Below are positions 1 through 64,000 of a stretch of 64,000 nucleotides of DNA, piece by piece (positions within the stretch are counted from its first letter, which is position 1; the number at the start of each line of letters is the position of its first letter). Both the position numbers and the translations under genes were made by a program. Origin of the DNA: Kudoa neothunni (taxonomy: Eukaryota; Animalia; Cnidaria); contig OZ199838.1 in assembly GCA_964304625.1 (NCBI GenBank), positions 16,475,469-16,539,468 of the forward strand. Direction: 5' to 3'. The notes beneath the pieces are model-generated. The model did not search any database and was not told where the DNA came from. It saw only the letters and a program-made list of their open reading frames with translations.

Positions 1-199
1 TAATCTTTGACGTAAAAATAATCTTCATGAAGCATCATGTCGGTATTTTTGGTAGTCTTAAGCATAATAATATCTTTATTTGAATTTCCACTCATCCTGG
101 GTCCCTTAGCTGGTCTTGCGCAGTTAATATGCGTTTAAAATTAGGTTTTATTCACGTCTGCGCATGCAATCTTTCTCCACCGGCAAAAATTCTCCATAC

Positions 200-452
200 C
201 ATTATTATCTAACCATTTTTTAATATATTAAACATGGAAGTTGACATGAAATTATTTTATGGGGTAAATATAATTGTAATTTTTACGATAAATAATAACT
301 GACGTACCGCTTTAAAAGTCAATTAAAAAAATATTATGTGTCGTTAACAGCTATTATTATTTGTTTGAAATGACTAATATAAGAGTAAAAGCACATATAG
401 AGATAATGCTTTAATCCTCCGCGCATGCACCGATGGAGTGCAAATAGACACT
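200..452. mobile_element. Right end of an unclassified TIR DNA transposon
   Basis: ~345-451 (..TTTAATCCTCCGCGCATGCACCGATGGAGTGCAAATAGACACTA) is the reverse complement of 28243-28258 joined to 29142-29240. 203-330 matches 30355-30487 in the same orientation. Confidence 0.55.
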
Positions 453-929
453 ATCTTAATTTCCTCTGTATTTCCTTATTTTAAAAAATTTTATCTTATA
501 AATTTAATATCAGAAGTGGGTTTTCATAATTATATAGTTAAGTGAAACGAACTAAAATCCTAAGATTTTTAAATTACATTATTAATTCTCTTTAAAAATC
601 ATTAAAGTTAAAAGTTTTTCAGAGGAACTGCTGATATCCTTCTAGTGGCAAGCTTATAATAGTAAATCCTAAAGCAAGATATGTTATTTTTGGATTAAGA
701 CTCGGTAATTCGCGGTAAAATTCTATGATATTCTAAGAATCATCGTTTACTCAATTAAACCTTACATGTTAAATATCTAAATCTTCAAATATAAGAGAAA
801 AATATATTTTATCTAAAATCGAAACATACTTTTGCCTGTAAAGGCACAAAAATCATTAATGTTGACCGATATTAATTTTTTTTAAATGTAATATTTTTAC
901 ACCAATCCAAATGCTTTAAATTTTTAGAG

Positions 930-2360
930 GAATACAAAAATTTATGGATGCTTTGAATCTGTCTATCCAAAACTAGGTTCAAATTAGACGGAGTTGAGGT
1001 CCAATCGGACTCCATTCCGGGCAGGGAGGGTTAATGCCATCCATACGAACTGTTCCATCCTCATTAACTGATGATATTCCATTTCTTGGAGATACTAGAT
1101 ATTTTATTGCATCCCAAATGCTCTCAATTGTGTTCGTGTGAGCTCCCGAAATACTATCCACATATTCTATATTGTGGTTAACAATGAGGTGAGTGTAGAA
1201 ATTATGAAGTGTGGCGTAGCTTTTGAAACAATCAGTGATGATAATGGAGCCTGGTTTAACATAATATTTTTATTAGAGTTTTAGTTTTTTTTTACAAGAT
1301 CAAACCCCTGGCGCAACTTGTTAGGTTGTGAAGGTGGGACTGGTTAGGCCTTCTCCATTTACGCTTTAGGTAACGCAGCGTCATATTAAAGCGATTTACG
1401 TTTATGCGGTAGTGTGGGATTTAACCCACAAAACATCCTCGATTCGGAGCAACCACCATCTCGACCATACCTTGGACTAACCCAGAATTAGTCTGGGAAG
1501 GTCGTCTGAATGCGGGCGTCGACCCTACTGAAATCCCCTACTGGGTTGTATTTCGTTCCTGTACGTACCCCGGCATTTATGAACGCCCGAAATCTACCCT
1601 TCCACCAGGCTCCCCTCCCAGCTGCAAGTAAAGTCACGATAAATCGTAGATCCTTGCGATTACTATAGCCTTCCTACTTCATTTTGGATTAGGAACACAG
1701 GAACGCCTGAATTAGGCCTTGAACTCACAACCTCAAGGTATACGATCTCGACCTAACACCACTATGCCATATTGTCCATTAGAGTTTCAGTAATTCTATC
1801 GGGGACCTCCACTAAAAACATTCTTCTTTGGGGCGTCCTTCCCACATCCCCAAGAACCCATGCCCCATTAAAACCATGGCCTTTGTTATCTTTATTTTAC
1901 CAAACTTCGACTCATCAATTTCTACGACTGTGTTTTCTTCTCTAATTATGATGTCCTCGAATACCAAACTGTCGGCCATCATTTATCTGAGGCAGTGCGA
2001 GTAGTTTGTGATCGTTTGAGAAGAGTGAATAGTTATAGTGATCAAGTTAGGGGTTTTTACAACCACTAACCAATAATAAGCCAACTAAATAAAATCGTCA
2101 ACTTTAAGTTTCATATTTTTGACGATCGTATAATAAAAAATGGAGACTTCTTCCCTACGTCTTTGAGAAGCATCGCCAATTTTTTCCACGGATCGAAAAT
2201 CGTGGTCCTCCGCACTTGATACAGTTAGAAGGTGCATTGAAGATATCGTTCTCGATTAGATAAATGATAGAGCTGTATTCGTTGCAAAATATGTTATCAA
2301 ATGACTTCCTCGGTACAATCATTTAGATAGAGGTAACAATTAACTTTCGGCAAATCATTA
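930..2360 (-). pseudogene. Decayed Merlin/IS1595 (ISXO2-like) DDE transposase, split by a SINE
   Basis: Minus-strand fragments EIDESKFG..KGHG..GAWVLG (~1930-1850), IITDCFKSYATL..YTHLIVNH (~1245-1175) and SGAHTNTIESIWDAIK (ORF 979-1161) match IS1595-family motifs. Frameshifts and stops are present. Confidence 0.75.
1282..1777 (-). mobile_element. tRNA-derived SINE with A-rich tail and 10-bp TSD
   Basis: ATTAGAGTTT is duplicated at 1272-1281 and 1778-1787. The minus strand begins GGACAATA-TGGCATAGTGG (A box, 1769-1759) followed by GAGTTCAAGGC (B box, 1726-1716). The T-run at ~1285-1293 is the A tail, and the body is GC-richer than the flanks. Confidence 0.8.
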
Positions 2361-2419
2361 AATACTGGAAGTTGTTATGTTAATTCCTATAATGCAGTAA
2401 TATTATAGAGGGCAGCATG

Positions 2420-4259
2420 TCTTAAGCCGACTTTTTCTCACTTCCTAAAAGGCCGAAAGATTAACGGGGGGAGGTTGAATCAAATATGATCCCAATTCCT
2501 TATTCTGTAACAAGAGATAAAAGTCTCCACATTATCAACATCACCCATATCCTTGTTGTACATATGAAATTTGGGCTGTTCGGTCGTCATATTGCGCTTT
2601 TTGCCCTACAATAACATGTTACATGTATAATTGATTTAACAATAAGTGAAATGTTAAGAAAAGTAACAGGCTCCGTATCATTCCGTTAAATACAACTAAC
2701 ATCAATTCTGCAATCTAAGAAATATTTATGGTAATCTTGGTAGTTTTCCCTCATTAATGTCGGAATTGTCATTGGATAGCTTGACGTTCGGTTCATTCTT
2801 ACTGACCGGGTAGCATTAATATTTCTGTTCAATTCAACCAATAATTTGTGTGAGTTGAAAAAATGATCAAGGTAGGCATGACATATACCTCTATCCTTTG
2901 GCTCATCGACAAAATTTAGCATGACACTTCCACCTTGGCTAAGATTCTTGATGTATATTTCTATCTTATCTGTATATACATTGAAAATAAAAATATTTCC
3001 ATCAGAAGATGCTAAACCTCAATGTTTGAGACAGAAACGATCGGGATTATCCTTCATATACATTTTTCACGAATCATGACCAATATATGGGAGTATTCGA
3101 TCATCAATAGATAAGTTGTTGTGAAAATATCTAAATTTATTGAAATCTTAGTCAATCTTCCAATTATTGATTTCGTCTCGGACAGCTTATTATCCTTATC
3201 AAGCTTAAAATTATTATTAAAGCAAATGTACCTTTTCATCAATTATAATAATTTTTACTCCATAGATTTTTTTACAATTTCAACACCAGAATCCATCGAA
3301 GTTTCTCCATACAAATGCTGCTGAGATAATCAGTTGTATCTGGATAATAGTAAAATACCGATAAAAGATTTAAATTCTTTTATGGTTAAATGAAAAGTTT
3401 CATTATTTTTGTTGGTATAAATATTTGTTTCTTTAACAACATTCAGCATAAGATTATCAACTAAAATTTTGTTTACAATACTTCATAAAATTCATACCTA
3501 CTTGTTGAGGCACCATACATAATATCACGTTTATTTCGACTAACTGTTTGGCAATTAAAAATGAACTTTTAGACTGGGATATTTTAAACTATGTGGCACG
3601 ATAATTATCATTAATGGTTAATTTTTAATGTACGACAACGTCTCTACTTCAACGCATGCTTCTGGATGGTTACGATGTCAATGTTTTCATCATCTCTTGA
3701 AAAAAGGGTCATCTCCATCAGTCAAAATACCAATATTATCTTAAACCTCGAGGTAAAGTCAAAAACTCAATTATGTTTAAAATATCAACATTATTTTTTA
3801 TCATATTCATCAGAATCAATTATGTTTTCGTATGCCGTTGTGAAGGTGTACGCACTAGGTCAAATAACCGATTAATTGGAATTTAGCACGTCAATGGGTT
3901 TTCGTTTCCTTTTCGGCACTGTACTATATTGCTTATATTTCTTGACCCCTGTAACGGTTTGACCTATTTTGAAAAAATATTATTTATCTTACTTTGTTAA
4001 ATTATAATTCAGATTGAGAATTTTTAATTTCTTATTTCTAAGAAATTACTGTTCTATTACTACCTCAGTATACCATAATTACTATATAATACACAATCTC
4101 AGAGATATAAATTCATAATTGTAATTTAATTTTTAATTAAATTTAAAATGAATTGATACATTATAAATTACGATATAATACTCATTGACGAATTATTAAA
4201 GTTCTTAAAGATGCAACAATGAGGGATCGAAAAAGGAACGAAAACCCGGAATGGGTTAA
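2420..4259 (-). mobile_element. Decayed piggyBac (PGBD-like) transposon
   Basis: Minus-strand fragments KSFIGILLLS, RYICFNNN..DKDNKLS, YLDHFFNSHKLL, NAT.SVRMNR and MGDVDNVE. It ends GGG-TTAA at 4253-4259, with an internal inverted repeat (3896-3915 vs 4228-4248). Confidence 0.7.
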
Positions 4260-4523
4260 TGTAAAAGGCACACCATAAACTTTCCTGGGATAAGAGTACG
4301 CGGATAGTGCTGGCCAAAGAATTGTCGCGAAACTGGGAATTGACCTAGAAAATAGTGGAAAAAGAAATCAAATATCAAAATTACATTATTTGTTGATTTT
4401 TGTAATATTATAAAATCATTAAAATAACATTTAATTATACTGAATAGAAATTATGTGCCAATATAACTTATTTTAGTTATATAAGAAAATTTCTAGAGTC
4501 ACCAAGTATCAACGAATTCGATT

Positions 4524-6125
4524 GATAGTGGCTATTTTCATGGGAATGAATAATTCCTCCGTTATAGACGATATTTCAAATCTGATTTCATATTTAAATT
4601 TAGCTATTTTTAATCTAATTTTTTATGTAAACATTGTTTGAAAATTTAAATAATAAAAGTTCAACATTTTGTCTGCCCTATTTACACACCGTTCAATAAG
4701 TATATTCACATTTTTGAGTTTAATATTATGTAATATAAACATTATAGTTGAAATGAAATGTAAACATATCTAATGATGGTTAGAAATCTCTAGTTTAATA
4801 CGTCTCAACGCGCGTAGTTTAACTTAGAATAAGTCATTTCCAATCATTTACGAAACATGTACGTTTCTTTCTGAACATTTTTTAATATAAATTTAACAAA
4901 ATTGTCGTTAATACATGGATATTCATTGGATTCGAAATATTTTACATCGATGTAAACCACTTTTCATATATATCTATAAGATTATACCATAATTTCGGGG
5001 AATTTTCGTTGTTTTGTCCCTACAAATGTATTTAATTTAATCAAAAGTATGAGAATGGTTCCTATTCATGAATACAGAAGCTATAAATGCAGGAACCTAT
5101 GGGTTTAAATTTAAGAGTAAACCTATACTTCTTGATTTAAACTAATTTATCAATTTTTAACAAGCAGGGTGATTCTAAATTTTCTGCATTAACTCCTCTG
5201 GTATCGTCTCGATGGGTAAATTTATAAAATGTAAATTTTTAATGGTGATTTTTGGGGGTAAATTTGTTTGATTTTTGTAAAGCGATCCAACGAAAAAATG
5301 TAGTAAGTATTATAATAAACAATGTTGGAGTTAATATAACGGTTAATTCGTCCTTGAGCATTTTGAATTGTTCCGAAAAATTTCATTTGAGGATTGTAAA
5401 CATTTGTTTCCTGATACTGAGGGATGTGTAATTTTTATAGTTCAGAAAAATCAATTTTCACTCCAATGAAGAATTGATCAACTTATCCACCCGCCATGGT
5501 TGTTTAGCTGTCCGCCCCAAAAATTTCTCAAAAATAACCACATTTTAAATTTTAACAGTACAATAATATTTTTTAATAAAAGGTATAAGTTTGAGCAAAT
5601 AAATTTAAAAGCGCTTCATAGGAAGCAAGAATGACACCACTTTTCAAACTAATTCCATGCAATTGGTATTTTATATCTTACACAAGATTAAATTTCTCTT
5701 CTCCAACTGAATATAATATATAAACTTGTTCTACAGATTTCAGTTATTTCAAAGTTCTTTAATATTTAGAAATAATCTCACGAAAAAGAACGCCCCACAA
5801 CCAAATAGGATTAACGCGCATATTCGGACGTGGTGGGTGACACAAGAATGCACGAACAGAGAAGTTCATATTTATTAGAATACGTTTTTACTTTTAATTT
5901 AAACTAAAAAGTTCATATTACACAATATTAAGCTAAAAAACGTGGGTGTACTTAATGAACAGTGTAAATAGAGCAAACAAAATGTTGAATTTTTATTCTT
6001 TAAATTTTCAAACAATCATCGTATAAAAAATTAGATTAAAAATAGCTAAATTCAAATATGAAATCAGATTTAAAATATCGTCTATAACGGAGGAATCATT
6101 CATTTCCACGAAAATAGCTACTGTC
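4524..6125. mobile_element. Non-autonomous Mutator/MULE-like element, long TIRs, 9-bp TSD
   Basis: Imperfect TIRs of at least ~180 bp (GATAGTGGCTATTTTC.. / ..GAAAATAGCTACTGTC), flanked by AATTCGATT (4515-4523) and AATTCAATA (6126-6134). The paralogous empty site has a single AATTCAATT at 15213-15221. Confidence 0.85.
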
Positions 6126-6329
6126 AATTCAATAACAAAACAAGTTACCTTAAATGCTTTCGAAAATGTTAACAACCATCAACTTAAATTGATAACTCGT
6201 TATTTTTAATTCTTATGATAAAAAATATTAATTATCTCTGTACGTGTATGCTAGGAAAAATTAATTTAAAAATATAAAATTTGCAATTTTTTAATCATAT
6301 GAATATGTCTAAAATTGTATTTATTGACG

Positions 6330-6415
6330 TATCCAATCCTATTACTAAGTTCATATGAATGATAATAATTGATTCAAATATGTAGTATAATCTGATTTAC
6401 ACTCTGTACCACAAA
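6330..6415 (+). promoter_or_regulatory. Conserved proximal upstream block of the surface-protein family
   Basis: All five copies carry AATCCTAT, then TCATATGAAT (65-66 nt before the ATG), then an invariant TAATCTGATTT ending 17 nt before the ATG. Confidence 0.55.
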
Positions 6416-9356
6416 ATGAAATCTCAATTAGTCTCGGTTAGTTTGCTAATTGCATTTTCATGTAATTTAATTACATTATTTACATTATTAATTTCTTGAA
6501 GATATTAATATAAATACCGCTGCTGAAGAGAAAACAGCAGTCCAAACTTCTACAAAAATACTTTCGTACGACATTGTAGACGGCAAAGTTCAATTAGTTT
6601 TGACTGGGTCAGATTATGTTACAAGTACGAAAAAATGCCTCATAAAAAAGGAGAACGATGATGGAAATGGATTTGGTCAGATGAGTACTTGTGCAAGCAG
6701 CACTGAAACAGGCAAATGTGTACGTGCTTGTAAAGGAGATGACAACAAAATTGAGTTTAATGTGCTTTCACCCAGAACGAAATTTATTTATGTCTTTTCT
6801 GGGATGGAACCCGAGTCAGTAAAAGGAAAAGATAAAGGAGGGGATGTTTTTGGACTTGCTATTCGTAATTTAAATAAAATTATTCTTTTTTAATTGAAAA
6901 TAGCGCTTTTGGTGAATCCATCAATAACAGTGTCCATAGATACTAATACGAAAAAATTAAAATTGGCAGCCAAGACATGTGAAAGAGTTGACTGTCCCAT
7001 TTTTTATAAAGGTATTCAATATGTGGCCGGTACAGTAGGAGCAAACTGCGATTCTGATAATAGCAACAACCAAGTTGATTTTGACCTTATGATTCCTCAT
7101 TATGAGATGATATGCACGAATTACCCCAGCTTCTTCTATCAAATGCCAAATTCGTATATGAAAGAAAATATTGACATATACAAACCACAATACTACGTTA
7201 CCTACAAGAAAGGTGACACTGATAAGAAAAATTATATCTTAAAATTCACCAACTCATTTCCTTCCGAAATATGTTTATTCAGTATTAAGGATGCTTCAAG
7301 TGCTTCTGAAGGGCCTACGAAGATATACACATCAATGTGCGGAGGAGGAACTGATAAAAATTGTTTTGCACCTTGCGATACTGTTGAATTAACACTAGCT
7401 GAGTCTAAACCAATCGTCGAAATATTAATTCAGACTAGATATCACGATTTAAAAGAAAGCAATGGGAAAATTGAGGGTTATGCAGGAAAAAAATATGGTA
7501 TGATTTTTATTGACAAAATTAAGATATTCATTTATTATAGTTATCGAAGAGCCTGCCGCTCCGAATACACTTTTTAGTGCACAAACAGATGTAGGGATTA
7601 CGCTTAGCCCTTCTACATACAAATCAGGCACCAGTTCAGTAAAGTTTAGTTCGTGCGCTTTGAAGTATTTCCCTGCAGATAAAATCAGGAAAGTCGAAGG
7701 AGTAATTCCAAATTGCCAAACCAGTGGGGCTTGCGGAGAAGATTGTTCAACACCTTCTGTTATAGTGGGGCTGACTGCAGGGAAAGCATACATGATTGAG
7801 ATCACTCCAGAAAGCATAAATAATCATGAAAATTTTAAAGAATACCTGTTTTTCAGAACAAGTAAGGAATATATTCATAACACTCATTAAATTATTTTTA
7901 GAAGAATCTGGTACATTAAACTTCGCCGACACAGCACCCACACCAACCGACGTGACTGCTGCAATTAAAGCGGTTGCTGGTGACGTTGGATCAGCAACAA
8001 CTGAACCGACCTGTTCCTATTACGTCAGTATAAAAGATAAAAACACGTTCGTAGAAGCAGAATGTGAAGACAGCAATCCATGTAGAGGATTTTGTAAAGA
8101 CACCAAGAAGTTGATAAATCTAAACCCTAAAACAAACTACGATATTAAAGTTATTTCACACAAAGACTATGGAATCAAAATATTTAAAAATATTCCAACT
8201 AGTAAAAAAATTTGAATATAACCTAATATAAATTATATTTGTTAGCTTGGTCAACCATGACTCTTTCCCATAAATTCCTGGATAAAGGGTTTAAAGTGGT
8301 TGGAACTTTGACATCCGTTTATCCACAAGCAACATGTCACTATAAAATAAGAGAAAAAGACGGAGAGACTCTAAAAGATGTTTATTCCTGTCCAGAAGTT
8401 GTTCCTCCGTCGCCGCCGGTCGGTCCAGTCACTGAAGATATTGCTGCTCCTCCTACACCTACTCAAACTCAGGAAACGACAGAATCTAGGCTGGTCAACG
8501 TTTCAAATTTGTCTGGAATAAAAATAGCAAGATCTGGCAATGTAGAAGCAACTGATGCCACACCCACTGAACCCACTACTACTCAGTCTAGGTTTCCACC
8601 TTGCAATATACCGCCACTTTGCAGAAATATAGTAATTAGTGATGGTTATGAGGCTAATAAAGAATACCAAGTATTGGTGACGGCTGTAGGCCGATCAGAG
8701 GAAGTTACAATCAATATTCCTAAAAGTTCTATAACAAAATTAATATAGAAATTTTCTAAATTGTCATATAAATATAGATTCACTCCCAGAACTATCTCAG
8801 GATACAAACAAACAAATTACGGTAGTTATCGAGAGAGTAGGAGATACGTTAAAAATCACGTCATTGCTTCCAAAAGAAAAGGATGATAATTCAGTATGTC
8901 GATGGATACTGAGAGACATCACTGATGTTTCCCAACGAATAGTGAAAAAATGTGATTCCAGTAGAAGTAAAGTTTGCAAACTTCCAACTTGCAGATCATT
9001 CACTATTGAGGATGTAAGTGATACCAATGATTATCATTTAACACTTATTCACTCTCGAGATCCCAATGTTAAAGGTGTTGGAATAATAAAACGAGGTAAC
9101 TATTAATTAATAATAATATCAATTATTATTATTATTATAATTAATAATTTAGGAGAGACCTCCAATCAATCCAGGTACAATTTATATTTTAATGTTTAAT
9201 GTATTACATTTTTAGGGCGAGCACCTCAATGTATTAAATTTTGGGTTAATATGTTGGGATAAGTTTTCATTTAGGATTGTTGGAATCATTGTTCCAGTCG
9301 CTATTGTTATTATAGGAGTTGGATTTTACTTTGGCTATATGAAGAATAGAGGATAA
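6416..9356 (+). CDS. Cys-rich FN3-like multi-module type I membrane protein, copy 1 (846 aa, 10 exons)
   Basis: Exons 6416-6461, 6502-6864, 6904-7497, 7541-7861, 7902-8201, 8246-8725, 8778-9095, 9153-9174, 9216-9230 and 9275-9356 sum to 2541 nt (847 codons), with all introns GT-AG. N-terminus MKSQLVSVSLLIAFSY is signal-like; C-terminus is IVGIIVPVAIVIIGVGFYFGYM-KNRG*. Confidence 0.88.
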
Positions 9357-9525
9357 TTTCGATTAACTCAATTAAGCATTTGGAACAAATTAAATTATTT
9401 TTTATTAATTTATAATATCATAATTAAATATATTATGAATATTTCTCAAATTATTTACTATAAATTATTCATTTTATTTGAAATATTGTTAGTATAATAT
9501 TCGAAATTGATTGAATTTACTTAAA

Positions 9526-9700
9526 GGTAGTGGCTATATCTCAGGTACCTGATAATCAGACCGCGCTTAGGCCATACCTCAGGGAATGAATATCTCTTAA
9601 TACATTTCACATATTTTATTCATATTTTGCATATTATCTAATATTTACCTAATTTATTTTTCCGTATGTTTTGGAAGATATGGAAGAATAAGAAATTTTT
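9526..9700. mobile_element. Solo TIR of the MULE-like family at 19151 and 38591
   Basis: GGTAGTGGCTATATCTCAGGTACCTGATAATC..GGAATGAATATCTC matches the left TIR at 19151 and 38591. No partner TIR was found nearby. Confidence 0.65.
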
Positions 9701-11581
9701 GGTAAGGCTGAAATTTGGTCTAAATCCCCCAATCCCCAATAAAATACTGTTTATATTAATTATAAAAACAAATTTTATACAAAACGAAACAAAGAGGCTA
9801 ATAAGAGTTGTTTGATTGTAGATTGATTTTTAGATATTGTACGAAACCTCTCCATAAGTCATGTTGATTATTTCTTCTCCATTAGAATTCAACAAGAAAT
9901 TCATTAGCCTTCCCTGTATTGTGTGGAAAAAAACGCGTGTTCCGATGGGGTCCGGACGAACCCCAGAAAAAACTATCTTAATGACCTTTAGTTTCTTTTT
10001 GTCATGATTTAAACAATTTTCAACTATGTATAAGGTGTTCTGCATAGGAAATTAAATTAATTATGAAGCGTTAGTAGGTTACAAAACAGGGTCCCGTAAT
10101 CTACCAATATCGTCTATTTAAAACTAAGGAAGAATTTAATGATACAAAAATTAAAAATGGATATATTTCATCTGAAAATAAAGTAGTTTGGAAAATGAAA
10201 ATCAATTTAACAATGAAAGGATCAAATTGAATAAGGGTGTCTTGGATCTAATGAGTAGTTTAGCGGAATTTTTAAAGTATATGTAAAAAGTAACGTTCGA
10301 ATTAACTTTGGAAATTTGATTTATACATTCTTTTTTGCCAGACATAATTTGATACAGTAGCGCAGGTTTATTACGTTGCATGATTATTGCGTATTTTTAG
10401 AAATAGTGTCGAAAATTCAAAATATACAAAATAACTACAGATATAAATCGTGAGATAAGAGTAAAATATACGGATAGATTTAATTATAAAATTAAGAAAT
10501 AATTTTTTCATTGGGAAAAATAGGAGTGCATGCTTATCGCATTATTGCGTACCTGAAATCTGTTGTTCGATTACATTGGCATGGTTAGTACGCATTAGGA
10601 AAATAGTAGAAATTATCGTTTACTTAAAGAAAACGTTTAGATAATTAAATAATTGGAAAAATTAGGAACTAAGAGTGGCTCTAAAGCGAACATTGCTAGG
10701 CGCTACCGCCTTAAATCAGTCACCACAATGAATACAATTGTATCAATAAAATCAAAAATATTCGCAGACTTTGTTTCAAGTGATTTAAAATTTTATCGAA
10801 AAAATCAGAAAATAAATTCAAACTACTCGATATAAGAATGAATGGATCGAACTTTCGAGAGCGAGAAATATAAAGCTGGCCAGAGAGTAAAATATAATAG
10901 GAAAATAAATTAGCCGATGACATAAAGGACGACACGAAAGACAACACTCCTATAACGGTCGGTCAAAGACAGTTCCATGAATTTGCTTCGAAAGTTAGTC
11001 TAAAGACGAACAAATTAAACAGAAAATCTAAAAGAAATAATGAAATTATTTAAGATCCATCACATTACAAAGTTAAATTTTTTCTTTTCTAAAATACAAT
11101 AAACTTCGTTTAAACAAGAGAAATAACAAATTTCTTGCTGATAAAATAATTGCCTTAAACTACCTTATTTATTAACAAAATACTCTGTCAACGATGAAAA
11201 AATTTTTACGAAAATTTTTCACATCTCTCTATTAAAGTTATTATTAGTGCAATGAGAGAATAAATAAAAAAAGCATAAAAGTGGCCGCGCATCCACCAAA
11301 TTTCTCCTACACACGCACACGCCAAAAGCATGGATAGTAAATAATGCAGGGTTGTTACGCACTCGAGTTTTTTCCCCAAAAAAGTACGTAATATCCCTGC
11401 ACAACTGTATTTGAAAACGCTAGATATTTCGCCTTTGTTCTGTGATATAATCTTAACTTTCTCTGTATTTCTCTGTTTTAAAAAATTTTATCTTATAAAT
11501 TTAATAATATCAGAAATGGGTTTTCATAATTCTAAAATTAAGTGAAACGACCTAAAATCATAAGATTTTTAAATGACATTA

Positions 11582-14270
11582 TTAACCCTCTGAGTCACGA
11601 AAATTTACACCTTCCAAGTAAAAATGAGGTAGAAATCTACCCCAGATTTTTTTTCTAAAATTGTTTGAAATATAATGTTATATAATCTTGAATAGTTATA
11701 ATAAACTGTATTGATTAGATTTCGATTAATTCAAGAAACATTCTTAGTAACCCTCTTATGCGCACGCGTCGAATCGAAAGTATCTAGTGTTTTTCGCTGT
11801 ATGCGCTTGTCTTATCAAAAGTAAATTTATTTTTTTAACTTAAAAATATTCCTTAAACACAAAAGATTTTTTATCAGTTTATCACACACATATAAATACA
11901 ATATTTACACAAAAATCAACAAATATAACAAGAAAATGGTGTTATTTCTTGAAACATGCCAAAAATGTTTTTTACAGCAAAACCCAGAGCAAATATCACA
12001 TCTATTGACAGTTGTTATATCGTCGTTTCGTCCGCACAATCAACACCTCCCACTATTTCGGTTGTTTTTCCTAATTTCGCCTGTTCTTTGAATTTGTTGA
12101 GCATTATTCACACGCTGGGAATTCTTAGAAATCAAGGGAACAATCATTTCTTCGGCCATTTTTTAACAAAATCTCTCCTCAGCAGATTCTTCGAATTAAA
12201 TATTTCTTTGTAAATGCAGAAAGCATTGATCAACGAGATGTCTAACATGTCGAAAACTACAACAAGTGGCCAACGTCTGGTGATTCTTTTTACAGTTAAG
12301 GATGCCAACATTCTCGCGATGGTATCAACTCCACCCTTGACTGAGTTGTAATAAGTTATAACTTCTGGCTTATGTGGTGGTTCATCGGCTATGTTTGTAT
12401 TTGACGAAGAAGAACAGAGCATATAAACAGGCTTATTTTTCTTTTCCAAATATCACAATATCATCTTTTTGTTGTTAACAACAAAAAGAGAAGAATTCAC
12501 GATGCATGCTCTAGTGCAGAGGTCGGCAACGACCGGCCCGCAAGGGATGTCCTTGATAAAGTTAATTTTTTTGACGGTGCTTATATAATTTCCCCAACTT
12601 TTAATGTCGATCTTTTCACCGTATAAATAAGCTTAATAACAATGTGAACTATGTTACTTAAGTATTATTCCCTTTTTTAAACATAAAAGAGCTTAAAAAA
12701 ATAAAGATTAAAATTTTTCCCCGAGCAAATTCCTTACTTATTTTTACTGATTATACGATATTAGTTTTATTGTAGCTAATGGAAACGTTTAATTATTGCT
12801 CTTTACGATTTAGAACCATAATTCGAATATATAAACGTTTAAATTTAGCACCAAAAATATCAGGTAAATTATGAAATAAAAAATTGTATAAAACCAGTAA
12901 TTCCCTCATAAAAATATCGAACATTCACATTCGTTACGTTTCTTTTTCTCGTTAAAATAAAAATATTCCTTTAAATTTCAAAATACATATTTACTAATCC
13001 AATTTTCAATTGTATTGTGAAAAATTTATTACATCTACTGGATTTAAATATATTCTGGCCTGCCTCCTAGTTTGACATGATTATCCGGCCCGGCGACCTA
13101 ATAGGGTTGCTGATCCCTGCTCTAATGGGTCTCAAATAAGGCGGGATCTCTCGTTTATTAGATCGCATGGTTCCCACTATTGTAATTTTTTTGGTCAACG
13201 ATTCATCCGCCTATTCTACAGACACAAAAAAATTATCGCACCAAATTTCGCCCCGAACCATGAAAGGGCTCTATCAAATGTAACACGATTTCTTTTCCTA
13301 CATTTGTAGCTCTTACAGCTTCATCACTACGCTTTCCAAGATATACACATATATTGGATACATACGTCGATAGAGGATCCACTAATAAGAAAAATTTTAT
13401 CCCATACTTGGCGGGTTTCATGGGCATATATTGTTTGAATTTACAACGACCCCGAAAGGCAACAAGTTGCTCATCAATGCAAATATCCTCGTATGGGCGG
13501 AAACTCTGGGTAAGCGAGTCAACCTAGATATCCTAGAGTTCACGAATGTAGAAAAATTTATCTGATATTTTTCTTATCTCTCATGTTTCGAAATCGTCGA
13601 AATAAAGGGCTCTCTTGATTTGTCGGAATCTATTTAAAGAAAATAGGTCACGATAAACTTGTCTTCACTCTTCTAACCCAAATAATTCTTTGGCTGGTTG
13701 TTGATTATCGTCAAATGTTCCCATTAACACTAAACATCCGATGAATCCATCGAATTCGACACTATCTAATTGCTTCCAAGCATCACCAAAAAATGTTTAC
13801 CGTATTGATTTGTATGTTTTAAAATTAAATCATACATTTCTTGGCGAAAAAACATTTTAAATGTATCAATAATTTCATTTACATTCTGCAAAACGAAGGA
13901 TGAAACACATGCACGATTGGTCAAAATATTTTTGGCTGTAGCTCTACAAGTCGAGGGTTTTTCAATTGTCCATAAGGATCCATTCTTAACTATTAAAGAG
14001 TCAGATGGAGCATTAGTTTCAACTTCGAATTATCTGATGACGTATCACATATAAAGGAAGAATCCAGGTCAGAAGAATCAGTATCAGAGCAGCTGCCGCT
14101 ATTTTCACTCGAACTCATTTCACCAATGACCAATTGGCGCACTGAAAGATATCCAGTAATATTTGTTGATTTAAACAACAATTCGTCGATGAAATTGTGT
14201 CAAATTGACCAAAAAATATTATTTTTTATTTGGAACAATTTAGGTTAAAAAAATGTGGGGTGTAAAAATA
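11582..14270 (-). mobile_element. Decayed piggyBac (PGBD4-like) transposon
   Basis: TTAA-CCCT terminus at 11582. Minus-strand fragments IDEQLVAFRGRCKFKQYMPMKPAKYGIKF, TIVGTMRSNKREIP, KPEVITYYNSVKGGVDT and RRWPLVV.FDMLDISLINAF, plus an acidic Ser-rich N-terminus. Multiple frameshifts. Confidence 0.9.
12517..13119. mobile_element. hAT (Charlie/Buster-like) MITE nested in piggyBac
   Basis: TIRs CAGAGGTCGGCAAC / GTTGCTGATCCCTG, with 8-bp TSD CTCTAGTG (12509-12516) / CTCTAATG (13120-13127) and subterminal CCGGCCCG motifs. Confidence 0.85.
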
Positions 14271-14360
14271 TCAACATCATTTTTCATAATCATTATTAGA
14301 ATCAATTATGTTTTCGTATGCCGTTGTGAATGTGTGAACACTAGGTCAAATAACCGATTA

Positions 14361-14581
14361 CATTAATGGATCGGTCGTAGGTAATCCCCTTGGGGATGTG
14401 GAAATGGTAGGTACGACTGATCCTAACGTGACTTACTATTTTTCGTTTTTGGTGATAATTATGCTTGTGAACTATTCAAAGCGAGTAATTCTAAGATTAT
14501 ATAATTTTTAAAATAATTTTAAAATGATTGAACATTTTTATATGTACAATATAAAATGTACGTACGACTGATCCATTACTG
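14361..14581. mobile_element. 221-bp Tc1/mariner-type MITE (TA TSD)
   Basis: TIRs CATTAATGGATCGGTCGTA / TACGACTGATCCATTACTG with TA on both sides. It is absent from the paralogous site at ~3870 (CCGATTAATTGG). Confidence 0.8.
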
Positions 14582-15500
14582 TAATTGGAATTTGGAACGT
14601 CAATGGGTTTTCGTCCCTTTTTCGGCACTATACTATATTGCTTATATTTCTTGACTCCCGCAACGGTTTGAACTATTTTGAAAAAATATTATTTATATAA
14701 CCTTTACAAATTATAATTTAGCTTGAGAATTTTTAATTTGTTATTTCTACGAAGTTACTGTTCTATTAGTACCTCAGTGTACCGTAATTACTATATAAGT
14801 ACATAATCTCAAAATATGTAAATTCATAATTGAAATTTAATTCTTAATTAAATTTAAAATGAATTAATAAATTATAGATTACGATATAAACTCATTGACG
14901 AATTATTAAAATTCTTAGAGAGGCATTGATGAGGGACCGAAAACCCCGAATGGGTTAATGTAAAAGGCACACAATAAACTTTCCTGGGAAAAGAATAAGC
15001 TGATAGTGCTGGTCCAAGAAATGTCGCAAAAATGGGAATTGGTCTAGAAAATAGTAGAAAAATAAGCCAAATATCGAAATTATATTATTTGTTGATATTT
15101 TAATATTATAAAATCATTAAAATCTCATTTAATTATAATGTATAGGAATTATATGCCTATATAATTTTTTTTAATTTTATAACAAAATTTTTAAGGTCAC
15201 CAAGTATCAACGAATTCAATTCTAAAACAAATAATTTTAGATGCTTTCGAAAATGTTAACAACCGTTAACTTAAATTGATAAATCCTAATTTTTAATTCT
15301 TAGGGTGAAAAATATTAATTATCTATGCATTTATCCCAGGGAAAATTCATTCGAAAAATAAAAATTTGTAATTTTTCAATCATATGAATATGTATAAAAT
15401 TGTATTTATTGATGTATTGAATCCTATCATTAGATTCATATGAATGATAATAATTGAATCAAATATGCAATATAATCTGATTTACTCTATGTATCACAAA

Positions 15501-18460
15501 ATGAAAACTCAGATATTCTCAGTTAGTTTATTGATTGTATTTTCATGTAATTCTATATATATATATATATATATACGTTTATTAATTTATTAAATTTGTT
15601 TAGTTATTAATATAAATAGTGCCGTTGAAAATAAACAAGCACCTCAAACTCCTACAAAAATACTTTCGTACGATATTGTAGGAGGAAAGGTTCAATTGGT
15701 TTTGACTGGGTCAGACTATATAACGGATTCAAAAAAATGTCTCATAAGAAAAGAGAAGGATGATGGAAATGGATTTGATCAGATACATCCCTGTGTAGGT
15801 AGCGATGAAACCAATGGGAGAGACAAATGCGTACGTGCTTGTGCAGGAAATGACAACACATTAGCATTTAATGTGCTTTCACCCAGAACAAAGTTTATCT
15901 ATGTATATTCCGGAGTGCAGGCTTCAGAAATTCTAGCCAAAAATAATGGCGGAGAGGTTTTTGGACTAGCTATTCGTAATTTAAACAAAATTATTCTTTT
16001 TTAATTTGAAGTAGCGCTCTTGGTGAATCCAAAAATCACGATATCCACAGATGCATCATCGAAAAAATTAACGCTTGCAGCCAAGACATGTAAAAATGTT
16101 GACTGTCCCATTTTTTATAAAGGTATTCAATACGCGACTGGTGCAGGAGGGGCTGCTTGTGAAACTGATAACACCGCCAACCAAGTTGACTTTGACCTTA
16201 TGATTCCTCACTACGAGATGATATGTACGAATTACCCAAGCTTCTTTTATCATATGCCAAATCCGTACATGAAAGAAAATATTGACATATACAAACCCCA
16301 ATATTACGTTACTCACAAAAATGTTGACACTAAGACAAATTATGTCCTGAAATTTACCAACTCATTTCCTTCCGAAATGTGTTTATTTAGTATTAAGGAT
16401 GCTTCAACTGATGCTAGGGAACCTACTAACGAATACGCATCAGTATGTGGAGGAGGAACCGATAAAAACTGTTACGCACCTTGTGATAATGTTGAATTAA
16501 CACTTACTGTTTCCAAACGAATCGTTGAAATATTAATTCAGACTAGACATCATAATTTAGATCAAAACAATGGAAACATTGGGGGCTATAAAGATAAAAA
16601 ATATGGTATTATTTTTATTAAGAAAATGTAGATATTTATTTATTATAGCTATCGATGAGCCTGAAGCCGCAAATACACTTTTTAGTACGCCAACAACTAT
16701 AGGGATTACACTTAACCTATCTGCATACAATACAGCTTCTGTCAGCCCAAAATTTGGTACATGTACTTTAAAGCATTTTCCTGCTGATAAAATCAGAAAG
16801 ACTCCAGAGGATGTTTTGCAATGCAACGATACCGATTCTTGTGAAAGTGTTTGTGCTACTCCTTCTACTATAAAGGGGCTGACTGCAGGGAAAGCATACA
16901 TAATTGAGATCACTCCGACAACCATCAGTAATCCAGAAAATTTTAAAGAATACTTGTTTTTCAGAACAAGTAAGGAATATATTCATAACACTCATTAAAT
17001 TATTTTTAGAAGAATCTGGTACATTAACCTTCGCCGACACAGCACCCACACCAACCGACGTGACTGCTGCAATTAAAGCGGTTGCTGGTGACGTTGGATC
17101 AGCAACAACTGAACCGACCTGTTCCTATTACGTCAGTATAAAAGATAAAAACACATTTGTAGAGGCAGAATGTGAAGACAGCAACCCATGTAGAGGATTT
17201 TGTAAAGACACCAAGAAGTTGATAAATCTAAACCCTAAAACAAACTACGATATTAAAGTTGTTTCACACAAAGACTATGGAATCAAAATATTTGAAAATA
17301 TTTCAACTAGTAACAAAATTTTAATTTAAGCTAATATAAATTATATTTGTTAGCTTGGTCAACCATGACTCTTTCCCATAGATTCCTAGATAAAGGGTTT
17401 AAAGTGGCTGGAACTTTGACATCCGTTTATCCACAAGCAATATGTCACTATAAAATAAGAGAAAAAGACGGAGAGACTCTACAAGATGTTTATTCCTGTC
17501 CAGCAGTTGTCCCTCCGTCGCCACCGGTCAGTCCAGCCATTGAAGATATTGTTGCTCCTCCTACACCTACTCAAACTCAGGAAACGACAGAATCTAGGCT
17601 GGTCAGCGTTTCAAATTTGTCTGGAATAAAAATAGCAAGAGCTGGCAATGTAGAAGCAACTGATGCCACACCCACTGAACCCACTACTACTCAGTCTAGG
17701 TTTCCACCTTGCAATATACCGCCACTTTGCAGAAATATAGTAATTAGTGATGGTTATGAGGCTAATAAAGAATACCAAGTATTGGTGACGGCTGTAGGCC
17801 GATCAGAGGAAGTTACAATCAATATTCCTAAAAGTAACATATAAAGGAATTAATATAGATATTTTCTAAATTGTCATATAAATATAGATTCACTCCCAGA
17901 ACCATCTCAAGATACAAACAAACAAATTACGGTAGTTATAGAGAGAGTAGGAGATACGTTAAAAATCACGTCATTGCTTCCAAAAGAAAAGGATGATAAT
18001 TCAGTATGTCGATGGATACTGAGAGACATCACTGATGTTTCTCAACGAATAGTGAAAAAATGTGATTCCAGTAGAAGTAAAGTTCGCAAACTTCCAACTT
18101 GCAGATCATTCACTATTGAGGATGTAAGTGATACCAATGATTATCATTTAACACTTATTCACTCCCGAGATCCCAATGTTAAAGGAATTGGAATAATAAA
18201 ACGAGGTAACTAACAATTAATAGTAATATTAATTATTATAATAATTAATAATTTAGGAGAGACCTCTAATCAATCCAGGTACAATTTATATTTTAATGTT
18301 TAATGTATTACATTTTTAGGGCGAGCACATCAATGTATTAAATTTTGAGTTGACATGTTGGAATAAGTTTTCATTTAGGATTGTTGGAATCATTGTTCCA
18401 GTCGCTATTGTTGTTGTAGGGGTTGGATTTTACTTTGGTTATATGAAGAATAGAGGATAA
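15501..18460 (+). CDS. Cys-rich FN3-like type I membrane protein, copy 2
   Basis: Same 10-exon structure as copy 1 (MKTQIFSVSLLIVFS..GFYFGYMKNRG*). Intron 1 contains a (TA)n tract. There is a Cys-to-Arg change at 18085-18087. Confidence 0.87.
15554..15575. repeat. (TA)11 microsatellite in intron 1 of copy 2
   Basis: Read directly from the sequence; absent from the other four copies. Confidence 0.9.
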
Positions 18461-21400
18461 CTTTGATTAACTCAGTTTAACATTTGGAACATATTACATT
18501 ATTTCCTATTAGTTTATAATTAAATATATTATAAATATTTGTAAATTTATTTACCAATAATTATCCATTTTATTTGAAATATTGTTAGCATAATATTCAA
18601 TATTAATTTAAGTCTATCAAGAAATAAATAAATGAATATTGACAGAATTAGTTGTGATAATTTTATCATTCAATTATAAATGAAATCAATTGTATAATAA
18701 TTAATAGGATAATTTAAAGCTTAAATTTTTTTCACGTAAATAATTTACAAGTTTATTCCTAAGGATTATTTTAACAACACAAATACACTAAATTAAGATT
18801 TGTGTGTGATATCTCAGTAAAATTAGCATTAGTCTAGTTTTTATGTATTTTTATAATCCATTATAGATCTTGAATATTTTATTACAAAATTATTGAAAGA
18901 ATTTAATTCGTAATTTTTGAAGTTTCATTTTTCGGACGAAATTACGCTTGGTACATACATGCGTGCTGTCTGTTGATTGATATCACAATTCCAAAATATA
19001 TCAAAAAATTAGAAAATAAAACGATCTTTGAATTCTATAATAAATTAAAAAAGAATTAGGATAGTTCAATTTCATAAGTTTAAATCAAGACCGAACCTAA
19101 CTACCTTTCCGAATTGAATAACAGATTTTTAAGCATTGTAATTATTTGATGGATGTGGCTATATCTTAGGTACCTGATAATCCTGTCGCGCTATGACCAT
19201 ATTTCAAGGAATGAATATCTCTAAAACCACTGCATATATTTTGTTCAGATTTTAAATTTTATCTAATATTTACTTAATTTAATTTTTCGTAAGTATTAAA
19301 AAAATTTGCAGAAGAATAAGTTTTCAGTAGTGCAACCATCCTTAGTCTATCAATATCAAGGTGTAATTATATTATATTTTTAAATTTTTCGGTAAAAAAA
19401 GCATATTTACTTTTTGAATTATTTAATATAAATAATTAATTCTTCGCTTAAAGTAATTTTAGCGTCCATTGTATACCTTCGGGTTAGAATGTCAAAGATG
19501 AATTCTAGCATGTTTATATATAGAATATAGTTTATTTCCTGCGAAGATCTTATATTGTCATAATTAAATGTGATTAATTAAAATTTTGGTTATCTCAAAC
19601 ATTACAATTGGCCTCCAACAAATTTTTTGTATTCATTGGTGGGAAAGACATGAAATGAGGTTTTTAATGTGGGTCCTATAATAGAAAATAATGAATAAAA
19701 TGTTTTAGTTATTATTCACAGAAAAAAAATCTTGGAAATAAAAAAATTCGAACAGAAGTTAAAATAAAAACTAATTTTTTGATGGTGATGTTTAATCATA
19801 CTGAATTTTGTGAGGAACTTTTGAGTAAAGCTATAAGGTCCCTTAGTCCACTGGGAAAAATAACTAAGAATCATGATGACGTTTATATCGTTCGTGTCCC
19901 CAAATAAATTTGATTATTTGTTGACAAATATAACATTTACAATTTAATATAGTCGAAAATGTGTGAAATTACAGAAAAAGGAAATCTTTTATGATTTAAT
20001 TTTTGATAGTGAGAAAGAAGTGTCTCCTGTTGATTTGATAGGGATGCCACATATCAACAAGATAAAACCCGAAACAAACAAATGAATTAAAACCCCACAA
20101 GGAACGAATAAATAATTGCATTAAAGCTTTAAATAGAATACAACAACAATTATAAGTTAAAATATTATTATTGTTGGATTTTTAAACCCCAAAATTCCAT
20201 CGAAAGTAAAGCCAATTGTAGGGCTAGAAATAATTTATTTGTGAACAGTTGCGAATATAAAGATATATAAAAATAATTTGTGACATCAATAAATCGAAAA
20301 ATACAATATGACATATTAAGTTTATTTTCTGTATGTGGAAGCTGTTATATTTTATTATTCCTAACTCACATGATCAAGTCAACATATATTCCATATCTTT
20401 TAGAAATACAAAATAACACGAGAAATAAGAGAATGAAAATTTTAATATTTTGTTGTCTTATAAATGATAAATTGTTTATTTATAGAAATTTTCAAAACTA
20501 GAATAGCCGTGCAAATATTGTTTGGAACAAAAGAATGCTCCAGCTACAGATTATCAGACGATTTCTCGCTTTAGAGCGAAATTATTTGGCACTTGCGCAA
20601 GAGGTACCATCGATCCTGATGTGGAGGGATGGTTTTAGAGATATTCATTCCTTGATATATAGTCAGAGTGCGATAGGATTATCAGGTACCTGAGATATAG
20701 TCACTCCCTTATTTATTCTAACCCTCGTGTAAAAAGGGGTCCAAATAGGGTCGAACGATATTAGGATGTATTTTCTTTGACTAATTTTGAATATCCAGTT
20801 CTAATGTTTTTCTTATTTTTCTATATAACATAGATCTATACAAAAAAGTTATCAAGATAACTTTTAAATTTCTTAATCGAATATTAAAATAAAAAAATCT
20901 TCCAAAGAAAATGGCGTCTTCATTGATTCAAGATGTTTATTTAAAATTTTTGAACAGAAAGACGTAATTATAATATTATTAAGAGAACAATTTGTTGTAA
21001 AAATTATTTTATGCCTAAAATGAATAACCCAAAAATATACACTCAGGTGCGGATATACATATTTTTTGTCAGGTCATGGGTTGTTTTGAAAATAAAGGCG
21101 GTAGTATTGACATCCATGACTATGATACACCAAGTCTGTTTTATTTAACAGAAACTATGGATCAATATATAAAGAAGATTTTGTGTTGGTCGATACTGAT
21201 GACTCCCTTATTTATAAAAATGGACGTTCGTAGGGCTAGACGAATCCATCGAAAACGCAGACGCCTCCTGAAAATATGATGTGTTTTAGTCAGGATGTGA
21301 TTCATTATAACATCCAAAGGATTATTAAAAAAAGGTTGCCTTTGAGTTCTCTGAAGCGTTAAGAATAAATAAAATAATCACGAATGCAAACATAAATGCA

Positions 21401-22687
21401 TCGAATTGAAAATATCAGGAAAACTATACGAGTAAAAATTAATATTGCAGAATGATAACAAAAAATGAGATTTATTATGTTTACTCGTTCCCAAGATAAA
21501 AAAACTGACCTAGAAGATGACTTGTGTATGGCTACTTGCTGCAAAGAATATTTAGTTATTCGTGCAAAAGCTTTGACTTATCATTTTTCGATTTACGTTG
21601 TTTTTTGAACTCGCGTATAATTCACTTGAATTATTTTAACTAACATGTAATGGTAGCATTCTCATCCTTTTTTAACAACAATTATCTTAATACAAAGCCG
21701 TACTTCATGTATCAATATCCCCTTATATTTTAATTTCGTCGCTATAATATTCTTTTAATTTTATGGTTTAAAATAATTATTCAAAGATCTTAAATGTGGC
21801 AGGGGTTACTTTCTAGTTTATTACATTGATGTACTCTGTAAAATTAAAGTTATTTGAAATTCGAATAATCATAAAAACCCGTAGAATATAATAAGTATTA
21901 TAATTAAACTATTACTAAAAGTTAGAGATTTTTTATGACAATATGCAAAGTATTTAAAATCAATCAATTCAATTTTAATGATTCTCCAATTTTATTAACT
22001 TTGGGCTTTACCGCGTATATACGAGAAAATATTTTATATGAAATTATCTTTAAAAGGTACGTGTCTTGCAGCAAAACTTTTTTGGAATGTGTAAAAATAT
22101 TATTACGATAAGTTTATGCAAAAAACACTAAGATCCATATGGGCTATTTTACTCGGGGGTATCCGATTTTGGTATACTCGAACGGTAAAGGTAATGGAAC
22201 GTCATAAGCTTTTCTGTGATAAAAGTACGCGGATAGCGCTTGCAAAGGAATCAACGACATAACTGGGAATTAATCACCACAAATAAAGGAATAATAGGTC
22301 AAATATCGAAATTATATTGTTTTTTGTTTGTTCAAATATTGTAAAATTATTAAAATAACATTTAATTACGTTGTATAATAAAAGTTTTAGTCATCAAAGC
22401 TTAACGAATATAATTATAAAACAAGTAAGCATAGATGCGTTCAGAACTCTTAAAACTGTTTAATTAAATTCTTTCATCCTTATTTGTGAGAATTATGGTA
22501 AAAAGTATAAATTATAAATTTATCAGGAAAAATAAATTCACAAAAATCAAAGTATGCAATTTTCCAACAATATCAATATATCACATTGTATATATCGATG
22601 TATCAAATCCTATTGTTATGTTCATATGAATATCAATAGTTAAATCGAAATATACAGTTTAATCTGATTTACTCTCTATACCAAAAA
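18461..22687 (+). repeat. Spacer between copies 2 and 3, duplicated as the spacer between copies 4 and 5 (37859-42159)
   Basis: Collinear similarity across the spacer apart from one replaced block; 20632-22075 appears identical to 40062-41505 (offset 19430). Confidence 0.9.
19151..20708. mobile_element. Non-autonomous MULE-like element
   Basis: TIRs GGATGTGGCTATATCTTAGGTACCTGATAATCC / GGATTATCAGGTACCTGAGATATAGTCACTCCC, with degenerate 9-bp TSD TTATTTGAT / TTATTTATT. Confidence 0.8.
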
Positions 22688-25639
22688 ATGCAAACTCAGT
22701 TAGTCTCGGTTAGTTTATTGATTGCATTTGCATGTAATTTGTTTATATTGATTATTTTATTAAAATATTGTAGTTATTAATACAAATCCTACTACGGAAA
22801 GTAAACTAGCACCCCAAACTCCTACAAAAATACTTTCGTATGACATTGTTGAAAGTAAAGTGTTGTTGGTTTTGACCGGATCGGATTATGAAACGGACTC
22901 GAAAAAATGCCTCATAAGAAAAGAGAACGATAGTGGAAATGGATTCGATCAGATAAGCGATTGTGAGAATAGAGATGCACAGAGTGGGACAGACAAGTGT
23001 GTACGTGCTTGTTCAGGAAATGACAATAAAATAACGTTTAATGTGCTTTCACCAAGAACAAGATTTATCTATGTATATTCCGGAGCGCAAGCTTCAGATA
23101 TTCAAGCCAAAAATAATGGCGGAGAGGTTTTTGGACTTGCTATTCGTAATTTAAATAAAATTATTTATTTTCATTAATTAAAAATAGCGCTCTTGGTGAA
23201 TCCATCAATAACAGTGTCCATAGATACTAATACGAAAAAATTAACGCTTGCAGCCAAGACATGTAAAAAAGTTGCCTGTCCTATTGTTTATAAAGGTATT
23301 CAATACGCGGCCGGTACAATGGGAGACAATTGCGATTCTGGTAACAGCGCCAACCAAGTTGACTTTGACCTTATGATTCCTCATTATGAAATGATATGCA
23401 CAAATTATCCAAGCTTCTTTTATCATATGCCAAATCCGTACATGAAAGAAAATATTGACATATACAAACCCCAATATTACGTTACTCACAAAAATGTTGA
23501 CACTAAGACAAATTATGTCCTGAAATTTACCAATTCATTTCCTTCCGAAATTTGTTTATTCAGTATTAAGGATGCTTCAACTAATGCTGGAGAACCTACT
23601 AACGAATACGCATCCGTGTGTGGTGGAATAACGGGTAAAAAGTGTTATGCACCTTGTGACAATGTTGAATTAACACTTGCTGCGTTCAAACCAATCGTCG
23701 GAATATTAATTCAGACTAGATATCATAATTTAGATACAAGCATTAACAGCATTGAGGGCTATAAAGAGAAAAAATATGGTATTGTTTTTTAAAGTAAATG
23801 TATCTATTCATTTATTATAGCTATCGAAGAGCTTGCCGCTCCGAATACACTTTTCAGTGCGGAAACACCTGTGGGAATTACACTTAACCCCTCTGCATAC
23901 AACTCAGCCACCGGTACCGATTCAGTAAAGTTTGGTACATGTGCTTTAAAGCATTTTCCTGCCGATAAAATCCGAAAAGATGGAGGAGAAACCACTAAAT
24001 GCAACAATAATCAGGCCTGTGGAGAGGTTTGTGAAACAGCGTCTGTTATACAGCAGTTGACTGCGGGGAAAGCATACATAATTGAGATCACTCCTACAAC
24101 CATAACTGGTCACACAGATTTTAAAGAATACCTGTATTTCAGAACACGTAAGTAATATATTCATTTCACTTATTAAATTATTCTTAGAAGAATCTGGCAC
24201 GTTAAAATTCACTGACGCAGCACCTTCAGCAACTGACGTGACTGCTGCAATTAAAGCGGTTGATGGTGACGTTGGATCAGCAACAACTGAACCGACCTGT
24301 TCCTATTACGTCAGTATAAAAGATAAAAACACGTTCGTAGAAGCAGAATGTGAAGACAGCAATCCATGTAGAGGATTTTGTAAAGACACCAAGAAGTTGA
24401 TAAATCTAAACCCTAAAACAAACTACGATATTAAAGTTGTTTCACACAAAGACTATGGAATCAAAATATTTGAAAATATTTCAACTAGTAAAATAATTTA
24501 AATTTAAGCTAATATAAAATATATTTGTTAGCTTGGTCAACCATGACTCTTTCCCATAGATTCCTAGATAAAGGGTTTAAAGTGGCTGGAACTTTGACAT
24601 CCGTTTATCCACAAGCAACATGTCATTATAAAATAAGAGAAAAAGACGGAGAGACTCTAAAAGATGTTTATTCCTGTCCAGCAGTTGTCCCTCCGTCGCC
24701 GCCGGTCAGTCCAGTCACTGAAGATATTGCTGCTCCTCCTCCTACATCTACTCAAACTGAGGTAGCGCAAGAATCTAGGCTGGTCAGCGTTTCAAATTTG
24801 TCTGGAATAAAAATAGCAAGAGCAAGTAATGCAGAAGAAGAGAATTCGACATCCACTGAACCCGCCATTACTCAATCTATGTTTCCACCATGTAGCAAAC
24901 CACCACTCTGTAGCAATATAATAATTAGTGATGGTTATGAGGCTAATAAAGAATACCAAGTATTGGCGACGGCTGTAGGTCGTTCAGAGGAAGTTACAAT
25001 CGATATTCCTAAAAGTACTATAACAAAATTAATATAGATATTTTCTAAATTGTCATATAAATATAGATTCACTCCCAGAACCATCTCAAGATACAAACAA
25101 ACAAATTACGGTAGTTATAGAGAGAGTAGGAGATACGTTAAAAATCACGTCATTGCTTCCAAAAGAAAAGGATGATAATTCAGTATGTCGATGGATACTG
25201 AGAGACATCACTGATGTTTCTCAACGAATAGTGAAAAAATGTGATTCCAGTAGAAGTAAAGTTTGCAAACTTCCAACTTGCAGATCATTCACTATTGAGG
25301 ATGTAAGTGATACCAATGATTATCATTTAACACTTATTCACTCCCGAGATCCCAATGTTAAAGGAATTGGAATAATAAAACGAGGTAACTAACAATTAAT
25401 AGTAATATTAATTATTATTATAATTAATAATTTAGGAGAAACTTCGAATCAATCCAGGTAAAACAAATAAAATAATGTTTAATGTAATGTATTTCTAGGG
25501 CGAGCACCTCAATGTATTAAATTTTGAGTTGATATGTTGGAATAAGTTTTCATTTAGGATTGTTGGAATCATTGTTCCAGTCGCTATTGTTATTGTAGGG
25601 GTTGGATTTTACTTTGGTTATATGAAGAATAAAGGATAA
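22688..25639 (+). CDS. Cys-rich FN3-like type I membrane protein, copy 3
   Basis: Same exon structure (MQTQLVSVSLLIAFA..GFYFGYMKNKG*); ORF-track exons run 22860-25392. Confidence 0.87.
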
Positions 25640-26884
25640 CATTGATTAACTCAGTTAAACATTTGGAACATATTACATTATTTCTTATTAGTTTATAATT
25701 TTATAGTTGAATATATTATAAATATTTGTAAATTTATTTACCAGTAATTATCCATTTTATTTGTAATATTGCTAAATCAAGATGAAATTTCTACGGAAGA
25801 TTTTAATTTCGAATTAATAATTCAAATATATATTTTTTTTTGCAAATTGGGCAGAGTATTATCAATCCTCCGTTGTTTTTACCTAGTTTTAAAGCGATCT
25901 GCATTGTATGCTTAGTTAAACCTATCCAGAAAAAATAGTTTATTGTATACGTCTATCTTTATTAGAAAATAACATTTTAACTGTATCTCCTCCACGATTT
26001 GTGATAGTCATATATAAAATAACCGATTGATTGATAAATGTCTTCATAATCAATATCTTTACATTTATATTCAAATTGGTTCCCCATTTACTTCTTCGAA
26101 TATTTTAAAGCATTTATAACCTAAATTAAATGTTCTAAACACAACCCAATCGAGTATCTACCGTGGAAAATGAGGTTCATTTTGACTACAATTTACTTTG
26201 AAGGTTTCTAATCGTGCAAATTCACTGAAATAATAATTAAATATCTTAAAACATATTATTAAGAGATTAATACATAATAGTTAAAATTTAAAAGTCTGAT
26301 CCCTGTTGACAAGCAAATTTTTGAAAAATATGCGTCATTATTTCGTCTCGGGTCCATATAAACTTAATTTTACTTACTGAATTAATTATCTTTAAAAGGA
26401 AAATGTTGAAAATAATATATTGTAATTTTGGTTCATTTTGCAATATAAGGAGTCAATCAGTCTCAAAAATACCCTTATAATGGATTGTCATATTGATTTT
26501 TTTCTGGTTCTATTGAGTTAAACTTTAATATTTACTAATAAGGGAACATTTAAAAAAATTAGCACTTGATTATCTTCATAATCATAAATCCTTGAATTCG
26601 TTCAAATATAAATAAAGTAAGGGTCACTGTTTTTGCTTAAAATCGATTTTAGTCGTCGTACTTTTGAAAAATTCAAAATCCTTCGAAAAAGTTGAAATAA
26701 TTAGTAACCGGATAGAAATTGATAGTTTTTTGTTGAATGGATCGACTTATAAAGAATGAATTGTGAATTATACTGTAAATATTTCGAAGAAAAATTTTCT
26801 CAGAAAATACAATTTCCGAGGAAATGTAGCCAGAGAAACATAATTAATTAAAAAAGACGTCAAGACACTTCAACAGCTACGTTT

Positions 26885-27720
26885 TTAACCTTCCGAGTGT
26901 CCTTGAGGTCCAATGAACCCCAATGGATGTTTGAATCATTTGTAGAGGACCTGATTTTACAACAGTGACTTAAATATCATATCTATTCTCTTACTAATAT
27001 AAGTTCTGTTAAAATATTACAGAAAATTTGAATTTGTACGTTCAGGTCACGAAGTAATCAAAATACTTACACATTACATCTTTTGGGCTCCAATGGATTC
27101 CACGTTTTTTTTACCAAACAACAAAGGAAAATATGTTAAAACAATTTTGAGAATTGAATAAAACTTTATCGAGAAGAAGCAGAGATAATTTGAAAAAACG
27201 ACGTGTACTTAAAATACCTATCATTACCGACGAGCGAAATGCTGCCATACATGGTTCTTAGTGTAATATTTTGGATGAAATTGAATCCGATATCAATGGT
27301 TTTTATGATAACTTTTGATAATTTGACTATTAACGTCATTCCATTGTTTCTGGAGATAATAAATGCTGTCGAAATATATACGTAGATAAGGATGACATTA
27401 ATTGGGTTTCTGAGGAATTTCAAATAAATAAAAGCTCTAAACAAAATATTTTTCAAAGCCTTAAGGTTCCCGTTCCTACGTTTCAAACAGAATCAACTCC
27501 TCAATTGATACATTTCTCATATTTCATGGCAAATCTTTTTCTCAACTGTTATTTCAAATACTAACAAGTTTGACAATTATAATTATCAGCATTATTTGAG
27601 GACTTAGCAAACCAACAGTCGTTGGCTTATATTGGAATCCTTGTCTATACGATAATTTTCAGATCTAAATTAAAATCACTCAAATCTCTTTGTCGCGAGT
27701 GATGCTGTTATTGTTCAAGG
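26885..27720 (-). mobile_element. Possible piggyBac-like remnant
   Basis: TTAA-CCTTCCGAG terminus (also at ~53365) and repeated GGTCCAATG.ACCCC-like subterminal motifs; the coding remnant is too decayed to assign. Confidence 0.35.
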
Positions 27721-28242
27721 TCTCGAGACAGAAAAACGAGGAATTTTTTATGTTTGTAGAATTAATTGTGATAAAATCTATTCAAAAGTTTTTTCCGTGA
27801 TACATTGTAACATTAAAAACTAAAATAATATAAATATCTCGCATTTTATCTATTTTGAAACAATATGTATTGCGGGTTTTATTGGGCGTGACTATTAAGA
27901 AATGAATTATAGAGGAAACAATTTTTAAGACTTCGTTAATGTGGAATGATATATATGTTCATTAAAACCCATTAAACTAAAAAATAATCCCCAGCCAAGT
28001 TTTACCGGTGGCAAAGATTGATAATCGCGCTCACACTAGAATTTCTTGTTATTTAGTCTTTTTGTAGGTTAAAAATGTTGCTATTTAATAACTTCATGTA
28101 TTGTTCAATTATATTATAGATTTTCTTACTTTTAATGTATAATCGATATATTCAGATAGATCAGTTGACACGTAAACATATCTTTTCTTTTCTCAATGAT
28201 GTGTTGTCATTTGTTGTTTTGTGTGCTCCTTATAAAATATGA

Positions 28243-30490
28243 TAGTGTCTATTTGCACCATGATGTCCAAACCTTGGATTTTCTCCCCAGATCTTGAGAT
28301 TTTTCTTCTAAACTTGGCTTCTTTGGAGGTCTTTTCGCTTTAGGCCAACTCTTGGGTTTTTTTGATTATTTACAAAACTATTAAATTATTGAATTCTTTG
28401 AGGTGAGTTTATAAATAATAAATTTAAGAATTAGATAGAATAATCATAATTATTGTTTTAGTGATGGAGAGAATTAATATTATTCCAAATTCTACTAAGA
28501 TATCACGATCGTCGTCAACGCGCTGTTTTCCGATTCTTGAATAATTATTATTTGAACAACTTTAATTATTATTCAGTGGTTGTATTTGGATATTTCAACG
28601 CTGTCTTAAAATTTTCTAGTTTTTTTAATTACATATTTTGAAGTTACCGACGTATATTATTTTAAAATATGCGTGAAATTTCGAACGGAGGTCAACAGAG
28701 AGGGTGGGATAATGTATTCCAATCAAGATTGGTTAAAAGTAGACTTTAAATATTGGCCTGATTAATATGCTAAGGTCAGAAATTCCAGCCACTGAAAATG
28801 TTGAACTAATTTATTCATTAAAGGTTAAAACTGTAAAATGTAAACTCATCGCAAAGCAGTTGATCAGAAATAATAATAATACATGTTTAACGTCGCATCC
28901 AACAAATAAACTAATACATGATGTGAACAGCGGTGTTGTGAGACAACAATACCTTGAGAGCTCGTAAAATAAATCAACCTTCCTAACTGAGGGTTGTGAA
29001 GATGTTGAAGACAATTCAATTGACGATAAAATTAAAAAACGCATTTAAAATAAAAATTTCTATTATTTTAATAATATTATTGTATTTTCTTTGCAACTTT
29101 GGGTTTTTTCCAATAGTCTCATTTGACGCCCAGATTTGCACTCCCTCGGTGCATGCGCGGAGGATTAAAGCATTACGTCTATACGTGTTTTTTCTCTTAT
29201 ATTAGTTGTTATAGAAAAATAATAATAGCCATAACGATAAATATTATTTGTTTCTACTTTTAATAATCAACACATTCTTTTTATTGTTTTAGTCTTCCTT
29301 TTACTTTAATGGAACGAAAATTGGAATTATACGAGTTGGAAATTTTTGTAGTTCGGTTGCCTTATGGAAATGAAGTTTTATTCTCGTACTTCTATTTAAA
29401 ATTTTTTAGGCTCTTATAAAATTCGTTGTATTGATTACCACCAAATGTATTTAATTGATCAAATATTTTGGGACATAATTGTTTGTTGTTTTTAAACTTT
29501 TATTTTAAATGTACATTTGCTGGTAAAACATTTAAACCAATGCTTTGTGAATCAATATCCTGAAGTTTATAGTTGTTGAAATATCATCGTTTGTTATATT
29601 ACATGCATTATTATTGTCGAGAAATATACCATAAAATATAAAAAAAACCTTCCAACGCATATAGAATCAGAAGTCAAAATTAAAGATTTTATCATTGCAA
29701 TTAAATGTTTTCATAGGAAGGAATTAGTTGGAAAATTGTACAATAACACTTGTGTATATTATCTTGAAAGGTATCCATTGCAGAACAAGATACAACGTGA
29801 ACAAAGAACATGTTTTTTAAATTCCAAATTGATAATAATTTCAGATTTTGATTCTCTAATTTGATTTTACCGTCAGAAAAACTGGACAAACGATTTATTA
29901 CTGACAAAATATCATTATCAACATCATCAACTTTGTTCTTCCTGAGAATCAGATCATTCTTTTTAAATCACTATGGGTGGTCTTACAGTAATTGAGTATT
30001 GAATTGACTTAGTGAATTAACGATGACTTTGACATAAACTTTTTATGTTGCAATGCTCTTGTTCAATCCTGTTATTTGTATTTGAACCAAATGTCAGCTC
30101 ATTGAGACGATGAAAATGAGTCCAAATGTTTTGAATATAAATCCAGTTTTTTCCAAATATTGAAAATACATTGGATTGGTCGAATATATTTCATTCAAAA
30201 TGAAGTAAAATGTGTCAGCATTTTCAGAATATATTAAATCTTTTGAATTATCGGATGAACAGAATTGTTTGTTGAATAAATCATGGCCCTCTGAACTCCC
30301 TACGCTCAAAACTAATAAACCGCACAAAGATATATTCATCTAAGTTTTACGTGTAATTATTATCTAACCATTTTTAATTTCTAATACATTGAAGTTTGCA
30401 TAAAATTGTTTTATTGAATAAATATGACTGTAATTTTTACGATAGATAATAATCGACGTACGGTTTTAAAAGTCAGGTAAAAAAAATTGG
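28243..30490. mobile_element. Unclassified TIR DNA transposon remnant (same family as 200-452), interrupted by a hAT-like insert
   Basis: The left TIR TAGTGTCTATTTGCAC resumes as TCCCTCGGTGCATGCGCGGAGG after the insert; 30355-30487 matches 203-330. Confidence 0.55.
28259..29133. mobile_element. hAT-like insertion with perfect 8-bp TSD
   Basis: ATTTGCAC at 28251-28258 and 29134-29141, with degenerate TIRs CATGATGTCCAAA / TTTGACGCCCAG. Removing it restores the host TIR. Confidence 0.7.
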
Positions 30491-30502
30491 CGTTTGTAGC
30501 TA

Positions 30503-33500
30503 CAGTCGAGACTGAATATTGCGTAATTCGAGATTTTCAACGTTATCCTTTAAAGAGAGAAACTTAGTTTTTTGAAATTGTTATTATCTTATTGTGATAT
30601 AAAAATATTTGTTAACAAAAAATTTTAAAAAATTTCATTAATACAAAAATTCTCGTTATTGAATGGAAATTTTTTATTGCGTGGCTATTAGGCATAGCGT
30701 GATTCGTTATTGCGGGGTTTTTTGTGGACAATTGGTTAAAATCAGATAATGTTTTTTCATTGTATCCCGTGAACAACGCAATATTTCAGAGAAAATGGAA
30801 ATCATCCATTACTACAATTCAATAAAAACGTTGAAGGGTTCTAAATCAATGACAATATCCAAGTTTAAATTGAGTGGTATAATAGTCTTCTATTAAATAT
30901 TAATGTAAAATCACATTTAAGGTCATTCAACACTTGAGAGAATTCTTTCGCACGAAGATAAATTCAAAAATACAGATATTGAAAGTAAAGGAAGAGATTT
31001 TCGGTAGACAGATTCAAAAATATAGACGATGAAATGTATGATTGGTTTGTTAAACAACGGTGGAATGGTAACGTTCCGTCGGGAGATGCCATTATCAAAA
31101 AGGCTTCCTATATCGCAAATGAGAACAAAGTTTCCAATTTTAAGGCCAGCAGGGGATGGCTTTCAGGGTTCAAGTCTAGATATTGGATAGTTTTCAAAAA
31201 GTTCCATGGCGAGGCTGCGAGTGTAGATAATGTATCTGTCGACTCGTGGATTATTGAACACATTGATTTGATTGGAGCATATAATCCAAAAGACGTTTTA
31301 AAATCGACGAAACTGTTCTTTATTATGAGCAGTTACATAACATTGGTTATGTTTTAAAGGATGAAGTTCGAATATAAGGGAAAACATATCCAAAAAAGGG
31401 TGACTGTTTTGCTGTCCTCAGCTTTAAGTGGGGATAAGTTCCCATTAGTTGTTAGCGGAAAATTTCAAAATCCTAGATGTTTTAAAAGAGTCAAACACCT
31501 CCCATGTGAATATTATGCACAAAAAAGTGCATGCATGGATGACGTCTAGTATATTTATAGAAATAATGAAAAAGTTTAACTGAAGGATGATAAATCAGAA
31601 TAGAAAAGTCTTAATTTTATTGGATCAATGTCCAGGCCACCCAAAAAACATTGATTGATTTGAAAATATCAAATTTTTTTTCTTACCCAAAACTACAACT
31701 AATATTTAACAACCTCTTGATTCAGGTATCATTTGCTGCCTTAAAAGCAGGTACAAAAGTTCAATGACCTAGCGAATGGTTTTATGCGAAGATTCTGTCA
31801 TAAAAAAATATACATTGCTTGACTCAGTGATAACACTAACTAAATGTTGGGAGATTATTCAGCCGCAAATTATTATTAATTGCTTTAAAAAATCAATAAT
31901 ATTTGGAGGTATTAAATAATATTATGATAATAAAGTTATTATCAGTTTATAGACCAAGAAGATATGAGAGAGATACCTCAAATCAGCAACTGTTCTCAAA
32001 GTAATATTTAACTTATACCGGGTTTTACATCCTAATTCGGACACTAGGACAATCAAATATAGACTTAACGCTTAAAAAATGGTAGGTCGTAAGGTGCATA
32101 AAGTTGAAATGAGCGAAGCTGCTGTATACATGGTAGTTTTTGAAGGTTATTCTCAATCTGAAGTGTCAAGAAGTCTTGGAATACATAAGAGTACACTTTC
32201 TGTTATAATAAACAAATATTATGACAAAGAGGTCTCATGCAAGGATCCAAGGGGCGGAGCAAAACATGTCAAAATTACCGACGAAATAAAAACCCAAATT
32301 TTGAAATTAATAGAGGATGACTGCACGATTACTTTCCAAACAATTGTTGACAAAATTGGCGTGTAGGTAAATGTAACAACTGTATGGGATGGCTCAAAGC
32401 GATGAAGATATCATTTAAAATGGAGAGAGCTATACCTAAGAGTAGAAACTCTCTCGAAGTCAAACAAGAAGGGAAACTGTATGCTGACTGGTATTCAAGC
32501 CTCTTAATAATCAATAGACAGGAGATATACAAAAATGATATTTGTAGACGAAAGCCCTTTTTCATTACATCTGCTACGCTCACATGGCCGCTCCCTTATA
32601 GGAACCACCATCAACCCTGTAGATGAGAATAGTAGAGGTAAAAATGTGTCAATTATACTCGCTGTTGATGCCATCAGTGTAATGCATTTTTGAGGCAATA
32701 CAGGGAAGTGTGAACAGTGATATATTTACTGAGTTCCTTCGAAAAGTACAACAAATACTGGTTGATGGAAATTATGTTATCGTAATGGATAACATAAGAT
32801 TCCACCATTCGAACAGAGACTTCTATGATGAATATTCATAAGAAATTCGTTATCTACCTCGGTATTCACCTTTTCTGAATCCGTGCGAAGAGGTGTTTTC
32901 CAAAATCAAAAATGGTGTTCGAAAACATGGGCTTATCAGAGGAGCAAACGACTTAATCGACAGAATGAAAACATCCACCAACAACGTAACTGAAGCTGAC
33001 CTCAAGGCTTATTTTCAACATTCTGAATCCTGTACGGGCAGATGTCACACCTTAAGTGATATTGAACGAAATTAGGCCAATGTCATTACAATTATTTTAT
33101 TCATCGATGTTTTTTAGCGCAATATTTTAAAATACTGGATTAAAATGCCTTTTCAAAAAGGGGTTATTAAACTTATAATGCAATATAGTAAAATTATTAA
33201 GACGAGTACGGATTTGGATGTAAAACCCGTTACCAAATTAATTTTTTCTGGATGAAATCGAAGATTCAGACAATGTGTTTGATGACGATTATGAAGAAAC
33301 ATGTGAAGAAGAAAATAATGAGAACTTATTGCCCATAGGTGACGAATCTAACGATAGCGAGTCAATCATTGAAGACATTAAAATTTCAATTAAACAAATG
33401 AAAAACGTAGTGAGAGTTCTGAGGGGAACTTTCACTAAAGAAGATCCGTCGAGATTGTTTGATTTACATCCCATAATGGACCGAGTTTTAAAAATATCAA

Positions 33501-33749
33501 GAGAAAGATTCCGACAAAAATTATAAGATTTTTCGACAAAATTTGATAAATCACATTTCATTTCATTTAATTAAATAATATATTTATACATAAAAAATTG
33601 ATTTTCACTAATTGGCATCGGACGTAAACACAAAAAAATCGTATTTTATAGTACAACGCGCACGCAAAGGACTGGATATTGCGTAAAAACTTTTTGTTGC
33701 GTGGGTTTTTGTTGGTCTCAGAAACCCACGCAATATCCAATCTCGACTG
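30503..33749 (+). mobile_element. Tigger/pogo transposon (decayed CENP-B-like HTH + DDE_1)
   Basis: TA-flanked TIRs CAGTCGAGACTGAATATTGCG / CGCAATATCCAATCTCGACTG. Fragments YDWFVKQR, FKASRGWLSGFKSR, HGEAASVD, KRVTVLL..GDKFPL..GKFQNPRCFK, LLDQCPGH and QPLDSGII, plus an acidic tail at 33275-33526. Confidence 0.9.
32018..33230 (+). mobile_element. IS630/Tc1-like transposon nested in the Tigger (pseudogenised)
   Basis: TA-flanked TIRs CCGGGTTTTACATCC / GGATGTAAAACCCGT. HTH SQSEVSRSLGIHKSTLS, PRGG, IFVDESPF, VIVMDNIRFH and YLPRYSPFLNPCEEVFSKIK. Confidence 0.9.
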
Positions 33750-34911
33750 TATTTTCAATTGTCTAAAATTCTTCAGACATATCATAAATCTCTTCTATTT
33801 CATACAATAAATTTTATTTTCTATTACTATTGGCTTTGATATGTGTTTTTAATTTCGCACACAATCAATTTCTTCTTTTGATGGAACTTTATCCTTATGT
33901 ATCTACCTATCATCTATCTATCAGGCACGTGGCGTCAGAGTAAGCAGCGCCTGCCTCAGAGTACAAAACAACAACAAAAATTTTCTTATACAAATAGTTT
34001 TAATTTAATATTGTTATATTAATTTACCTTCTTATTTTGCATAAAAAATTGAAAACTTGGATAATCTTTTGATAGCATAAGCACGGATTAGCGCTGCCCT
34101 CAGGCCACCCTTGTGACTCTACAGGCGCATCACAACCTAGCACGTGTCGCATGTGCCAGTCAACACACGGGGTTCTGTTCTATTGACCCCTGGGATCATA
34201 ATCTTCGCTGTCCCTCGAATACTTTCGATTCCATGTTCGAAATTAAAATGTGTTTACACTCTGATTGACAACTTTTATTCGTTTTTTTCAGTTTCAAGTT
34301 AATAAATTTTTTATAAATTATTTATAGGAACACCAGATATTACACTTTACGGAATAAACCATTTTTAATGATTCAACTCTAACCGTTAATCCCTGGTTTG
34401 TTTACTTTAAAAATAACCGTAGGAATCATGAACAATAGTGAATATTTTAAAGCATTTTTAAAACTTTCGTACAAAGGAAAAATTAAAATTATTACTGATG
34501 GTAGACCTCCTCTAGAGCTTCCATAATTACAACAAAAGATAGATTGGATTACCAGAACATTCCAAACTATCTGGTACAACAAAAAAGAATGGATATGTGG
34601 TTGTATCACAACAAATAGACTTTTTTTGGTTTTCATGCATGCTTTTCTCAGCATCCCTCGAAAGTGTCTGGGTGAATGAAGAGTATTATGACTTAAAAAA
34701 CTTTTGACAGCTTCAAAACTCGTGACGATCTAATATCTAATACTGGGGTAAAATCATTGAGTGCTTACTCAAAGCAACTATCTACGCCATGTGCCTAATA
34801 TATATAACATTGTATTTATTGATGTATTAAATCCTATTGTTATGCTCATATGAATACCAAGAGTTAAATCGAAATGTGCAGTATAATCTGATTTGCTCTC
34901 TGTACCACAAA

Positions 34912-37858
34912 ATGAAAACTCAGTTAGTCACAGTTAGTTTATTAATTGCATTTTCATGTAGTTTATTTACATTATTTATTTTATTAATTTCTTGTAGATA
35001 TTAATATAAATACCGCTGCTGAAAATAATCCAACAGCCCAAGCTCCTACAAAAATACTTTCGTACGACATTGTAGGAGGAAAGGTTCAATTGGTTTTGAC
35101 TGGGTCAGATTATGTAACGGATTCAAAAAAATGTCTCATAAGAAAGGAGAAGAATGATGGAAATGGATTTGATCAGATAAGTACTTGTATAAGCAGCACT
35201 GAAGAAACAGGAAAATGTGTACGTGATTGTGCAGGAAATGACAACACAATAGCTTTTGATGTGCTTTCACCTAGAACAAAATTTATTTATGTTTTTTCTG
35301 GAGCGAGTACTGAAACAATAAAAAATAGTAATACTGGTGGGGATGTTTATGGACTTGCTATTCGTAATTCAAATAAAATTATTCATTTTCTTTAATGAAA
35401 ATTAGCTCTATTGGTGAATCCAAAAATCACAATATCGATTGATGCTACTTTGAAACAATTAACGCTTGCAGCTAAAACTTGTCCAAAAGTTGCCTGTCCC
35501 ATTTTTTATAAAGGTATTCAATACGCGACTGGAGCAGTAGGGACTGCTTGCGATTCTGATAACAGCAATAACAAAGTTGATTTTGACCTTATGATTCCTC
35601 ATTATGAAATGATATGCACAAATTACCCTAGCTTCTTTTATCATATGCCAAATCCGTACATGAAAGAAAATATTGACATATACAAACCCCAATACTACGT
35701 TACTTACAAGAAAGGTGACACTGAAAAGAAAAAATATATTCTAAACTTCACCAACTCATTCCCTTCCGAAATTTGTTTATTCAGTATTAAAGACGCTTCG
35801 AGTGCTGCTACAGGATCTACAAAGAATTATGCATCAGTGTGCGGAGGAGGAACTGACAAAAAGTGTTTTGCACCTTGTGATACTGTTGAATTAACACTGG
35901 CTGAGTCTAAACCAATCGTCGAAATATTAATTCAGACCAGATATCATAATTTAGATACAAGCATTAGCAGCATTGAGGGCTTTAAAGGGAAAAAATATGG
36001 TATTATTTCTATTAAGAAGACGTAGCTATTCATTTATTATAGCTATCCAAGAGAATGACGCTACGAATACACTTTTTAGTACACAAACGAATGTAGGGAT
36101 TACACTTAACCCCTCTGCATACAATTCAGCATCTACCGGACCAAAATTCACCACATGTTCATTAAATCATTTTCCTGCTGACAAAATCAGGAAAACCAAT
36201 GGAGAAACAACAAATTGCCAACCCAGTCAAGCTTGCACTCAGACTTGTGCAACACCTTCGGTTATACAAGGGCTGGACGCAGGAAAAGCTTACATAATTG
36301 AGATTACTCCGGCATCTATAGCTGATCACACGGATTTTAAAGAATACCTGTTTTTCAGAACAAGTAAATAATATTCATGTCGTTTATTTAATTATTCTTA
36401 GAAAAATCAGATGGATCAAACTTCGTCGACACAGCACCCACACCAACCGACGTGACTGCTGCAATTAAAGCGATTGATGGTGACGTTGGATCAGCAACAA
36501 CTGAACCGACCTGTTCCTATTACGTCAGTATAATAGATAAAAACACATTCGTCGAAGCCGAATGTGAAGACAGCAATCCATGTAGAGGATTTTGTAAAGA
36601 CACCAAGAAGTTGATAAATCTAAACCCTAAAACAAACTATGATATTAAAGTTATTTCACACAAAGACTATGGAATCAAAATATTCAAAAATATTTCAACT
36701 AGTAAAATAATTTTAATTTAAGCTAATATAAATTATATTCTTTAGCTTGGTCAACCATGACCCTTTCCCAAAGATTCCTAGATAAAGGGTTTAAAGTGGC
36801 TGGAACTTTGACATCCGTTTATCCACAAGCAATATGTCACTATAAAATAAGAGAAAAAGACGGAGAGACTCTACAAGATGTTTATTCCTGTCCAGCAGTT
36901 GTCCCTCCGCCGCCGCCGGTCAGTCCAGCCATTGAAAATATTTCTGCTCCTCCTTCACCTACTCAAACTCAGGAAACGACAGAATCTAGGCTGGTCAGCG
37001 TTTCAAATTTGTCTGGAATAAAAATAGCAAGAACTGGCAATGTAGAAGCAACTGATGCCACACCCACTGAACCCGCCATTACTCAATCTATGTTTCCACC
37101 ATGTAGCAAACCACCACTCTGCAGCAATATAATAATTAGTGATGGTTATGAGGCTAATAAAGAATATCAAGTATTGGTGACGGCTGTAGACCGATCAGAG
37201 GAAGTTACAATCAATATTCCTAAAAGTAACATATAAAGGAATTAATATTGATATTTTCTAAATTGTCATATAAATATAGATTCACTCCCAGAACTATCTC
37301 AGGATACAAACAAACAAATTACGGTAGTTATCGAGAGAGTAGGAGATACGTTAAAAATCACGTCATTGCTTCCAAAAGAAAAGGATGATAATTCAGTATG
37401 TCGATGGATACTGAGAGACATCACTGATGTTTCCCAACGAATAGTGAAAAAATGTGAATCGAGTAGAAGTAAAGTTTGCAGACTTCCAACTTGCAGATCA
37501 TTCACTATTGAGGATGTAAGTGATACCAATGATTATCATTTAACACTTATTCACTCCCGAGATCCCAATGTTAAAGGAATTGGAATAATAAAACGAGGTA
37601 ACTAACAATTAATAGTAATATTAATTATTATTATTATTATAATTAATAATTTAGGAGAAACTTCGAATCAATCCAGGTAAAACTAATAAAATAATGTTTA
37701 ATGTAATATATTTCTAGGGCGAGCACCTCAATGTATTAAATTTTGAGTTGATATGTTGGAATAAGTTTTCATTTAGGATTGTTGGAATCATTGTTCCAGT
37801 CGCTATTGTTATTGTAGGGGTTGGATTTTACTTTGGTTATATGAAGAATAAAGGATAA
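34912..37858 (+). CDS. Cys-rich FN3-like type I membrane protein, copy 4
   Basis: Same exon structure (MKTQLVTVSLLIAFSY..GFYFGYMKNKG*). Confidence 0.87.
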
Positions 37859-38590
37859 CTTTGATTAACTCAGTTAAACATTTGGAACATTTACATTATT
37901 TTTTATTAGTTTATAATTTTATAATTGAATATATTATAAATATTTGTAAATTCATTCACCAATAATTATCCATTTTATTTGAAATATTGTTAGCATAATA
38001 TTCGATATTAATTTAAGTCTATAAAGAAATAAATAAATGTATATTGGCAAAATAAGTTGTGATAATTTTATCAATCATTTATGAATGAAATTAAGTTTAT
38101 AATATTTAATAGGATAATTTAATGCTTAAATTTTTTTCACGCAAATAATTTACAAGTTTATTCCTAAGGATTATTTTAACAACACAAATACACCAAATTA
38201 TGATTTGTGTAATATCTCTAGATAAGTTGAATTAGTTTAGTTTTTATATACTTTTGTAAACCATTATAGATATTGAGTATCTTATTCCAAAATGATTGAA
38301 AAAATTTAATTCGTAATTTTCGAACCTTCATTTGTCGTACGAAATTACACGCGGTACATATATGTGTGCAGTCTACTGATTAAGGGTAGATGATTGGGTT
38401 TAATAAGCCACTGATTGATGTTGGAAATTCCAAAACCTATCAAAAAATTAGAAAATAAAACGATCTTTGAATTCTACAATAAATTAAAAAAGAATTAGAA
38501 TAGTTAAATTTCATAAATGTTAATCAAGACCAAACCTAACTACTTTTCTAAATTGAAAAACCGATTTTTTAAGCATTGTAATTATTTGAT

Positions 38591-40138
38591 GGATGTGGCT
38601 ATATCTCAGGTACCTGATAATCCTGTCGCGCTATGACCATATTTCAAGGAATGAATATCTCTAAAATTACTGCATATATTTTTTTCATATTTAACATATT
38701 ATCTAATATTTACTTAACTTAATTTCTCATAAGTATTAAAAATATTTGCAGTTGAATAAGTTTTCAGTAGTGCAACCATCCTTAGTCTATCAATACTTAA
38801 GTGTAATTATATTATATTTTTAAATTTTTCGGTAAAAAAAGCATATTCACTTTTTGAATTATTTAATATAAATAATTAATTCTTCGCTTAAAGTAATTTT
38901 AGCGTCCATTGTATACTTTCGGGTTAGAATGTTAAAGATGAATTCTAGCATGTTTATATATAGAATATAGTTTATTTCCTGCGAAGATCTTATATTGTCA
39001 TAATAAAATATGAATAATTAAAATTTTGATTATCTCAAACATTACACATGGCCTCTAAAAATATTTTTATATTCATCGGTGGAAACACGTATGAAATAAA
39101 GTTTTTAAATGTTGGTCCTATAATAGAAAATAATAAATAAAATGCTTCAGTTAATATTTGCAGGAAAAAACTCTTGGAAACAAAAAAATTCGAACAGAAG
39201 TTAAAATAAAAACAAATTTTTTGATGGTGATGGTTAATATTACTGAATTTTGTGGGGAACTATTTTATAAGGCTATAAGGTCCCTTAGTCCACTGGGAAA
39301 AATAACTAAGAATCATGATGACGTTTATATCGTTCGTGTCCCCAAATAAATTTGATTATTTGTTGACAAATATAACATTTACAATTTAATATAGTCGAAA
39401 ATGTGTGAAATTACAGAAAAAGGAAATCTTTTATGATTTAATTTTTGATAGTGAGAAAGAAGTGTCTCCTGTTGATTTGATAGGGATGCCACATATCAAC
39501 AAGATAAAACCCGAAACAAATAAATGAATTAAAACCACACAAGGAACGAATAAATAATTGCAATAAAGCTGAAAATAGAATACAACAACCATTATTAAAA
39601 GTCAAAATATTATTATTGTTGTTGGATTTTTAAACCTCAAAATTTCATCGAAAATAGAAACAATTTTAAGGCTAGAAAGAATTTATTTGTGAACAATTGT
39701 GGATATAAGGATATACAAAAATAATTTATGACATCAATAAATAAAAAAATTCAATATGACATATTAAGTTTATTTTTTGTATATGGAAGCTATTATATTT
39801 TAGTATTCCTAACCCACATGATCAAGTCAACATATATTCCATATCTTTTAGAAATACAAAATAACACGAGAAAAAAAGAGATTGAAAATTTTAATATTTT
39901 GTTGTCTTATAAATGATAATTATACTTAAATATTGATGGACTCAGAATGGTAGTTGCTCTACTGAAAATTTATTCTTCTGCAAATTTTTTTTATACTTAC
40001 GAAAAATTAAGTTAAATAAATATTAGATAATATGCGGAATGTGAACAAAATATATGCATTAGTTTTAGAGATATTCATTCCTTGATATATAGTCAGAGTG
40101 CGATAGGATTATCAGGTACCTGAGATATAGTCACTCCC
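38591..40138. mobile_element. Non-autonomous MULE-like element (duplicate of 19151-20708, ~210-bp TIRs intact)
   Basis: Same termini and TSD as 19151-20708; the right TIR extends inward to ~39930. Confidence 0.8.
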
Positions 40139-42159
40139 TTATTTATTCTAACCCTCGTGTAAAAAGGGGTCCAAATAGGGTCGAACGATATTAGGATGTA
40201 TTTTCTTTGACTAATTTTGAATATCCAGTTCTAATGTTTTTCTTATTTTTCTATATAACATAGATCTATACAAAAAAGTTATCAAGATAACTTTTAAATT
40301 TCTTAATCGAATATTAAAATAAAAAAATCTTCCAAAGAAAATGGCGTCTTCATTGATTCAAGATGTTTATTTAAAATTTTTGAACAGAAAGACGTAATTA
40401 TAATATTATTAAGAGAACAATTTGTTGTAAAAATTATTTTATGCCTAAAATGAATAACCCAAAAATATACACTCAGGTGCGGATATACATATTTTTTGTC
40501 AGGTCATGGGTTGTTTTGAAAATAAAGGCGGTAGTATTGACATCCATGACTATGATACACCAAGTCTGTTTTATTTAACAGAAACTATGGATCAATATAT
40601 AAAGAAGATTTTGTGTTGGTCGATACTGATGACTCCCTTATTTATAAAAATGGACGTTCGTAGGGCTAGACGAATCCATCGAAAACGCAGACGCCTCCTG
40701 AAAATATGATGTGTTTTAGTCAGGATGTGATTCATTATAACATCCAAAGGATTATTAAAAAAAGGTTGCCTTTGAGTTCTCTGAAGCGTTAAGAATAAAT
40801 AAAATAATCACGAATGCAAACATAAATGCATCGAATTGAAAATATCAGGAAAACTATACGAGTAAAAATTAATATTGCAGAATGATAACAAAAAATGAGA
40901 TTTATTATGTTTACTCGTTCCCAAGATAAAAAAACTGACCTAGAAGATGACTTGTGTATGGCTACTTGCTGCAAAGAATATTTAGTTATTCGTGCAAAAG
41001 CTTTGACTTATCATTTTTCGATTTACGTTGTTTTTTGAACTCGCGTATAATTCACTTGAATTATTTTAACTAACATGTAATGGTAGCATTCTCATCCTTT
41101 TTTAACAACAATTATCTTAATACAAAGCCGTACTTCATGTATCAATATCCCCTTATATTTTAATTTCGTCGCTATAATATTCTTTTAATTTTATGGTTTA
41201 AAATAATTATTCAAAGATCTTAAATGTGGCAGGGGTTACTTTCTAGTTTATTACATTGATGTACTCTGTAAAATTAAAGTTATTTGAAATTCGAATAATC
41301 ATAAAAACCCGTAGAATATAATAAGTATTATAATTAAACTATTACTAAAAGTTAGAGATTTTTTATGACAATATGCAAAGTATTTAAAATCAATCAATTC
41401 AATTTTAATGATTCTCCAATTTTATTAACTTTGGGCTTTACCGCGTATATACGAGAAAATATTTTATATGAAATTATCTTTAAAAGGTACGTGTCTTGCA
41501 GCAAACTTTTTGGAATGTGGCAAAATATTATGCCAATAAGTTTATACAAAAGACTAAGGTCCATATGGGCTATTTTACTCGGGGGTGTCCGATTTTGGTA
41601 TACTCAGATGGTTAAAGTAGAGGAACTTCATAGGGTTTTCTGTGATAAAAATACACGGATAGCGCTTGCCAATGAATTAACAATATAACTGGTAATTAGT
41701 CACCACAAATATAGGAAAAATAGGTCAAATATCAAAATTATATCGTTTCTTCTTTGTTCAAATATTGTAAAATTATTAAAATTAAAATAACTTTTAATTA
41801 CACTGTATAGAAATTATTTATAAGTGTGTTATTTTATTTTTCACCTGTATAGGAAAATTTTTAGCCACCAAAGTTTAACGAATTTAATTATAAAACAAGT
41901 AAGCTTAGATGCTCTCAAAAATGTTAAACGTTTACTTAAATTCTTTAATCTTTATTTTAGAGAATTATGGTAAAATGTATAAATTATAAATTTATCAGGA
42001 AAAATAAATTCACAAAAATCAAAGTATGCAATTTTCCAACAATATCAATATATCACATTGTATATATCGATGTATCAAATCCTATTGTTATGTTCATATG
42101 AATATCAATAGTTAAATCGAAATATACAGTTTAATCTGATTTACTCTCTGTAGCAAAAA

Positions 42160-45120
42160 ATGCAAACTCAATTAGTCTCGGTTAGTTTATTGATTGCATT
42201 TGCATGTAATTTGTTTATATTGATTATTTTATTAAATTCTTGTAGTTATTAATACAAATCCTACTACGGAAAATAAACTAGCACCCCAAACTCCTACAAA
42301 AATACTTTCGTATGACATTGTTGAAAGTAAAGTGTTGTTGGTTTTGACCGGATCGGATTATGAAACGGACTCGAAAAAATGCCTCATAAGAAAAGAGAAC
42401 GATAGTGGAAATGGATTTGATCACGTAAGTACATGCGAGAATAGAGATACACAGGTTGAGACAGGCAAGTGTGTACGTGCTTGTGCAGGAAATGACAACA
42501 CATTAGCGTTTAATGTGCTTTCACCCAGAACAAAGTTTATCTATGTATATTCCGGAACAGATGCCGCACAAATTCAAAATAGTAATAACGGTGGGGATGT
42601 TTTTGGACTTGCTATTCGTAATTTAAATAAAATTATTCTTTTTTAATTGAAAATAGCGCTTTTGGTGAATCCATCAATAACAGTGTCCATAGATACTAAT
42701 ACGAAAAAATTAAAATTGGCAGCCAAGACATGTAAAAGTGTTGAATGTCCCATTTTTTATAAAGGTATTCAATACGCGGCCGGTACAGTAGGGACTGCTT
42801 GCGATTCTGAGAACAACGATAACAAAGTTGATTTTGACCTTATGATTCCCCACTACGAGATAATATGTGCGAATTACCCAAGCTTCTTCTACCAAATGCC
42901 AAATCCATATATGAAAAAAAATATCGACATATACAGACCCCAATACTACGTTACTTACAAAAAAGATGACGCTGATAAGAAAAATTATATCCTAAAATTC
43001 ACCAACTCATTTCCTTCCGAAATATGTTTATTCAGTATTAAAGACGCTTCGAGTGCTGCTACAGGATCTACAAAGAATTATGCATCAGTGTGCGGAGGAG
43101 GAACTGATAAAAAGTGTTTTGCACCTTGTGATACTGTTGAATTAACACTAGCTGAGTCTAAACCAATCGTCGAAATATTAATTCAGACTAGATATCATAA
43201 TTTAGATACAAGCATTACCAGCATTGAGGGCTATAAAGAGAAAAAATATGGTATTGTTTTTTAAAGAAAATGTATCTATTCATTTATTATAGCTATCGAA
43301 GAGACTGACGCTACGAATACACTTTTTAGTACACAAACGGATGTAGGGATTACACTCAACCCTTCTCCATACAACACAGCCACCGGTACCAATTCATTAA
43401 AGTTTGTTACGTGTGATTTAAAGCATTTTCCTGCCGATAAAATCAGAAAGACTACAGGGGATGTTTTGCAATGCAGCGATAATAACTCTTGTGGGCAGGC
43501 TTGTGAAACACCTTCTGTTATACGGCAGTTGACTGCGGGGAAAGCATATATAATTGAGATTACGCCAACAGCCATAGCTGATCACACAGATTTTAAAGAA
43601 TACCTGTTTTTCAGAACAAGTAAGGAATATATTCATAACACTTATTAAATTATTCTTAGAAGAATCTGATTCATCAAACTTCGCCGACACAGCACCCACA
43701 GCAACCGACGTGACTGCTGCAATTAAAGCGGTTGCTGGTGACGTGTTAAAAACAGACGCAACTGAACCGACTTGTTCATATTACGTCAGTATAGTAGATA
43801 AAAACACATTCGTCGAAGCCGAATGTGAAGACAGCAACCCATGTAGAGGATTCTGTAAAGATACTAAGAAATTGATAAATCTAAACCCCAAAACATACTA
43901 TGATATTAAAGTTGTTTCACATAAAAACTATGGAATCAAAATATTTAAAAATATTCAAACTAGTAAAAAAAATTTTAATTTAAGCTATTATAAATTATTT
44001 TCGTTAGCTTGGTCAACCATGACCCTATCCCAAAGATTCCTAGATAAAGGGTTTAAAGTGGCTGGAACTTTGACATCCGTTTATCCACAAGCAACATGTC
44101 ACTATAAAATAAGAGAAAAAAACGGAGAGACTCTAAAAGATGTTTATTCCTGTCCAGAAGTTGTCCCTCCGCCGCCGTCTGTCAGTCCAGCCACTGAAGA
44201 TATTTCTGATGCTCCTCCTTCACCTACTCAAACTCAGGAAACGATAGAATCAAGGCCGGTCAGCGTTTCAAGATTGCCTGGAATAAAAATAGCAAGAACT
44301 GGTAATATAGAAGCAACTGATGCCACACCCACCGAATCCACTACTACTCAATCTAAGTTTCCACCATGTAGCAAACCACCACTCTGCAGCAATATAATAA
44401 TTAGTGATGGTTATGAGGCTAATAAAGAATACCAAGTATTGGTAACGGCTGTAGGCCGATCAGAGGAAGTTACAATCAATATTCCTAAAAGTAATATATA
44501 AAGGAATTAATATAGATATTTTCTAAATTGTCATATAAATATAGATTCACTCCCAGAACCATCTCAAGATACAAACAAACAAATTATGGTAGTTATTGAG
44601 AGAGTAGGTGATACGTTAAAAATCACGTCATTGCTTCCTAAAGAAAAGGATGATAATTCAGTATGTCGATGGATACTGAGAGACATCACTGATGTTTCTC
44701 AACGAATAGTGAAAAAATGTGATTCCAGTAGAAGTAAAGTTTGCAGACTTCCAACTTGCAGATCATTCACTATTGAGGATGTAAGTGATACCAATGATTA
44801 TCATTTAACGCTTATTCACTCCCGAGATTCCAATGTTAAAGGAATTGGAATAATAAAACGAGGTGACTAACAATTAATAATAATATCAATTATTATTATT
44901 ATAATTAATAATTTAGGAGAGACCTCTAATCAATCCAGGTAAAATTAATATTTTAATATTTAATGTATTATATTCTTAGGGCGAGCACCTCAATGTATTA
45001 AACTTTGAGTTGATATGTTGGAATAAGTTTTCGTTTAGGATTGTTGGAATCATTGTTCCAGTCGCTATTGTTATTATAGGAGTTGGATTTTACTTTGGTT
45101 ATATGAAGAATAGAGGATAA
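42160..45120 (+). CDS. Cys-rich FN3-like type I membrane protein, copy 5
   Basis: Same exon structure (MQTQLVSVSLLIAFA..GFYFGYMKNRG*). Intron 5 (43963-44007, 45 nt) is in frame and stop-free. Confidence 0.87.
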
Positions 45121-45937
45121 CTTCGATTAACTCAGTTAACATTTGGAACATATTACATTATTTCTTATTAGTTTATAATTAAATATATTATAAATATTTC
45201 TAAATTTATTTACTATAAATTATACATTTTATTTAAAATATTGTTAGTATAATATTCGATATTAATTGAAGTTAATAAAGAAAAATACGTATATTGACAT
45301 AAATTAGCTGCGATAATTTTATCATTCAATTATAAATGAAATCAATTGTATAACATTTAATAGGATAATTTAAAGATATTCAATCATGATCACATAAATA
45401 ATTTGTAAATCAATTCAGAAGGATTATTAGACTAACACAAATACACTGAACTAGGATTTGTGTGTGATATCTCAGTAAAATTTGAATTAGTTCATTTTTT
45501 AAACATCTTTGTAAACCTTTGCAGATATTAAGTATTTCATTTCAAAATTTTTGTGCGCGAATTCATTTTCTTTAACAATTTGAGTTTTATTCATCAGACG
45601 TAAATACATGTAGTACATAAATGCGTACTGTCTGCACATATAGAGGGAGTCAATTGTGACTAATAAGCCATTAACTGTTACTGAAAATTCCCTAATCTAT
45701 CTAAAAAATTTGAAAATACAACGATTCTTAAAATTACTGAATAAAATACCATTAAATTCGAAAAATTAAAATTCATTGGTTTGTATAAAAACCAAACATT
45801 ATTACCTGTTTAAATTAAAATAACCAAGTGTTTAAATATTATAATTTCTAAATTTCTACACCTATGAAAATTTAAATCGAATATAATCTCAACATTTGCA
45901 TATTTTTTTCTGAATCATGGTTAACTATGCTATAGAC

Positions 45938-46244
45938 CAGAGGTGGTCAAACCGAGGCTCGTGAGTCGCATGTGGCGCTTGGAACTCGAAGTGCGGTTCT
46001 TGAAAAACTTAGAGTTGGTTTATCGTTTCATTAAATTTTTCTCATTAAGTTATTTGGATACTGTATTAGTCAGTTATCATGAATAAGAACGCATGAATTT
46101 ATCAATCATTCATTATTGATTACAACTTTTAGACAAAATATAAATATAATAACAAATCCCGGAATATAATTTTTACTCCTAATGATTAAAAAATTTGGAG
46201 TTCATTAAATGCAGCTCCATTTTAACAAAGTCTGACCAACTCTG
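45938..46244. mobile_element. hAT MITE
   Basis: TIRs CAGAGGTGGTCAAAC / GTCTGACCAACTCTG, with 8-bp TSD CTATAGAC / CTATAAAC. Confidence 0.85.
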
Positions 46245-47145
46245 CTATAAACTGAACCTCTCATAAAATGCTAATACCTGATCTTCCCGGTTGGAGATGT
46301 CAGAATCCATAAAGGCTCAGACATTTAATACATAAGAAATTTTCATAATTAATCTAAAAAATTCTCTCCTCGTTAACTCTGATATTAATAATATTTTTAA
46401 AACTTTCTAGTCGGCCTCATCTCGATACATTGAACGAAATCTGTCTTTCAAATAAAATAATCCAAAATCTATTCATATTCCTTTTTCTTATTAACTCAAA
46501 TGAATAAACATTATAATTAATGCAAAAACATTTTTTAACTAATTTAAATTAAATTAGATAAAATAGGTTCAGCACAACGAGTTTGCTAAATTAATAAATC
46601 CATTTTTTAATTTTCATTAAACAGAAAATTATAAGACAGAATATTCTCCATTATAAATATGAAAATAATTATAACAAAATTTTCTAACAGTTAATAATCT
46701 TTGTCTAATTTATGAATTAATCATCTCTTAGTTATTCTGTAATCCTTAAAAATATAAAGCGATATCCATTTCATCTTGCACAAGTCGCAAGAATTGCAGA
46801 GAACCCGCCTTCTTCTCGTGGAAAAACTAGCTAAGAATATAATTGACAATCCTTCGCCAAACAAAAAAATACTTAACGGTAAAAACCAAATCTGGAAGAT
46901 TAAACTATAATATACAAACTTTAATATTAATCCAATTTATTAAACAACATATTTATTAATGAAACATCAATTACTCGCAATAAGAATAAACAAAAAATTG
47001 ATTTGCTCAAACCAATGTCGAAATATTAATTAATTAGAAGTATTCTTTGAATCATGAGCACGCGTTCTTTGCAAAAAATAAACTGCAACTAATCTCAAAC
47101 GGGTAACTACACAACAAAATATAGTTCGTCGCAATGTGGTTGTAA

Positions 47146-47881
47146 TTAGTTGGTGATTTCCTCGAGCTCTACATATGATTGATTAGTTCATTCCAATATC
47201 ACATATAAAATACCTGGAGGTTGATCATTGTTGGCAGCAGCTTCACTTTCTGAATTATTTGCATTAGAGATAAATGTATTACAAATAAAGATATTCACCT
47301 TGACTTGCTTTAATGTTGGCCATTGCAGATGTCAATGAATCAATTGATCCAGGGTTCTACACACAATGAGTTTGGTTAATCGGCACACAATAAAATAACA
47401 TTATAACATACCAATTGTTGCAGATATGAAGGAATGATTTCGGCCAATGATTTGTTCTCAAAGGTGCCTTCAATGGAGTAGGTGTTGTGATTGTAGGCGG
47501 CGTGTATTTTAGGGTTCTTGAAAACCATCACTGACGCATCCTCTTTGAACATTGTGACTTCTTCGAAACCAGGAATGGGATATGCACCCAACTTTTTCAA
47601 CGATGCCTAATTCAATCACAATTCGTTAGCGTCCTGAACTCAAGCGCATATAATACTTGAAGTTTACGATCATCAGTACCAGTTGCTTTGGAAACGACCT
47701 TCTTCTTACGGCGTTGAGTTCCCTAGTTGTAGTGGGACCAGTGAGCACGAAATTTCTTAAAAATAATTCTCAATTACTTTTCCTCCTATACGGACACTGT
47801 TTTGAATTTTTTTAAGTTTCTCCTCGTTTACCGTCTAAACACGATTAAAATAGAACAACTTCAAAATTACAAAACTACCAT
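47146..47881 (-). CDS. BTF3: Nascent polypeptide-associated complex beta / basic transcription factor 3
   Basis: Spliced product M|TVNEEKLKKIQNSVRIGGK|GTQRRKKKVVSKATGTDDRKLQ|ASLKKLGAYPIPGFEEVTMF..FKNPKIHA..IIPSYLQQL|NPGSIDSL..|..|ELEEITN* carries the hallmark RIGGKGTxRRKKK and the NAC domain. Six GT-AG introns. Confidence 0.95.
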
Positions 47882-50800
47882 TTGTCAAATTCGTTAAGAC
47901 CACGAGCGAAGTCGGTCGTCTTCGCAATCGACTTAAGAATTTTGTTTTTATATGTTTTAGGTGTTAATTCTATTTAGTTACTAAATTATTAAATTAACAT
48001 CTTAATAAGTTTATGTTTTAAAACTTTTATGATTATGATGCATGTTATTTGGTTGGATAAAACATGATGGATTCCAATCAGAATCTATTTAATGATTCAT
48101 TGGCTTAATTTACTATGAAAATCTACTTCTGGTGATTACGTAAAAGAATTTTTGAAAATTATTTCAAATCTTACATTCTGAGTGACATTATTCATCTTTA
48201 TTTATAGACCACGTGTCAAATAAGCAGAAAATAATTTTCTAAGAATTTCGAGTTAAGTAGAATTAATTTTAAAGAGTTATTTTTCCAGTAATTTTACTAT
48301 GTGAGCGAGTAATGGGAATATGTAAACATTAAGTGATTTATTGAATGTTACTAAGTTTTCGTAAGGCATCGAGAGAGATTGAGAGGATTCCTATACGACT
48401 AATTTTCTGTGGTGTATTTTTGTCTTATAATTAATTTAAATTATATTAGCTCTATATTTAATGTTTGTATAATAGTATGTGACAGATAATCGGGATTTTG
48501 TTCAAAATTGGAAAAGTGCTGCTATTGTCCTCCTCTATGCTAAGGAGTTAATGTTGAATTGAATAGACACTTTCCAAATTGTAGTTAGAATTTTATTCCT
48601 CTAGAATGATTAATTGAATTTTAAATTAATTTTGAATATAACAAGAAAATTATTGCTATGTAGGAAAACTTAAAATTTAATCATTATTTATTTCTAGTAT
48701 ACGAATTTTTTACATTTTTTTGATTTAATTTTTTTTTCTATTTTTTATGGGATATTTGCGCGTAATTAGTTAACTTGAATTAAATAATCGCTCAAATTTA
48801 TGGAGAAAGTAATTTTTAAAACATATTTTTCTGCAATCTATTCATTATTTGAGTATATTTTAATTAAAAAAAATATTTTCGATGGTTTATTTAAATAATG
48901 ATTATATGTCCGTGCATCAAAATGAAGTTGATAAAAATAACTTAAACTTTTCTTTGGAGCAGAGTTAAACATGTTTTAAAAGAGGGGATAATTACCTGCT
49001 AAATTTGTATCAATAATGAGCCAAAGGGGATTCTCGCACCCCTTTGTTTAAAGGCCTAAATTAGATAGGAATTTTTTGAGAAAAAATAATGAAACAATAT
49101 TAGTAAATATAAATGCGGAAACTCTGTTTTTTATTTATCTAATTTTATGTTTCCTACGAAATAGAGAGGAATCTAAATTCTAAATTAATACATATAATTA
49201 TAATTATTCAATGTTGTAATGTAGAATAGTATGCTAACTTACATTATCCGACTTATCATCGGGCGTTCAAAAACAAGTGATCGATATGACATGAGTAAGC
49301 CCAAAACTCATCAAGCAATGTTTGTATTATTGAAAATTCTATATTCCATGAAATCTATTTTGTATGTCGAACAGATAATACTATAAGCTGGTAGAGTTTT
49401 ATTGGGTATTTTGTGTCCCCTTACTTTATTCAATAGCCATCTTATGTAGATACATTATTTTTGATTCGGCCTTGTGTACATCAGCGCTCCCCGATTCATT
49501 TTAGCTCATGTACTCTTTTTAAATATGGAATTATAAAACTGATTTATTATTAGGCAGATAAATAGTGCTACAAAAATTACATAATCAAGAAGAAAGGATT
49601 CTGCTTCATTAAGAAATATAAAAGAAGAAAAATGAAAGGATTAATAATAAATATAATGTTTTGACCTTTTCTAAAAATTTGAGGCAATAATACAATCAAA
49701 ACGAGGATTTTTGTTTAATAAATAATTTTAGATAAAACCGACTATGGTAAGTTTTAGGTTGGTTAAGGACATTTTTTGTGACACCAAATTTCCGTAATCC
49801 TATTAATTTAAATCAACCTCAAATGATTTCTCATAAATAATAATCGCATTTTGATAAATTTTTTTATCACATTTCGCCATATTATAATATTTAAAAAAAA
49901 TAATTATTAATTTTTAAATTAAAATAATTTAATTATATATTTTAATCTCGGTTAGATGAAAAATTCTCGACTCAAATATTTTCTCGTATGTCGAATCATA
50001 TATGACAAAACACATTCGTGTAAAATTTCGTTAATATTTTTTATGACAAATTTCTCTATTGATCGTCCAATTAATACAAGTAGGATATATTCTTTAGGAA
50101 ATGGCTATCGACACGGATCATAATATCAAGGTAGGTTTAGGTTTGACTGTGTATTTAATTATTTTCGACCATTACTACCGCTCCGCTACTGGCGGCCACA
50201 AATAACTAATTACGACAGATTCTAAAAAATAAATTTTATAGATAAACTATATGTAGGAGTCACGAGGATTGAAAATAAAAACTGCGAAAACATTGCCGTC
50301 AATTTGGATTAGAATCTTCCAAATCAATAGCCAGTATCTATTTTTTATAATTATTTTGTAATCTGTAGCCGATATTAATAATTAAATCGTAGGGGTTTCG
50401 AATAAAACTCTCAATTCGATAAGTTACAGTTTTGTTCAGAATCACTTCATATCATCGACTATATATAATAAATTATTAATTTGACCTAATTTATAAATGA
50501 AATGAATATTTTATATATTAGTGTAAAAAAATCAACTGATTTTAATGCGCATGGGCGGTCGATGTTATGCATTCTTGACAAAAATGTTAAAATTTTGTGT
50601 GGTTTCTATTATTTTGGATTAAATTATATCCAAACGACGATAATAAAAAATTGGGACGGTATGCGCATCACAATCATAATAAAACTAATTAAGTTTCTAG
50701 TTTTAGCCCTTTTCTTCGTTCCCAGGGGGACTTTGTAAAAGCGATTTGGTAATGTAATACAAACATTTGAATATTAATACAATTTTATGAATAATTAAAT

Positions 50801-51271
50801 TCTAGAAGATTAATCGAAAAATTTTAGAGTTTTAATAATAAAAAATTAAAGTAAATGTACTTCATTAATAATTTTTATGAGTAATTCATTACTACTGCCA
50901 AAATATTTAGTTTTTGTGAATAATTAAATTTTAAAAAATGAATTCAATAAATTCTGAAACTTCTGATAATAAAAACTTGTACAAGTAAAATATTTTTTAT
51001 TATTAATTTATATAAATAATTAATATATATTTACGAGATTATTGTTGATTATATGGGTGGAATTGCAGAGATTAAAAAAGACTAAATCACTAATATTAAA
51101 AATATTATTTAGCACGTACAGGAAAATAAATTAAATTACAAATTAGTTATACAGATTTTCAATAAAATTTATAGTATTTTGCACAACTTATTTAGGGGAA
51201 TATAGAATTATTGAAAATATTACGGGAGATATTTTGGATTAATTTATTAACAATATTTTTCGGTTCGGATA

Positions 51272-53289
51272 ATGAAAATTTGGGTTTATCTATCTGTTTT
51301 TACATATATTACAACAATTTTGACTTTTACAATAAATGAACATAAAGTAAACAGAATTATTGATTGAATTTTAAATTTCCATAATATATGTAGGATTTGT
51401 TGATTGCTATAAGCGAATCTCACCTCCATATTACACCTTATATGTGTGGATCTGATAAGAAAAAATTCTTTGGGGTAAACTGTATCGAAATAAATCATTT
51501 TTTTTGCTCACGTAATTTGTAAATTTTTTCAAGAATAATGTAAAATTATAAGTGTATAATGAAACACTTAATACGTACGTGAAGAATGAAGATGATTGTT
51601 TGAGGCGTTTTTGTAATGTATATGATATCGATGAAGCCAACGTAACCGTGATAGTAGCAGATGAACATTTTGAGCCTAGGTATTAGAAAATTCTCCTAGT
51701 ATTTGGATATCTCTGAGCTTAATTTTGTAGAAGACAGAGTGATTACTATGAAGGTTTGCAAGTAAGTGATAGCAGCTATCGTAACGTTAAAATTGATGGG
51801 AAATACCTACAACTACATTATGTACAACTTACCACGCCACAACATGTTTTCTGTTGTTATGCCAGGTCAATACAAAAATATAAAGAAATAAGAGATGTAT
51901 ATTTTTGAGTTAATATTCTTAATTAATAATATTTATTTATCTCAGAGAAATGATAATATGTACACAACCACGGTAACTCATTAATATTGAAATACAATCG
52001 TTAATTATTACATACATAAATTTATAATTTATCTCATATATTTATTAAACAAAAAATACCCAATGAATCATAAATAGGAGATTCAAGAAGCGGGTTATAT
52101 ATCCCTAACGGACGATGTGTTTTCGATGGGATACCACACGAAGAACACCTCACTGAGTGATCACATACACACTTACACTATAAATTCAACCGATTATACA
52201 TTCTTCTCTGTATATTTAACAACAATGAGCTACAATTCAATCCTACCCAAACTAATATACAAATACATAAAGGCAACCATGATAATAATAATTATTATAT
52301 TTTAACAATTAAAAATAGCTTCGAAAATTTCAAAGTTATTCAAAAGGGGGTAAAATAACCTTGGAATTTGCGTGTTCAACAATTAAAAAAACCAGAAAAA
52401 TATCAACACCAGAATTCATACAATGGATTTCTGACTTGGGGGAAGAATATGAAAATTTTCTAGAGCCAATAAATATTGTAGCAGCTTACAATTTTTCAGC
52501 TTGTTTGGAATTAATCAAAGAAGCGGTCTTTATTCCTGATGATGACCACCCTTGGAATCAAATAACTAAGGATTTTATTTCAATTAAATTCCCCCCTAAA
52601 ATAGGCAACCTATTATTTAATGTAACTATTCTATATTTGATTAACTACTGATGATCGTCATAAATTATTTAATTAACTATTTTAGGTTCATAACTTAAAT
52701 TCGCGAATTAATATGAAAACCAAATATTCATTGGAAACTGCACGGACTCTTATAAATGAAACTAATTTTAAGAGATCGTTTGAAATGGAAGTACTTACAT
52801 TATTCGCATATATTTAACGTAATAATCACATTAGGATGTTGCTAAAAGAGTGTATTACTACGCTTTAATTGAATATTTTGTGAATAAAACTTTAATTGAT
52901 AAAAATGCCGAGCGATTCATATTTCTTGTAATAAAACATTATATAAATTTCATTAAGTAATAACTGTTATTTAGTCTTATCCTCCGGATTGCGAATCGGA
53001 ATATGCCAATTTCTTTGCAAGATTTTATTATAAACAAAGTTTATATCAATTTATGATCAACAAATTAAATGAATAATTAGAAGAAAGTGACGAAAGAACT
53101 ATTCCACCTATTACTAGTTCTATTGTTACGACGAAATCCCTAACAACTGCGGCGGACGATAAAAGGAGCTCCAAAACTACTTTGGCATTGAAGATTGTTG
53201 TTTCACTTCTGATTATACTGATTGTCGCTTCCGTTGGACTATATTTCTTCAGACGCTACTGGAGGACTAGAGGATATTCGGAAAAATAA
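51272..53289 (+). CDS. Orphan multi-exon type I membrane glycoprotein
   Basis: Signal-like MKIWVYLSVFTYITTILT. About 11 exons splice in frame, including a 27-nt exon and one GC-AG intron (52273-52318). Thr/Ser stalk, TM IVVSLLIILIVASVGLYFF and tail RRYWRTRGYSEK*. Confidence 0.72.
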
Positions 53290-56200
53290 ATAAATTATCT
53301 GTTAATCGTTAACTATTATAAACTAATCATAACAAAATTTATTCATTGATATTTTTTGCTTTTATTAACCTTCCGAGCGCTTGAAAATCGACTTTGCATA
53401 TTCCTTCTTTTTAGACCCCACATTTTTTTTGCTTGAATTATGAATAAACATCAAATAAGTAATTTACTAAAGTTTGAGAGAAAACGATCGATAAAATATT
53501 GGAAAACGTTAAATTTAACACCGCCGGCTGTTGTGATTGATTACCAAAACTTTTAAAAGGTTAAATTAATCATAAAATTAAACGAATTTAGCCCTTTTTT
53601 AAATATAATGGGTTTTAATAATAATATATATCATTCCTTATTAAATAAATCTTAAGAATTGATTCTTTCGTAAGTAATTTCTTAATAATCATGTCCAATA
53701 ATACCCGAAATACATATTGTTCCAAAATACATAAAATGCGATAAATTTCTGTTATTTTAGTAGCTATCGGCACGGTAAAAAATATTCGAGTGTGACTAAT
53801 TTCGACTAGATTTAATTATTTCTATATTGTCGCTTCTATCTTAATGGTCAAAAATAATTAAACACAGCTAATTCTAAGAAAGTTAAATTTTAAAATAGCT
53901 TGTGGGTAAGAATCGATAAGATTGAAAATTTCGACCCTTCATGTGCTAATGTCATTAAGATTAATATTTATCCTGCCAATAACTTCTACCTTTAAGAATT
54001 CCAATTTTGAGCATACATACACGCATACAAAAACTTAAGTCTGATCAAGATGATAAGTCAGTAATATTAAATGATACTAGTCGATTTAATAGATTAACCA
54101 AAAGGACGACATTTTAAAAATGAACAATTAAGTGCGTTCATTGATGATTGAATTAAAAAGAAAATAATATTTTTCGTCGTATTAAGAGTTATAATTGGAT
54201 AAAAACATATTCGAGATTAATATATAAAGATAGTTGTAAGGCAGAAAAATGAAACTTTGAATGGGGCATTTTTTATCATTTTAATGGTAAATTGTTTTAA
54301 AAATATCATTTACACAATATTACAAAATAGTAATATAATAAAAATGATTTATGTTGATTTAATTGTATAGAAATTCTTTGTTTAAAAGTTCGGGGGCTTT
54401 CTCCAGTATAACCTTGAGCAGCGCTTTACAGTAGAAAGTTAGCGAGTCAAGCTCGTTTGGTTTATTTTCCATAGAGAATTCGTTGGAAACCCCCTAAATT
54501 GAAAATTTTAATCTCATTAAAATTTAATTAAGAGAAAAGTCAGATAAACAACTTGTTTATAATTTCCAAGCTCCTCCTTAAGGTTTTGTTCTTGAATCTT
54601 ATGGTAGTATAGGGACTCCTGAAGTGTTTCTTCTTTCGACTCCAAGGACACAATATTTAATTCCATCTAAAATTGTCGAAACTTTCCATATTTTAATCAA
54701 AAAAATGATATCACTTTGTTCAATGAAAGTTGAAGATATTCGTTGTTCCTTTCAAGCCTCGTATTGTCCTCCTCTAGTTGAGAGATTTTATGTTCGTAAA
54801 ATTGTAATCGTTCTTCAAAGGTTTTATTCTGTTGATCAAGGGTTTCATTGAATATTTCCAACTATAACATCTCAATGAAAATTATTTAGTTTGACATTGA
54901 TTTAGTACATTCGCAATGCGACCCATCATGAATTTTTTATCGTTTTTGAGGGATTCTAGAACGTCAGCATTCTCTTTATCTTCTTGTTCACTTAATAAAT
55001 GTCAATCCTAAGAGATATTTTTCAATTACTTTAGTAACATAATTGCTTGGTGATCTTCTAGCATGCCTTGATAGTTGGCCTTAAGTCATTTATGTTGGAG
55101 AATGAAACTAAAATTGCAAAACAAACCATCTTGCGTCTACATGTTTCGGTGATATTTTGAAATTTCACTATTTCAAATTCAATATTCTTGATAATCCTTG
55201 AAAATGGAAAAAATTGAAATCGCAGGGATTAGTACAAATGCAGTCAAATTTAATAATTTTATATTAGTTAATATTTTTTTAGATTCTAAAATGTCAAATT
55301 AATTGTATTATTATATTTTATAAAAATGCGTGTATAAAGAAAGTTACTCATTTTAATCCATTATTTTTTAATTATTCGGCAAACAAACTTTTTGAAAGTA
55401 TTAAATTAAATAATTTTGTTGTAAACTCAATAAAAAATCCTTTTGTATAATTAATTGGTTTTATGCAATGTGTACTTATTACAAAAAATGTCTATATTAT
55501 TGAATTTTTGCGTCAATTAAAATATTACAAAGCAAGTAATCCTCATAGATGAATTTTATCTAAAAATATACTAATAATGAATTATATTAATAATATTTTT
55601 TAAATCGTGCAAAAAATGAATATAAATTATTTTTAAAAAATAATTGTTGATTAATTATAATTAGCATATATTTAAAATTTATGTATTTTTGAAATGTGCT
55701 ACTCACATATCGAATAAAACATTAAAATTACCACCCTTGTTAGATATAATTAAATTAATTCTCTTATATTGTGATATTTTAGTTAATTTATCATAATAAA
55801 ATATTTTAATTCGTCATTTAATTTAATATTTAAATTATTTATTTTAAAATAGATAATATTTACGTTTCATATACGGTGGCGAATTCATCCATCGAATTGT
55901 ACATTATTCGCTCAATGTCAACCAAATCGTCCTTTAATTTTTTGAATAAGTCCATAAAACTTGTACTTCTACGGAGAAATTTATTGTTGATGAACGATTA
56001 GGTTTAAATTACGATGCTTTCGAGAGAGCTACCCACGAATTCGACACTAAAGTTGTATAAAAACGTTAGAATAATATTATTTACAGATTGATACCTAAAA
56101 CAGTCATAGGATGTTTCGGAATCTTTCAAATAATATGGATCGAAATCACTAGACTATAAAGTATTTATCGTTATATTTTCCAATTTTCGTTACACTGGAT

Positions 56201-58968
56201 TGTCGTGGGGATTTTGATTCTTCAAACAACACCGAATTTATCAAACTAAGTCGCCCAAAATATAATACTCTCACAAAAATAAGTTTTTGCGTGATTCATC
56301 AACTCATTCAGATTAACCGATTTTTCCAAATTGTCATTAGGCGATATCTTGAACTAAGTTTGTTAGCAATGATGATCCATTTAAATACTTTCATATTTGG
56401 ATTCATTTGCATAATGTCGCGTAAAAGCACTCTGCCGTATTGGTCTTTTTTACATTTTCGTAAATATTTGCAATTTTTTCCTCAAATACTGAAAGTCTAT
56501 ATTCGTTGATGGGGACATTTTGAATTTAGCTATTTTGCAGCCGATCCTATACATGTACTCAAGCCATCAATTGGAATGGTCGGTTATTTTTGATTATCTG
56601 TCAATCTTAATCATCCTATTGAATGTCCATCTATAGCCTGCATTATATACACTGTTTCAAGCTCAGAATAGCAGCTGCAAATGATAGCCATGAATTATTT
56701 AAAATATTCTTTTATGCGAACAACAATTAATATTCTTGAAAAAAATAAGCTTTAAAAAATTCAAATTAACAGTAAGTTTAGTATATTATAGAACATTTTG
56801 GAAACGAAGGAATGTTACGGAATATTCCGCGCTTGTGCGTGCGTTTATATAAAATTGATTTATCCAAATAAATTCTGTTAATTTAATTCTTTAATTCATA
56901 TGTTAAAAGTATCGCTAATACCTCCAAAATCCATATATTAGTAAAATATGAAAAATCTTGCATATTTTTTTCATAAAATTTAATTTTTTCACTCTCAAAA
57001 TAACCTGCATACTGAAAAAAATCAGTAACAATAATTGCATTCCATATTTAAATATTTACATCTAAAACTCGAAGGCAATTAAAATGGACTTTACAATTAG
57101 AGATCAACTATTTTATGTAAAATTATTAATTTTTTAGAATTTAAGTTTATTCTATTAAAACGTATGAAGCGAAATATCATTGGAACAATGTAAATGTCAA
57201 AAACGTGTGAGTAACCTACCATAAATATTTATGTAATTCAGATAAAAATAAGTTGCCATAGGATTATGTTTCTTTAAAGAAGAAATAAAGTGCTTTAATA
57301 CAGAATATCTAAATAATTTCGTGGATGTTAAGAAAATTAATTTTATGAAGATAAAAGAATCTCTTTATTTACATTTATAAATTTTTTATACACTATTTTA
57401 AAATTGAATAATAAAAGTCTTGATCAAATTTATCTTTAGTCGATGAAAGATATTTTGTTAAAATAATCTCGTTAAAACTCTTTTTCCTCTATTTAATTTT
57501 ATAAATGTGATCAACTTGATGGATGTAAAGGAATTTCTTCTCTCTCACAGGACAATCTTCAGACTGGCCACACCTTTTTTGTATTGCGTAATTCTTCTTT
57601 AACTTGATTCACTTTGATTTTTGGAATATATTTAATGTAATGTAACCTATTTTTTATATATTTTCAATTTTAATTTATGAAGTTATACCTTATAAGCTTA
57701 TTATCAATTCGTAGGTCTCATAAATACCTCATTCCACGCTAATAGATTAGATTTAGTACACTTACTTACGCTACAATAATTACGTAAAAACTTTTAAACT
57801 AAAATCTCATTACTGAAGTAAAAGATTCTAATGTTCATAATAAAGAGCGTAATCATTAGTAATATTTAGAAGACTGGAATTAGTTAACCTTTCCCCTCGT
57901 GGCAACCAACTTGGTATTCTATTTTCTCAAGTCCTTCATAATTTCATAATTTAAATGTTTTCATAGTTAGATAAATATTAAAATTTTATTTTTTTACATC
58001 GAAATTGAATTCAATATTGAAGAATCTGCGCTAAATTATTGGAACTATAATTTAACGTAGTTACTTAACCAATTAAAATGTTAGGGAGTAAAGGCTTTTG
58101 ACGATTAAATTTAATTCATTCATTTAAAAAATAAAATAATTGTAATTTTTTTCTGTATTTCGTTAGAGTTTAATTACAAATAATTTCGGAGAAATGCAAT
58201 TCATGGATTAGGAGATTAAAATCCAGAAAATAGTTATGCCATAGCAAGATCAATTTAAATTTCATATTCCCTAATAATTAGATAATTAAAATTTCATCAA
58301 AACACTCAGAGCCTTTTCTTTTTAATAAGTATTAACAAATGACACTCTTAAATAAATTTATTAAATAATACTTGAAAGAAATACATTAAATAATGCAGTA
58401 TCAAAACCTTAGCGTAGCGTAACTATTAATGATTCTCTTGGGAGGAGGAATGGTACAGACATTATCATGAGAATGTTGTTTATTTCTATGCTATTTAACA
58501 GTAACTAATATTATCTGTGATTTGTAAATAAATTAGGGAATCATTTGTCCTATTATGTATTCGATTTTATAATATTCTTAATATGAGAAATTTACCGAGA
58601 AAATATTCACACAGGAGAACAATGTCTGTTTTTTAAATTTTTTAAAGTTATTACGTGAAGTGAAAATAATTATCAACAAACAAAGACAAAAATGTATAGG
58701 GCCTTTTATACATTTGATTATCCCTCTAGAAAACAATATCCCAAATGAGTTGAATTCCATCCAAATATCTTGAAAATGTATATGCATAAACACTTATCTA
58801 TTATTCTAGGTTATCTTTCACGCGGAAAATAAATTTTTATTTTCATTATTCACGCCTATAAATGATAAAATGATAGATTATTGAGTTTTGTTGAATTCGT
58901 TGGTAATATATCAAACAAAATATTAAAATCCAAGTTTAAAAGACCTAAATTTATAAAAATATACTCAG

Positions 58969-60073
58969 AAGTGAATACTCGTTGTTGATATAATAAATGG
59001 AACCAGCTGGGAATCAAACACAACCTTCTGAAGAGGATCTGTCACTACTGGAATTCTACACGTTTATATTGCTGATAGTGGCATTGGTTCTATTGTTGGT
59101 AGCTTTTGGAGAATATTTATATTATTTGTAATATGTAAGTTTGATCAGTTGATTTTATTGAAATTTAGAAAAAGGTTCAAAGCGAAACAATATTGGAAGC
59201 TGTGAGCCTTGTTACCACATATTTACTGTTGAATTTGGTTGAATTTTCTAAATTTATCCTTCATTTGATCCAGGAACGAAATATTGCGTGATATCAGCCA
59301 TCATAACTCATTATTTACGTCTTTCAGTAGCTATAAATTTGTCATTGGTTGGGCTTGGAGTGGTTTTGTTAATCTATTCGATCAACTATAATAAAAAATC
59401 ATTTAAGGCCATGTTTTTTGTGCTCATACGGTAAGGTTTCTTTCGGCCAATGAAAAAATTATATGCACTTTTTTAGGATCACCACTTATTATTGTTTTTA
59501 TATGTTCCCTGGTTTTTCTGGACGATTACCGATATGATTATACGTAATAAATATTCGGTTGTAGCCTGGTAAATTTTAGGACAAGTATATATATTTAGGA
59601 GGTTTCAATGTTTGGTTTACGGTGATAGTGAATTTTATGGGCTTCGTCTTCCCTTAACTATAATACTTTCTTTAAACTTTATCTATTTTATCTCAGTAAT
59701 TGTGCGAATAATTATCCAAAATCGTCGACGTCAAATTTTGCGTCGAGGAAACCGTCAGGTCAAGATCATCAAGCATTCGAAGAAGTTTTTCCTTACGAAA
59801 AATGGAACTACAGTTTTACGCAAAGTTGTTTTGTGTTACAGACCAATTTGGATGATGGGTGTATTGAGCTCTTATGTAGAAAGCAACGCTGCCTACTGGA
59901 TTCGTCTTCTTACCTCAACCACTCAAGGCTCTTTTGTTGCAATTGTGGTTCTCTTTGAAATTTGTCGGAACTTTGGGGCCATAATGGAAACCACGAACAC
60001 TATTTGCGTTATGATGATGATACTTAGTAGCTCAAAATTATTTCGCTTGTTAGTTTCCCATAGTAATAACTAA
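58969..60073 (+). pseudogene. Adhesion/secretin-class (7tm_2-like) GPCR 7TM region, apparently degenerate
   Basis: TM1 FYTFILLIVALVLLLVAFG; TM3 YCVISAIITHYLRLS; ECL2 Cys and TM5 CLVY..FYGLRLPLTIILSLNFIYF; TM6 W.MG.L; TM7 TTQGSFVAI. Two in-frame TAA codons follow the stalk-like SEYSLLI. Exon-like fragments upstream (55850-58900) were not resolved. Confidence 0.6.
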
Positions 60074-60392
60074 AATATCTAAAACCAACATTTTTGAGTT
60101 CATGATTCTTTTAAAGGGTATATATTACAGCGTATTCCTTATTGTCTACATTAGGAGTCTCCAAACTTTTTGATACCACAGCTATAGCCGGGTGTCAATG
60201 TTACTCCGCGAGTCACATAAAAACTGACTCTTTGTTGCTTCATTTTCATGTAAAATTTTGTGAGGATGGTTCTTAGACATTGAGTTTTCATGTCGCTTTT
60301 TACATATCCCTACAGTACTATTTCTGAATACCTTTAATAGAGGTCGGCAACCGATTTTACGTACTTTTAAAAAATATCTTTATGAGACTTTA

Positions 60393-61118
60393 TTAACCCT
60401 CTAAGTTAGCGAAAAATTTCCATTATCTAACGGGCTTGGGGTGAAAAAACACCCCAGGCATTTTTTGCTTAAATTTACTCAGAAAATACTTTTAAACTTA
60501 TTCGAGAAATTTTAGTAGATTCTATAGACAGAATTTGGAGTATACTCACATCTATTTCAAAACTTAATCTGGTTCGGCCTCAATCATTGTGGATTATTTT
60601 CAACGAAAAATAAGGCTTTGCGTTAAGTAGTGTAAAAAACTAGTTATTTAACTCATAACTATGGGAGTGGGTATCATCAAAAAATTCACTGAAAGCGCTC
60701 ATCTTTATTCATCCATCAGAAGGTACAGCTAGTCCAAGCTTCTTGCTCAAATAATCCCATTTTTCTACATAACCCAAATTGGCGCGTAATTAAATAAAAT
60801 TTCTGAGAAAGTATTCATCAACAATATAATTCAAAAATGAACTATTATTAATTATTAAACCTGATATATCTAAAAAAATGGATGTTTCTCCATCCATCTG
60901 ATAAGAAAACCTCATTATTACATCAATGAAAACTTTCGAGCGAACGACGCAGAATGCCGCATTGGATTAGGTAAGATACTAGTTGCAATTTTTCTCGGAA
61001 ATTTATCTATGGAATTTTACAGGAGTTTCTCATTTAATTATTTATAATTTTTTCAAGTTAAAGTAAGAAAAAAATCTGGGATGTTTTTCACCTCAAGTCC
61101 GTTAGCTAGCGTTAGAGG
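60393..61118. mobile_element. piggyBac-like MITE
   Basis: TTAA-CCCTCTAA.. / ..TTAGAGG termini and subterminal inverted repeat CTAACGGGCTTGGGGTGAAAAAACACCCCAG / CTGGGATGTTTTTCACCTCAAGTCCGTTAG. The right TTAA is lost. Confidence 0.7.
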
Positions 61119-61379
61119 ATGGAATTTTTTGGGCGACATGAACTTATATTTTAGCTAATTATTTGATATGTGGTACGTCTAATAAATATAGTGAAATAGC
61201 ATAAATTTCAATTTTCTATGAGAAGGTTTAAATATAAATATTCAAATGTTTATTTTAATCAGATCTTATATATTTTACAAATATAAAATCTTCACTTAAT
61301 ATCAAATAATGTGAAAATACGTAAAATATGTAGTGACGGATTTTATGTGCATTTTTGTTCGGATTTCTATATCACTTGC

Positions 61380-62300
61380 GGATTTTACGCAATCCCTATC
61401 AATGGTTGAAGACAGCAAAAGGCGTAGAACATTTAAAGAAAATTATGAAATCGTGAAATTCTCTGAAACCCTTCCTCCTAAAAATGCAAAAACTACTACG
61501 ATTTTTCAATTTAATATTTCCACATTATATCTACATATGAAATAAAAAAGAATGAAAATTACTTCATAACATGAATCTGGTTTAGCCAATTTGAAGAGAG
61601 CGAATTTAGAAAAGGAGAATGATTTTACAAAAAATTATTTCCCAGGTCGTATATATAATGTTGACAAAACATCACTCTACGTTCAGCAGCATCAGCATAG
61701 TCGTATTAATGTAATAAAGAATATAAACAAATAGATTTACCGTACTGTTTGATGTTTCGATTACAGGAGAAAAATTAGGCTTGCTTATTATTGGTCGTTT
61801 CGAGAAACTCAGTAGTGTTAAGAGTGCTGAATCGTTGCCTTTAGTCTATAAAAATATCGAAATCGTTTTTTCCCTAAATATACGACAAACATACTACAAT
61901 CATGGATTGGGACATTATATGATCATTTAAATTGCTCTTCAAAAAACTCTATGATTCATAGATATATTTTACGAACAGAGAATAGCATTTTTTGTGACTC
62001 CTCCAAATATGCTTGATGCACTCATGCTTTTTAAAATGTCATAGGGGAAAGCTACGTGACCAGTTATAGTCACTTGTCTTAACTAAACATTCCTTATTAC
62101 ATATAACTTAATTTTGAGCCCCGAATGAACTACAAAATTATCAGATATGGATGAAATTGACGAGACGATACTAGAGTAGAAGATTGCAAAAGATTAATTG
62201 GATGGTATTAGCGATAATAGGGACGTTATGAAATCTACAATGAAGGATATCGAAAAGAATAAATTGATTGTGTACATATAAATATAATTTCAAAAATTTT
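61380..62300 (+). pseudogene. Highly decayed Tigger/pogo transposase
   Basis: Fragments IYNVDKTSLY and RFTVLF..SITGEKL.LLIIGRFEK..SLPLVYK, with an acidic tail. Confidence 0.7.
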
Positions 62301-63832
62301 CTTCAACTTAATTACGTGCTTTTTAAAAACTGTGATATAGTTCTAACAAATTATAAAAATCAGGTTTTTTTTGTGTGCGCTTGCTTATTTGGTGCGTAAA
62401 TCGGTTACTCAGTGTACTCACATTAATGTTTTGTCCATTCATTAATCAATAACAAAATAATCTAAGTCCCACATTTTATTAAAACTTCTGCATTCAAGGT
62501 TGACCTCTGTATTCTTCCATCGTTCGACATTTTTTCTCTCATTATTCCATAATGTAAAACGTATACAAATCAATTCATATATTTGAACATGAGTGAGAAT
62601 GAAATCAATAAAAAAACGTGTTACGTATAGATCGGCGTGATGTTTGATTGTTATATATAATTAGAAATTTATTCCAATTATTATAAATGTATATCGATAA
62701 ATATTATGATATATTTATCCTACGCAAAGAATAGTATCATCTTACGAATTATGAGAATGTGAGTTGTTCCCAGTTGAGAGCTAATTATAGTATTATTTTT
62801 TATCAAAATCAATTTAAGTTATTCATCTAATACACTACTTTAGATAAAATTTTCAAAATTAAGTCCCAAAACAATTTTCTTTTTAATTAACAGAAATGTC
62901 AGGGGGTCGTAACTTTGAGACTTCTGATGTTAAATATTAAATAAAATATAATTATTTTTAAAAAAGTTATGTAAAAATTAGATAAACTAATTAATTAAAA
63001 TTTCAAATTATTTTTATATATTTTTTATTTAATACGGATATATAATCAATAAAGTTTAATTTGTGAAAGTATAGTAGCTATTCAATCTATAAATATGTTG
63101 AAATAATTAATTAATATTTTTAAATGCAAATCTTCGGATATTAAACTGCTTAACTCTTCAATTGACGCTTATATTCCTCAAAGTCAAATATTCAAAATCG
63201 TAACAATAAAAATTTATTTTAATCCGCAACGTGCTATATTATTCATTCATAATTTTCTCCGCGTTATTTTGACGTTGGTATCTTTAACAAATGGTCGACA
63301 ATAGCAATTTTCGTCGAACAAATAAGCATATTCCTTTCCTTGGAATTCAATACGAAATAAGCGAATAGGTCAATAAATCATAATTGAGCGTTTATATTAA
63401 AATTGAACTTAATCGTGGAAGTAACTATTGACACGTTCATAATATCCAGGTGAGCGTAGTTTTGACTGTAATCATTTAATTTTTTAAGCCTAAGACTAAA
63501 AATGATAACAATTTATTGAATAAAGCATATTACAAAAAAATAAGTATTATACATCAATTATAAATAGAATTTTCAAGGATTAAAAATATGTGTCGATAAC
63601 AACTGCTTTTAAATAATGGAATAAGAAACATTGACTAAAGTATAATTAATATTCGAATGTAGCGTTTGGAGGTTGGTCGATACGATGAGCAATCTCTCTG
63701 ATATTATACGATTCGCTGCATTATGCCTAAAGAAATTAAAATTCAGAAATTCATTTTTGACTTTTCTCGTATATTAAATACAATAATAAATTTAATTGTT
63801 TCAAGATTTTAGAAATATTAATATAATGAGAT

Positions 63833-63875
63833 AATCAAAGAATCAAAGAATCAAAGAATCATAGAATCATAGAAT
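63833..63875. repeat. 8-bp tandem repeat (AATCAAAG)3(AATCATAG)2AAT
   Basis: Read directly from the sequence. Confidence 0.9.
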
Positions 63876-64000
63876 GTAGGTTATTATTTCCTAAATATTG
63901 AAATAAAATGGTTAAAACGTAGAATAGTGGCCTCATGTACCGATTAAAGATTATAATTAATTCAGACATTAATCCTTATTTTTTTAAATCATATTTGTAA

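What the first reader, a model, noticed from the sequence alone, without database searches (positions are those of the whole stretch)
6416..45120. Five-gene tandem array of an unrecognised surface protein with variable distal and constant proximal modules: candidate antigenic-variation or diversified-receptor locus
Seen: five spliceable paralogs, each with signal peptide, 7 Cys modules, TM helix and a KNRG/KNKG tail. Modules 1-4 differ heavily between copies, while module 5, module 7, the TM exon and parts of adjacent introns are almost identical (the intron-6 end TTTTCTAAATTGTCATATAAATATAG is the same in all five). Known: a variable exposed N-terminus, constant anchor, minimal tail and tandem arrays in repeat-rich DNA characterise parasite variant antigens (Giardia VSP, trypanosome VSG, Babesia VESA) and cnidarian allorecognition Alr genes. 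Inference: this is an analogous family in a small-intron eukaryote. I do not recognise it as a described family.
Basis: partly seen in the sequence, partly recalled or inferred. Interest (0 to 1): 0.92.

Follow-up and report, generated by a model that had tools for sequence, protein, structure and literature searches.

The report
Kudoa FN3-like surface-protein gene cluster
These are five intact genes from a family of at least 230 apparently undescribed surface-protein genes in a tuna muscle parasite; their "variable tip, constant stalk" comes mostly from neighbouring copies overwriting each other's back ends, and antigen switching is possible but not shown.

Summary
The array is real: five intact 10-exon paralogs (846-853 aa) with signal peptide, seven Cys modules, one TM helix and a 6-residue tail. 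The genome is the myxozoan Kudoa neothunni. The genes are 5 of 11 in a cluster and belong to a family of at least 230 (about 260-300) copies on all three chromosomes, with unnamed relatives in four other samples and no description in the papers searched. Modules fold as FN3/Ig-like sandwiches. The distal-proximal gradient exists (M4 67%, M7 97%), but silent divergence falls in step. M7 is 96% identical within each of two clusters and 67% between them. The 'constant anchor' is therefore cluster-specific gene conversion, as in fish protocadherin clusters. Module dN/dS is 0.2-0.7 and variable loops are near neutral; after allowing for recombination only module 4 keeps a modest positive-selection signal. 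It fails VSP, Alr, VSG and cytokine-receptor membership tests. No parasite RNA was available, so splicing, surface location and switching are untested. Best reading: a host-facing surface repertoire shuffled by conversion; strict antigenic variation about 20%. The scan reported this family earlier on other DNA of this genome.

The parts
6416..9356 (+). g1, 10 exons, 846 aa. Exons: 6416-6461 signal peptide; 6502-6864 M1; 6904-7497 M2+M3; 7541-7861 M4; 7902-8201 M5; 8246-8725 M6 (Pro/Thr-rich insert); 8778-9095 M7; 9153-9174 and 9216-9230 stalk micro-exons; 9275-9356 TM + tail
   Evidence: folds
15501..18460 (+). g2, 848 aa, same exon structure; lacks one Cys in M7
22688..25639 (+). g3, 851 aa, same exon structure
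34912..37858 (+). g4, 847 aa, same exon structure
42160..45120 (+). g5, 853 aa, same exon structure
   Evidence: gene-specific pieces seen without differences in read-derived contigs of run X1
6310..6415 (+). About 110 nt upstream of the ATG conserved in all ten 5' regions examined: putative promoter/5' UTR carried by every copy (shown for g1)
   Evidence: function inferred
8752..8777 (+). Intron-6 3' end identical in all five copies (also 17862, 25041, 37254, 44519); inside the homogenised 3' block
20632..22075 (+). 1,444-bp non-coding spacer upstream of g3, identical to 40062-41505; two more copies in the cluster are 91% alike. Candidate very recent conversion tract
40062..41505 (+). Identical copy of that spacer upstream of g5, although g3 and g5 exons 3-4 differ by about 14-17%

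Best explanation
The five genes are a tandem cluster of a large, old myxozoan family of single-pass surface proteins: a rod of seven disulphide-stabilised FN3/Ig-like domains on one TM helix with a short basic tail and no signalling motif. The family grows by birth-and-death duplication. Neighbouring copies exchange patches by ectopic gene conversion, which makes the genes mosaics and flattens the 3' half (M5 to TM, with introns and UTR) within each cluster. Modules 1-4 stay distinct: their framework is under purifying selection, their Cys-bounded loops change at about the neutral rate, and module 4 may be under mild diversifying selection. The most likely role is a host-facing surface repertoire (a coat or adhesin set, probably used by stage or cell layer) whose diversity blunts antibody recognition or widens ligand binding. 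Shown: gene structure, family size, mosaicism, conversion gradient, selection estimates; fold is predicted. Inferred: surface location, host-facing role, selection against homogenisation of M1-M4. Not shown: expression, switching.
For: Gene models and hydropathy. Family size: 230 exact hits of a CG-x-C[YF]APC coding pattern, control 0; 249 vs 25 with a second pattern; capture estimate 264-296; 3 of 150 exon-3 matches hold a stop. Fold: AF2 exon 3 pLDDT 80, exon 4 pLDDT 68; top structural matches FN3 for M3 and M4, Ig-like for M2, Z 6-7.3; weak fn3 hits in 11 of 23 exon-5 sequences. Conversion: dS gradient; nearest paralog changes exon by exon, incompatibility test p 0.001 in exons 2, 3, 4, 6 (0.008 and 0.017 in 5 and 7), a 238-nt identical tract in exon 3; M7 96/96% within and 67% between clusters, M6 85/92% within and 53% between; same tree-length gradient in a chromosome-2 cluster. 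Selection: framework pN/pS 0.4-0.5, independently chosen variable M4 sites 1.09 and 0.81; M4 LRT 9.0 with segment trees. Context: stage-wise antigen change is reported for K. thyrsites and other myxozoans (PMC8481699).
Against: No RNA or protein evidence: three RNA runs held no Kudoa reads, not even over the NAC-domain gene used as control. Positive selection is weak: gone in M1-M3, not significant in M6 (LRT 4.4) and absent from module 4 of the second cluster. Structural Z-scores below 8 show only a common fold. Kudoa sporogonic stages sit inside muscle cells, partly hidden from antibody (PMC8481699). The polarity of conversion could be mechanistic rather than selected.
Confidence: 0.55

Rival explanations
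1. True antigenic variation: one or a few members are expressed at a time from their own promoters (var/VSP-like in-situ switching), and conversion renews the repertoire.
For: 230-300 mostly open copies in a genome with about 5,300 predicted proteins (PMC12239612 Table 2); each copy keeps a conserved upstream block; mosaic genes; minimal tail; antigenic variation suggested for myxozoans without a known mechanism.
Against: No expression data; loops only about neutral; no sign of a dedicated expression site or silent archive; the 'constant' part is not constant across the family.
Confidence: 0.2
2. A parasite-parasite recognition or adhesion code (Alr- or clustered-protocadherin-like): distal modules give isoform-specific homophilic binding that sorts the cells of the cell-within-cell plasmodium or spore.
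For: Tandem beta-sandwich ectodomain with module-wise exons, as in cnidarian Alr (PMC9546547). Divergent N-terminal and cluster-specifically homogenised C-terminal ectodomains are what fugu protocadherin clusters show (PMC1852091). Architecture is conserved in a distant AT-rich relative (L046), and one member has a clear best partner in another sample (58% vs 40%).
Against: A 6-residue tail with no ITAM/ITIM or other signalling motif; no V-set/I-set evidence; 230-300 isoforms seem excessive for an organism with few cell types (inference).
Confidence: 0.12
3. A structural surface or matrix-contact protein whose copy number rose largely non-adaptively in a repeat-rich genome; the variable loops are merely unconstrained.
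For: dN/dS below 1 in every module; variable sites near 1; transposon relics between copies; broken copies in the cluster.
Against: Most copies keep open frames and purifying selection on the framework; M1-M4 escape homogenisation in the same direction in two clusters on different chromosomes; residual M4 signal.
Confidence: 0.1
4. Decoy receptors for host cytokines, by resemblance of tandem Cys-bearing FN3 pairs to cytokine-receptor ectodomains.
For: Foldseek's best matches for M2+M3 are IL-2Rgamma, IL-17RA and IL-7Ralpha (E 4e-4 to 2e-3).
Against: TM-scores about 0.3, rmsd about 13 A, 8-12% identity; no WSxWS motif; these hits reflect any tandem FN3 pair.
Confidence: 0.03

Closest known systems
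Clustered protocadherins of teleosts (fugu; PMC1852091)
   Same: Tandem paralogs, divergent distal ectodomains, membrane-proximal ectodomains homogenised by conversion within but not between subclusters
   Different: Cadherin repeats in one variable exon spliced to shared constant exons; here FN3-like modules, each gene complete with its own TM exon and 6-residue tail
Hydractinia Alr family (PMC9546547)
   Same: Cnidarian, clustered, single-pass, unusual Ig/FN3-like domains with extra Cys, domains on separate exons
   Different: Alr has 1-3 V/I-set domains plus one FN3-like domain and a cytoplasmic tail, several with ITAM/ITIM; 41 loci in one complex (number from my own knowledge of that paper). 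Here seven modules with an intradomain four-Cys pattern, no tail, 230+ dispersed loci; no sequence similarity detected
Diplomonad VSPs and the VSP-like genes reported in Sphaerospora molnari (bioRxiv 10.64898/2026.02.11.705288)
   Same: Multigene, signal peptide, Cys-containing ectodomain, single TM, short basic C-terminal motif; the latter also in a myxozoan
   Different: VSPs have over 10% Cys and many CXXC/CXC motifs; here 3.3% Cys, none of either motif, beta-sandwich fold; 230+ versus 18 genes
FN3 domain superfamily (PF00041)
   Same: Predicted FN3-type beta-sandwich (M3, M4), EF-loop Leu and strand-F Tyr pattern in M4 and M5, symmetrical phase-1 exons
   Different: g1 exons score below the Pfam threshold; no conserved strand-B Trp (2 Trp per protein); two inferred disulphides per module
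Trypanosome VSG / Plasmodium var (own knowledge)
   Same: Large repertoire, mosaic formation by segmental conversion, conserved membrane-proximal part within types
   Different: No GPI signal, no expression-site or silent-archive evidence, unrelated fold, switching not shown

Membership tests
VSP (diplomonad / S. molnari) | More than 10% Cys | tested here: not met
   3.2-3.3%; definition
VSP (diplomonad / S. molnari) | More than 5 CXXC or CXC motifs | tested here: not met
   0 of either
VSP (diplomonad / S. molnari) | Signal peptide, single TM, short conserved tail | tested here: met
   (hydropathy; no dedicated predictor)
VSP / VSG / var (antigenic-variation systems) | Mutually exclusive expression with switching | not testable with these tools
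   No parasite reads in three RNA runs
VSG | GPI anchor; helical N-terminal domain | tested here: not met
   TM followed by basic tail; the folded modules are beta-sandwiches
Alr | N-terminal V-set plus I-set domains | tested here: inconclusive
   M1 was not folded; M2 is Ig-like of no clear set; M1 shares the four-Cys spacing of the FN3-like modules
Alr | 1-3 Ig domains and a single FN3-like spacer | tested here: not met
   Seven modules; M3 and M4 FN3-like by structure, M5 by weak profile hits
Alr | Cytoplasmic tail, in several members with ITAM/ITIM | tested here: not met
   Tail of about 6 residues in all 28 loci read
Class I cytokine receptor | WSxWS motif and signalling tail | tested here: not met
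FN3 (PF00041) | Pfam gathering score 25 bits | tested here: not met
   g1 exon 5 15.3 bits, other g1 exons no hit; best family member E 9e-5
FN3 (PF00041) | FN3-type beta-sandwich fold | tested here: met
   M4: nearly all top 50 matches FN3, Z to 7.3, rmsd about 3 A over about 80 residues, TM 0.5-0.58 to FN3 monobodies; M3 likewise. Predicted models, middling Z
Clustered protocadherins | Cadherin repeats and shared constant exons | tested here: not met
   No cadherin hit; each gene has its own TM exon
Diversifying (immune-selected) antigen family | dN/dS above 1 in exposed variable regions after allowing for recombination | tested here: inconclusive
   M4 LRT 9.0 (2 df, omega 2.4 on 12% of sites); M1-M3 none; cross-validated variable sites 1.09 [0.88-1.39] and 0.81 [0.64-1.07]

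The most novel reading that the evidence does not exclude
An animal (a cnidarian parasite) runs a protist-style antigenic-variation system from a home-grown family of 230-300 FN3-like coat genes, about 5% of its gene count, expressed one or a few at a time and renewed by segmental gene conversion.
Probability: 0.2. Interest if true: 0.92.

Novelty: new variant of a known kind. Interest (0 to 1): 0.6.

Why it matters
Kudoa has lost most ancestral animal genes, yet this family amounts to roughly 4-6% of the published protein count. The genome paper's main text never mentions surface proteins or fibronectin; its annotation ran on a RepeatModeler-masked genome without RNA, which could have hidden the family (inference). 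Antigen change is a suspected but molecularly unexplained evasion route in myxozoans. This family gives concrete candidates, module-level hypotheses (M4 loops) and markers for diagnosis or vaccine work in fish parasites. It is also a clear case in which a 'variable tip, constant anchor' pattern arises from polar gene conversion and should not be read as proof of antigenic variation.

Tried and rejected
Haplotype or assembly artefact: rejected. The copies differ by 13-16% in DNA, lie between different transposon relics, and gene-specific pieces of g5 are recovered without differences at flank-like depth in read-derived contigs (probably the assembly's own sample, so not independent).

Single-tree site models gave significant M2a/M8 tests for exons 3, 4 and 6 (LRT 16-22), but these fell to 0, 9.0 and 4.4 with segment-specific trees, so most were recombination artefacts. 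These are my own GY94 implementations with naive empirical Bayes, not codeml.

Pfam, PDB sequence and ESM Atlas searches found no named family. The NMDA-receptor/Lig_chan-Glu_bd hits of exon 5 are a short chance motif match. Homolog searches returned only unnamed ENA/Logan fragments; the length window of the search for homologous proteins hides full-length proteins. hhalign between modules was weak (best M4-M5, E 0.0025); cross-module HMM hits on the outside homologs were better (E 1e-4 to 1e-6 in a small database). The source organisms of the outside homologs were not identified.

The 73 identity pairs typed were paired by eye and are not used; I use 30 loci paired by coordinate.
Full report
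**1. Observation.** Self-comparison shows five copies of a 3.2-3.4-kb unit, 84-87% identical in DNA. Each splices with GT-AG introns of 38-57 nt into a stop-free ORF of 846-853 aa: g1 6416-9356, g2 15501-18460, g3 22688-25639, g4 34912-37858, g5 42160-45120. Exon 1 is a hydrophobic leader. Exons 2-7 are all phase 1-1 and carry seven modules (exon 3 has two). Two micro-exons (22 and 15 nt) give a Ser/Thr stalk, and exon 10 gives the only strong TM segment and a tail of about six residues. The quoted intron-6 end occurs exactly five times against 0.00 expected. Amino-acid identity among the five is M1 72, M2 82, M3 78, M4 67, M5 89, M6 86, M7 97 and TM/tail 94%.

**2. Organism.** The assembly has 40.26 Mb in 4 contigs. 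Its 18S 3' region looked myxosporean, Kudoa-like, to me (from memory). An earlier scan note named Kudoa neothunni, and PMC12239612 gives that assembly as 40.2 Mb, three chromosomes plus a mitochondrion, GC 30.4%, intron length 49 nt, 5,316 predicted proteins. All of this fits. The paper's main text has no occurrence of 'surface', 'fibronectin' or 'paralog'. It annotated a RepeatModeler-masked genome without transcript support.

**3. Not five genes.** A coding pattern for CG-x-C[YF]APC has 230 exact hits (at least one site counted twice) and 0 in the reversed control; a second pattern gives 249 versus 25. On chromosome 1 the first pattern captures 77-87% of loci found by protein search, giving about 260-300 copies. 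Only 3 of 150 exon-3 matches contain a stop. The window holds genes 5-9 of an 11-gene cluster at C1 16.44-16.56 Mb, three of which look broken. Outside this genome about 15 unnamed fragments were found. Those traced come from four samples, three with several paralogs. One contig (L046, GC 17%) matches M1-M5 and M7 in the same order and ends in a stalk, a TM helix and a KKK tail. These sources are presumably other myxozoans but were not identified. No named homologue and no paper describing the family were found.

**4. Fold.** Pfam gives only sub-threshold fn3 hits for module 5. AlphaFold2 models of exon 3 (pLDDT 80) and exon 4 (pLDDT 68) are beta-sandwiches. For M4 almost all top-50 structural matches are FN3 domains (Z up to 7.3, rmsd about 3 A over about 80 residues), with TM 0.5-0.58 to FN3 monobodies. 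M3 also matches FN3, and M2 matches Ig-like sandwiches of no clear set. Z below 8 shows only a common fold. M1, M3, M4, M5 and M7 share a four-Cys spacing (17-22, 6-9 and 4-5 residues apart); M6 has a Pro/Thr-rich insert after its second Cys; M2 differs. In M2, Cys25 and Cys48 tend to be lost together in homologs (alignment A1), which suggests a disulphide. The best Foldseek hits for M2+M3 are cytokine receptors, but TM is about 0.3 and there is no WSxWS. M1, M6 and M7 were not folded.

**5. What makes the gradient.** If constraint alone made the proximal part constant, silent sites would still diverge. They do not: dS is 0.44, 0.40, 0.31 and 0.52 in M1-M4 but 0.17, 0.10 and 0.06 in M5-M7, and introns 6, 7 and 9 are 93-95% identical against 80% for intron 1. 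A second cluster on chromosome 2 shows the same gradient in tree length (5.8, 2.6, 1.4, 0.8 for exons 4-7). M7 is 96% identical within each cluster but 67% between them; M6 is 85% and 92% within and 53% between, about as divergent between clusters as M4 (49%). For 30 distant loci paired by coordinate, identity to g1 is 54-60% in exon 3 and only 39-47% in exon 7, lower in all 30. So the anchor is constant only among neighbours. Direct signs of exchange: the nearest paralog changes from exon to exon; incompatible sites are rarer at short range than expected (p 0.001 in exons 2, 3, 4 and 6; 0.008 in 5; 0.017 in 7); g4 shares a 238-nt identical tract in exon 3 with a paralog outside the window; distances in exons 2-4 do not predict those in exons 5-7. 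A 1,444-bp spacer is identical upstream of g3 and g5 while their exons 3-4 differ by about 14-17%. That is a very recent conversion unless it is an assembly error. Fugu protocadherin clusters show the same pattern, divergent 5' and subcluster-specific homogenised 3' ectodomains (PMC1852091), so it is not diagnostic of antigenic variation.

**6. Selection.** Module-wide dN/dS is 0.21-0.68. Single-tree site models suggest positive selection in exons 3, 4 and 6. With a separate tree for each segment of about 35 codons, the M1a/M2a statistic is 0.9 for exon 2, 0 for exon 3, 4.4 for exon 6 and 9.0 for exon 4 (2 df, p about 0.01 before correction for four tests; omega 2.4 on 12% of sites). To avoid circular choice of 'hypervariable' sites, I defined them in one cluster and measured them in the other. 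In M4 they give pN/pS 1.09 [0.88-1.39] and 0.81 [0.64-1.07], against 0.40 and 0.49 for the rest. The same positions vary in both clusters (r 0.60), mostly the loops around the Cys-bounded segment. The framework is conserved, the loops are about neutral, and M4 may be mildly diversifying. That M1-M4 escape homogenisation in the same direction in two clusters hints at selection to keep them distinct, but this is inference.

**7. Expression and artefact checks.** I laid reads on g5 plus the downstream NAC-domain gene as a control. Three RNA runs carrying the host's species label gave no read on either, so expression and splicing are untested. Contigs of run X1 recover gene-specific parts of g5 without differences at depth 8-13, like the flank (8-9), and pile up to 130-170 over the shared 3' end. 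This is what separate real paralogs would give, though the tool warns that depth is no copy number, and the run is probably the assembly's own sample.

**8. Mechanism.** Most likely (0.55): a host-facing surface repertoire. Every copy keeps a conserved 110-nt upstream block, so copies can plausibly be transcribed in place. The protein would be a seven-domain rod with no signalling tail, presenting variable loops on M1-M4. Duplication and segmental conversion keep producing new combinations. Stage-wise antigen change is reported for K. thyrsites and other myxozoans, and antigenic variation has been suggested without a mechanism (PMC8481699). Rivals: strict switching (0.2), a parasite cell-recognition code (0.12), largely non-adaptive expansion of a structural protein (0.1), cytokine decoy (0.03).

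**9. Comparison with known systems.** It is not a VSP (3.3% Cys, no CXXC or CXC), not an Alr (seven modules, no tail), not VSG-like (TM, beta-sandwich) and not a cytokine receptor. It is built like a tail-less multi-FN3 adhesion protein and evolves like a protocadherin cluster or a variant-antigen family. I class it as a new variant of a known kind: a parasite multigene surface family on an undescribed four-Cys FN3-like scaffold.

**10. Earlier scan notes and limits.** The scan has reported this family from other windows of this genome with similar conclusions (s1-701596, s1-711974, s1-687407, s1-701629). These are AI notes, not independent support; the numbers above are my own tests. Limits: no further genome DNA could be fetched; spliced proteins were analysed only in local scripts and searched exon by exon, with the joined search left out; codon models are my own implementation; signal peptide and TM calls rest on hydropathy.

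**Verdict.** A real and undescribed, very large surface-protein family in a reduced animal parasite, worth follow-up. The specific antigenic-variation reading is unproven, and its main sequence argument (variable tip, constant anchor) is better explained by cluster-specific gene conversion. Interest 0.6.

Noticed in passing
L041 (G000:C2:5424779-5428248): The only 18S rRNA match found is interrupted: the 3' part of the 18S abuts unrelated AT-rich DNA with a zinc-finger-like reading frame, as expected for a site-specific non-LTR retrotransposon inserted in 18S. The 5' 18S part was not found by the search, which used a stricter first look.
   Followed up: no
window 9096-9274 and equivalents in g2-g5: Retaining intron 7 or skipping the 22-nt exon 8 ends the protein just after M7 in all five copies, which would give a secreted ectodomain; skipping the 15-nt exon 9 stays in frame. 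Computed only, no RNA.
   Followed up: partly
window 59612-60073 (+): 153-aa ORF with three hydrophobic segments and a QG motif that recalls TM5-TM7 of a secretin/adhesion GPCR (my impression); no Pfam hit at E 0.1.
   Followed up: partly
window 47376-47600 (-): NAC-domain exon (BTF3/NAC-beta-like), Pfam E 6.6e-17; ordinary housekeeping neighbour.
   Followed up: yes
window about 11900-14200, 31000-31900, 32070-33040: Decayed DNA transposons between the genes: piggyBac-like (DDE_Tnp_1_7), Tigger/pogo-like (HTH_Tnp_Tc5) and Tc1/mariner-like; an ISXO2/Merlin-like relic near 1000-2000 (by eye).
   Followed up: partly
window 9510-9700, 19135-19370, 20630-20710, 38575-38810, 39916-40140: A short dispersed repeat, in both orientations, sits downstream of g1, g2 and g4 and at the head of the identical spacer; related pieces occur at about 20 places genome-wide. 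Probably a MITE.
   Followed up: partly
G000:C1:12428979-12429572 (-): A divergent family member is 58% identical to P0006 from an outside sample while all others are 45% or less, suggesting a conserved one-to-one orthologue inside an otherwise fast-turning family.
   Followed up: no
G000:C1:16461141, 16468437, 16548297; L012: Cluster neighbours with partial exon-3 matches, a stop or split exons; one has an extra G in a G-run and could be a sequencing error rather than a pseudogene.
   Followed up: no
G000:C2:2377616 and 2395587: Two family-pattern hits carry extra Cys codons within the C-G...C-Y-A-P-C loop, a possible subfamily with additional disulphides.
   Followed up: no

Follow-up and report, generated by a model that had tools for sequence, protein, structure and literature searches.

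Patchwork mosaicism among tandem paralogues of a candidate surface-protein family in the myxozoan Kudoa neothunni

Ectopic gene conversion and concerted evolution in tandem multigene families, such as MHC and KIR, are textbook mechanisms. Families of this type show short non-reciprocal tracts, introns and silent sites that have been homogenised, and trees that conflict along the gene. The conserved part of such genes is homogenised, while the variable part keeps old lineages. A gene array in Kudoa neothunni, a myxozoan parasite of fish muscle, is alike in each of these ways, and the statistical hallmarks were tested here. In sequence the Kudoa family is unrelated to MHC and KIR. It consists of putative FN3-like membrane proteins, has hundreds of domain copies, and belongs to no Pfam family.

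Similar in kind are the homology blocks of Plasmodium var genes, the mosaics of Trypanosoma VSGs and the segmental conversion of Babesia ves1. These too are large arrayed archives of surface-protein paralogues, where discrete segment types are re-assorted by short tracts. Variation is found in the outer part, whereas the membrane-proximal part stays conserved. In Kudoa, tracts are also common to two apparently frameshifted copies (L003 and L004) and intact ones. Unlike these systems, the Kudoa family is known here from genes alone, and its pN/pS is around 0.4, not above 1. It also sits in an animal, a cnidarian, and its genes are interrupted by nine short introns.

Antigenic variation is on record for some myxozoans, by a mechanism that a recent preprint calls unknown (10.64898/2026.02.11.705288). 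The same preprint describes surface-protein candidates from Sphaerospora molnari, namely Giardia-like VSPs and RIFIN/STEVOR-like and ETRAMP-like proteins, and puts these forward as the basis of myxozoan immune evasion (10.64898/2026.02.11.705288). VSPs have more than 10% cysteine and carry CXC/CXXC motifs (10.64898/2026.02.11.705288). The Kudoa proteins are different, with 3.3% cysteine, no CXXC motif and another kind of tail, and identity with Giardia-type VSPs is rejected on the cysteine content and the absent CXXC. Pfam, word-index and exhaustive profile searches found no sequence relation to the S. molnari candidates.

The window analysed is a 64,000-nt stretch of the K. neothunni assembly (contig OZ199838.1). 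It holds five neighbouring paralogues, c1 to c5, all on the plus strand, as are all features given below. These are part of a gapless tandem array of at least 11 copies. Six further array copies lie outside the window, and copies out there carry L-numbers, of which L001 to L007 are named in comparisons. Gene c1 (6416-9356) was modelled from reading frames and encodes 846 amino acids in ten exons: 6416-6461, 6502-6864, 6904-7497, 7541-7861, 7902-8201, 8246-8725, 8778-9095, 9153-9174, 9216-9230 and 9275-9356. The other four are intact: c2 (15501-18460, 848 aa), c3 (22688-25639, 851 aa), c4 (34912-37858, 847 aa) and c5 (42160-45120, 853 aa). An open frame with GT..AG at all nine introns is found in 10 of 14 aligned copies.

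The initial annotation had described these genes as a patchwork, with short identical tracts whose partners change from place to place, and it expected a recombination signal. Formal tests, using in-house versions of PHI, of a GENECONV-type permutation and of a parsimony breakpoint scan on the five-copy alignment, confirm this mosaicism. In every one of them the signal is far beyond chance. PHI gives a z of -22 to -26 (p<=0.0005), which means that incompatible sites are clustered. In simulations without recombination, on the maximum likelihood tree and with site rates kept in place, PHI z averages 0.03 and does not fall below -3.1. The longest concordant run in such simulations is 26, against 30-43 observed. 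The Hudson-Kaplan Rm is 73, versus 168 after permutation.

The GENECONV-type test finds at least 10 pairwise fragments with 25-43 concordant polymorphic sites (global p<=0.0002), between copies 3-5, 1-5, 2-3, 4-5, 1-2 and 1-3. The three exact tracts among those given by the initial annotation have 42, 30 and 30 consecutive concordant polymorphic sites, where the permutation null has its 99.9th percentile at 22 and its maximum at 24. No single tree fits, as had been claimed: each of the ten ways to split the five copies 2|3 is backed by 14-41 sites. The breakpoint scan divides the alignment into 9-17 segments with different topologies, and its score of 475 compares with a minimum of 541 in 200 permutations.

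The reading preferred here, at a probability of roughly 0.8, is that c1 to c5 have been overwritten piecemeal by repeated short-tract ectopic gene conversion among the at least 11 tandem paralogues.

The tracts themselves can be read directly from the sequence. Between 6841-6980 in c1 and 42594-42733 in c5 there are no mismatches, and all of intron 2 (6865-6903) is inside. The full exact tract is 141 nt long (6840-6980 and 42593-42733), runs from the end of exon 2 to the start of exon 3, and is also present in L004. It has 42 concordant polymorphic sites (global p<=0.0002). Likewise without mismatches are the 125 nt that c2 (16236-16360) has in common with c3 (23409-23533), where L001 differs at 1 site and all others at 13 or more, and the 83 nt common to c4 (35774-35856), c5 (43025-43107), L004 and L006. 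In the latter, L007 differs at 3 sites and other copies at 12 or more. The near-identity of c3 (23713-23831) and c5 (43185-43303) extends over 119 nt with 2 mismatches. Intron 3 is contained in it, with 1 difference, and this is probably an older event.

Genes c1 and c2 are joined by two tracts. The first, of 200 nt with 1 mismatch (7847-8046 and 16955-17154), crosses intron 4 without any intron difference, and L003 equals c1 here. The second is 194 nt long and exact (8534-8727 and 17642-17835), with the next nearest copy 13 differences away. A further exact tract, of 144 nt, is common to c3 (22802-22945) and c5 (42274-42417). All five of the similarities originally listed are thus present in the sequence.

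Adding the six copies from outside the window changes the picture somewhat. Most tracts turn out to be common to sets and not to pairs: {c1, c5, L004}, {c4, c5, L004, L006} and {c2, c3, L001}. Any copy outside these sets has 12 or more differences, apart from L007 with its 3 sites in the 83-nt tract. The changing partners are real between the copies of the window, but several are better explained by copies beyond it, since c5 is mostly L004-like and c4 mostly L006-like. In the variable 5' half, most exact tracts have a length of 50-280 nt; they cross exon-intron borders, and 42 of the 55 array pairs have one of at least 50 nt there. The segments sort into discrete shared sequence types. A fall of tract sharing with distance along the array is not significant (rho -0.19, p 0.17).

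Identity over short stretches could in principle be held in place by selection, where strong protein or RNA constraint keeps some stretches the same while the rest diverges. Some segments of the protein are indeed very conserved, and codon windows 195-239 have a pN of 0.03-0.04. Counted on spliced coding sequence, these conserved segments however show a pS of 0.37-0.50, so constraint does not produce nucleotide identity here. Within the tracts pS is 0, and around them it is 0.3-0.6. The tracts hold whole introns and silent sites, and their identity is limited to certain pairs or sets; in the same alignment columns, the remaining copies show 12-30 differences. For each of introns 2, 4, 8 and 9 there is one pair with 0 differences, against 3-11 in most others; for introns 2, 3 and 4, other pairs have 5-11 differences per roughly 40 positions. 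The closest pair differs from intron to intron. The initial annotation had argued from identical introns that copying, and not protein constraint, was at work, and this argument stands: protein constraint cannot account for tracts that cross exon borders with identical introns and silent sites amid silent divergence of 0.3-0.6. Selection without copying is extremely unlikely.

Unequal crossing-over is a more serious contender. The window contains a block of two genes and their spacer (c2 and c3, 15387-25774) that is duplicated as 34797-45246 (c4 and c5). Both halves align, 15387-20470 with 34797-39919 and 20632-25774 with 40062-45246, so that this duplication, already noted in the initial annotation, is real. 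Birth and death of genes, with repeated reciprocal crossovers as the array expands and contracts, would give chimeric genes without any short-patch conversion. It would go well with the repeated two-gene unit and its variable spacing (about 7.1-7.3 kb within the unit, 9-30 kb between other neighbouring copies), and with a duplication boundary that falls exactly on a gene's 5' end. The whole-gene affinities of c5 with L004 and of c4 with L006, which cut across the unit structure, also speak for it.

Painting each copy with a copying model gives a different impression. It bears out that tract partners are at odds with the block duplication. Each of the five window genes is pieced together from 11-21 segments, and the nearest relative changes along them. 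In c4 and c5, a background of L006 or L004 is broken by patches of 13-194 nt; in c5, for example, pieces of c4, L002 and c3 cut into the L004 background. A single crossover event leaves one junction. A 3-kb gene here has 11-21 of them, with many patches of the A-B-A type, foreign pieces of under 150 nt set in an otherwise even background. Gene length, exon structure and array order have all been kept. Crossing-over as the sole process is distinctly unlikely, with the proviso that a formal separation of conversion from repeated unequal crossing-over is not possible at every junction.

A long exact match lies between genes. At 20632-22075 the window holds 1,444 nt that are identical to 40062-41505, within a duplicated block whose identity elsewhere is 75-96%. 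With this tract, intergenic DNA is seen to take part in the process and not coding DNA alone. The sequence occurs in four two-gene units, at the homologous spot and nowhere else, with an identity of 91% in the other two. A transposon as its source is rejected, given this confinement and given that only the first 80 nt or so are a dispersed repeat.

Mosaics could also be made by software. Reads from different paralogues or haplotypes might have been mixed during error correction, assembly or haplotig purging. The published assembly was built for a diploid parasite at approximately 7x HiFi k-mer coverage, and haplotigs were purged from it (PMC12239612). This is under the recommended depth, and purge_dups and manual curation were applied (PMC12239612). 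Neighbouring copy L005 has nine +1 insertions, several at short base runs, that may be consensus errors. What reads there are at the locus come as short k=31 contigs from two runs, probably derived from the source fish, and these break at shared tracts and so give no phasing. Two raw-read runs (one DNA, one RNA) contained 0 parasite reads, and none of the runs recorded as RNA covers the locus.

Against this, HiFi reads are far longer than the patches of 50-280 nt, and the paralogues are 12-20% apart around them, so that reads of different paralogues should not merge. The tracts are also of varied age, from 0 to 2-3 mismatches. The window and its flanking 70 kb have neither gaps nor long near-identical duplicates: in the 134-kb array, which covers positions 16,435,469 to 16,569,468 of the contig, there is no N gap, and self-matches of at least 97% over at least 400 nt consist of the 1,444-nt tract and one transposon copy only. 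False haplotypic duplication is rejected on these grounds. Even the k-mer contigs contribute something, in that one of them has a single tract beside two different right flanks. Past the shared c1/c5 tract, a read-derived contig continues into the right flank proper to c1, with G at 42734 and A at 42739. An artefact of assembly or consensus is therefore very unlikely.

For gene conversion as the preferred reading, the likely route would be a DNA break that is repaired with another family member as template, leading to non-reciprocal copying of a short tract. The 3' half of the gene, which has the membrane-proximal domains, the linker and the membrane helix, would be homogenised often. The 5' half would keep old and discrete sequence types at each segment. 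Conversion would then re-assort these types, so that every paralogue has loop variants combined in its own way upon a shared FN3-like scaffold. These appear to be events of family evolution on a germline scale, with no indication of programmed or somatic switching.

The two halves do differ in silent divergence. In the 5' half pS is 0.26-0.40 overall, with local values as high as 0.6, versus 0.06-0.15 in the 3' half. This makes silent divergence 3-5 times lower in the 3' half at an equal pN/pS, which is around 0.4 in both. The more homogenised half shows no excess of GC3. This measure gives no sign of GC-biased conversion, which is rejected.

The initial annotation had further suggested that variable loops are being shuffled. 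Variable patches do fall mostly between predicted beta-strands, and the tracts therefore re-assort loop variants. Loops and strands are not significantly different in variability (p 0.39). Neither gene half, nor the predicted loops (pN/pS 0.37) or strands (0.26), has a pN/pS above 1 that would point to positive selection, and the test for diversifying selection on the variable parts came out against it (0.33-0.46). With these values, there is no sign that the shuffling is selected or programmed.

As judged by sequence features, each gene encodes a protein of some 850 amino acids with a signal peptide (a hydrophobic N-terminus), FN3-like beta-sandwich domains, a single C-terminal hydrophobic membrane helix and a 6-aa tail. 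This makes the product a candidate membrane-anchored surface protein. The family is large: out of 456 first-look candidates genome-wide, at least 150 were scored as matching the exon-3 domain pair at E<1e-58.

Searches and fold prediction used single exons as queries. Pfam gave nothing above threshold for six exon translations; the sole match to fn3, for exon 5, scored 14.7 bits (E 0.036), below the gathering cut-off of 25. A PDB profile search had no matches, and a word-index protein search with exon 3 found one metagenome fragment only. An exhaustive profile search returned only 18 short fragments, from ENA and Logan contigs. Two of the 18 come from one Logan run, in a contig that also has eukaryotic genes (SNF5, ribosomal S14). 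Going by these searches, the family appears to be almost without outside relatives, and undescribed.

The predicted model of exon 3 has a pLDDT of 82.5 and is nearly all beta. Foldseek places it near IL-7R, gamma-c, gp130 and IL-17RA at E 3e-4, with a TM of only 0.3-0.4, and VIA-align gives Z 6-7 versus FN3 pairs. ESM Atlas look-alikes all score under 0.9 and are uninformative. The model suggests tandem beta-sandwiches like FN3 or cytokine-receptor modules, a resemblance at fold level only and with weak scores.

The mechanism as such is already known; the family is very large and undescribed. The array is a clean example of how conversion homogenises one half of a gene and leaves old sequence types in the other. 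A bolder idea, tentative and rather improbable as it stands, is that the family may form a variable coat on the surface of a metazoan parasite, with segmental conversion between FN3-like paralogues, hundreds in number and some of them apparently frameshifted, making new combinations of surface loops. If true, this would be an animal counterpart of the protozoan var and VSG mosaics, and a possible basis of myxozoan antigenic variation. Myxozoans are animal parasites of fish and economically important. A very large family of putatively membrane-anchored proteins, with outer domains re-assorted by short tracts, would give them a concrete candidate for such variation.

A unit of about 3.1 kb occurs five times in the window, as c1 (~6300-9500), c2 (15408-18608), c3 (22586-25786), c4 (34800-38000) and c5 (42061-45261). 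Searching the genome (40,260,978 bases in 4 contigs) finds at least 13 close copies of the gene on C1, the contig of this window (G000:C1:16475469-16539468), and 11 of these are consecutive, at 16.443-16.561 Mb. The exon-3 module alone has at least 150 scored genomic copies at E<1e-58, from 456 first-look candidates, and these lie on all three chromosomes. The sequence patterns in these genes are best read as the work of ectopic gene conversion, acting repeatedly over short tracts in a large family that is both tandem and dispersed; we give this reading a probability of about 0.8.

The ten-exon model was built from reading frames and splice sites, and then carried over to 14 aligned copies. 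In c1 the exons are on the plus strand at 6416-6461, 6502-6864, 6904-7497, 7541-7861, 7902-8201, 8246-8725, 8778-9095, 9153-9174, 9216-9230 and 9275-9356. All nine introns are GT..AG in all 14 aligned copies. The frame is open, at 845-853 codons, in ten of these, including c1-c5. Directly before the membrane-helix exon sit micro-exons of 22 and 15 nt (9096-9274 in the window, with an equivalent site in all copies), separated by introns of 41-57 nt.

Over whole units, every pair among c1-c5 is 86-89% identical, and in windows of 100 nt the closest pair switches about 15 times. The initial annotation described short identical tracts with changing partners, and its examples are found in the raw sequence. 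The copies c1 and c5 match exactly over 6841-6980 and 42594-42733 (maximal run 141 nt), as do c2 and c3 over 16236-16360 and 23409-23533 (125 nt), and c4 and c5 over 35774-35856 and 43025-43107 (83 nt). Between c3 and c5, 23713-23831 and 43185-43303 have 2 mismatches, and c1 and c2 have 0 differences across intron 4. With aligned family copies from outside the window (L numbers), these tracts are common to the sets {c1, c5, L004}, {c2, c3, L001}, {c4, c5, L004, L006} and {c1, L003, c2}. Each set is separated from the next copy by at least 12 differences, which means that each segment comes in a few discrete types.

The annotation also held that no single tree fits, and proposed recombination tests; the claim holds, and tests of the proposed kinds come out in its favor. 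A single tree of five copies can hold just two 2|3 splits. All ten are present in the 302 parsimony-informative columns, at 14-41 sites each. PHI is 0.27-0.44 versus 0.54 for permuted sites (z -22 to -26), and 0 of 2000 permutations reach a PHI as low as observed. The Hudson-Kaplan Rm is 73, versus 168 for permuted sites. A GENECONV-type scan of 861 polymorphic columns finds at least 10 fragments of 25-43 consecutive concordant sites (global p<=0.0002; null maximum 24), with the partners 3-5, 1-5, 2-3, 4-5, 1-2 and 1-3. A parsimony breakpoint scan over 15 topologies divides the unit into segments that differ in their best tree, 9 of them at penalty 5 and 17 at penalty 3; its total score is 475, versus at least 541 across 200 permutations. 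As a control without recombination, 40 simulations were run on the ML tree, with estimated site rates kept in place. These give a mean PHI z of 0.03 (minimum -3.1) and concordant runs of 26 at most. They miss the observed signal, so rate heterogeneity and homoplasy do not cause it.

That protein constraint, and not copying, made the tracts identical is hardly credible. As had been argued from the identical introns, identity spans whole introns in particular pairs, and the closest pair varies from intron to intron: 3-5 for intron 1, 1-5 for intron 2 (0 differences), 3-5 for intron 3, 1-2 for intron 4, 2-3 for intron 7, 1-2 for intron 8 (0 differences) and 3-4 for intron 9 (0 differences). In the remaining pairs, introns have up to 11 differences over about 40 positions. 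For intron 1, which is 17 nt longer in c2, this is up to 29 columns. In codons 195-224 the protein is strongly conserved (pN 0.03) at a pS of 0.50; protein constraint therefore does not yield nucleotide identity here. In the variable outer (5') half pS is 0.26-0.40 and in the membrane-proximal (3') half it is 0.06-0.15, with pN/pS about 0.4 in both. This difference between the halves is one of age, that is, recency of overwriting, and not of constraint. Gene conversion would homogenise the membrane-proximal half, and in the outer half it would re-assort old sequence types.

A copying model was used to paint c1-c5 together with nine copies from outside the window. Each window copy consists of 11-21 segments with changing donors. 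Most of c4 resembles L006; most of c5 resembles L004, interrupted by patches from c4, L002 and c3. A history of crossovers only is improbable given this number of segments per copy and the frequent A-B-A patches. The variable half holds 80 shared exact tracts of at least 50 nt (median 66 nt, maximum 277 nt). Of the 55 array pairs, 42 have one or more such tracts in common, with no significant dependence on distance in the array.

The two-gene block duplication is also there: 15387-20470 resembles 34797-39919, and 20632-25774 resembles 40062-45246. Its spacer holds an exact intergenic tract of 1,444 nt without an ORF (20632-22075 = 40062-41505), while the block is otherwise 75-96% identical. 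The tract is found only at the homologous site of four two-gene units, the other two being 91% identical. This rules out a transposon, and the sequence of the tract suggests a long conversion of very recent date. An ~80-nt dispersed repeat, possibly MITE-like, flanks genes at 20632-20715 and 9530-9605 (reverse) and sits at many genomic sites, with about 30 copies at 75-92% identity over all three chromosomes. The 12 kb that separate c3 from c4 have transposase remnants at 31034-31354 and 32079-32363. One has a Tc5/pogo-type HTH (Pfam PF03221, E 4.5e-13); the ORF of the other has an HTH domain with just weak matches to transposase HTH families. The stretch 31006-32019 has a 97% identical copy 49 kb downstream, at ~80.4 kb, beyond the window.

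Could the assembly have made the patchworks? For the published K. neothunni assembly (40.2 Mb; scaffold N50 12.0 Mb; three chromosomes plus a mitochondrial circle), HiFi reads from an infected yellowfin tuna were assembled by hifiasm-meta, and Hi-C served for scaffolding. Parasite k-mer coverage was only ~7, the fish stage is assumed diploid and haplotigs were purged (PMC12239612). Conversely, the surrounding 134 kb contain zero N, and self-matches of at least 97% over at least 400 nt are limited to one intergenic tract and one transposon copy. Reads at the locus come from four runs of one sample, probably the source fish, all as k=31 contigs. On copy 5 these are pieces of just 100-350 nt, broken at the shared tracts, and give no phasing. 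One DNA run and one RNA run of raw reads contributed no reads. One contig (depth 5) runs over the right edge of the tract shared by c1 and c5, and has G at 42734 and A at 42739. This is c1's own continuation, c1 being the sole aligned copy with G in the first column, so the reads hold this tract beside two different flanks. An artefact is very unlikely.

Four of the 14 aligned copies are broken. A single base is deleted from exon 3 of L004, and the same exon of L003 has two one-base insertions, at base runs. In L009, exons 4 and 6 carry insertions that shift the frame. L005 (G000:C1:16547447-16551050) has nine +1 insertions and no deletions. Several of these lengthen short base runs; they could be decay, or consensus error, which would favor an artefact. 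Either L003, L004 and L005 are pseudogenes and still trade tracts with intact genes, or the low coverage of the assembly left local errors in their consensus.

The products of c1-c5 are 846-853 aa long with a hydrophobic N-terminus. One stretch of c1, starting at residue 819-821, is the most hydrophobic, and 6 residues follow it. Cysteine makes up 3.3% of the encoded proteins, which have no CXXC motif. Folding and searches were done on single exons. Pfam has no match above threshold, with fn3 on exon 5 falling below it. Exon 3 (197 aa), folded with a 47-sequence family alignment, is modelled as two beta-sandwiches (pLDDT 82.5). At the fold level only, the model resembles tandem FN3 or cytokine-receptor modules (Foldseek E 3e-4, TM 0.3-0.4; VIA-align Z 6-7). 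Variable patches are mainly between predicted strands, with no significant difference between strand and coil.

The text of the K. neothunni genome paper (PMC12239612) does not mention this gene family. Outside the genome, a word-index search yields a single metagenome fragment, unnamed, whose exon layout matches. Among 1.84 billion representatives, an exhaustive profile search turned up 18 fragments, all short and unnamed; the ten that were looked up are each a singleton from an ENA or Logan contig. Two of the fragments, from Logan contigs of one public run (L061 and L062), are exon-sized relatives in another organism's assembly, adjoining SNF5 and ribosomal protein S14 genes. Their source is probably a further myxozoan, and K. 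neothunni would then not be alone in having the family.

Mosaics of this kind invite comparison with var and VSG, which are variable surface coats. Selection tests give no support (pN/pS ~0.4; 0.37 in predicted coil, 0.26 in strands), and we consider such a coat unlikely, if conceivable. According to a Sphaerospora molnari preprint (10.64898/2026.02.11.705288), antigenic variation was observed among myxozoans, by a mechanism that is unknown; this makes the family worth testing. If the comparison is right, the family would be a variable surface coat comparable to the var or VSG mosaics, and a possible basis of the antigenic variation of myxozoans.

Follow-up and report, generated by a model that had tools for sequence, protein, structure and literature searches.

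Germline-variable loops on predicted FN3-like modules of a tandem membrane-protein family in the fish parasite Kudoa neothunni, with omega at or below about one and frequent gene conversion

What keeps a few short loops so unlike between tandem gene copies that share most of their sequence? The question is raised by a window of 64,000 nt (the whole stretch of DNA analysed here) from the tuna parasite Kudoa neothunni, which contains five intact tandem paralogs of approximately 2.95 kb each, with a DNA identity of 84–91% among them. The original prediction described CDR-like hypervariable loops pinned between invariant cysteines and attributed them to diversifying selection on exposed loops. All searches, fold predictions, and codon analyses were run exon by exon.

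The encoded product of every copy is a multi-exon type I membrane protein with a predicted signal peptide and transmembrane (TM) helix, and the sequence features point to a surface location of the family proteins. The start ATG and the stop TAA were checked in the window copies. There are 14 close copies in the genome, namely the five window copies and nine further ones; their splice sites are kept, the inter-module introns are all in phase 1, and the exon lengths are conserved across all 14. The family as a whole comprises at least 150 genes, with at least 150 scored matches each for module 1 and module 4, spaced approximately 1 kb and arranged in tandem arrays. It may account for a few percent of the repertoire of ~5,300 genes. 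An exhaustive HMM search and a cluster look-up returned no named relatives. The family is apparently undescribed, as neither the genome paper (PMC12239612) nor the literature searched mentions it; in the former, it was possibly masked as a repeat. The same paper reported very few parasite RNA reads (PMC12239612), and the locus was found in no RNA run. The features of the window copies are listed in Table 1.

Table 1. Positions of the five gene copies in the window and of the exons, modules, and variable loops of copy 1.
Feature	Position	Strand	Remarks
Copy 1, gene	6416–9356	+	GT..AG introns of 39–57 nt
Exon 1	6416–6461	+	signal peptide
Exon 2, module 1	6502–6864	+	predicted FN3-like sandwich; four cysteines
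Module-1 hypervariable loop	6690–6719	+	CASSTETGKC, between two invariant cysteines; in-frame length variation
Module-1 second variable patch (FG loop)	6804–6836	+	after YVFSG
Exon 3, modules 2–3	6904–7497	+	197 aa; near-invariant block VDFDLMIPHYEMICTNYPSFFY
Exon 4, module 4	7541–7861	+	predicted FN3-like; strands (exon-4 residues) A 11–15, B 18–21, C 39–44, E 72–75, F 82–88, G 100–105
Module-4 BC loop	7606–7653	+	variable patch; 2-codon indel between copies
Module-4 C'-E segment	7693–7746	+	VEGVIPNCQTSGACGEDC; hypervariable C-x5-C hairpin and C-x3-C
Module-4 FG loop	7807–7833	+	variable patch
Exons 5–7	7902–9095	+	membrane-proximal modules, near-identical between copies
Exon 5	7902–8201	+	
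Exon 6	8246–8725	+	
Exon 7	8778–9095	+	
Exon 8	9153–9174	+	
Exon 9	9216–9230	+	
Exon 10	9275–9356	+	TM helix, then 6-residue tail YMKNRG and stop (translated)
Copy 2	15501–18460	+	module-1 loop from 15792, module-4 loop from 16801
Copy 3	22688–25639	+	module-1 loop from 22962, module-4 loop from 23979
Copy 4	34912–37858	+	module-1 loop from 35186, module-4 loop from 36195
Copy 5	42160–45120	+	module-1 loop from 42434, module-4 loop from 43451

The peptides quoted in the original prediction are all present on the + strand of the window, and the variable loops of modules 1 and 4 are real in all five copies. Among the paralogs, the module-1 loop carries in-frame indels of 3–9 nt, and the second variable patch reported after YV(F/Y)SG corresponds to the FG loop. 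The cysteines remain invariant after the nine further close paralogs are added. The framework segments FPADKIRK, AGKAY, and VDFDLMIPHYE, which had been called constant or nearly so, are indeed found in 5/5 window copies, but across all copies the framework is only near-invariant, with the variants FPADK[I/L]R[K/P/T] and VDFDLMIP[H/Y]YE. The C-x5-C-x3-C sequence of module 4 is unique to each copy (12/12 intact copies). Nucleotide divergence has its maximum of 0.41 at 7680–7740 versus 0.05–0.10 in the 3' half of the gene, where the p-distance of exons 5–7 is 0.05–0.10 and that of the introns 0.03–0.09. The BC, C'-E, and FG loops reach an amino-acid entropy of 1.36 bits, compared with 0.56 in the other loops (Mann-Whitney p = 0.0035) and 0.31 in the strands (p = 2e-6). 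The variation is confined to these three loops; conservation extends over the strands and the AB, CC' (PADKIRK), and EF (GLTAGK) loops. The residues at the hypervariable positions are drawn from T, N, D, A, V, S, Q, E, G, P, and I alone; Y, W, and R are absent. Throughout 52 modules, the spacing between the second and third cysteines is 4–10 and that between the third and fourth always 3. C58 and C64 are missing jointly in one module and both present in the other 51, and disulfides C58–C64 and C38–C68 are likely.

Mis-assembled tandem repeats or freely drifting pseudogenes were also considered as a source of this variation. The assembly was built at low coverage (PMC12239612), and frameshifts occur in copies L005, L003, L004, and L009, those in L005 and L003 being +1 changes within homopolymers that resemble sequencing errors. 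However, the exons are open and the splice sites conserved in the five window copies and in most of the others, and the framework omega is 0.02–0.3. In addition, independent short-read contigs from the source sample match the loop of copy 1 with zero differences, and the 90–300 nt scale of the mosaic described below is far under the HiFi read length. This explanation is hardly credible and already largely refuted.

The AF2 models of the two variable modules form a seven-strand beta sandwich (A-B-E / C-C'-F-G) of ~90–100 residues. For module 4 (pLDDT 84.2, pTM 0.75), the top 50 structural matches in VIA-align are all FN3 domains (Z 7.2–8.5, 82–90 residues aligned), and the best Foldseek matches in the PDB are FN3 domains and monobodies, with TM scores of 0.53–0.59 and E values of only 0.02–0.1, so that more weight was placed on VIA-align. 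The matches of module 1 (pLDDT 76.9, pTM 0.70) have Z values of 5–7.1 and are mostly FN3 domains of cytokine receptors. Given these middling Z values, modules 1 and 4 are best regarded as FN3-like sandwiches at the level of the fold. No exon had a Pfam match above threshold; exon 4 did not match PF00041, and exon 5 reached 15.3 bits, below the cut-off of 25. The module profile matches multi-FN3 proteins with E values of 1e-26 to 1e-10 at profile positions ~50–96, and two of these proteins (P0002 and P0007) have 18 and 12 Pfam fn3 repeats, respectively. The profile-level likeness to canonical FN3 repeats consists of the E-F strand motif L..G..Y.h.h. In hhalign, modules 1 and 4 aligned with an E value of 0.2 over the C-x3-C and the E-F strands only, so that their putative homology is based on fold and pattern rather than on statistics. 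The ESM Atlas feature scores were 0.86–0.89 and served as leads only.

When the variable residues are placed on the predicted fold, they cluster in the BC, C'-E, and FG loops instead of being scattered. By FN3 topology these loops would lie at one pole, which suits the description "CDR-like". Of the phrase "exposed loops", the loop assignment is borne out by the models, while the exposure is suggested by the topology; the loops would then form the variable outer face of the protein.

The codon analyses, meanwhile, left the claim of diversifying selection on the loops unsupported, as omega does not exceed 1 in the tests that use local dS or are robust to recombination. In the module-4 loop, pS (0.63–0.66) exceeds pN (0.40), a pattern that the original prediction itself had named as refuting such selection. 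The pairwise composite ML omega of this Cys loop, which is robust to recombination, is 0.33 (CI 0.17–0.62), or 0.55 without the cysteines; with region-specific synonymous rates, the omega of this loop is 0.5–0.7. Loop omega in a second array is 0.25–0.54. The pairwise ML omega of the module-1 Cys loop is 0.92 (CI 0.38–2.55). With region-specific synonymous rates this loop gave the sole value above 1, which is non-significant (omega 1.9, p = 0.058). Omega is 0.6–0.7 in the module-1 FG loop, 0.62–0.75 in the module-4 BC loop, and ~1 in the P/T-rich linker. Unsaturated independent close pairs, when pooled, have Nd 82.5 and Sd 31.5 and a pN/pS of 0.74; they show no excess of nonsynonymous changes, and the ratio does not differ from 1 (two-sided p = 0.14). 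Exon 3, with pN 0.03–0.04 and pS 0.47–0.69, has an omega of 0.02–0.05. The homologous Cys loop of module 5 is strongly constrained (omega 0.04–0.05), which indicates that the loop position is not inherently free of constraint and counts against a neutral reading of the loops. The surroundings of the module-4 loop have ~1.8–2 times the synonymous divergence of the rest of the exon, and synonymous diversity at invariant residues is 0.22–0.26 in exons 2–4 and 0.09–0.15 in exons 5–7. Introns, at 39–57 nt and mostly splice signal, were dropped as a neutral yardstick.

It should be noted that the standard site models gave the opposite impression. The M1a/M2a and M7/M8 comparisons rejected neutrality for exon 4 (p = 7e-6 and 6e-6) and exon 2 (p = 0.006 and 3e-4), and the high-omega sites lie within the Cys loops (60, 63, and 67 in module 4; 64–70 in module 1). 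This stands as a counterpoint to a neutral reading of the loops. M2a and M8, however, assume a single tree and a constant dS, and both assumptions are violated in this family; because recombination and uneven dS break them, we discounted the significance of these tests. M2a is equally significant in the mucin-like P/T-rich linker and in exon 3, and for module 4 of the second array the site models yielded no class under positive selection. What the site models call "positive selection" here is an artefact produced by recombination and uneven dS. FEL-like single-site tests gave seven sites with p < 0.05, which is about the number expected by chance, and the only site that stands out is alignment column 95 of exon 4 in the FG loop (beta > alpha, p = 0.004).

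Recombination is frequent in the family. The nearest copy changes every 90–300 nt along the gene with many identical windows, and a PHI-like statistic was 0.485 versus 0.595 ± 0.004 in permutations (p < 0.001). Despite this pervasive conversion elsewhere, near-identity between copies is almost never seen in the loop windows; the half-loops themselves are mosaic and occasionally common to different copies.

On balance, we lean towards the view that the hypervariable stretches are near-neutral exposed FN3-like loops left unlike while gene conversion homogenises the rest of the gene. The scaffold (the strands, the four cysteines, the CC' and EF loops, and the exon-3 core) would be held by strong purifying selection, while the BC, disulfide-stapled C'-E, and FG loops of modules 1 and 4, presumably the membrane-distal part, would tolerate nearly any small or polar residue as well as in-frame indels, and would therefore drift near the neutral rate. 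Gene conversion in frequent short tracts would homogenise the gene, above all its membrane-proximal half and the introns there. Since this conversion would leave the loops unerased, only now and then reshuffling half-loops among copies, each paralog would retain a private loop set.

The same observations can be read as true diversifying selection, in which paralogs are selected for differing loops (antigenic diversity or a spread of ligands) and homogenising tracts are selectively removed. The raised local dS around the module-4 loops and the escape of the loops from homogenisation are both expected under selection against homogenisation. The private C-x5-C-x3-C of each copy, the intactness of the five window copies, the site-model results, and the module-1 omega of 1.9 fit this account as well, and so does one close pair (W2 versus L004) with seven nonsynonymous and no synonymous changes in the module-4 core loop. 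Against it stand the omega values and the module-4 excess of pS given above, the failings of the single-tree tests under strong recombination, the chance-level number of individual sites, and the lack of the Y, W, and R typical of binding paratopes. We regard such selection as somewhat unlikely, and weak or episodic diversifying selection on the loops as possible.

Another reading is programmed or somatic diversification, either by targeted hypermutation or by moving cassettes into an expression site through conversion, for which VSG/vlsE and antibody genes are the models. It would agree with the mosaic half-loops and with the high total substitution rate of the module-4 loop, which is ~5 times the framework value; the synonymous rate is raised too. 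It is very improbable, as every copy is a complete gene that has a signal peptide and a TM exon of its own and is not a silent cassette, the two members of a recent duplicate pair do not differ by a single nucleotide in either module and show no loop change, and the raised dS reaches beyond the variable codons into the conserved FPADK framework. The source-sample contigs have no alternative letters at 7309–7920, and no somatic loop variants (Ig/TCR/VLR or DGR-type) were seen in them, although this test is weak since contigs drop rare variants. Local hypermutation as such was ruled out by the raised dS in conserved framework codons together with the identical recent duplicates.

Antibody and TCR CDRs and lamprey VLRs resemble the Kudoa modules in that one pole of a conserved scaffold, be it a sandwich or a solenoid, bears hypervariable loops. 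Those receptors are somatically diversified and rich in Y/W/R paratope residues, whereas the Kudoa diversity is germline, lies between paralogs, and involves small polar residues only. A cnidarian system offers a further parallel. The Alr allorecognition complex of Hydractinia, as Huene and colleagues are said to have described in 2022, encodes type I membrane proteins from genes clustered in tandem; their beta-sandwich domains are reportedly difficult to detect from sequence, and variation is greatest in the membrane-distal one. The Kudoa family is likewise a tandem array of cnidarian type I membrane proteins with predicted beta sandwiches and a variable distal domain. In Alr, the domains are of the Ig-like type (V-set/I-set), the variation is allelic, and signalling tails follow, while the Kudoa modules best match FN3 and not V-set, the variation is seen between paralogs, and the tail has six residues.

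Giardia VSP, Plasmodium rifin/stevor/var, and trypanosome VSG are, like the Kudoa family, large, clustered, recombining families of predicted surface proteins. Mosaic variants arising by recombination or gene conversion and a host with antibodies (here, a fish) are common to both sides. With Giardia VSPs, the Kudoa proteins also share a signal peptide, a variable cysteine-bearing ectodomain, a conserved TM helix, and a conserved tail of very few residues. The fold and the cysteine pattern differ, the Kudoa proteins not being CXXC-rich, and the Kudoa loops lack a supported dN/dS > 1. Kudoa plasmodia live within muscle fibres, and antibody pressure on them is therefore uncertain. VSP- and RIFIN-like genes were reported in the myxozoan Sphaerospora molnari, and the same source reports antigenic variation in myxozoans, the mechanism of which is unknown (bioRxiv 10.64898/2026.02.11.705288).

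The family of at least 150 genes might provide a myxozoan with its variable outer coat or its repertoire for host interaction, with disulfide-stapled FN3-like modules as the building blocks, top-pole loops that selection keeps different and gene conversion reshuffles, and only a subset expressed at a time. We consider this distinctly unlikely; if true, an animal parasite would have its own equivalent of the protozoan variant surface antigens. Spoiled fish flesh and, for some species, food poisoning are the practical consequences of Kudoa; the family readily suggests itself as a candidate for host interaction, diagnostics, or strain typing. The sober outcome matters too, as standard site-model positives were misleading here.

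The family would also be a natural case of FN3 loops serving as a variable surface. The predicted Kudoa modules share with FN3 (PF00041) and the monobodies/Adnectins the ~100-aa seven-strand sandwich, and their variation falls in the BC, C'-E/DE, and FG loops that are randomised in monobodies, although it is natural and lies between paralogs, not engineered. They differ in falling below the Pfam fn3 cut-off and in the stapled C-x4-10-C-x3-C insert that their four conserved cysteines would form between strands C' and E; to our knowledge, most FN3 domains have no disulfides. In exon 6, a P/T-rich insert of ~60 aa is located at the same C'-E loop position.

The five gene copies of the window (table) are tandem paralogs with 84–91% DNA identity, each consisting of ten exons. 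The first exon encodes the signal peptide MKSQLVSVSLLIAFS, and the six module exons are separated by introns of 39–57 nt, GT..AG and all in phase 1. In the published assembly of Kudoa neothunni, which comprises three chromosomes and a mitochondrial circle (40.2 Mb), the median intron is 49 nt (PMC12239612). The gene model includes two micro-exons, conserved at the same place in 14 of 14 copies; according to the predicted splicing, both would be required to reach the transmembrane exon in frame (9096–9274). The last exon encodes IVGIIVPVAIVIIGVGFYFGY-MKNRG-stop, and this sequence together with the signal-peptide exon predicts a type I membrane protein whose tail is six residues long. Outside the genes, the copies are mostly unalignable past ~115 nt on the upstream side and ~120 nt on the downstream side. 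In all searches and fold predictions, single exons were used.

Positions in the window of the gene copies, their analyzed segments, and the intergenic repeats
Feature	Position	Strand	Remark
Copy 1	6416–9356	+	Tandem paralog, gene span; carries the loops noted originally
Copy 2	15501–18460	+	Tandem paralog, gene span
Copy 3	22688–25639	+	Tandem paralog, gene span
Copy 4	34912–37858	+	Tandem paralog, gene span
Copy 5	42160–45120	+	Tandem paralog, gene span
Module-1 loop	6690–6719		Copy 1, exon 2
VDFDLMIPHYEMICTNYPSFFY block	7074–7140		Exon 3
Module-4 loop	7693–7746		Copy 1, exon 4
Module-6 insert (Pro/Thr/Ser/Glu-rich)	8395–8575		Exon 6
Micro-exon	9153–9174		22 nt
Micro-exon	9216–9230		15 nt
Repeat	3873–4523		Intergenic, flanks genes; recurs at 14582–15221 (86%)
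Repeat	4521–4764		Repeated inverted at 6128–5887, just upstream of copy 1
Intergenic repeats overall	3873–4764, 5887–6128, 14582–15221		

The original prediction described hypervariable loops pinned by invariant cysteines, and all of its peptides were found where it had placed them. Across 12–14 copies, the cysteines were invariant, the C-x5-C-x3-C of module 4 differed in every copy, and the length of the module-1 loop shifted by in-frame indels. The second variable patch predicted for module 1 was also recovered; of the two patches, one is the cysteine loop between C' and E and the other the FG loop. Nucleotide divergence peaked at 0.41 at 7680–7740 and was 0.26–0.29 in the module-1 patches and 0.05–0.10 in exons 5–7. 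It is unlikely that the loop variation is an artefact, as the short-read contigs of the source sample reproduced the loop of copy 1 exactly (contig depth 4–8 at this loop versus 50–130 over the paralog-shared 3' part).

The AlphaFold2 model of module 4 (pLDDT 84.2, pTM 0.75) showed the predicted strands A (11–15), B (18–21), C (39–44), E (72–75), F (82–88), and G (100–105). Its best Foldseek matches in the PDB were FN3 scaffolds (E 0.02–0.1, TM 0.53–0.59), and the best 50 matches of a Foldseek-independent structure search were all FN3 (Z 7.2–8.5, 82–90 residues, rmsd ~3 Å). Module 1 (pLDDT 76.9) gave a weaker result, matching the FN3 domains of class II cytokine receptors (Z 5–7.1). The exons scored under the threshold of Pfam fn3; meanwhile, the profile of the 52-sequence module-4 alignment (A1) found canonical multi-FN3 proteins, with E down to 1e-26, over the E–F strand region. 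Residues G18, C38, C68, G80, and T106 were invariant in A1, and C58 and C64 were present in 51 of the 52 sequences; the lone exception had neither, and this joint loss points to putative disulfides C58–C64 and C38–C68. The second and third cysteines were 4–10 residues apart, and the third and fourth always 3.

The mean column entropy of module 4 was high in the BC loop (1.17 bits), the C'-E cysteine segment (1.60), and the FG loop (1.20), and low in CC' (ADKIRK, 0.34), EF (GLTAGK, 0.54), and the strands (0.0–0.7). The top-pole loops exceeded both the bottom-pole loops (p 0.0035) and the strands (p 2e-6). In the FN3 topology, the BC, C'-E/DE, and FG loops lie at the same pole, beside the N-terminus. 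"CDR-like", as the loops had been called, therefore seems apt for their position in the modelled fold, while the exposure claimed with it would follow from the topology. The ten most variable positions of module 4 were occupied only by T, N, D, A, V, S, Q, E, G, P, and I, with no aromatic or basic residues, and this small/polar set resembles a tolerant surface rather than a binding paratope. The homologous loop of module 5 was strongly conserved (omega 0.05). At the C'-E position, where modules 1 and 4 are hypervariable, module 6 carries a Pro/Thr/Ser/Glu-rich, mucin-like insert of ~60 residues. Exon 3 (197 aa) had no family match. Its VDFDLMIPHYEMICTNYPSFFY block was almost invariant in protein (omega 0.02–0.05), yet its synonymous divergence exceeds that of every other part of the gene (pS up to 0.69); it is a predicted strongly selected core.

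The codon models used for the selection tests were our own implementation. The loops of most copy pairs were near saturation. Nei–Gojobori counts for the module-4 loop gave a pS of 0.63–0.66 and a pN of 0.40; with dS at or above dN, the very outcome that the original prediction had named as refuting it, the proposal of diversifying selection failed for the module-4 loop. Pairwise composite likelihood (GY94, F3x4 frequencies, kappa 2.5, bootstrap over codons), which is tree-free and therefore robust to recombination, gave an omega of 0.33 (95% CI 0.17–0.62) for the module-4 loop and 0.55 (0.29–1.53) for the same loop without Cys. The values were 0.92 (0.38–2.55) for the module-1 loop without Cys, 0.2–0.3 for the frameworks, and 1.04 for the P/T linker.

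The site models, run on exon trees, were significant in exon 4 (M1a/M2a, LRT 23.7, p 7e-6; M7/M8, p 6e-6), where omega was 4.2 for 7% of the sites (columns 60, 63, 67, 77, and 95), and in exon 2 (p 0.006 and 3e-4, respectively). Neutrality was rejected by M2a in exon 3, too (p 0.0014), and in the linker of exon 6 (p 3e-4), whose P/T insert evolves at omega ~1 and was flagged as 'positive'. With the synonymous rate free to vary by site or region, the module-4 loop had alpha 2–4, beta 1–2, and omega 0.5–0.7, the module-1 loop had omega 1.9 (p 0.058), beta was significantly above alpha in no 15-codon window anywhere, and single sites at p < 0.05 were as many as chance predicts. In an independent array of 11 copies (contig C2, 9.78–9.87 Mb), the same loops were variable. 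M2a brought no gain in module 4 of this array, where the loop omega was 0.25–0.54, significantly below 1; in module 1, M2a was significant (p 0.0015), but the regional omega was 0.38. Finally, phylogenetically independent close pairs, unsaturated at no more than 20% loop divergence, were pooled over ten loop sets. They showed no nonsynonymous excess (Nd 82.5 / 827 sites, Sd 31.5 / 235 sites; pN/pS 0.74; one-sided p 0.95, two-sided p 0.14).

The PHI-like four-gamete statistic was 0.485 versus 0.595 ± 0.004 in permutations, indicating that single-tree site models are unreliable in these genes. In 90-nt windows, the nearest relative of each copy switched from window to window, many distances being 0.00–0.02; in the loop windows (6686; 7586–7766), the nearest copy was usually 0.10–0.29 off. 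The half-loop TTGDVLQ was common to window copy W5 and the outside paralog L004 (W2 has the close variant TPEDVLQ), and TNGETT to W4 and the outside paralog L006. Each was attached to differing C-x5-C-x3-C segments, indicating independent assortment.

Divergence among the copies was 3–10% in exons 5–10 and their introns (7902–9356) and 14–25% in exons 2–4 (region 6416–7861), a pattern of strongly graded concerted evolution. Synonymous diversity at invariant residues was 0.22–0.26 in exons 2–4 and 0.15, 0.087, and 0.096 in exons 5–7, 2.5–3 times lower in the proximal than in the distal half. The introns followed the same trend; thus, the membrane-proximal half was homogenised more, or more recently. 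Synonymous diversity was raised further around the module-4 loops (model-free, 0.39 versus 0.22, p 0.05; model-based, p 6e-6). Since this rise reaches the conserved FPADK codons, an older, unconverted segment fits better than codon-targeted mutation.

The simplest account fitting everything is that the exposed loops would be loosely constrained on a strongly constrained FN3-like scaffold, that divergence in the distal modules would be old, and that patchy gene conversion would leave the loops unerased. Selection keeping the loops different between paralogs is possible; it would explain why the loops escape conversion and why dS is raised locally. Divergence-limited conversion explains both equally well, and no test gave an omega above 1, the 1.9 of the module-1 loop being non-significant (p 0.058).

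Clustered, recombining surface-protein families with variable exposed loops are well known; new here is a member of this kind, with a predicted surface location, that a cnidarian parasite builds from FN3-like, cysteine-stapled modules. We found no paper describing this family, and searches pairing myxozoans or Kudoa with this domain gave none containing 'fibronectin type III'. In the genome paper (PMC12239612), the words 'expanded', 'transmembrane', and 'orphan' do not occur, and 'tandem' refers to telomere repeats only. The VSP- and RIFIN-like families of Sphaerospora molnari, described in a preprint stating that the mechanism behind myxozoan antigenic variation is unknown (bioRxiv 10.64898/2026.02.11.705288), are unrelated to the Kudoa neothunni family.

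The searched genome (40.26 Mb, 4 contigs) contained 14 copies at ≥81% identity, 12 of them in a single cluster (C1, the contig of the window, 16.44–16.56 Mb); the comparison set comprised the five window copies and nine outside it. Translations of exons 4 and 2 each gave at least 150 scored matches in the genome (321 and 261 first-look candidates), paired ~1 kb apart as in the window gene. Since each query matched only its own module within the window, the number of matches corresponds to a number of genes, at least 150. A pair of adjacent family genes, 4.4 kb apart, was nucleotide-identical in both sampled modules (C2:9843853–9844164 versus 9848234–9848545; 9842827–9843174 versus 9847208–9847555); the pair is due either to tandem duplication in the very recent past or to duplication of a segment in the assembly. 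This identity between recently duplicated units and the exact copy 1 loop in source-sample contigs make somatic diversification of the loops unlikely.

The A1 profile also found exon-sized ORFs with the four-cysteine pattern, none of them named, in assemblies of other samples, so that the family reaches beyond the Kudoa neothunni genome. Two AT-rich contigs from such samples, L056 (ENA ERZ28624939 scaffold_9927) and L055 (Logan SRR33849685), encode the four-cysteine module. In L056, collinearity extends over exons 4–6 (42–47% amino-acid identity), and the contig presumably comes from another myxozoan. Among the paralogs outside the window, L005 (C1:16547459–16551001) has about ten +1 insertions over exons 3–8, most in homopolymer runs, and L003 has two of the same type; these frameshifts resemble errors of a low-coverage assembly rather than decay. 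The paralog L009 on C2 has 1–2-nt indels outside homopolymers and may be a real pseudogene.
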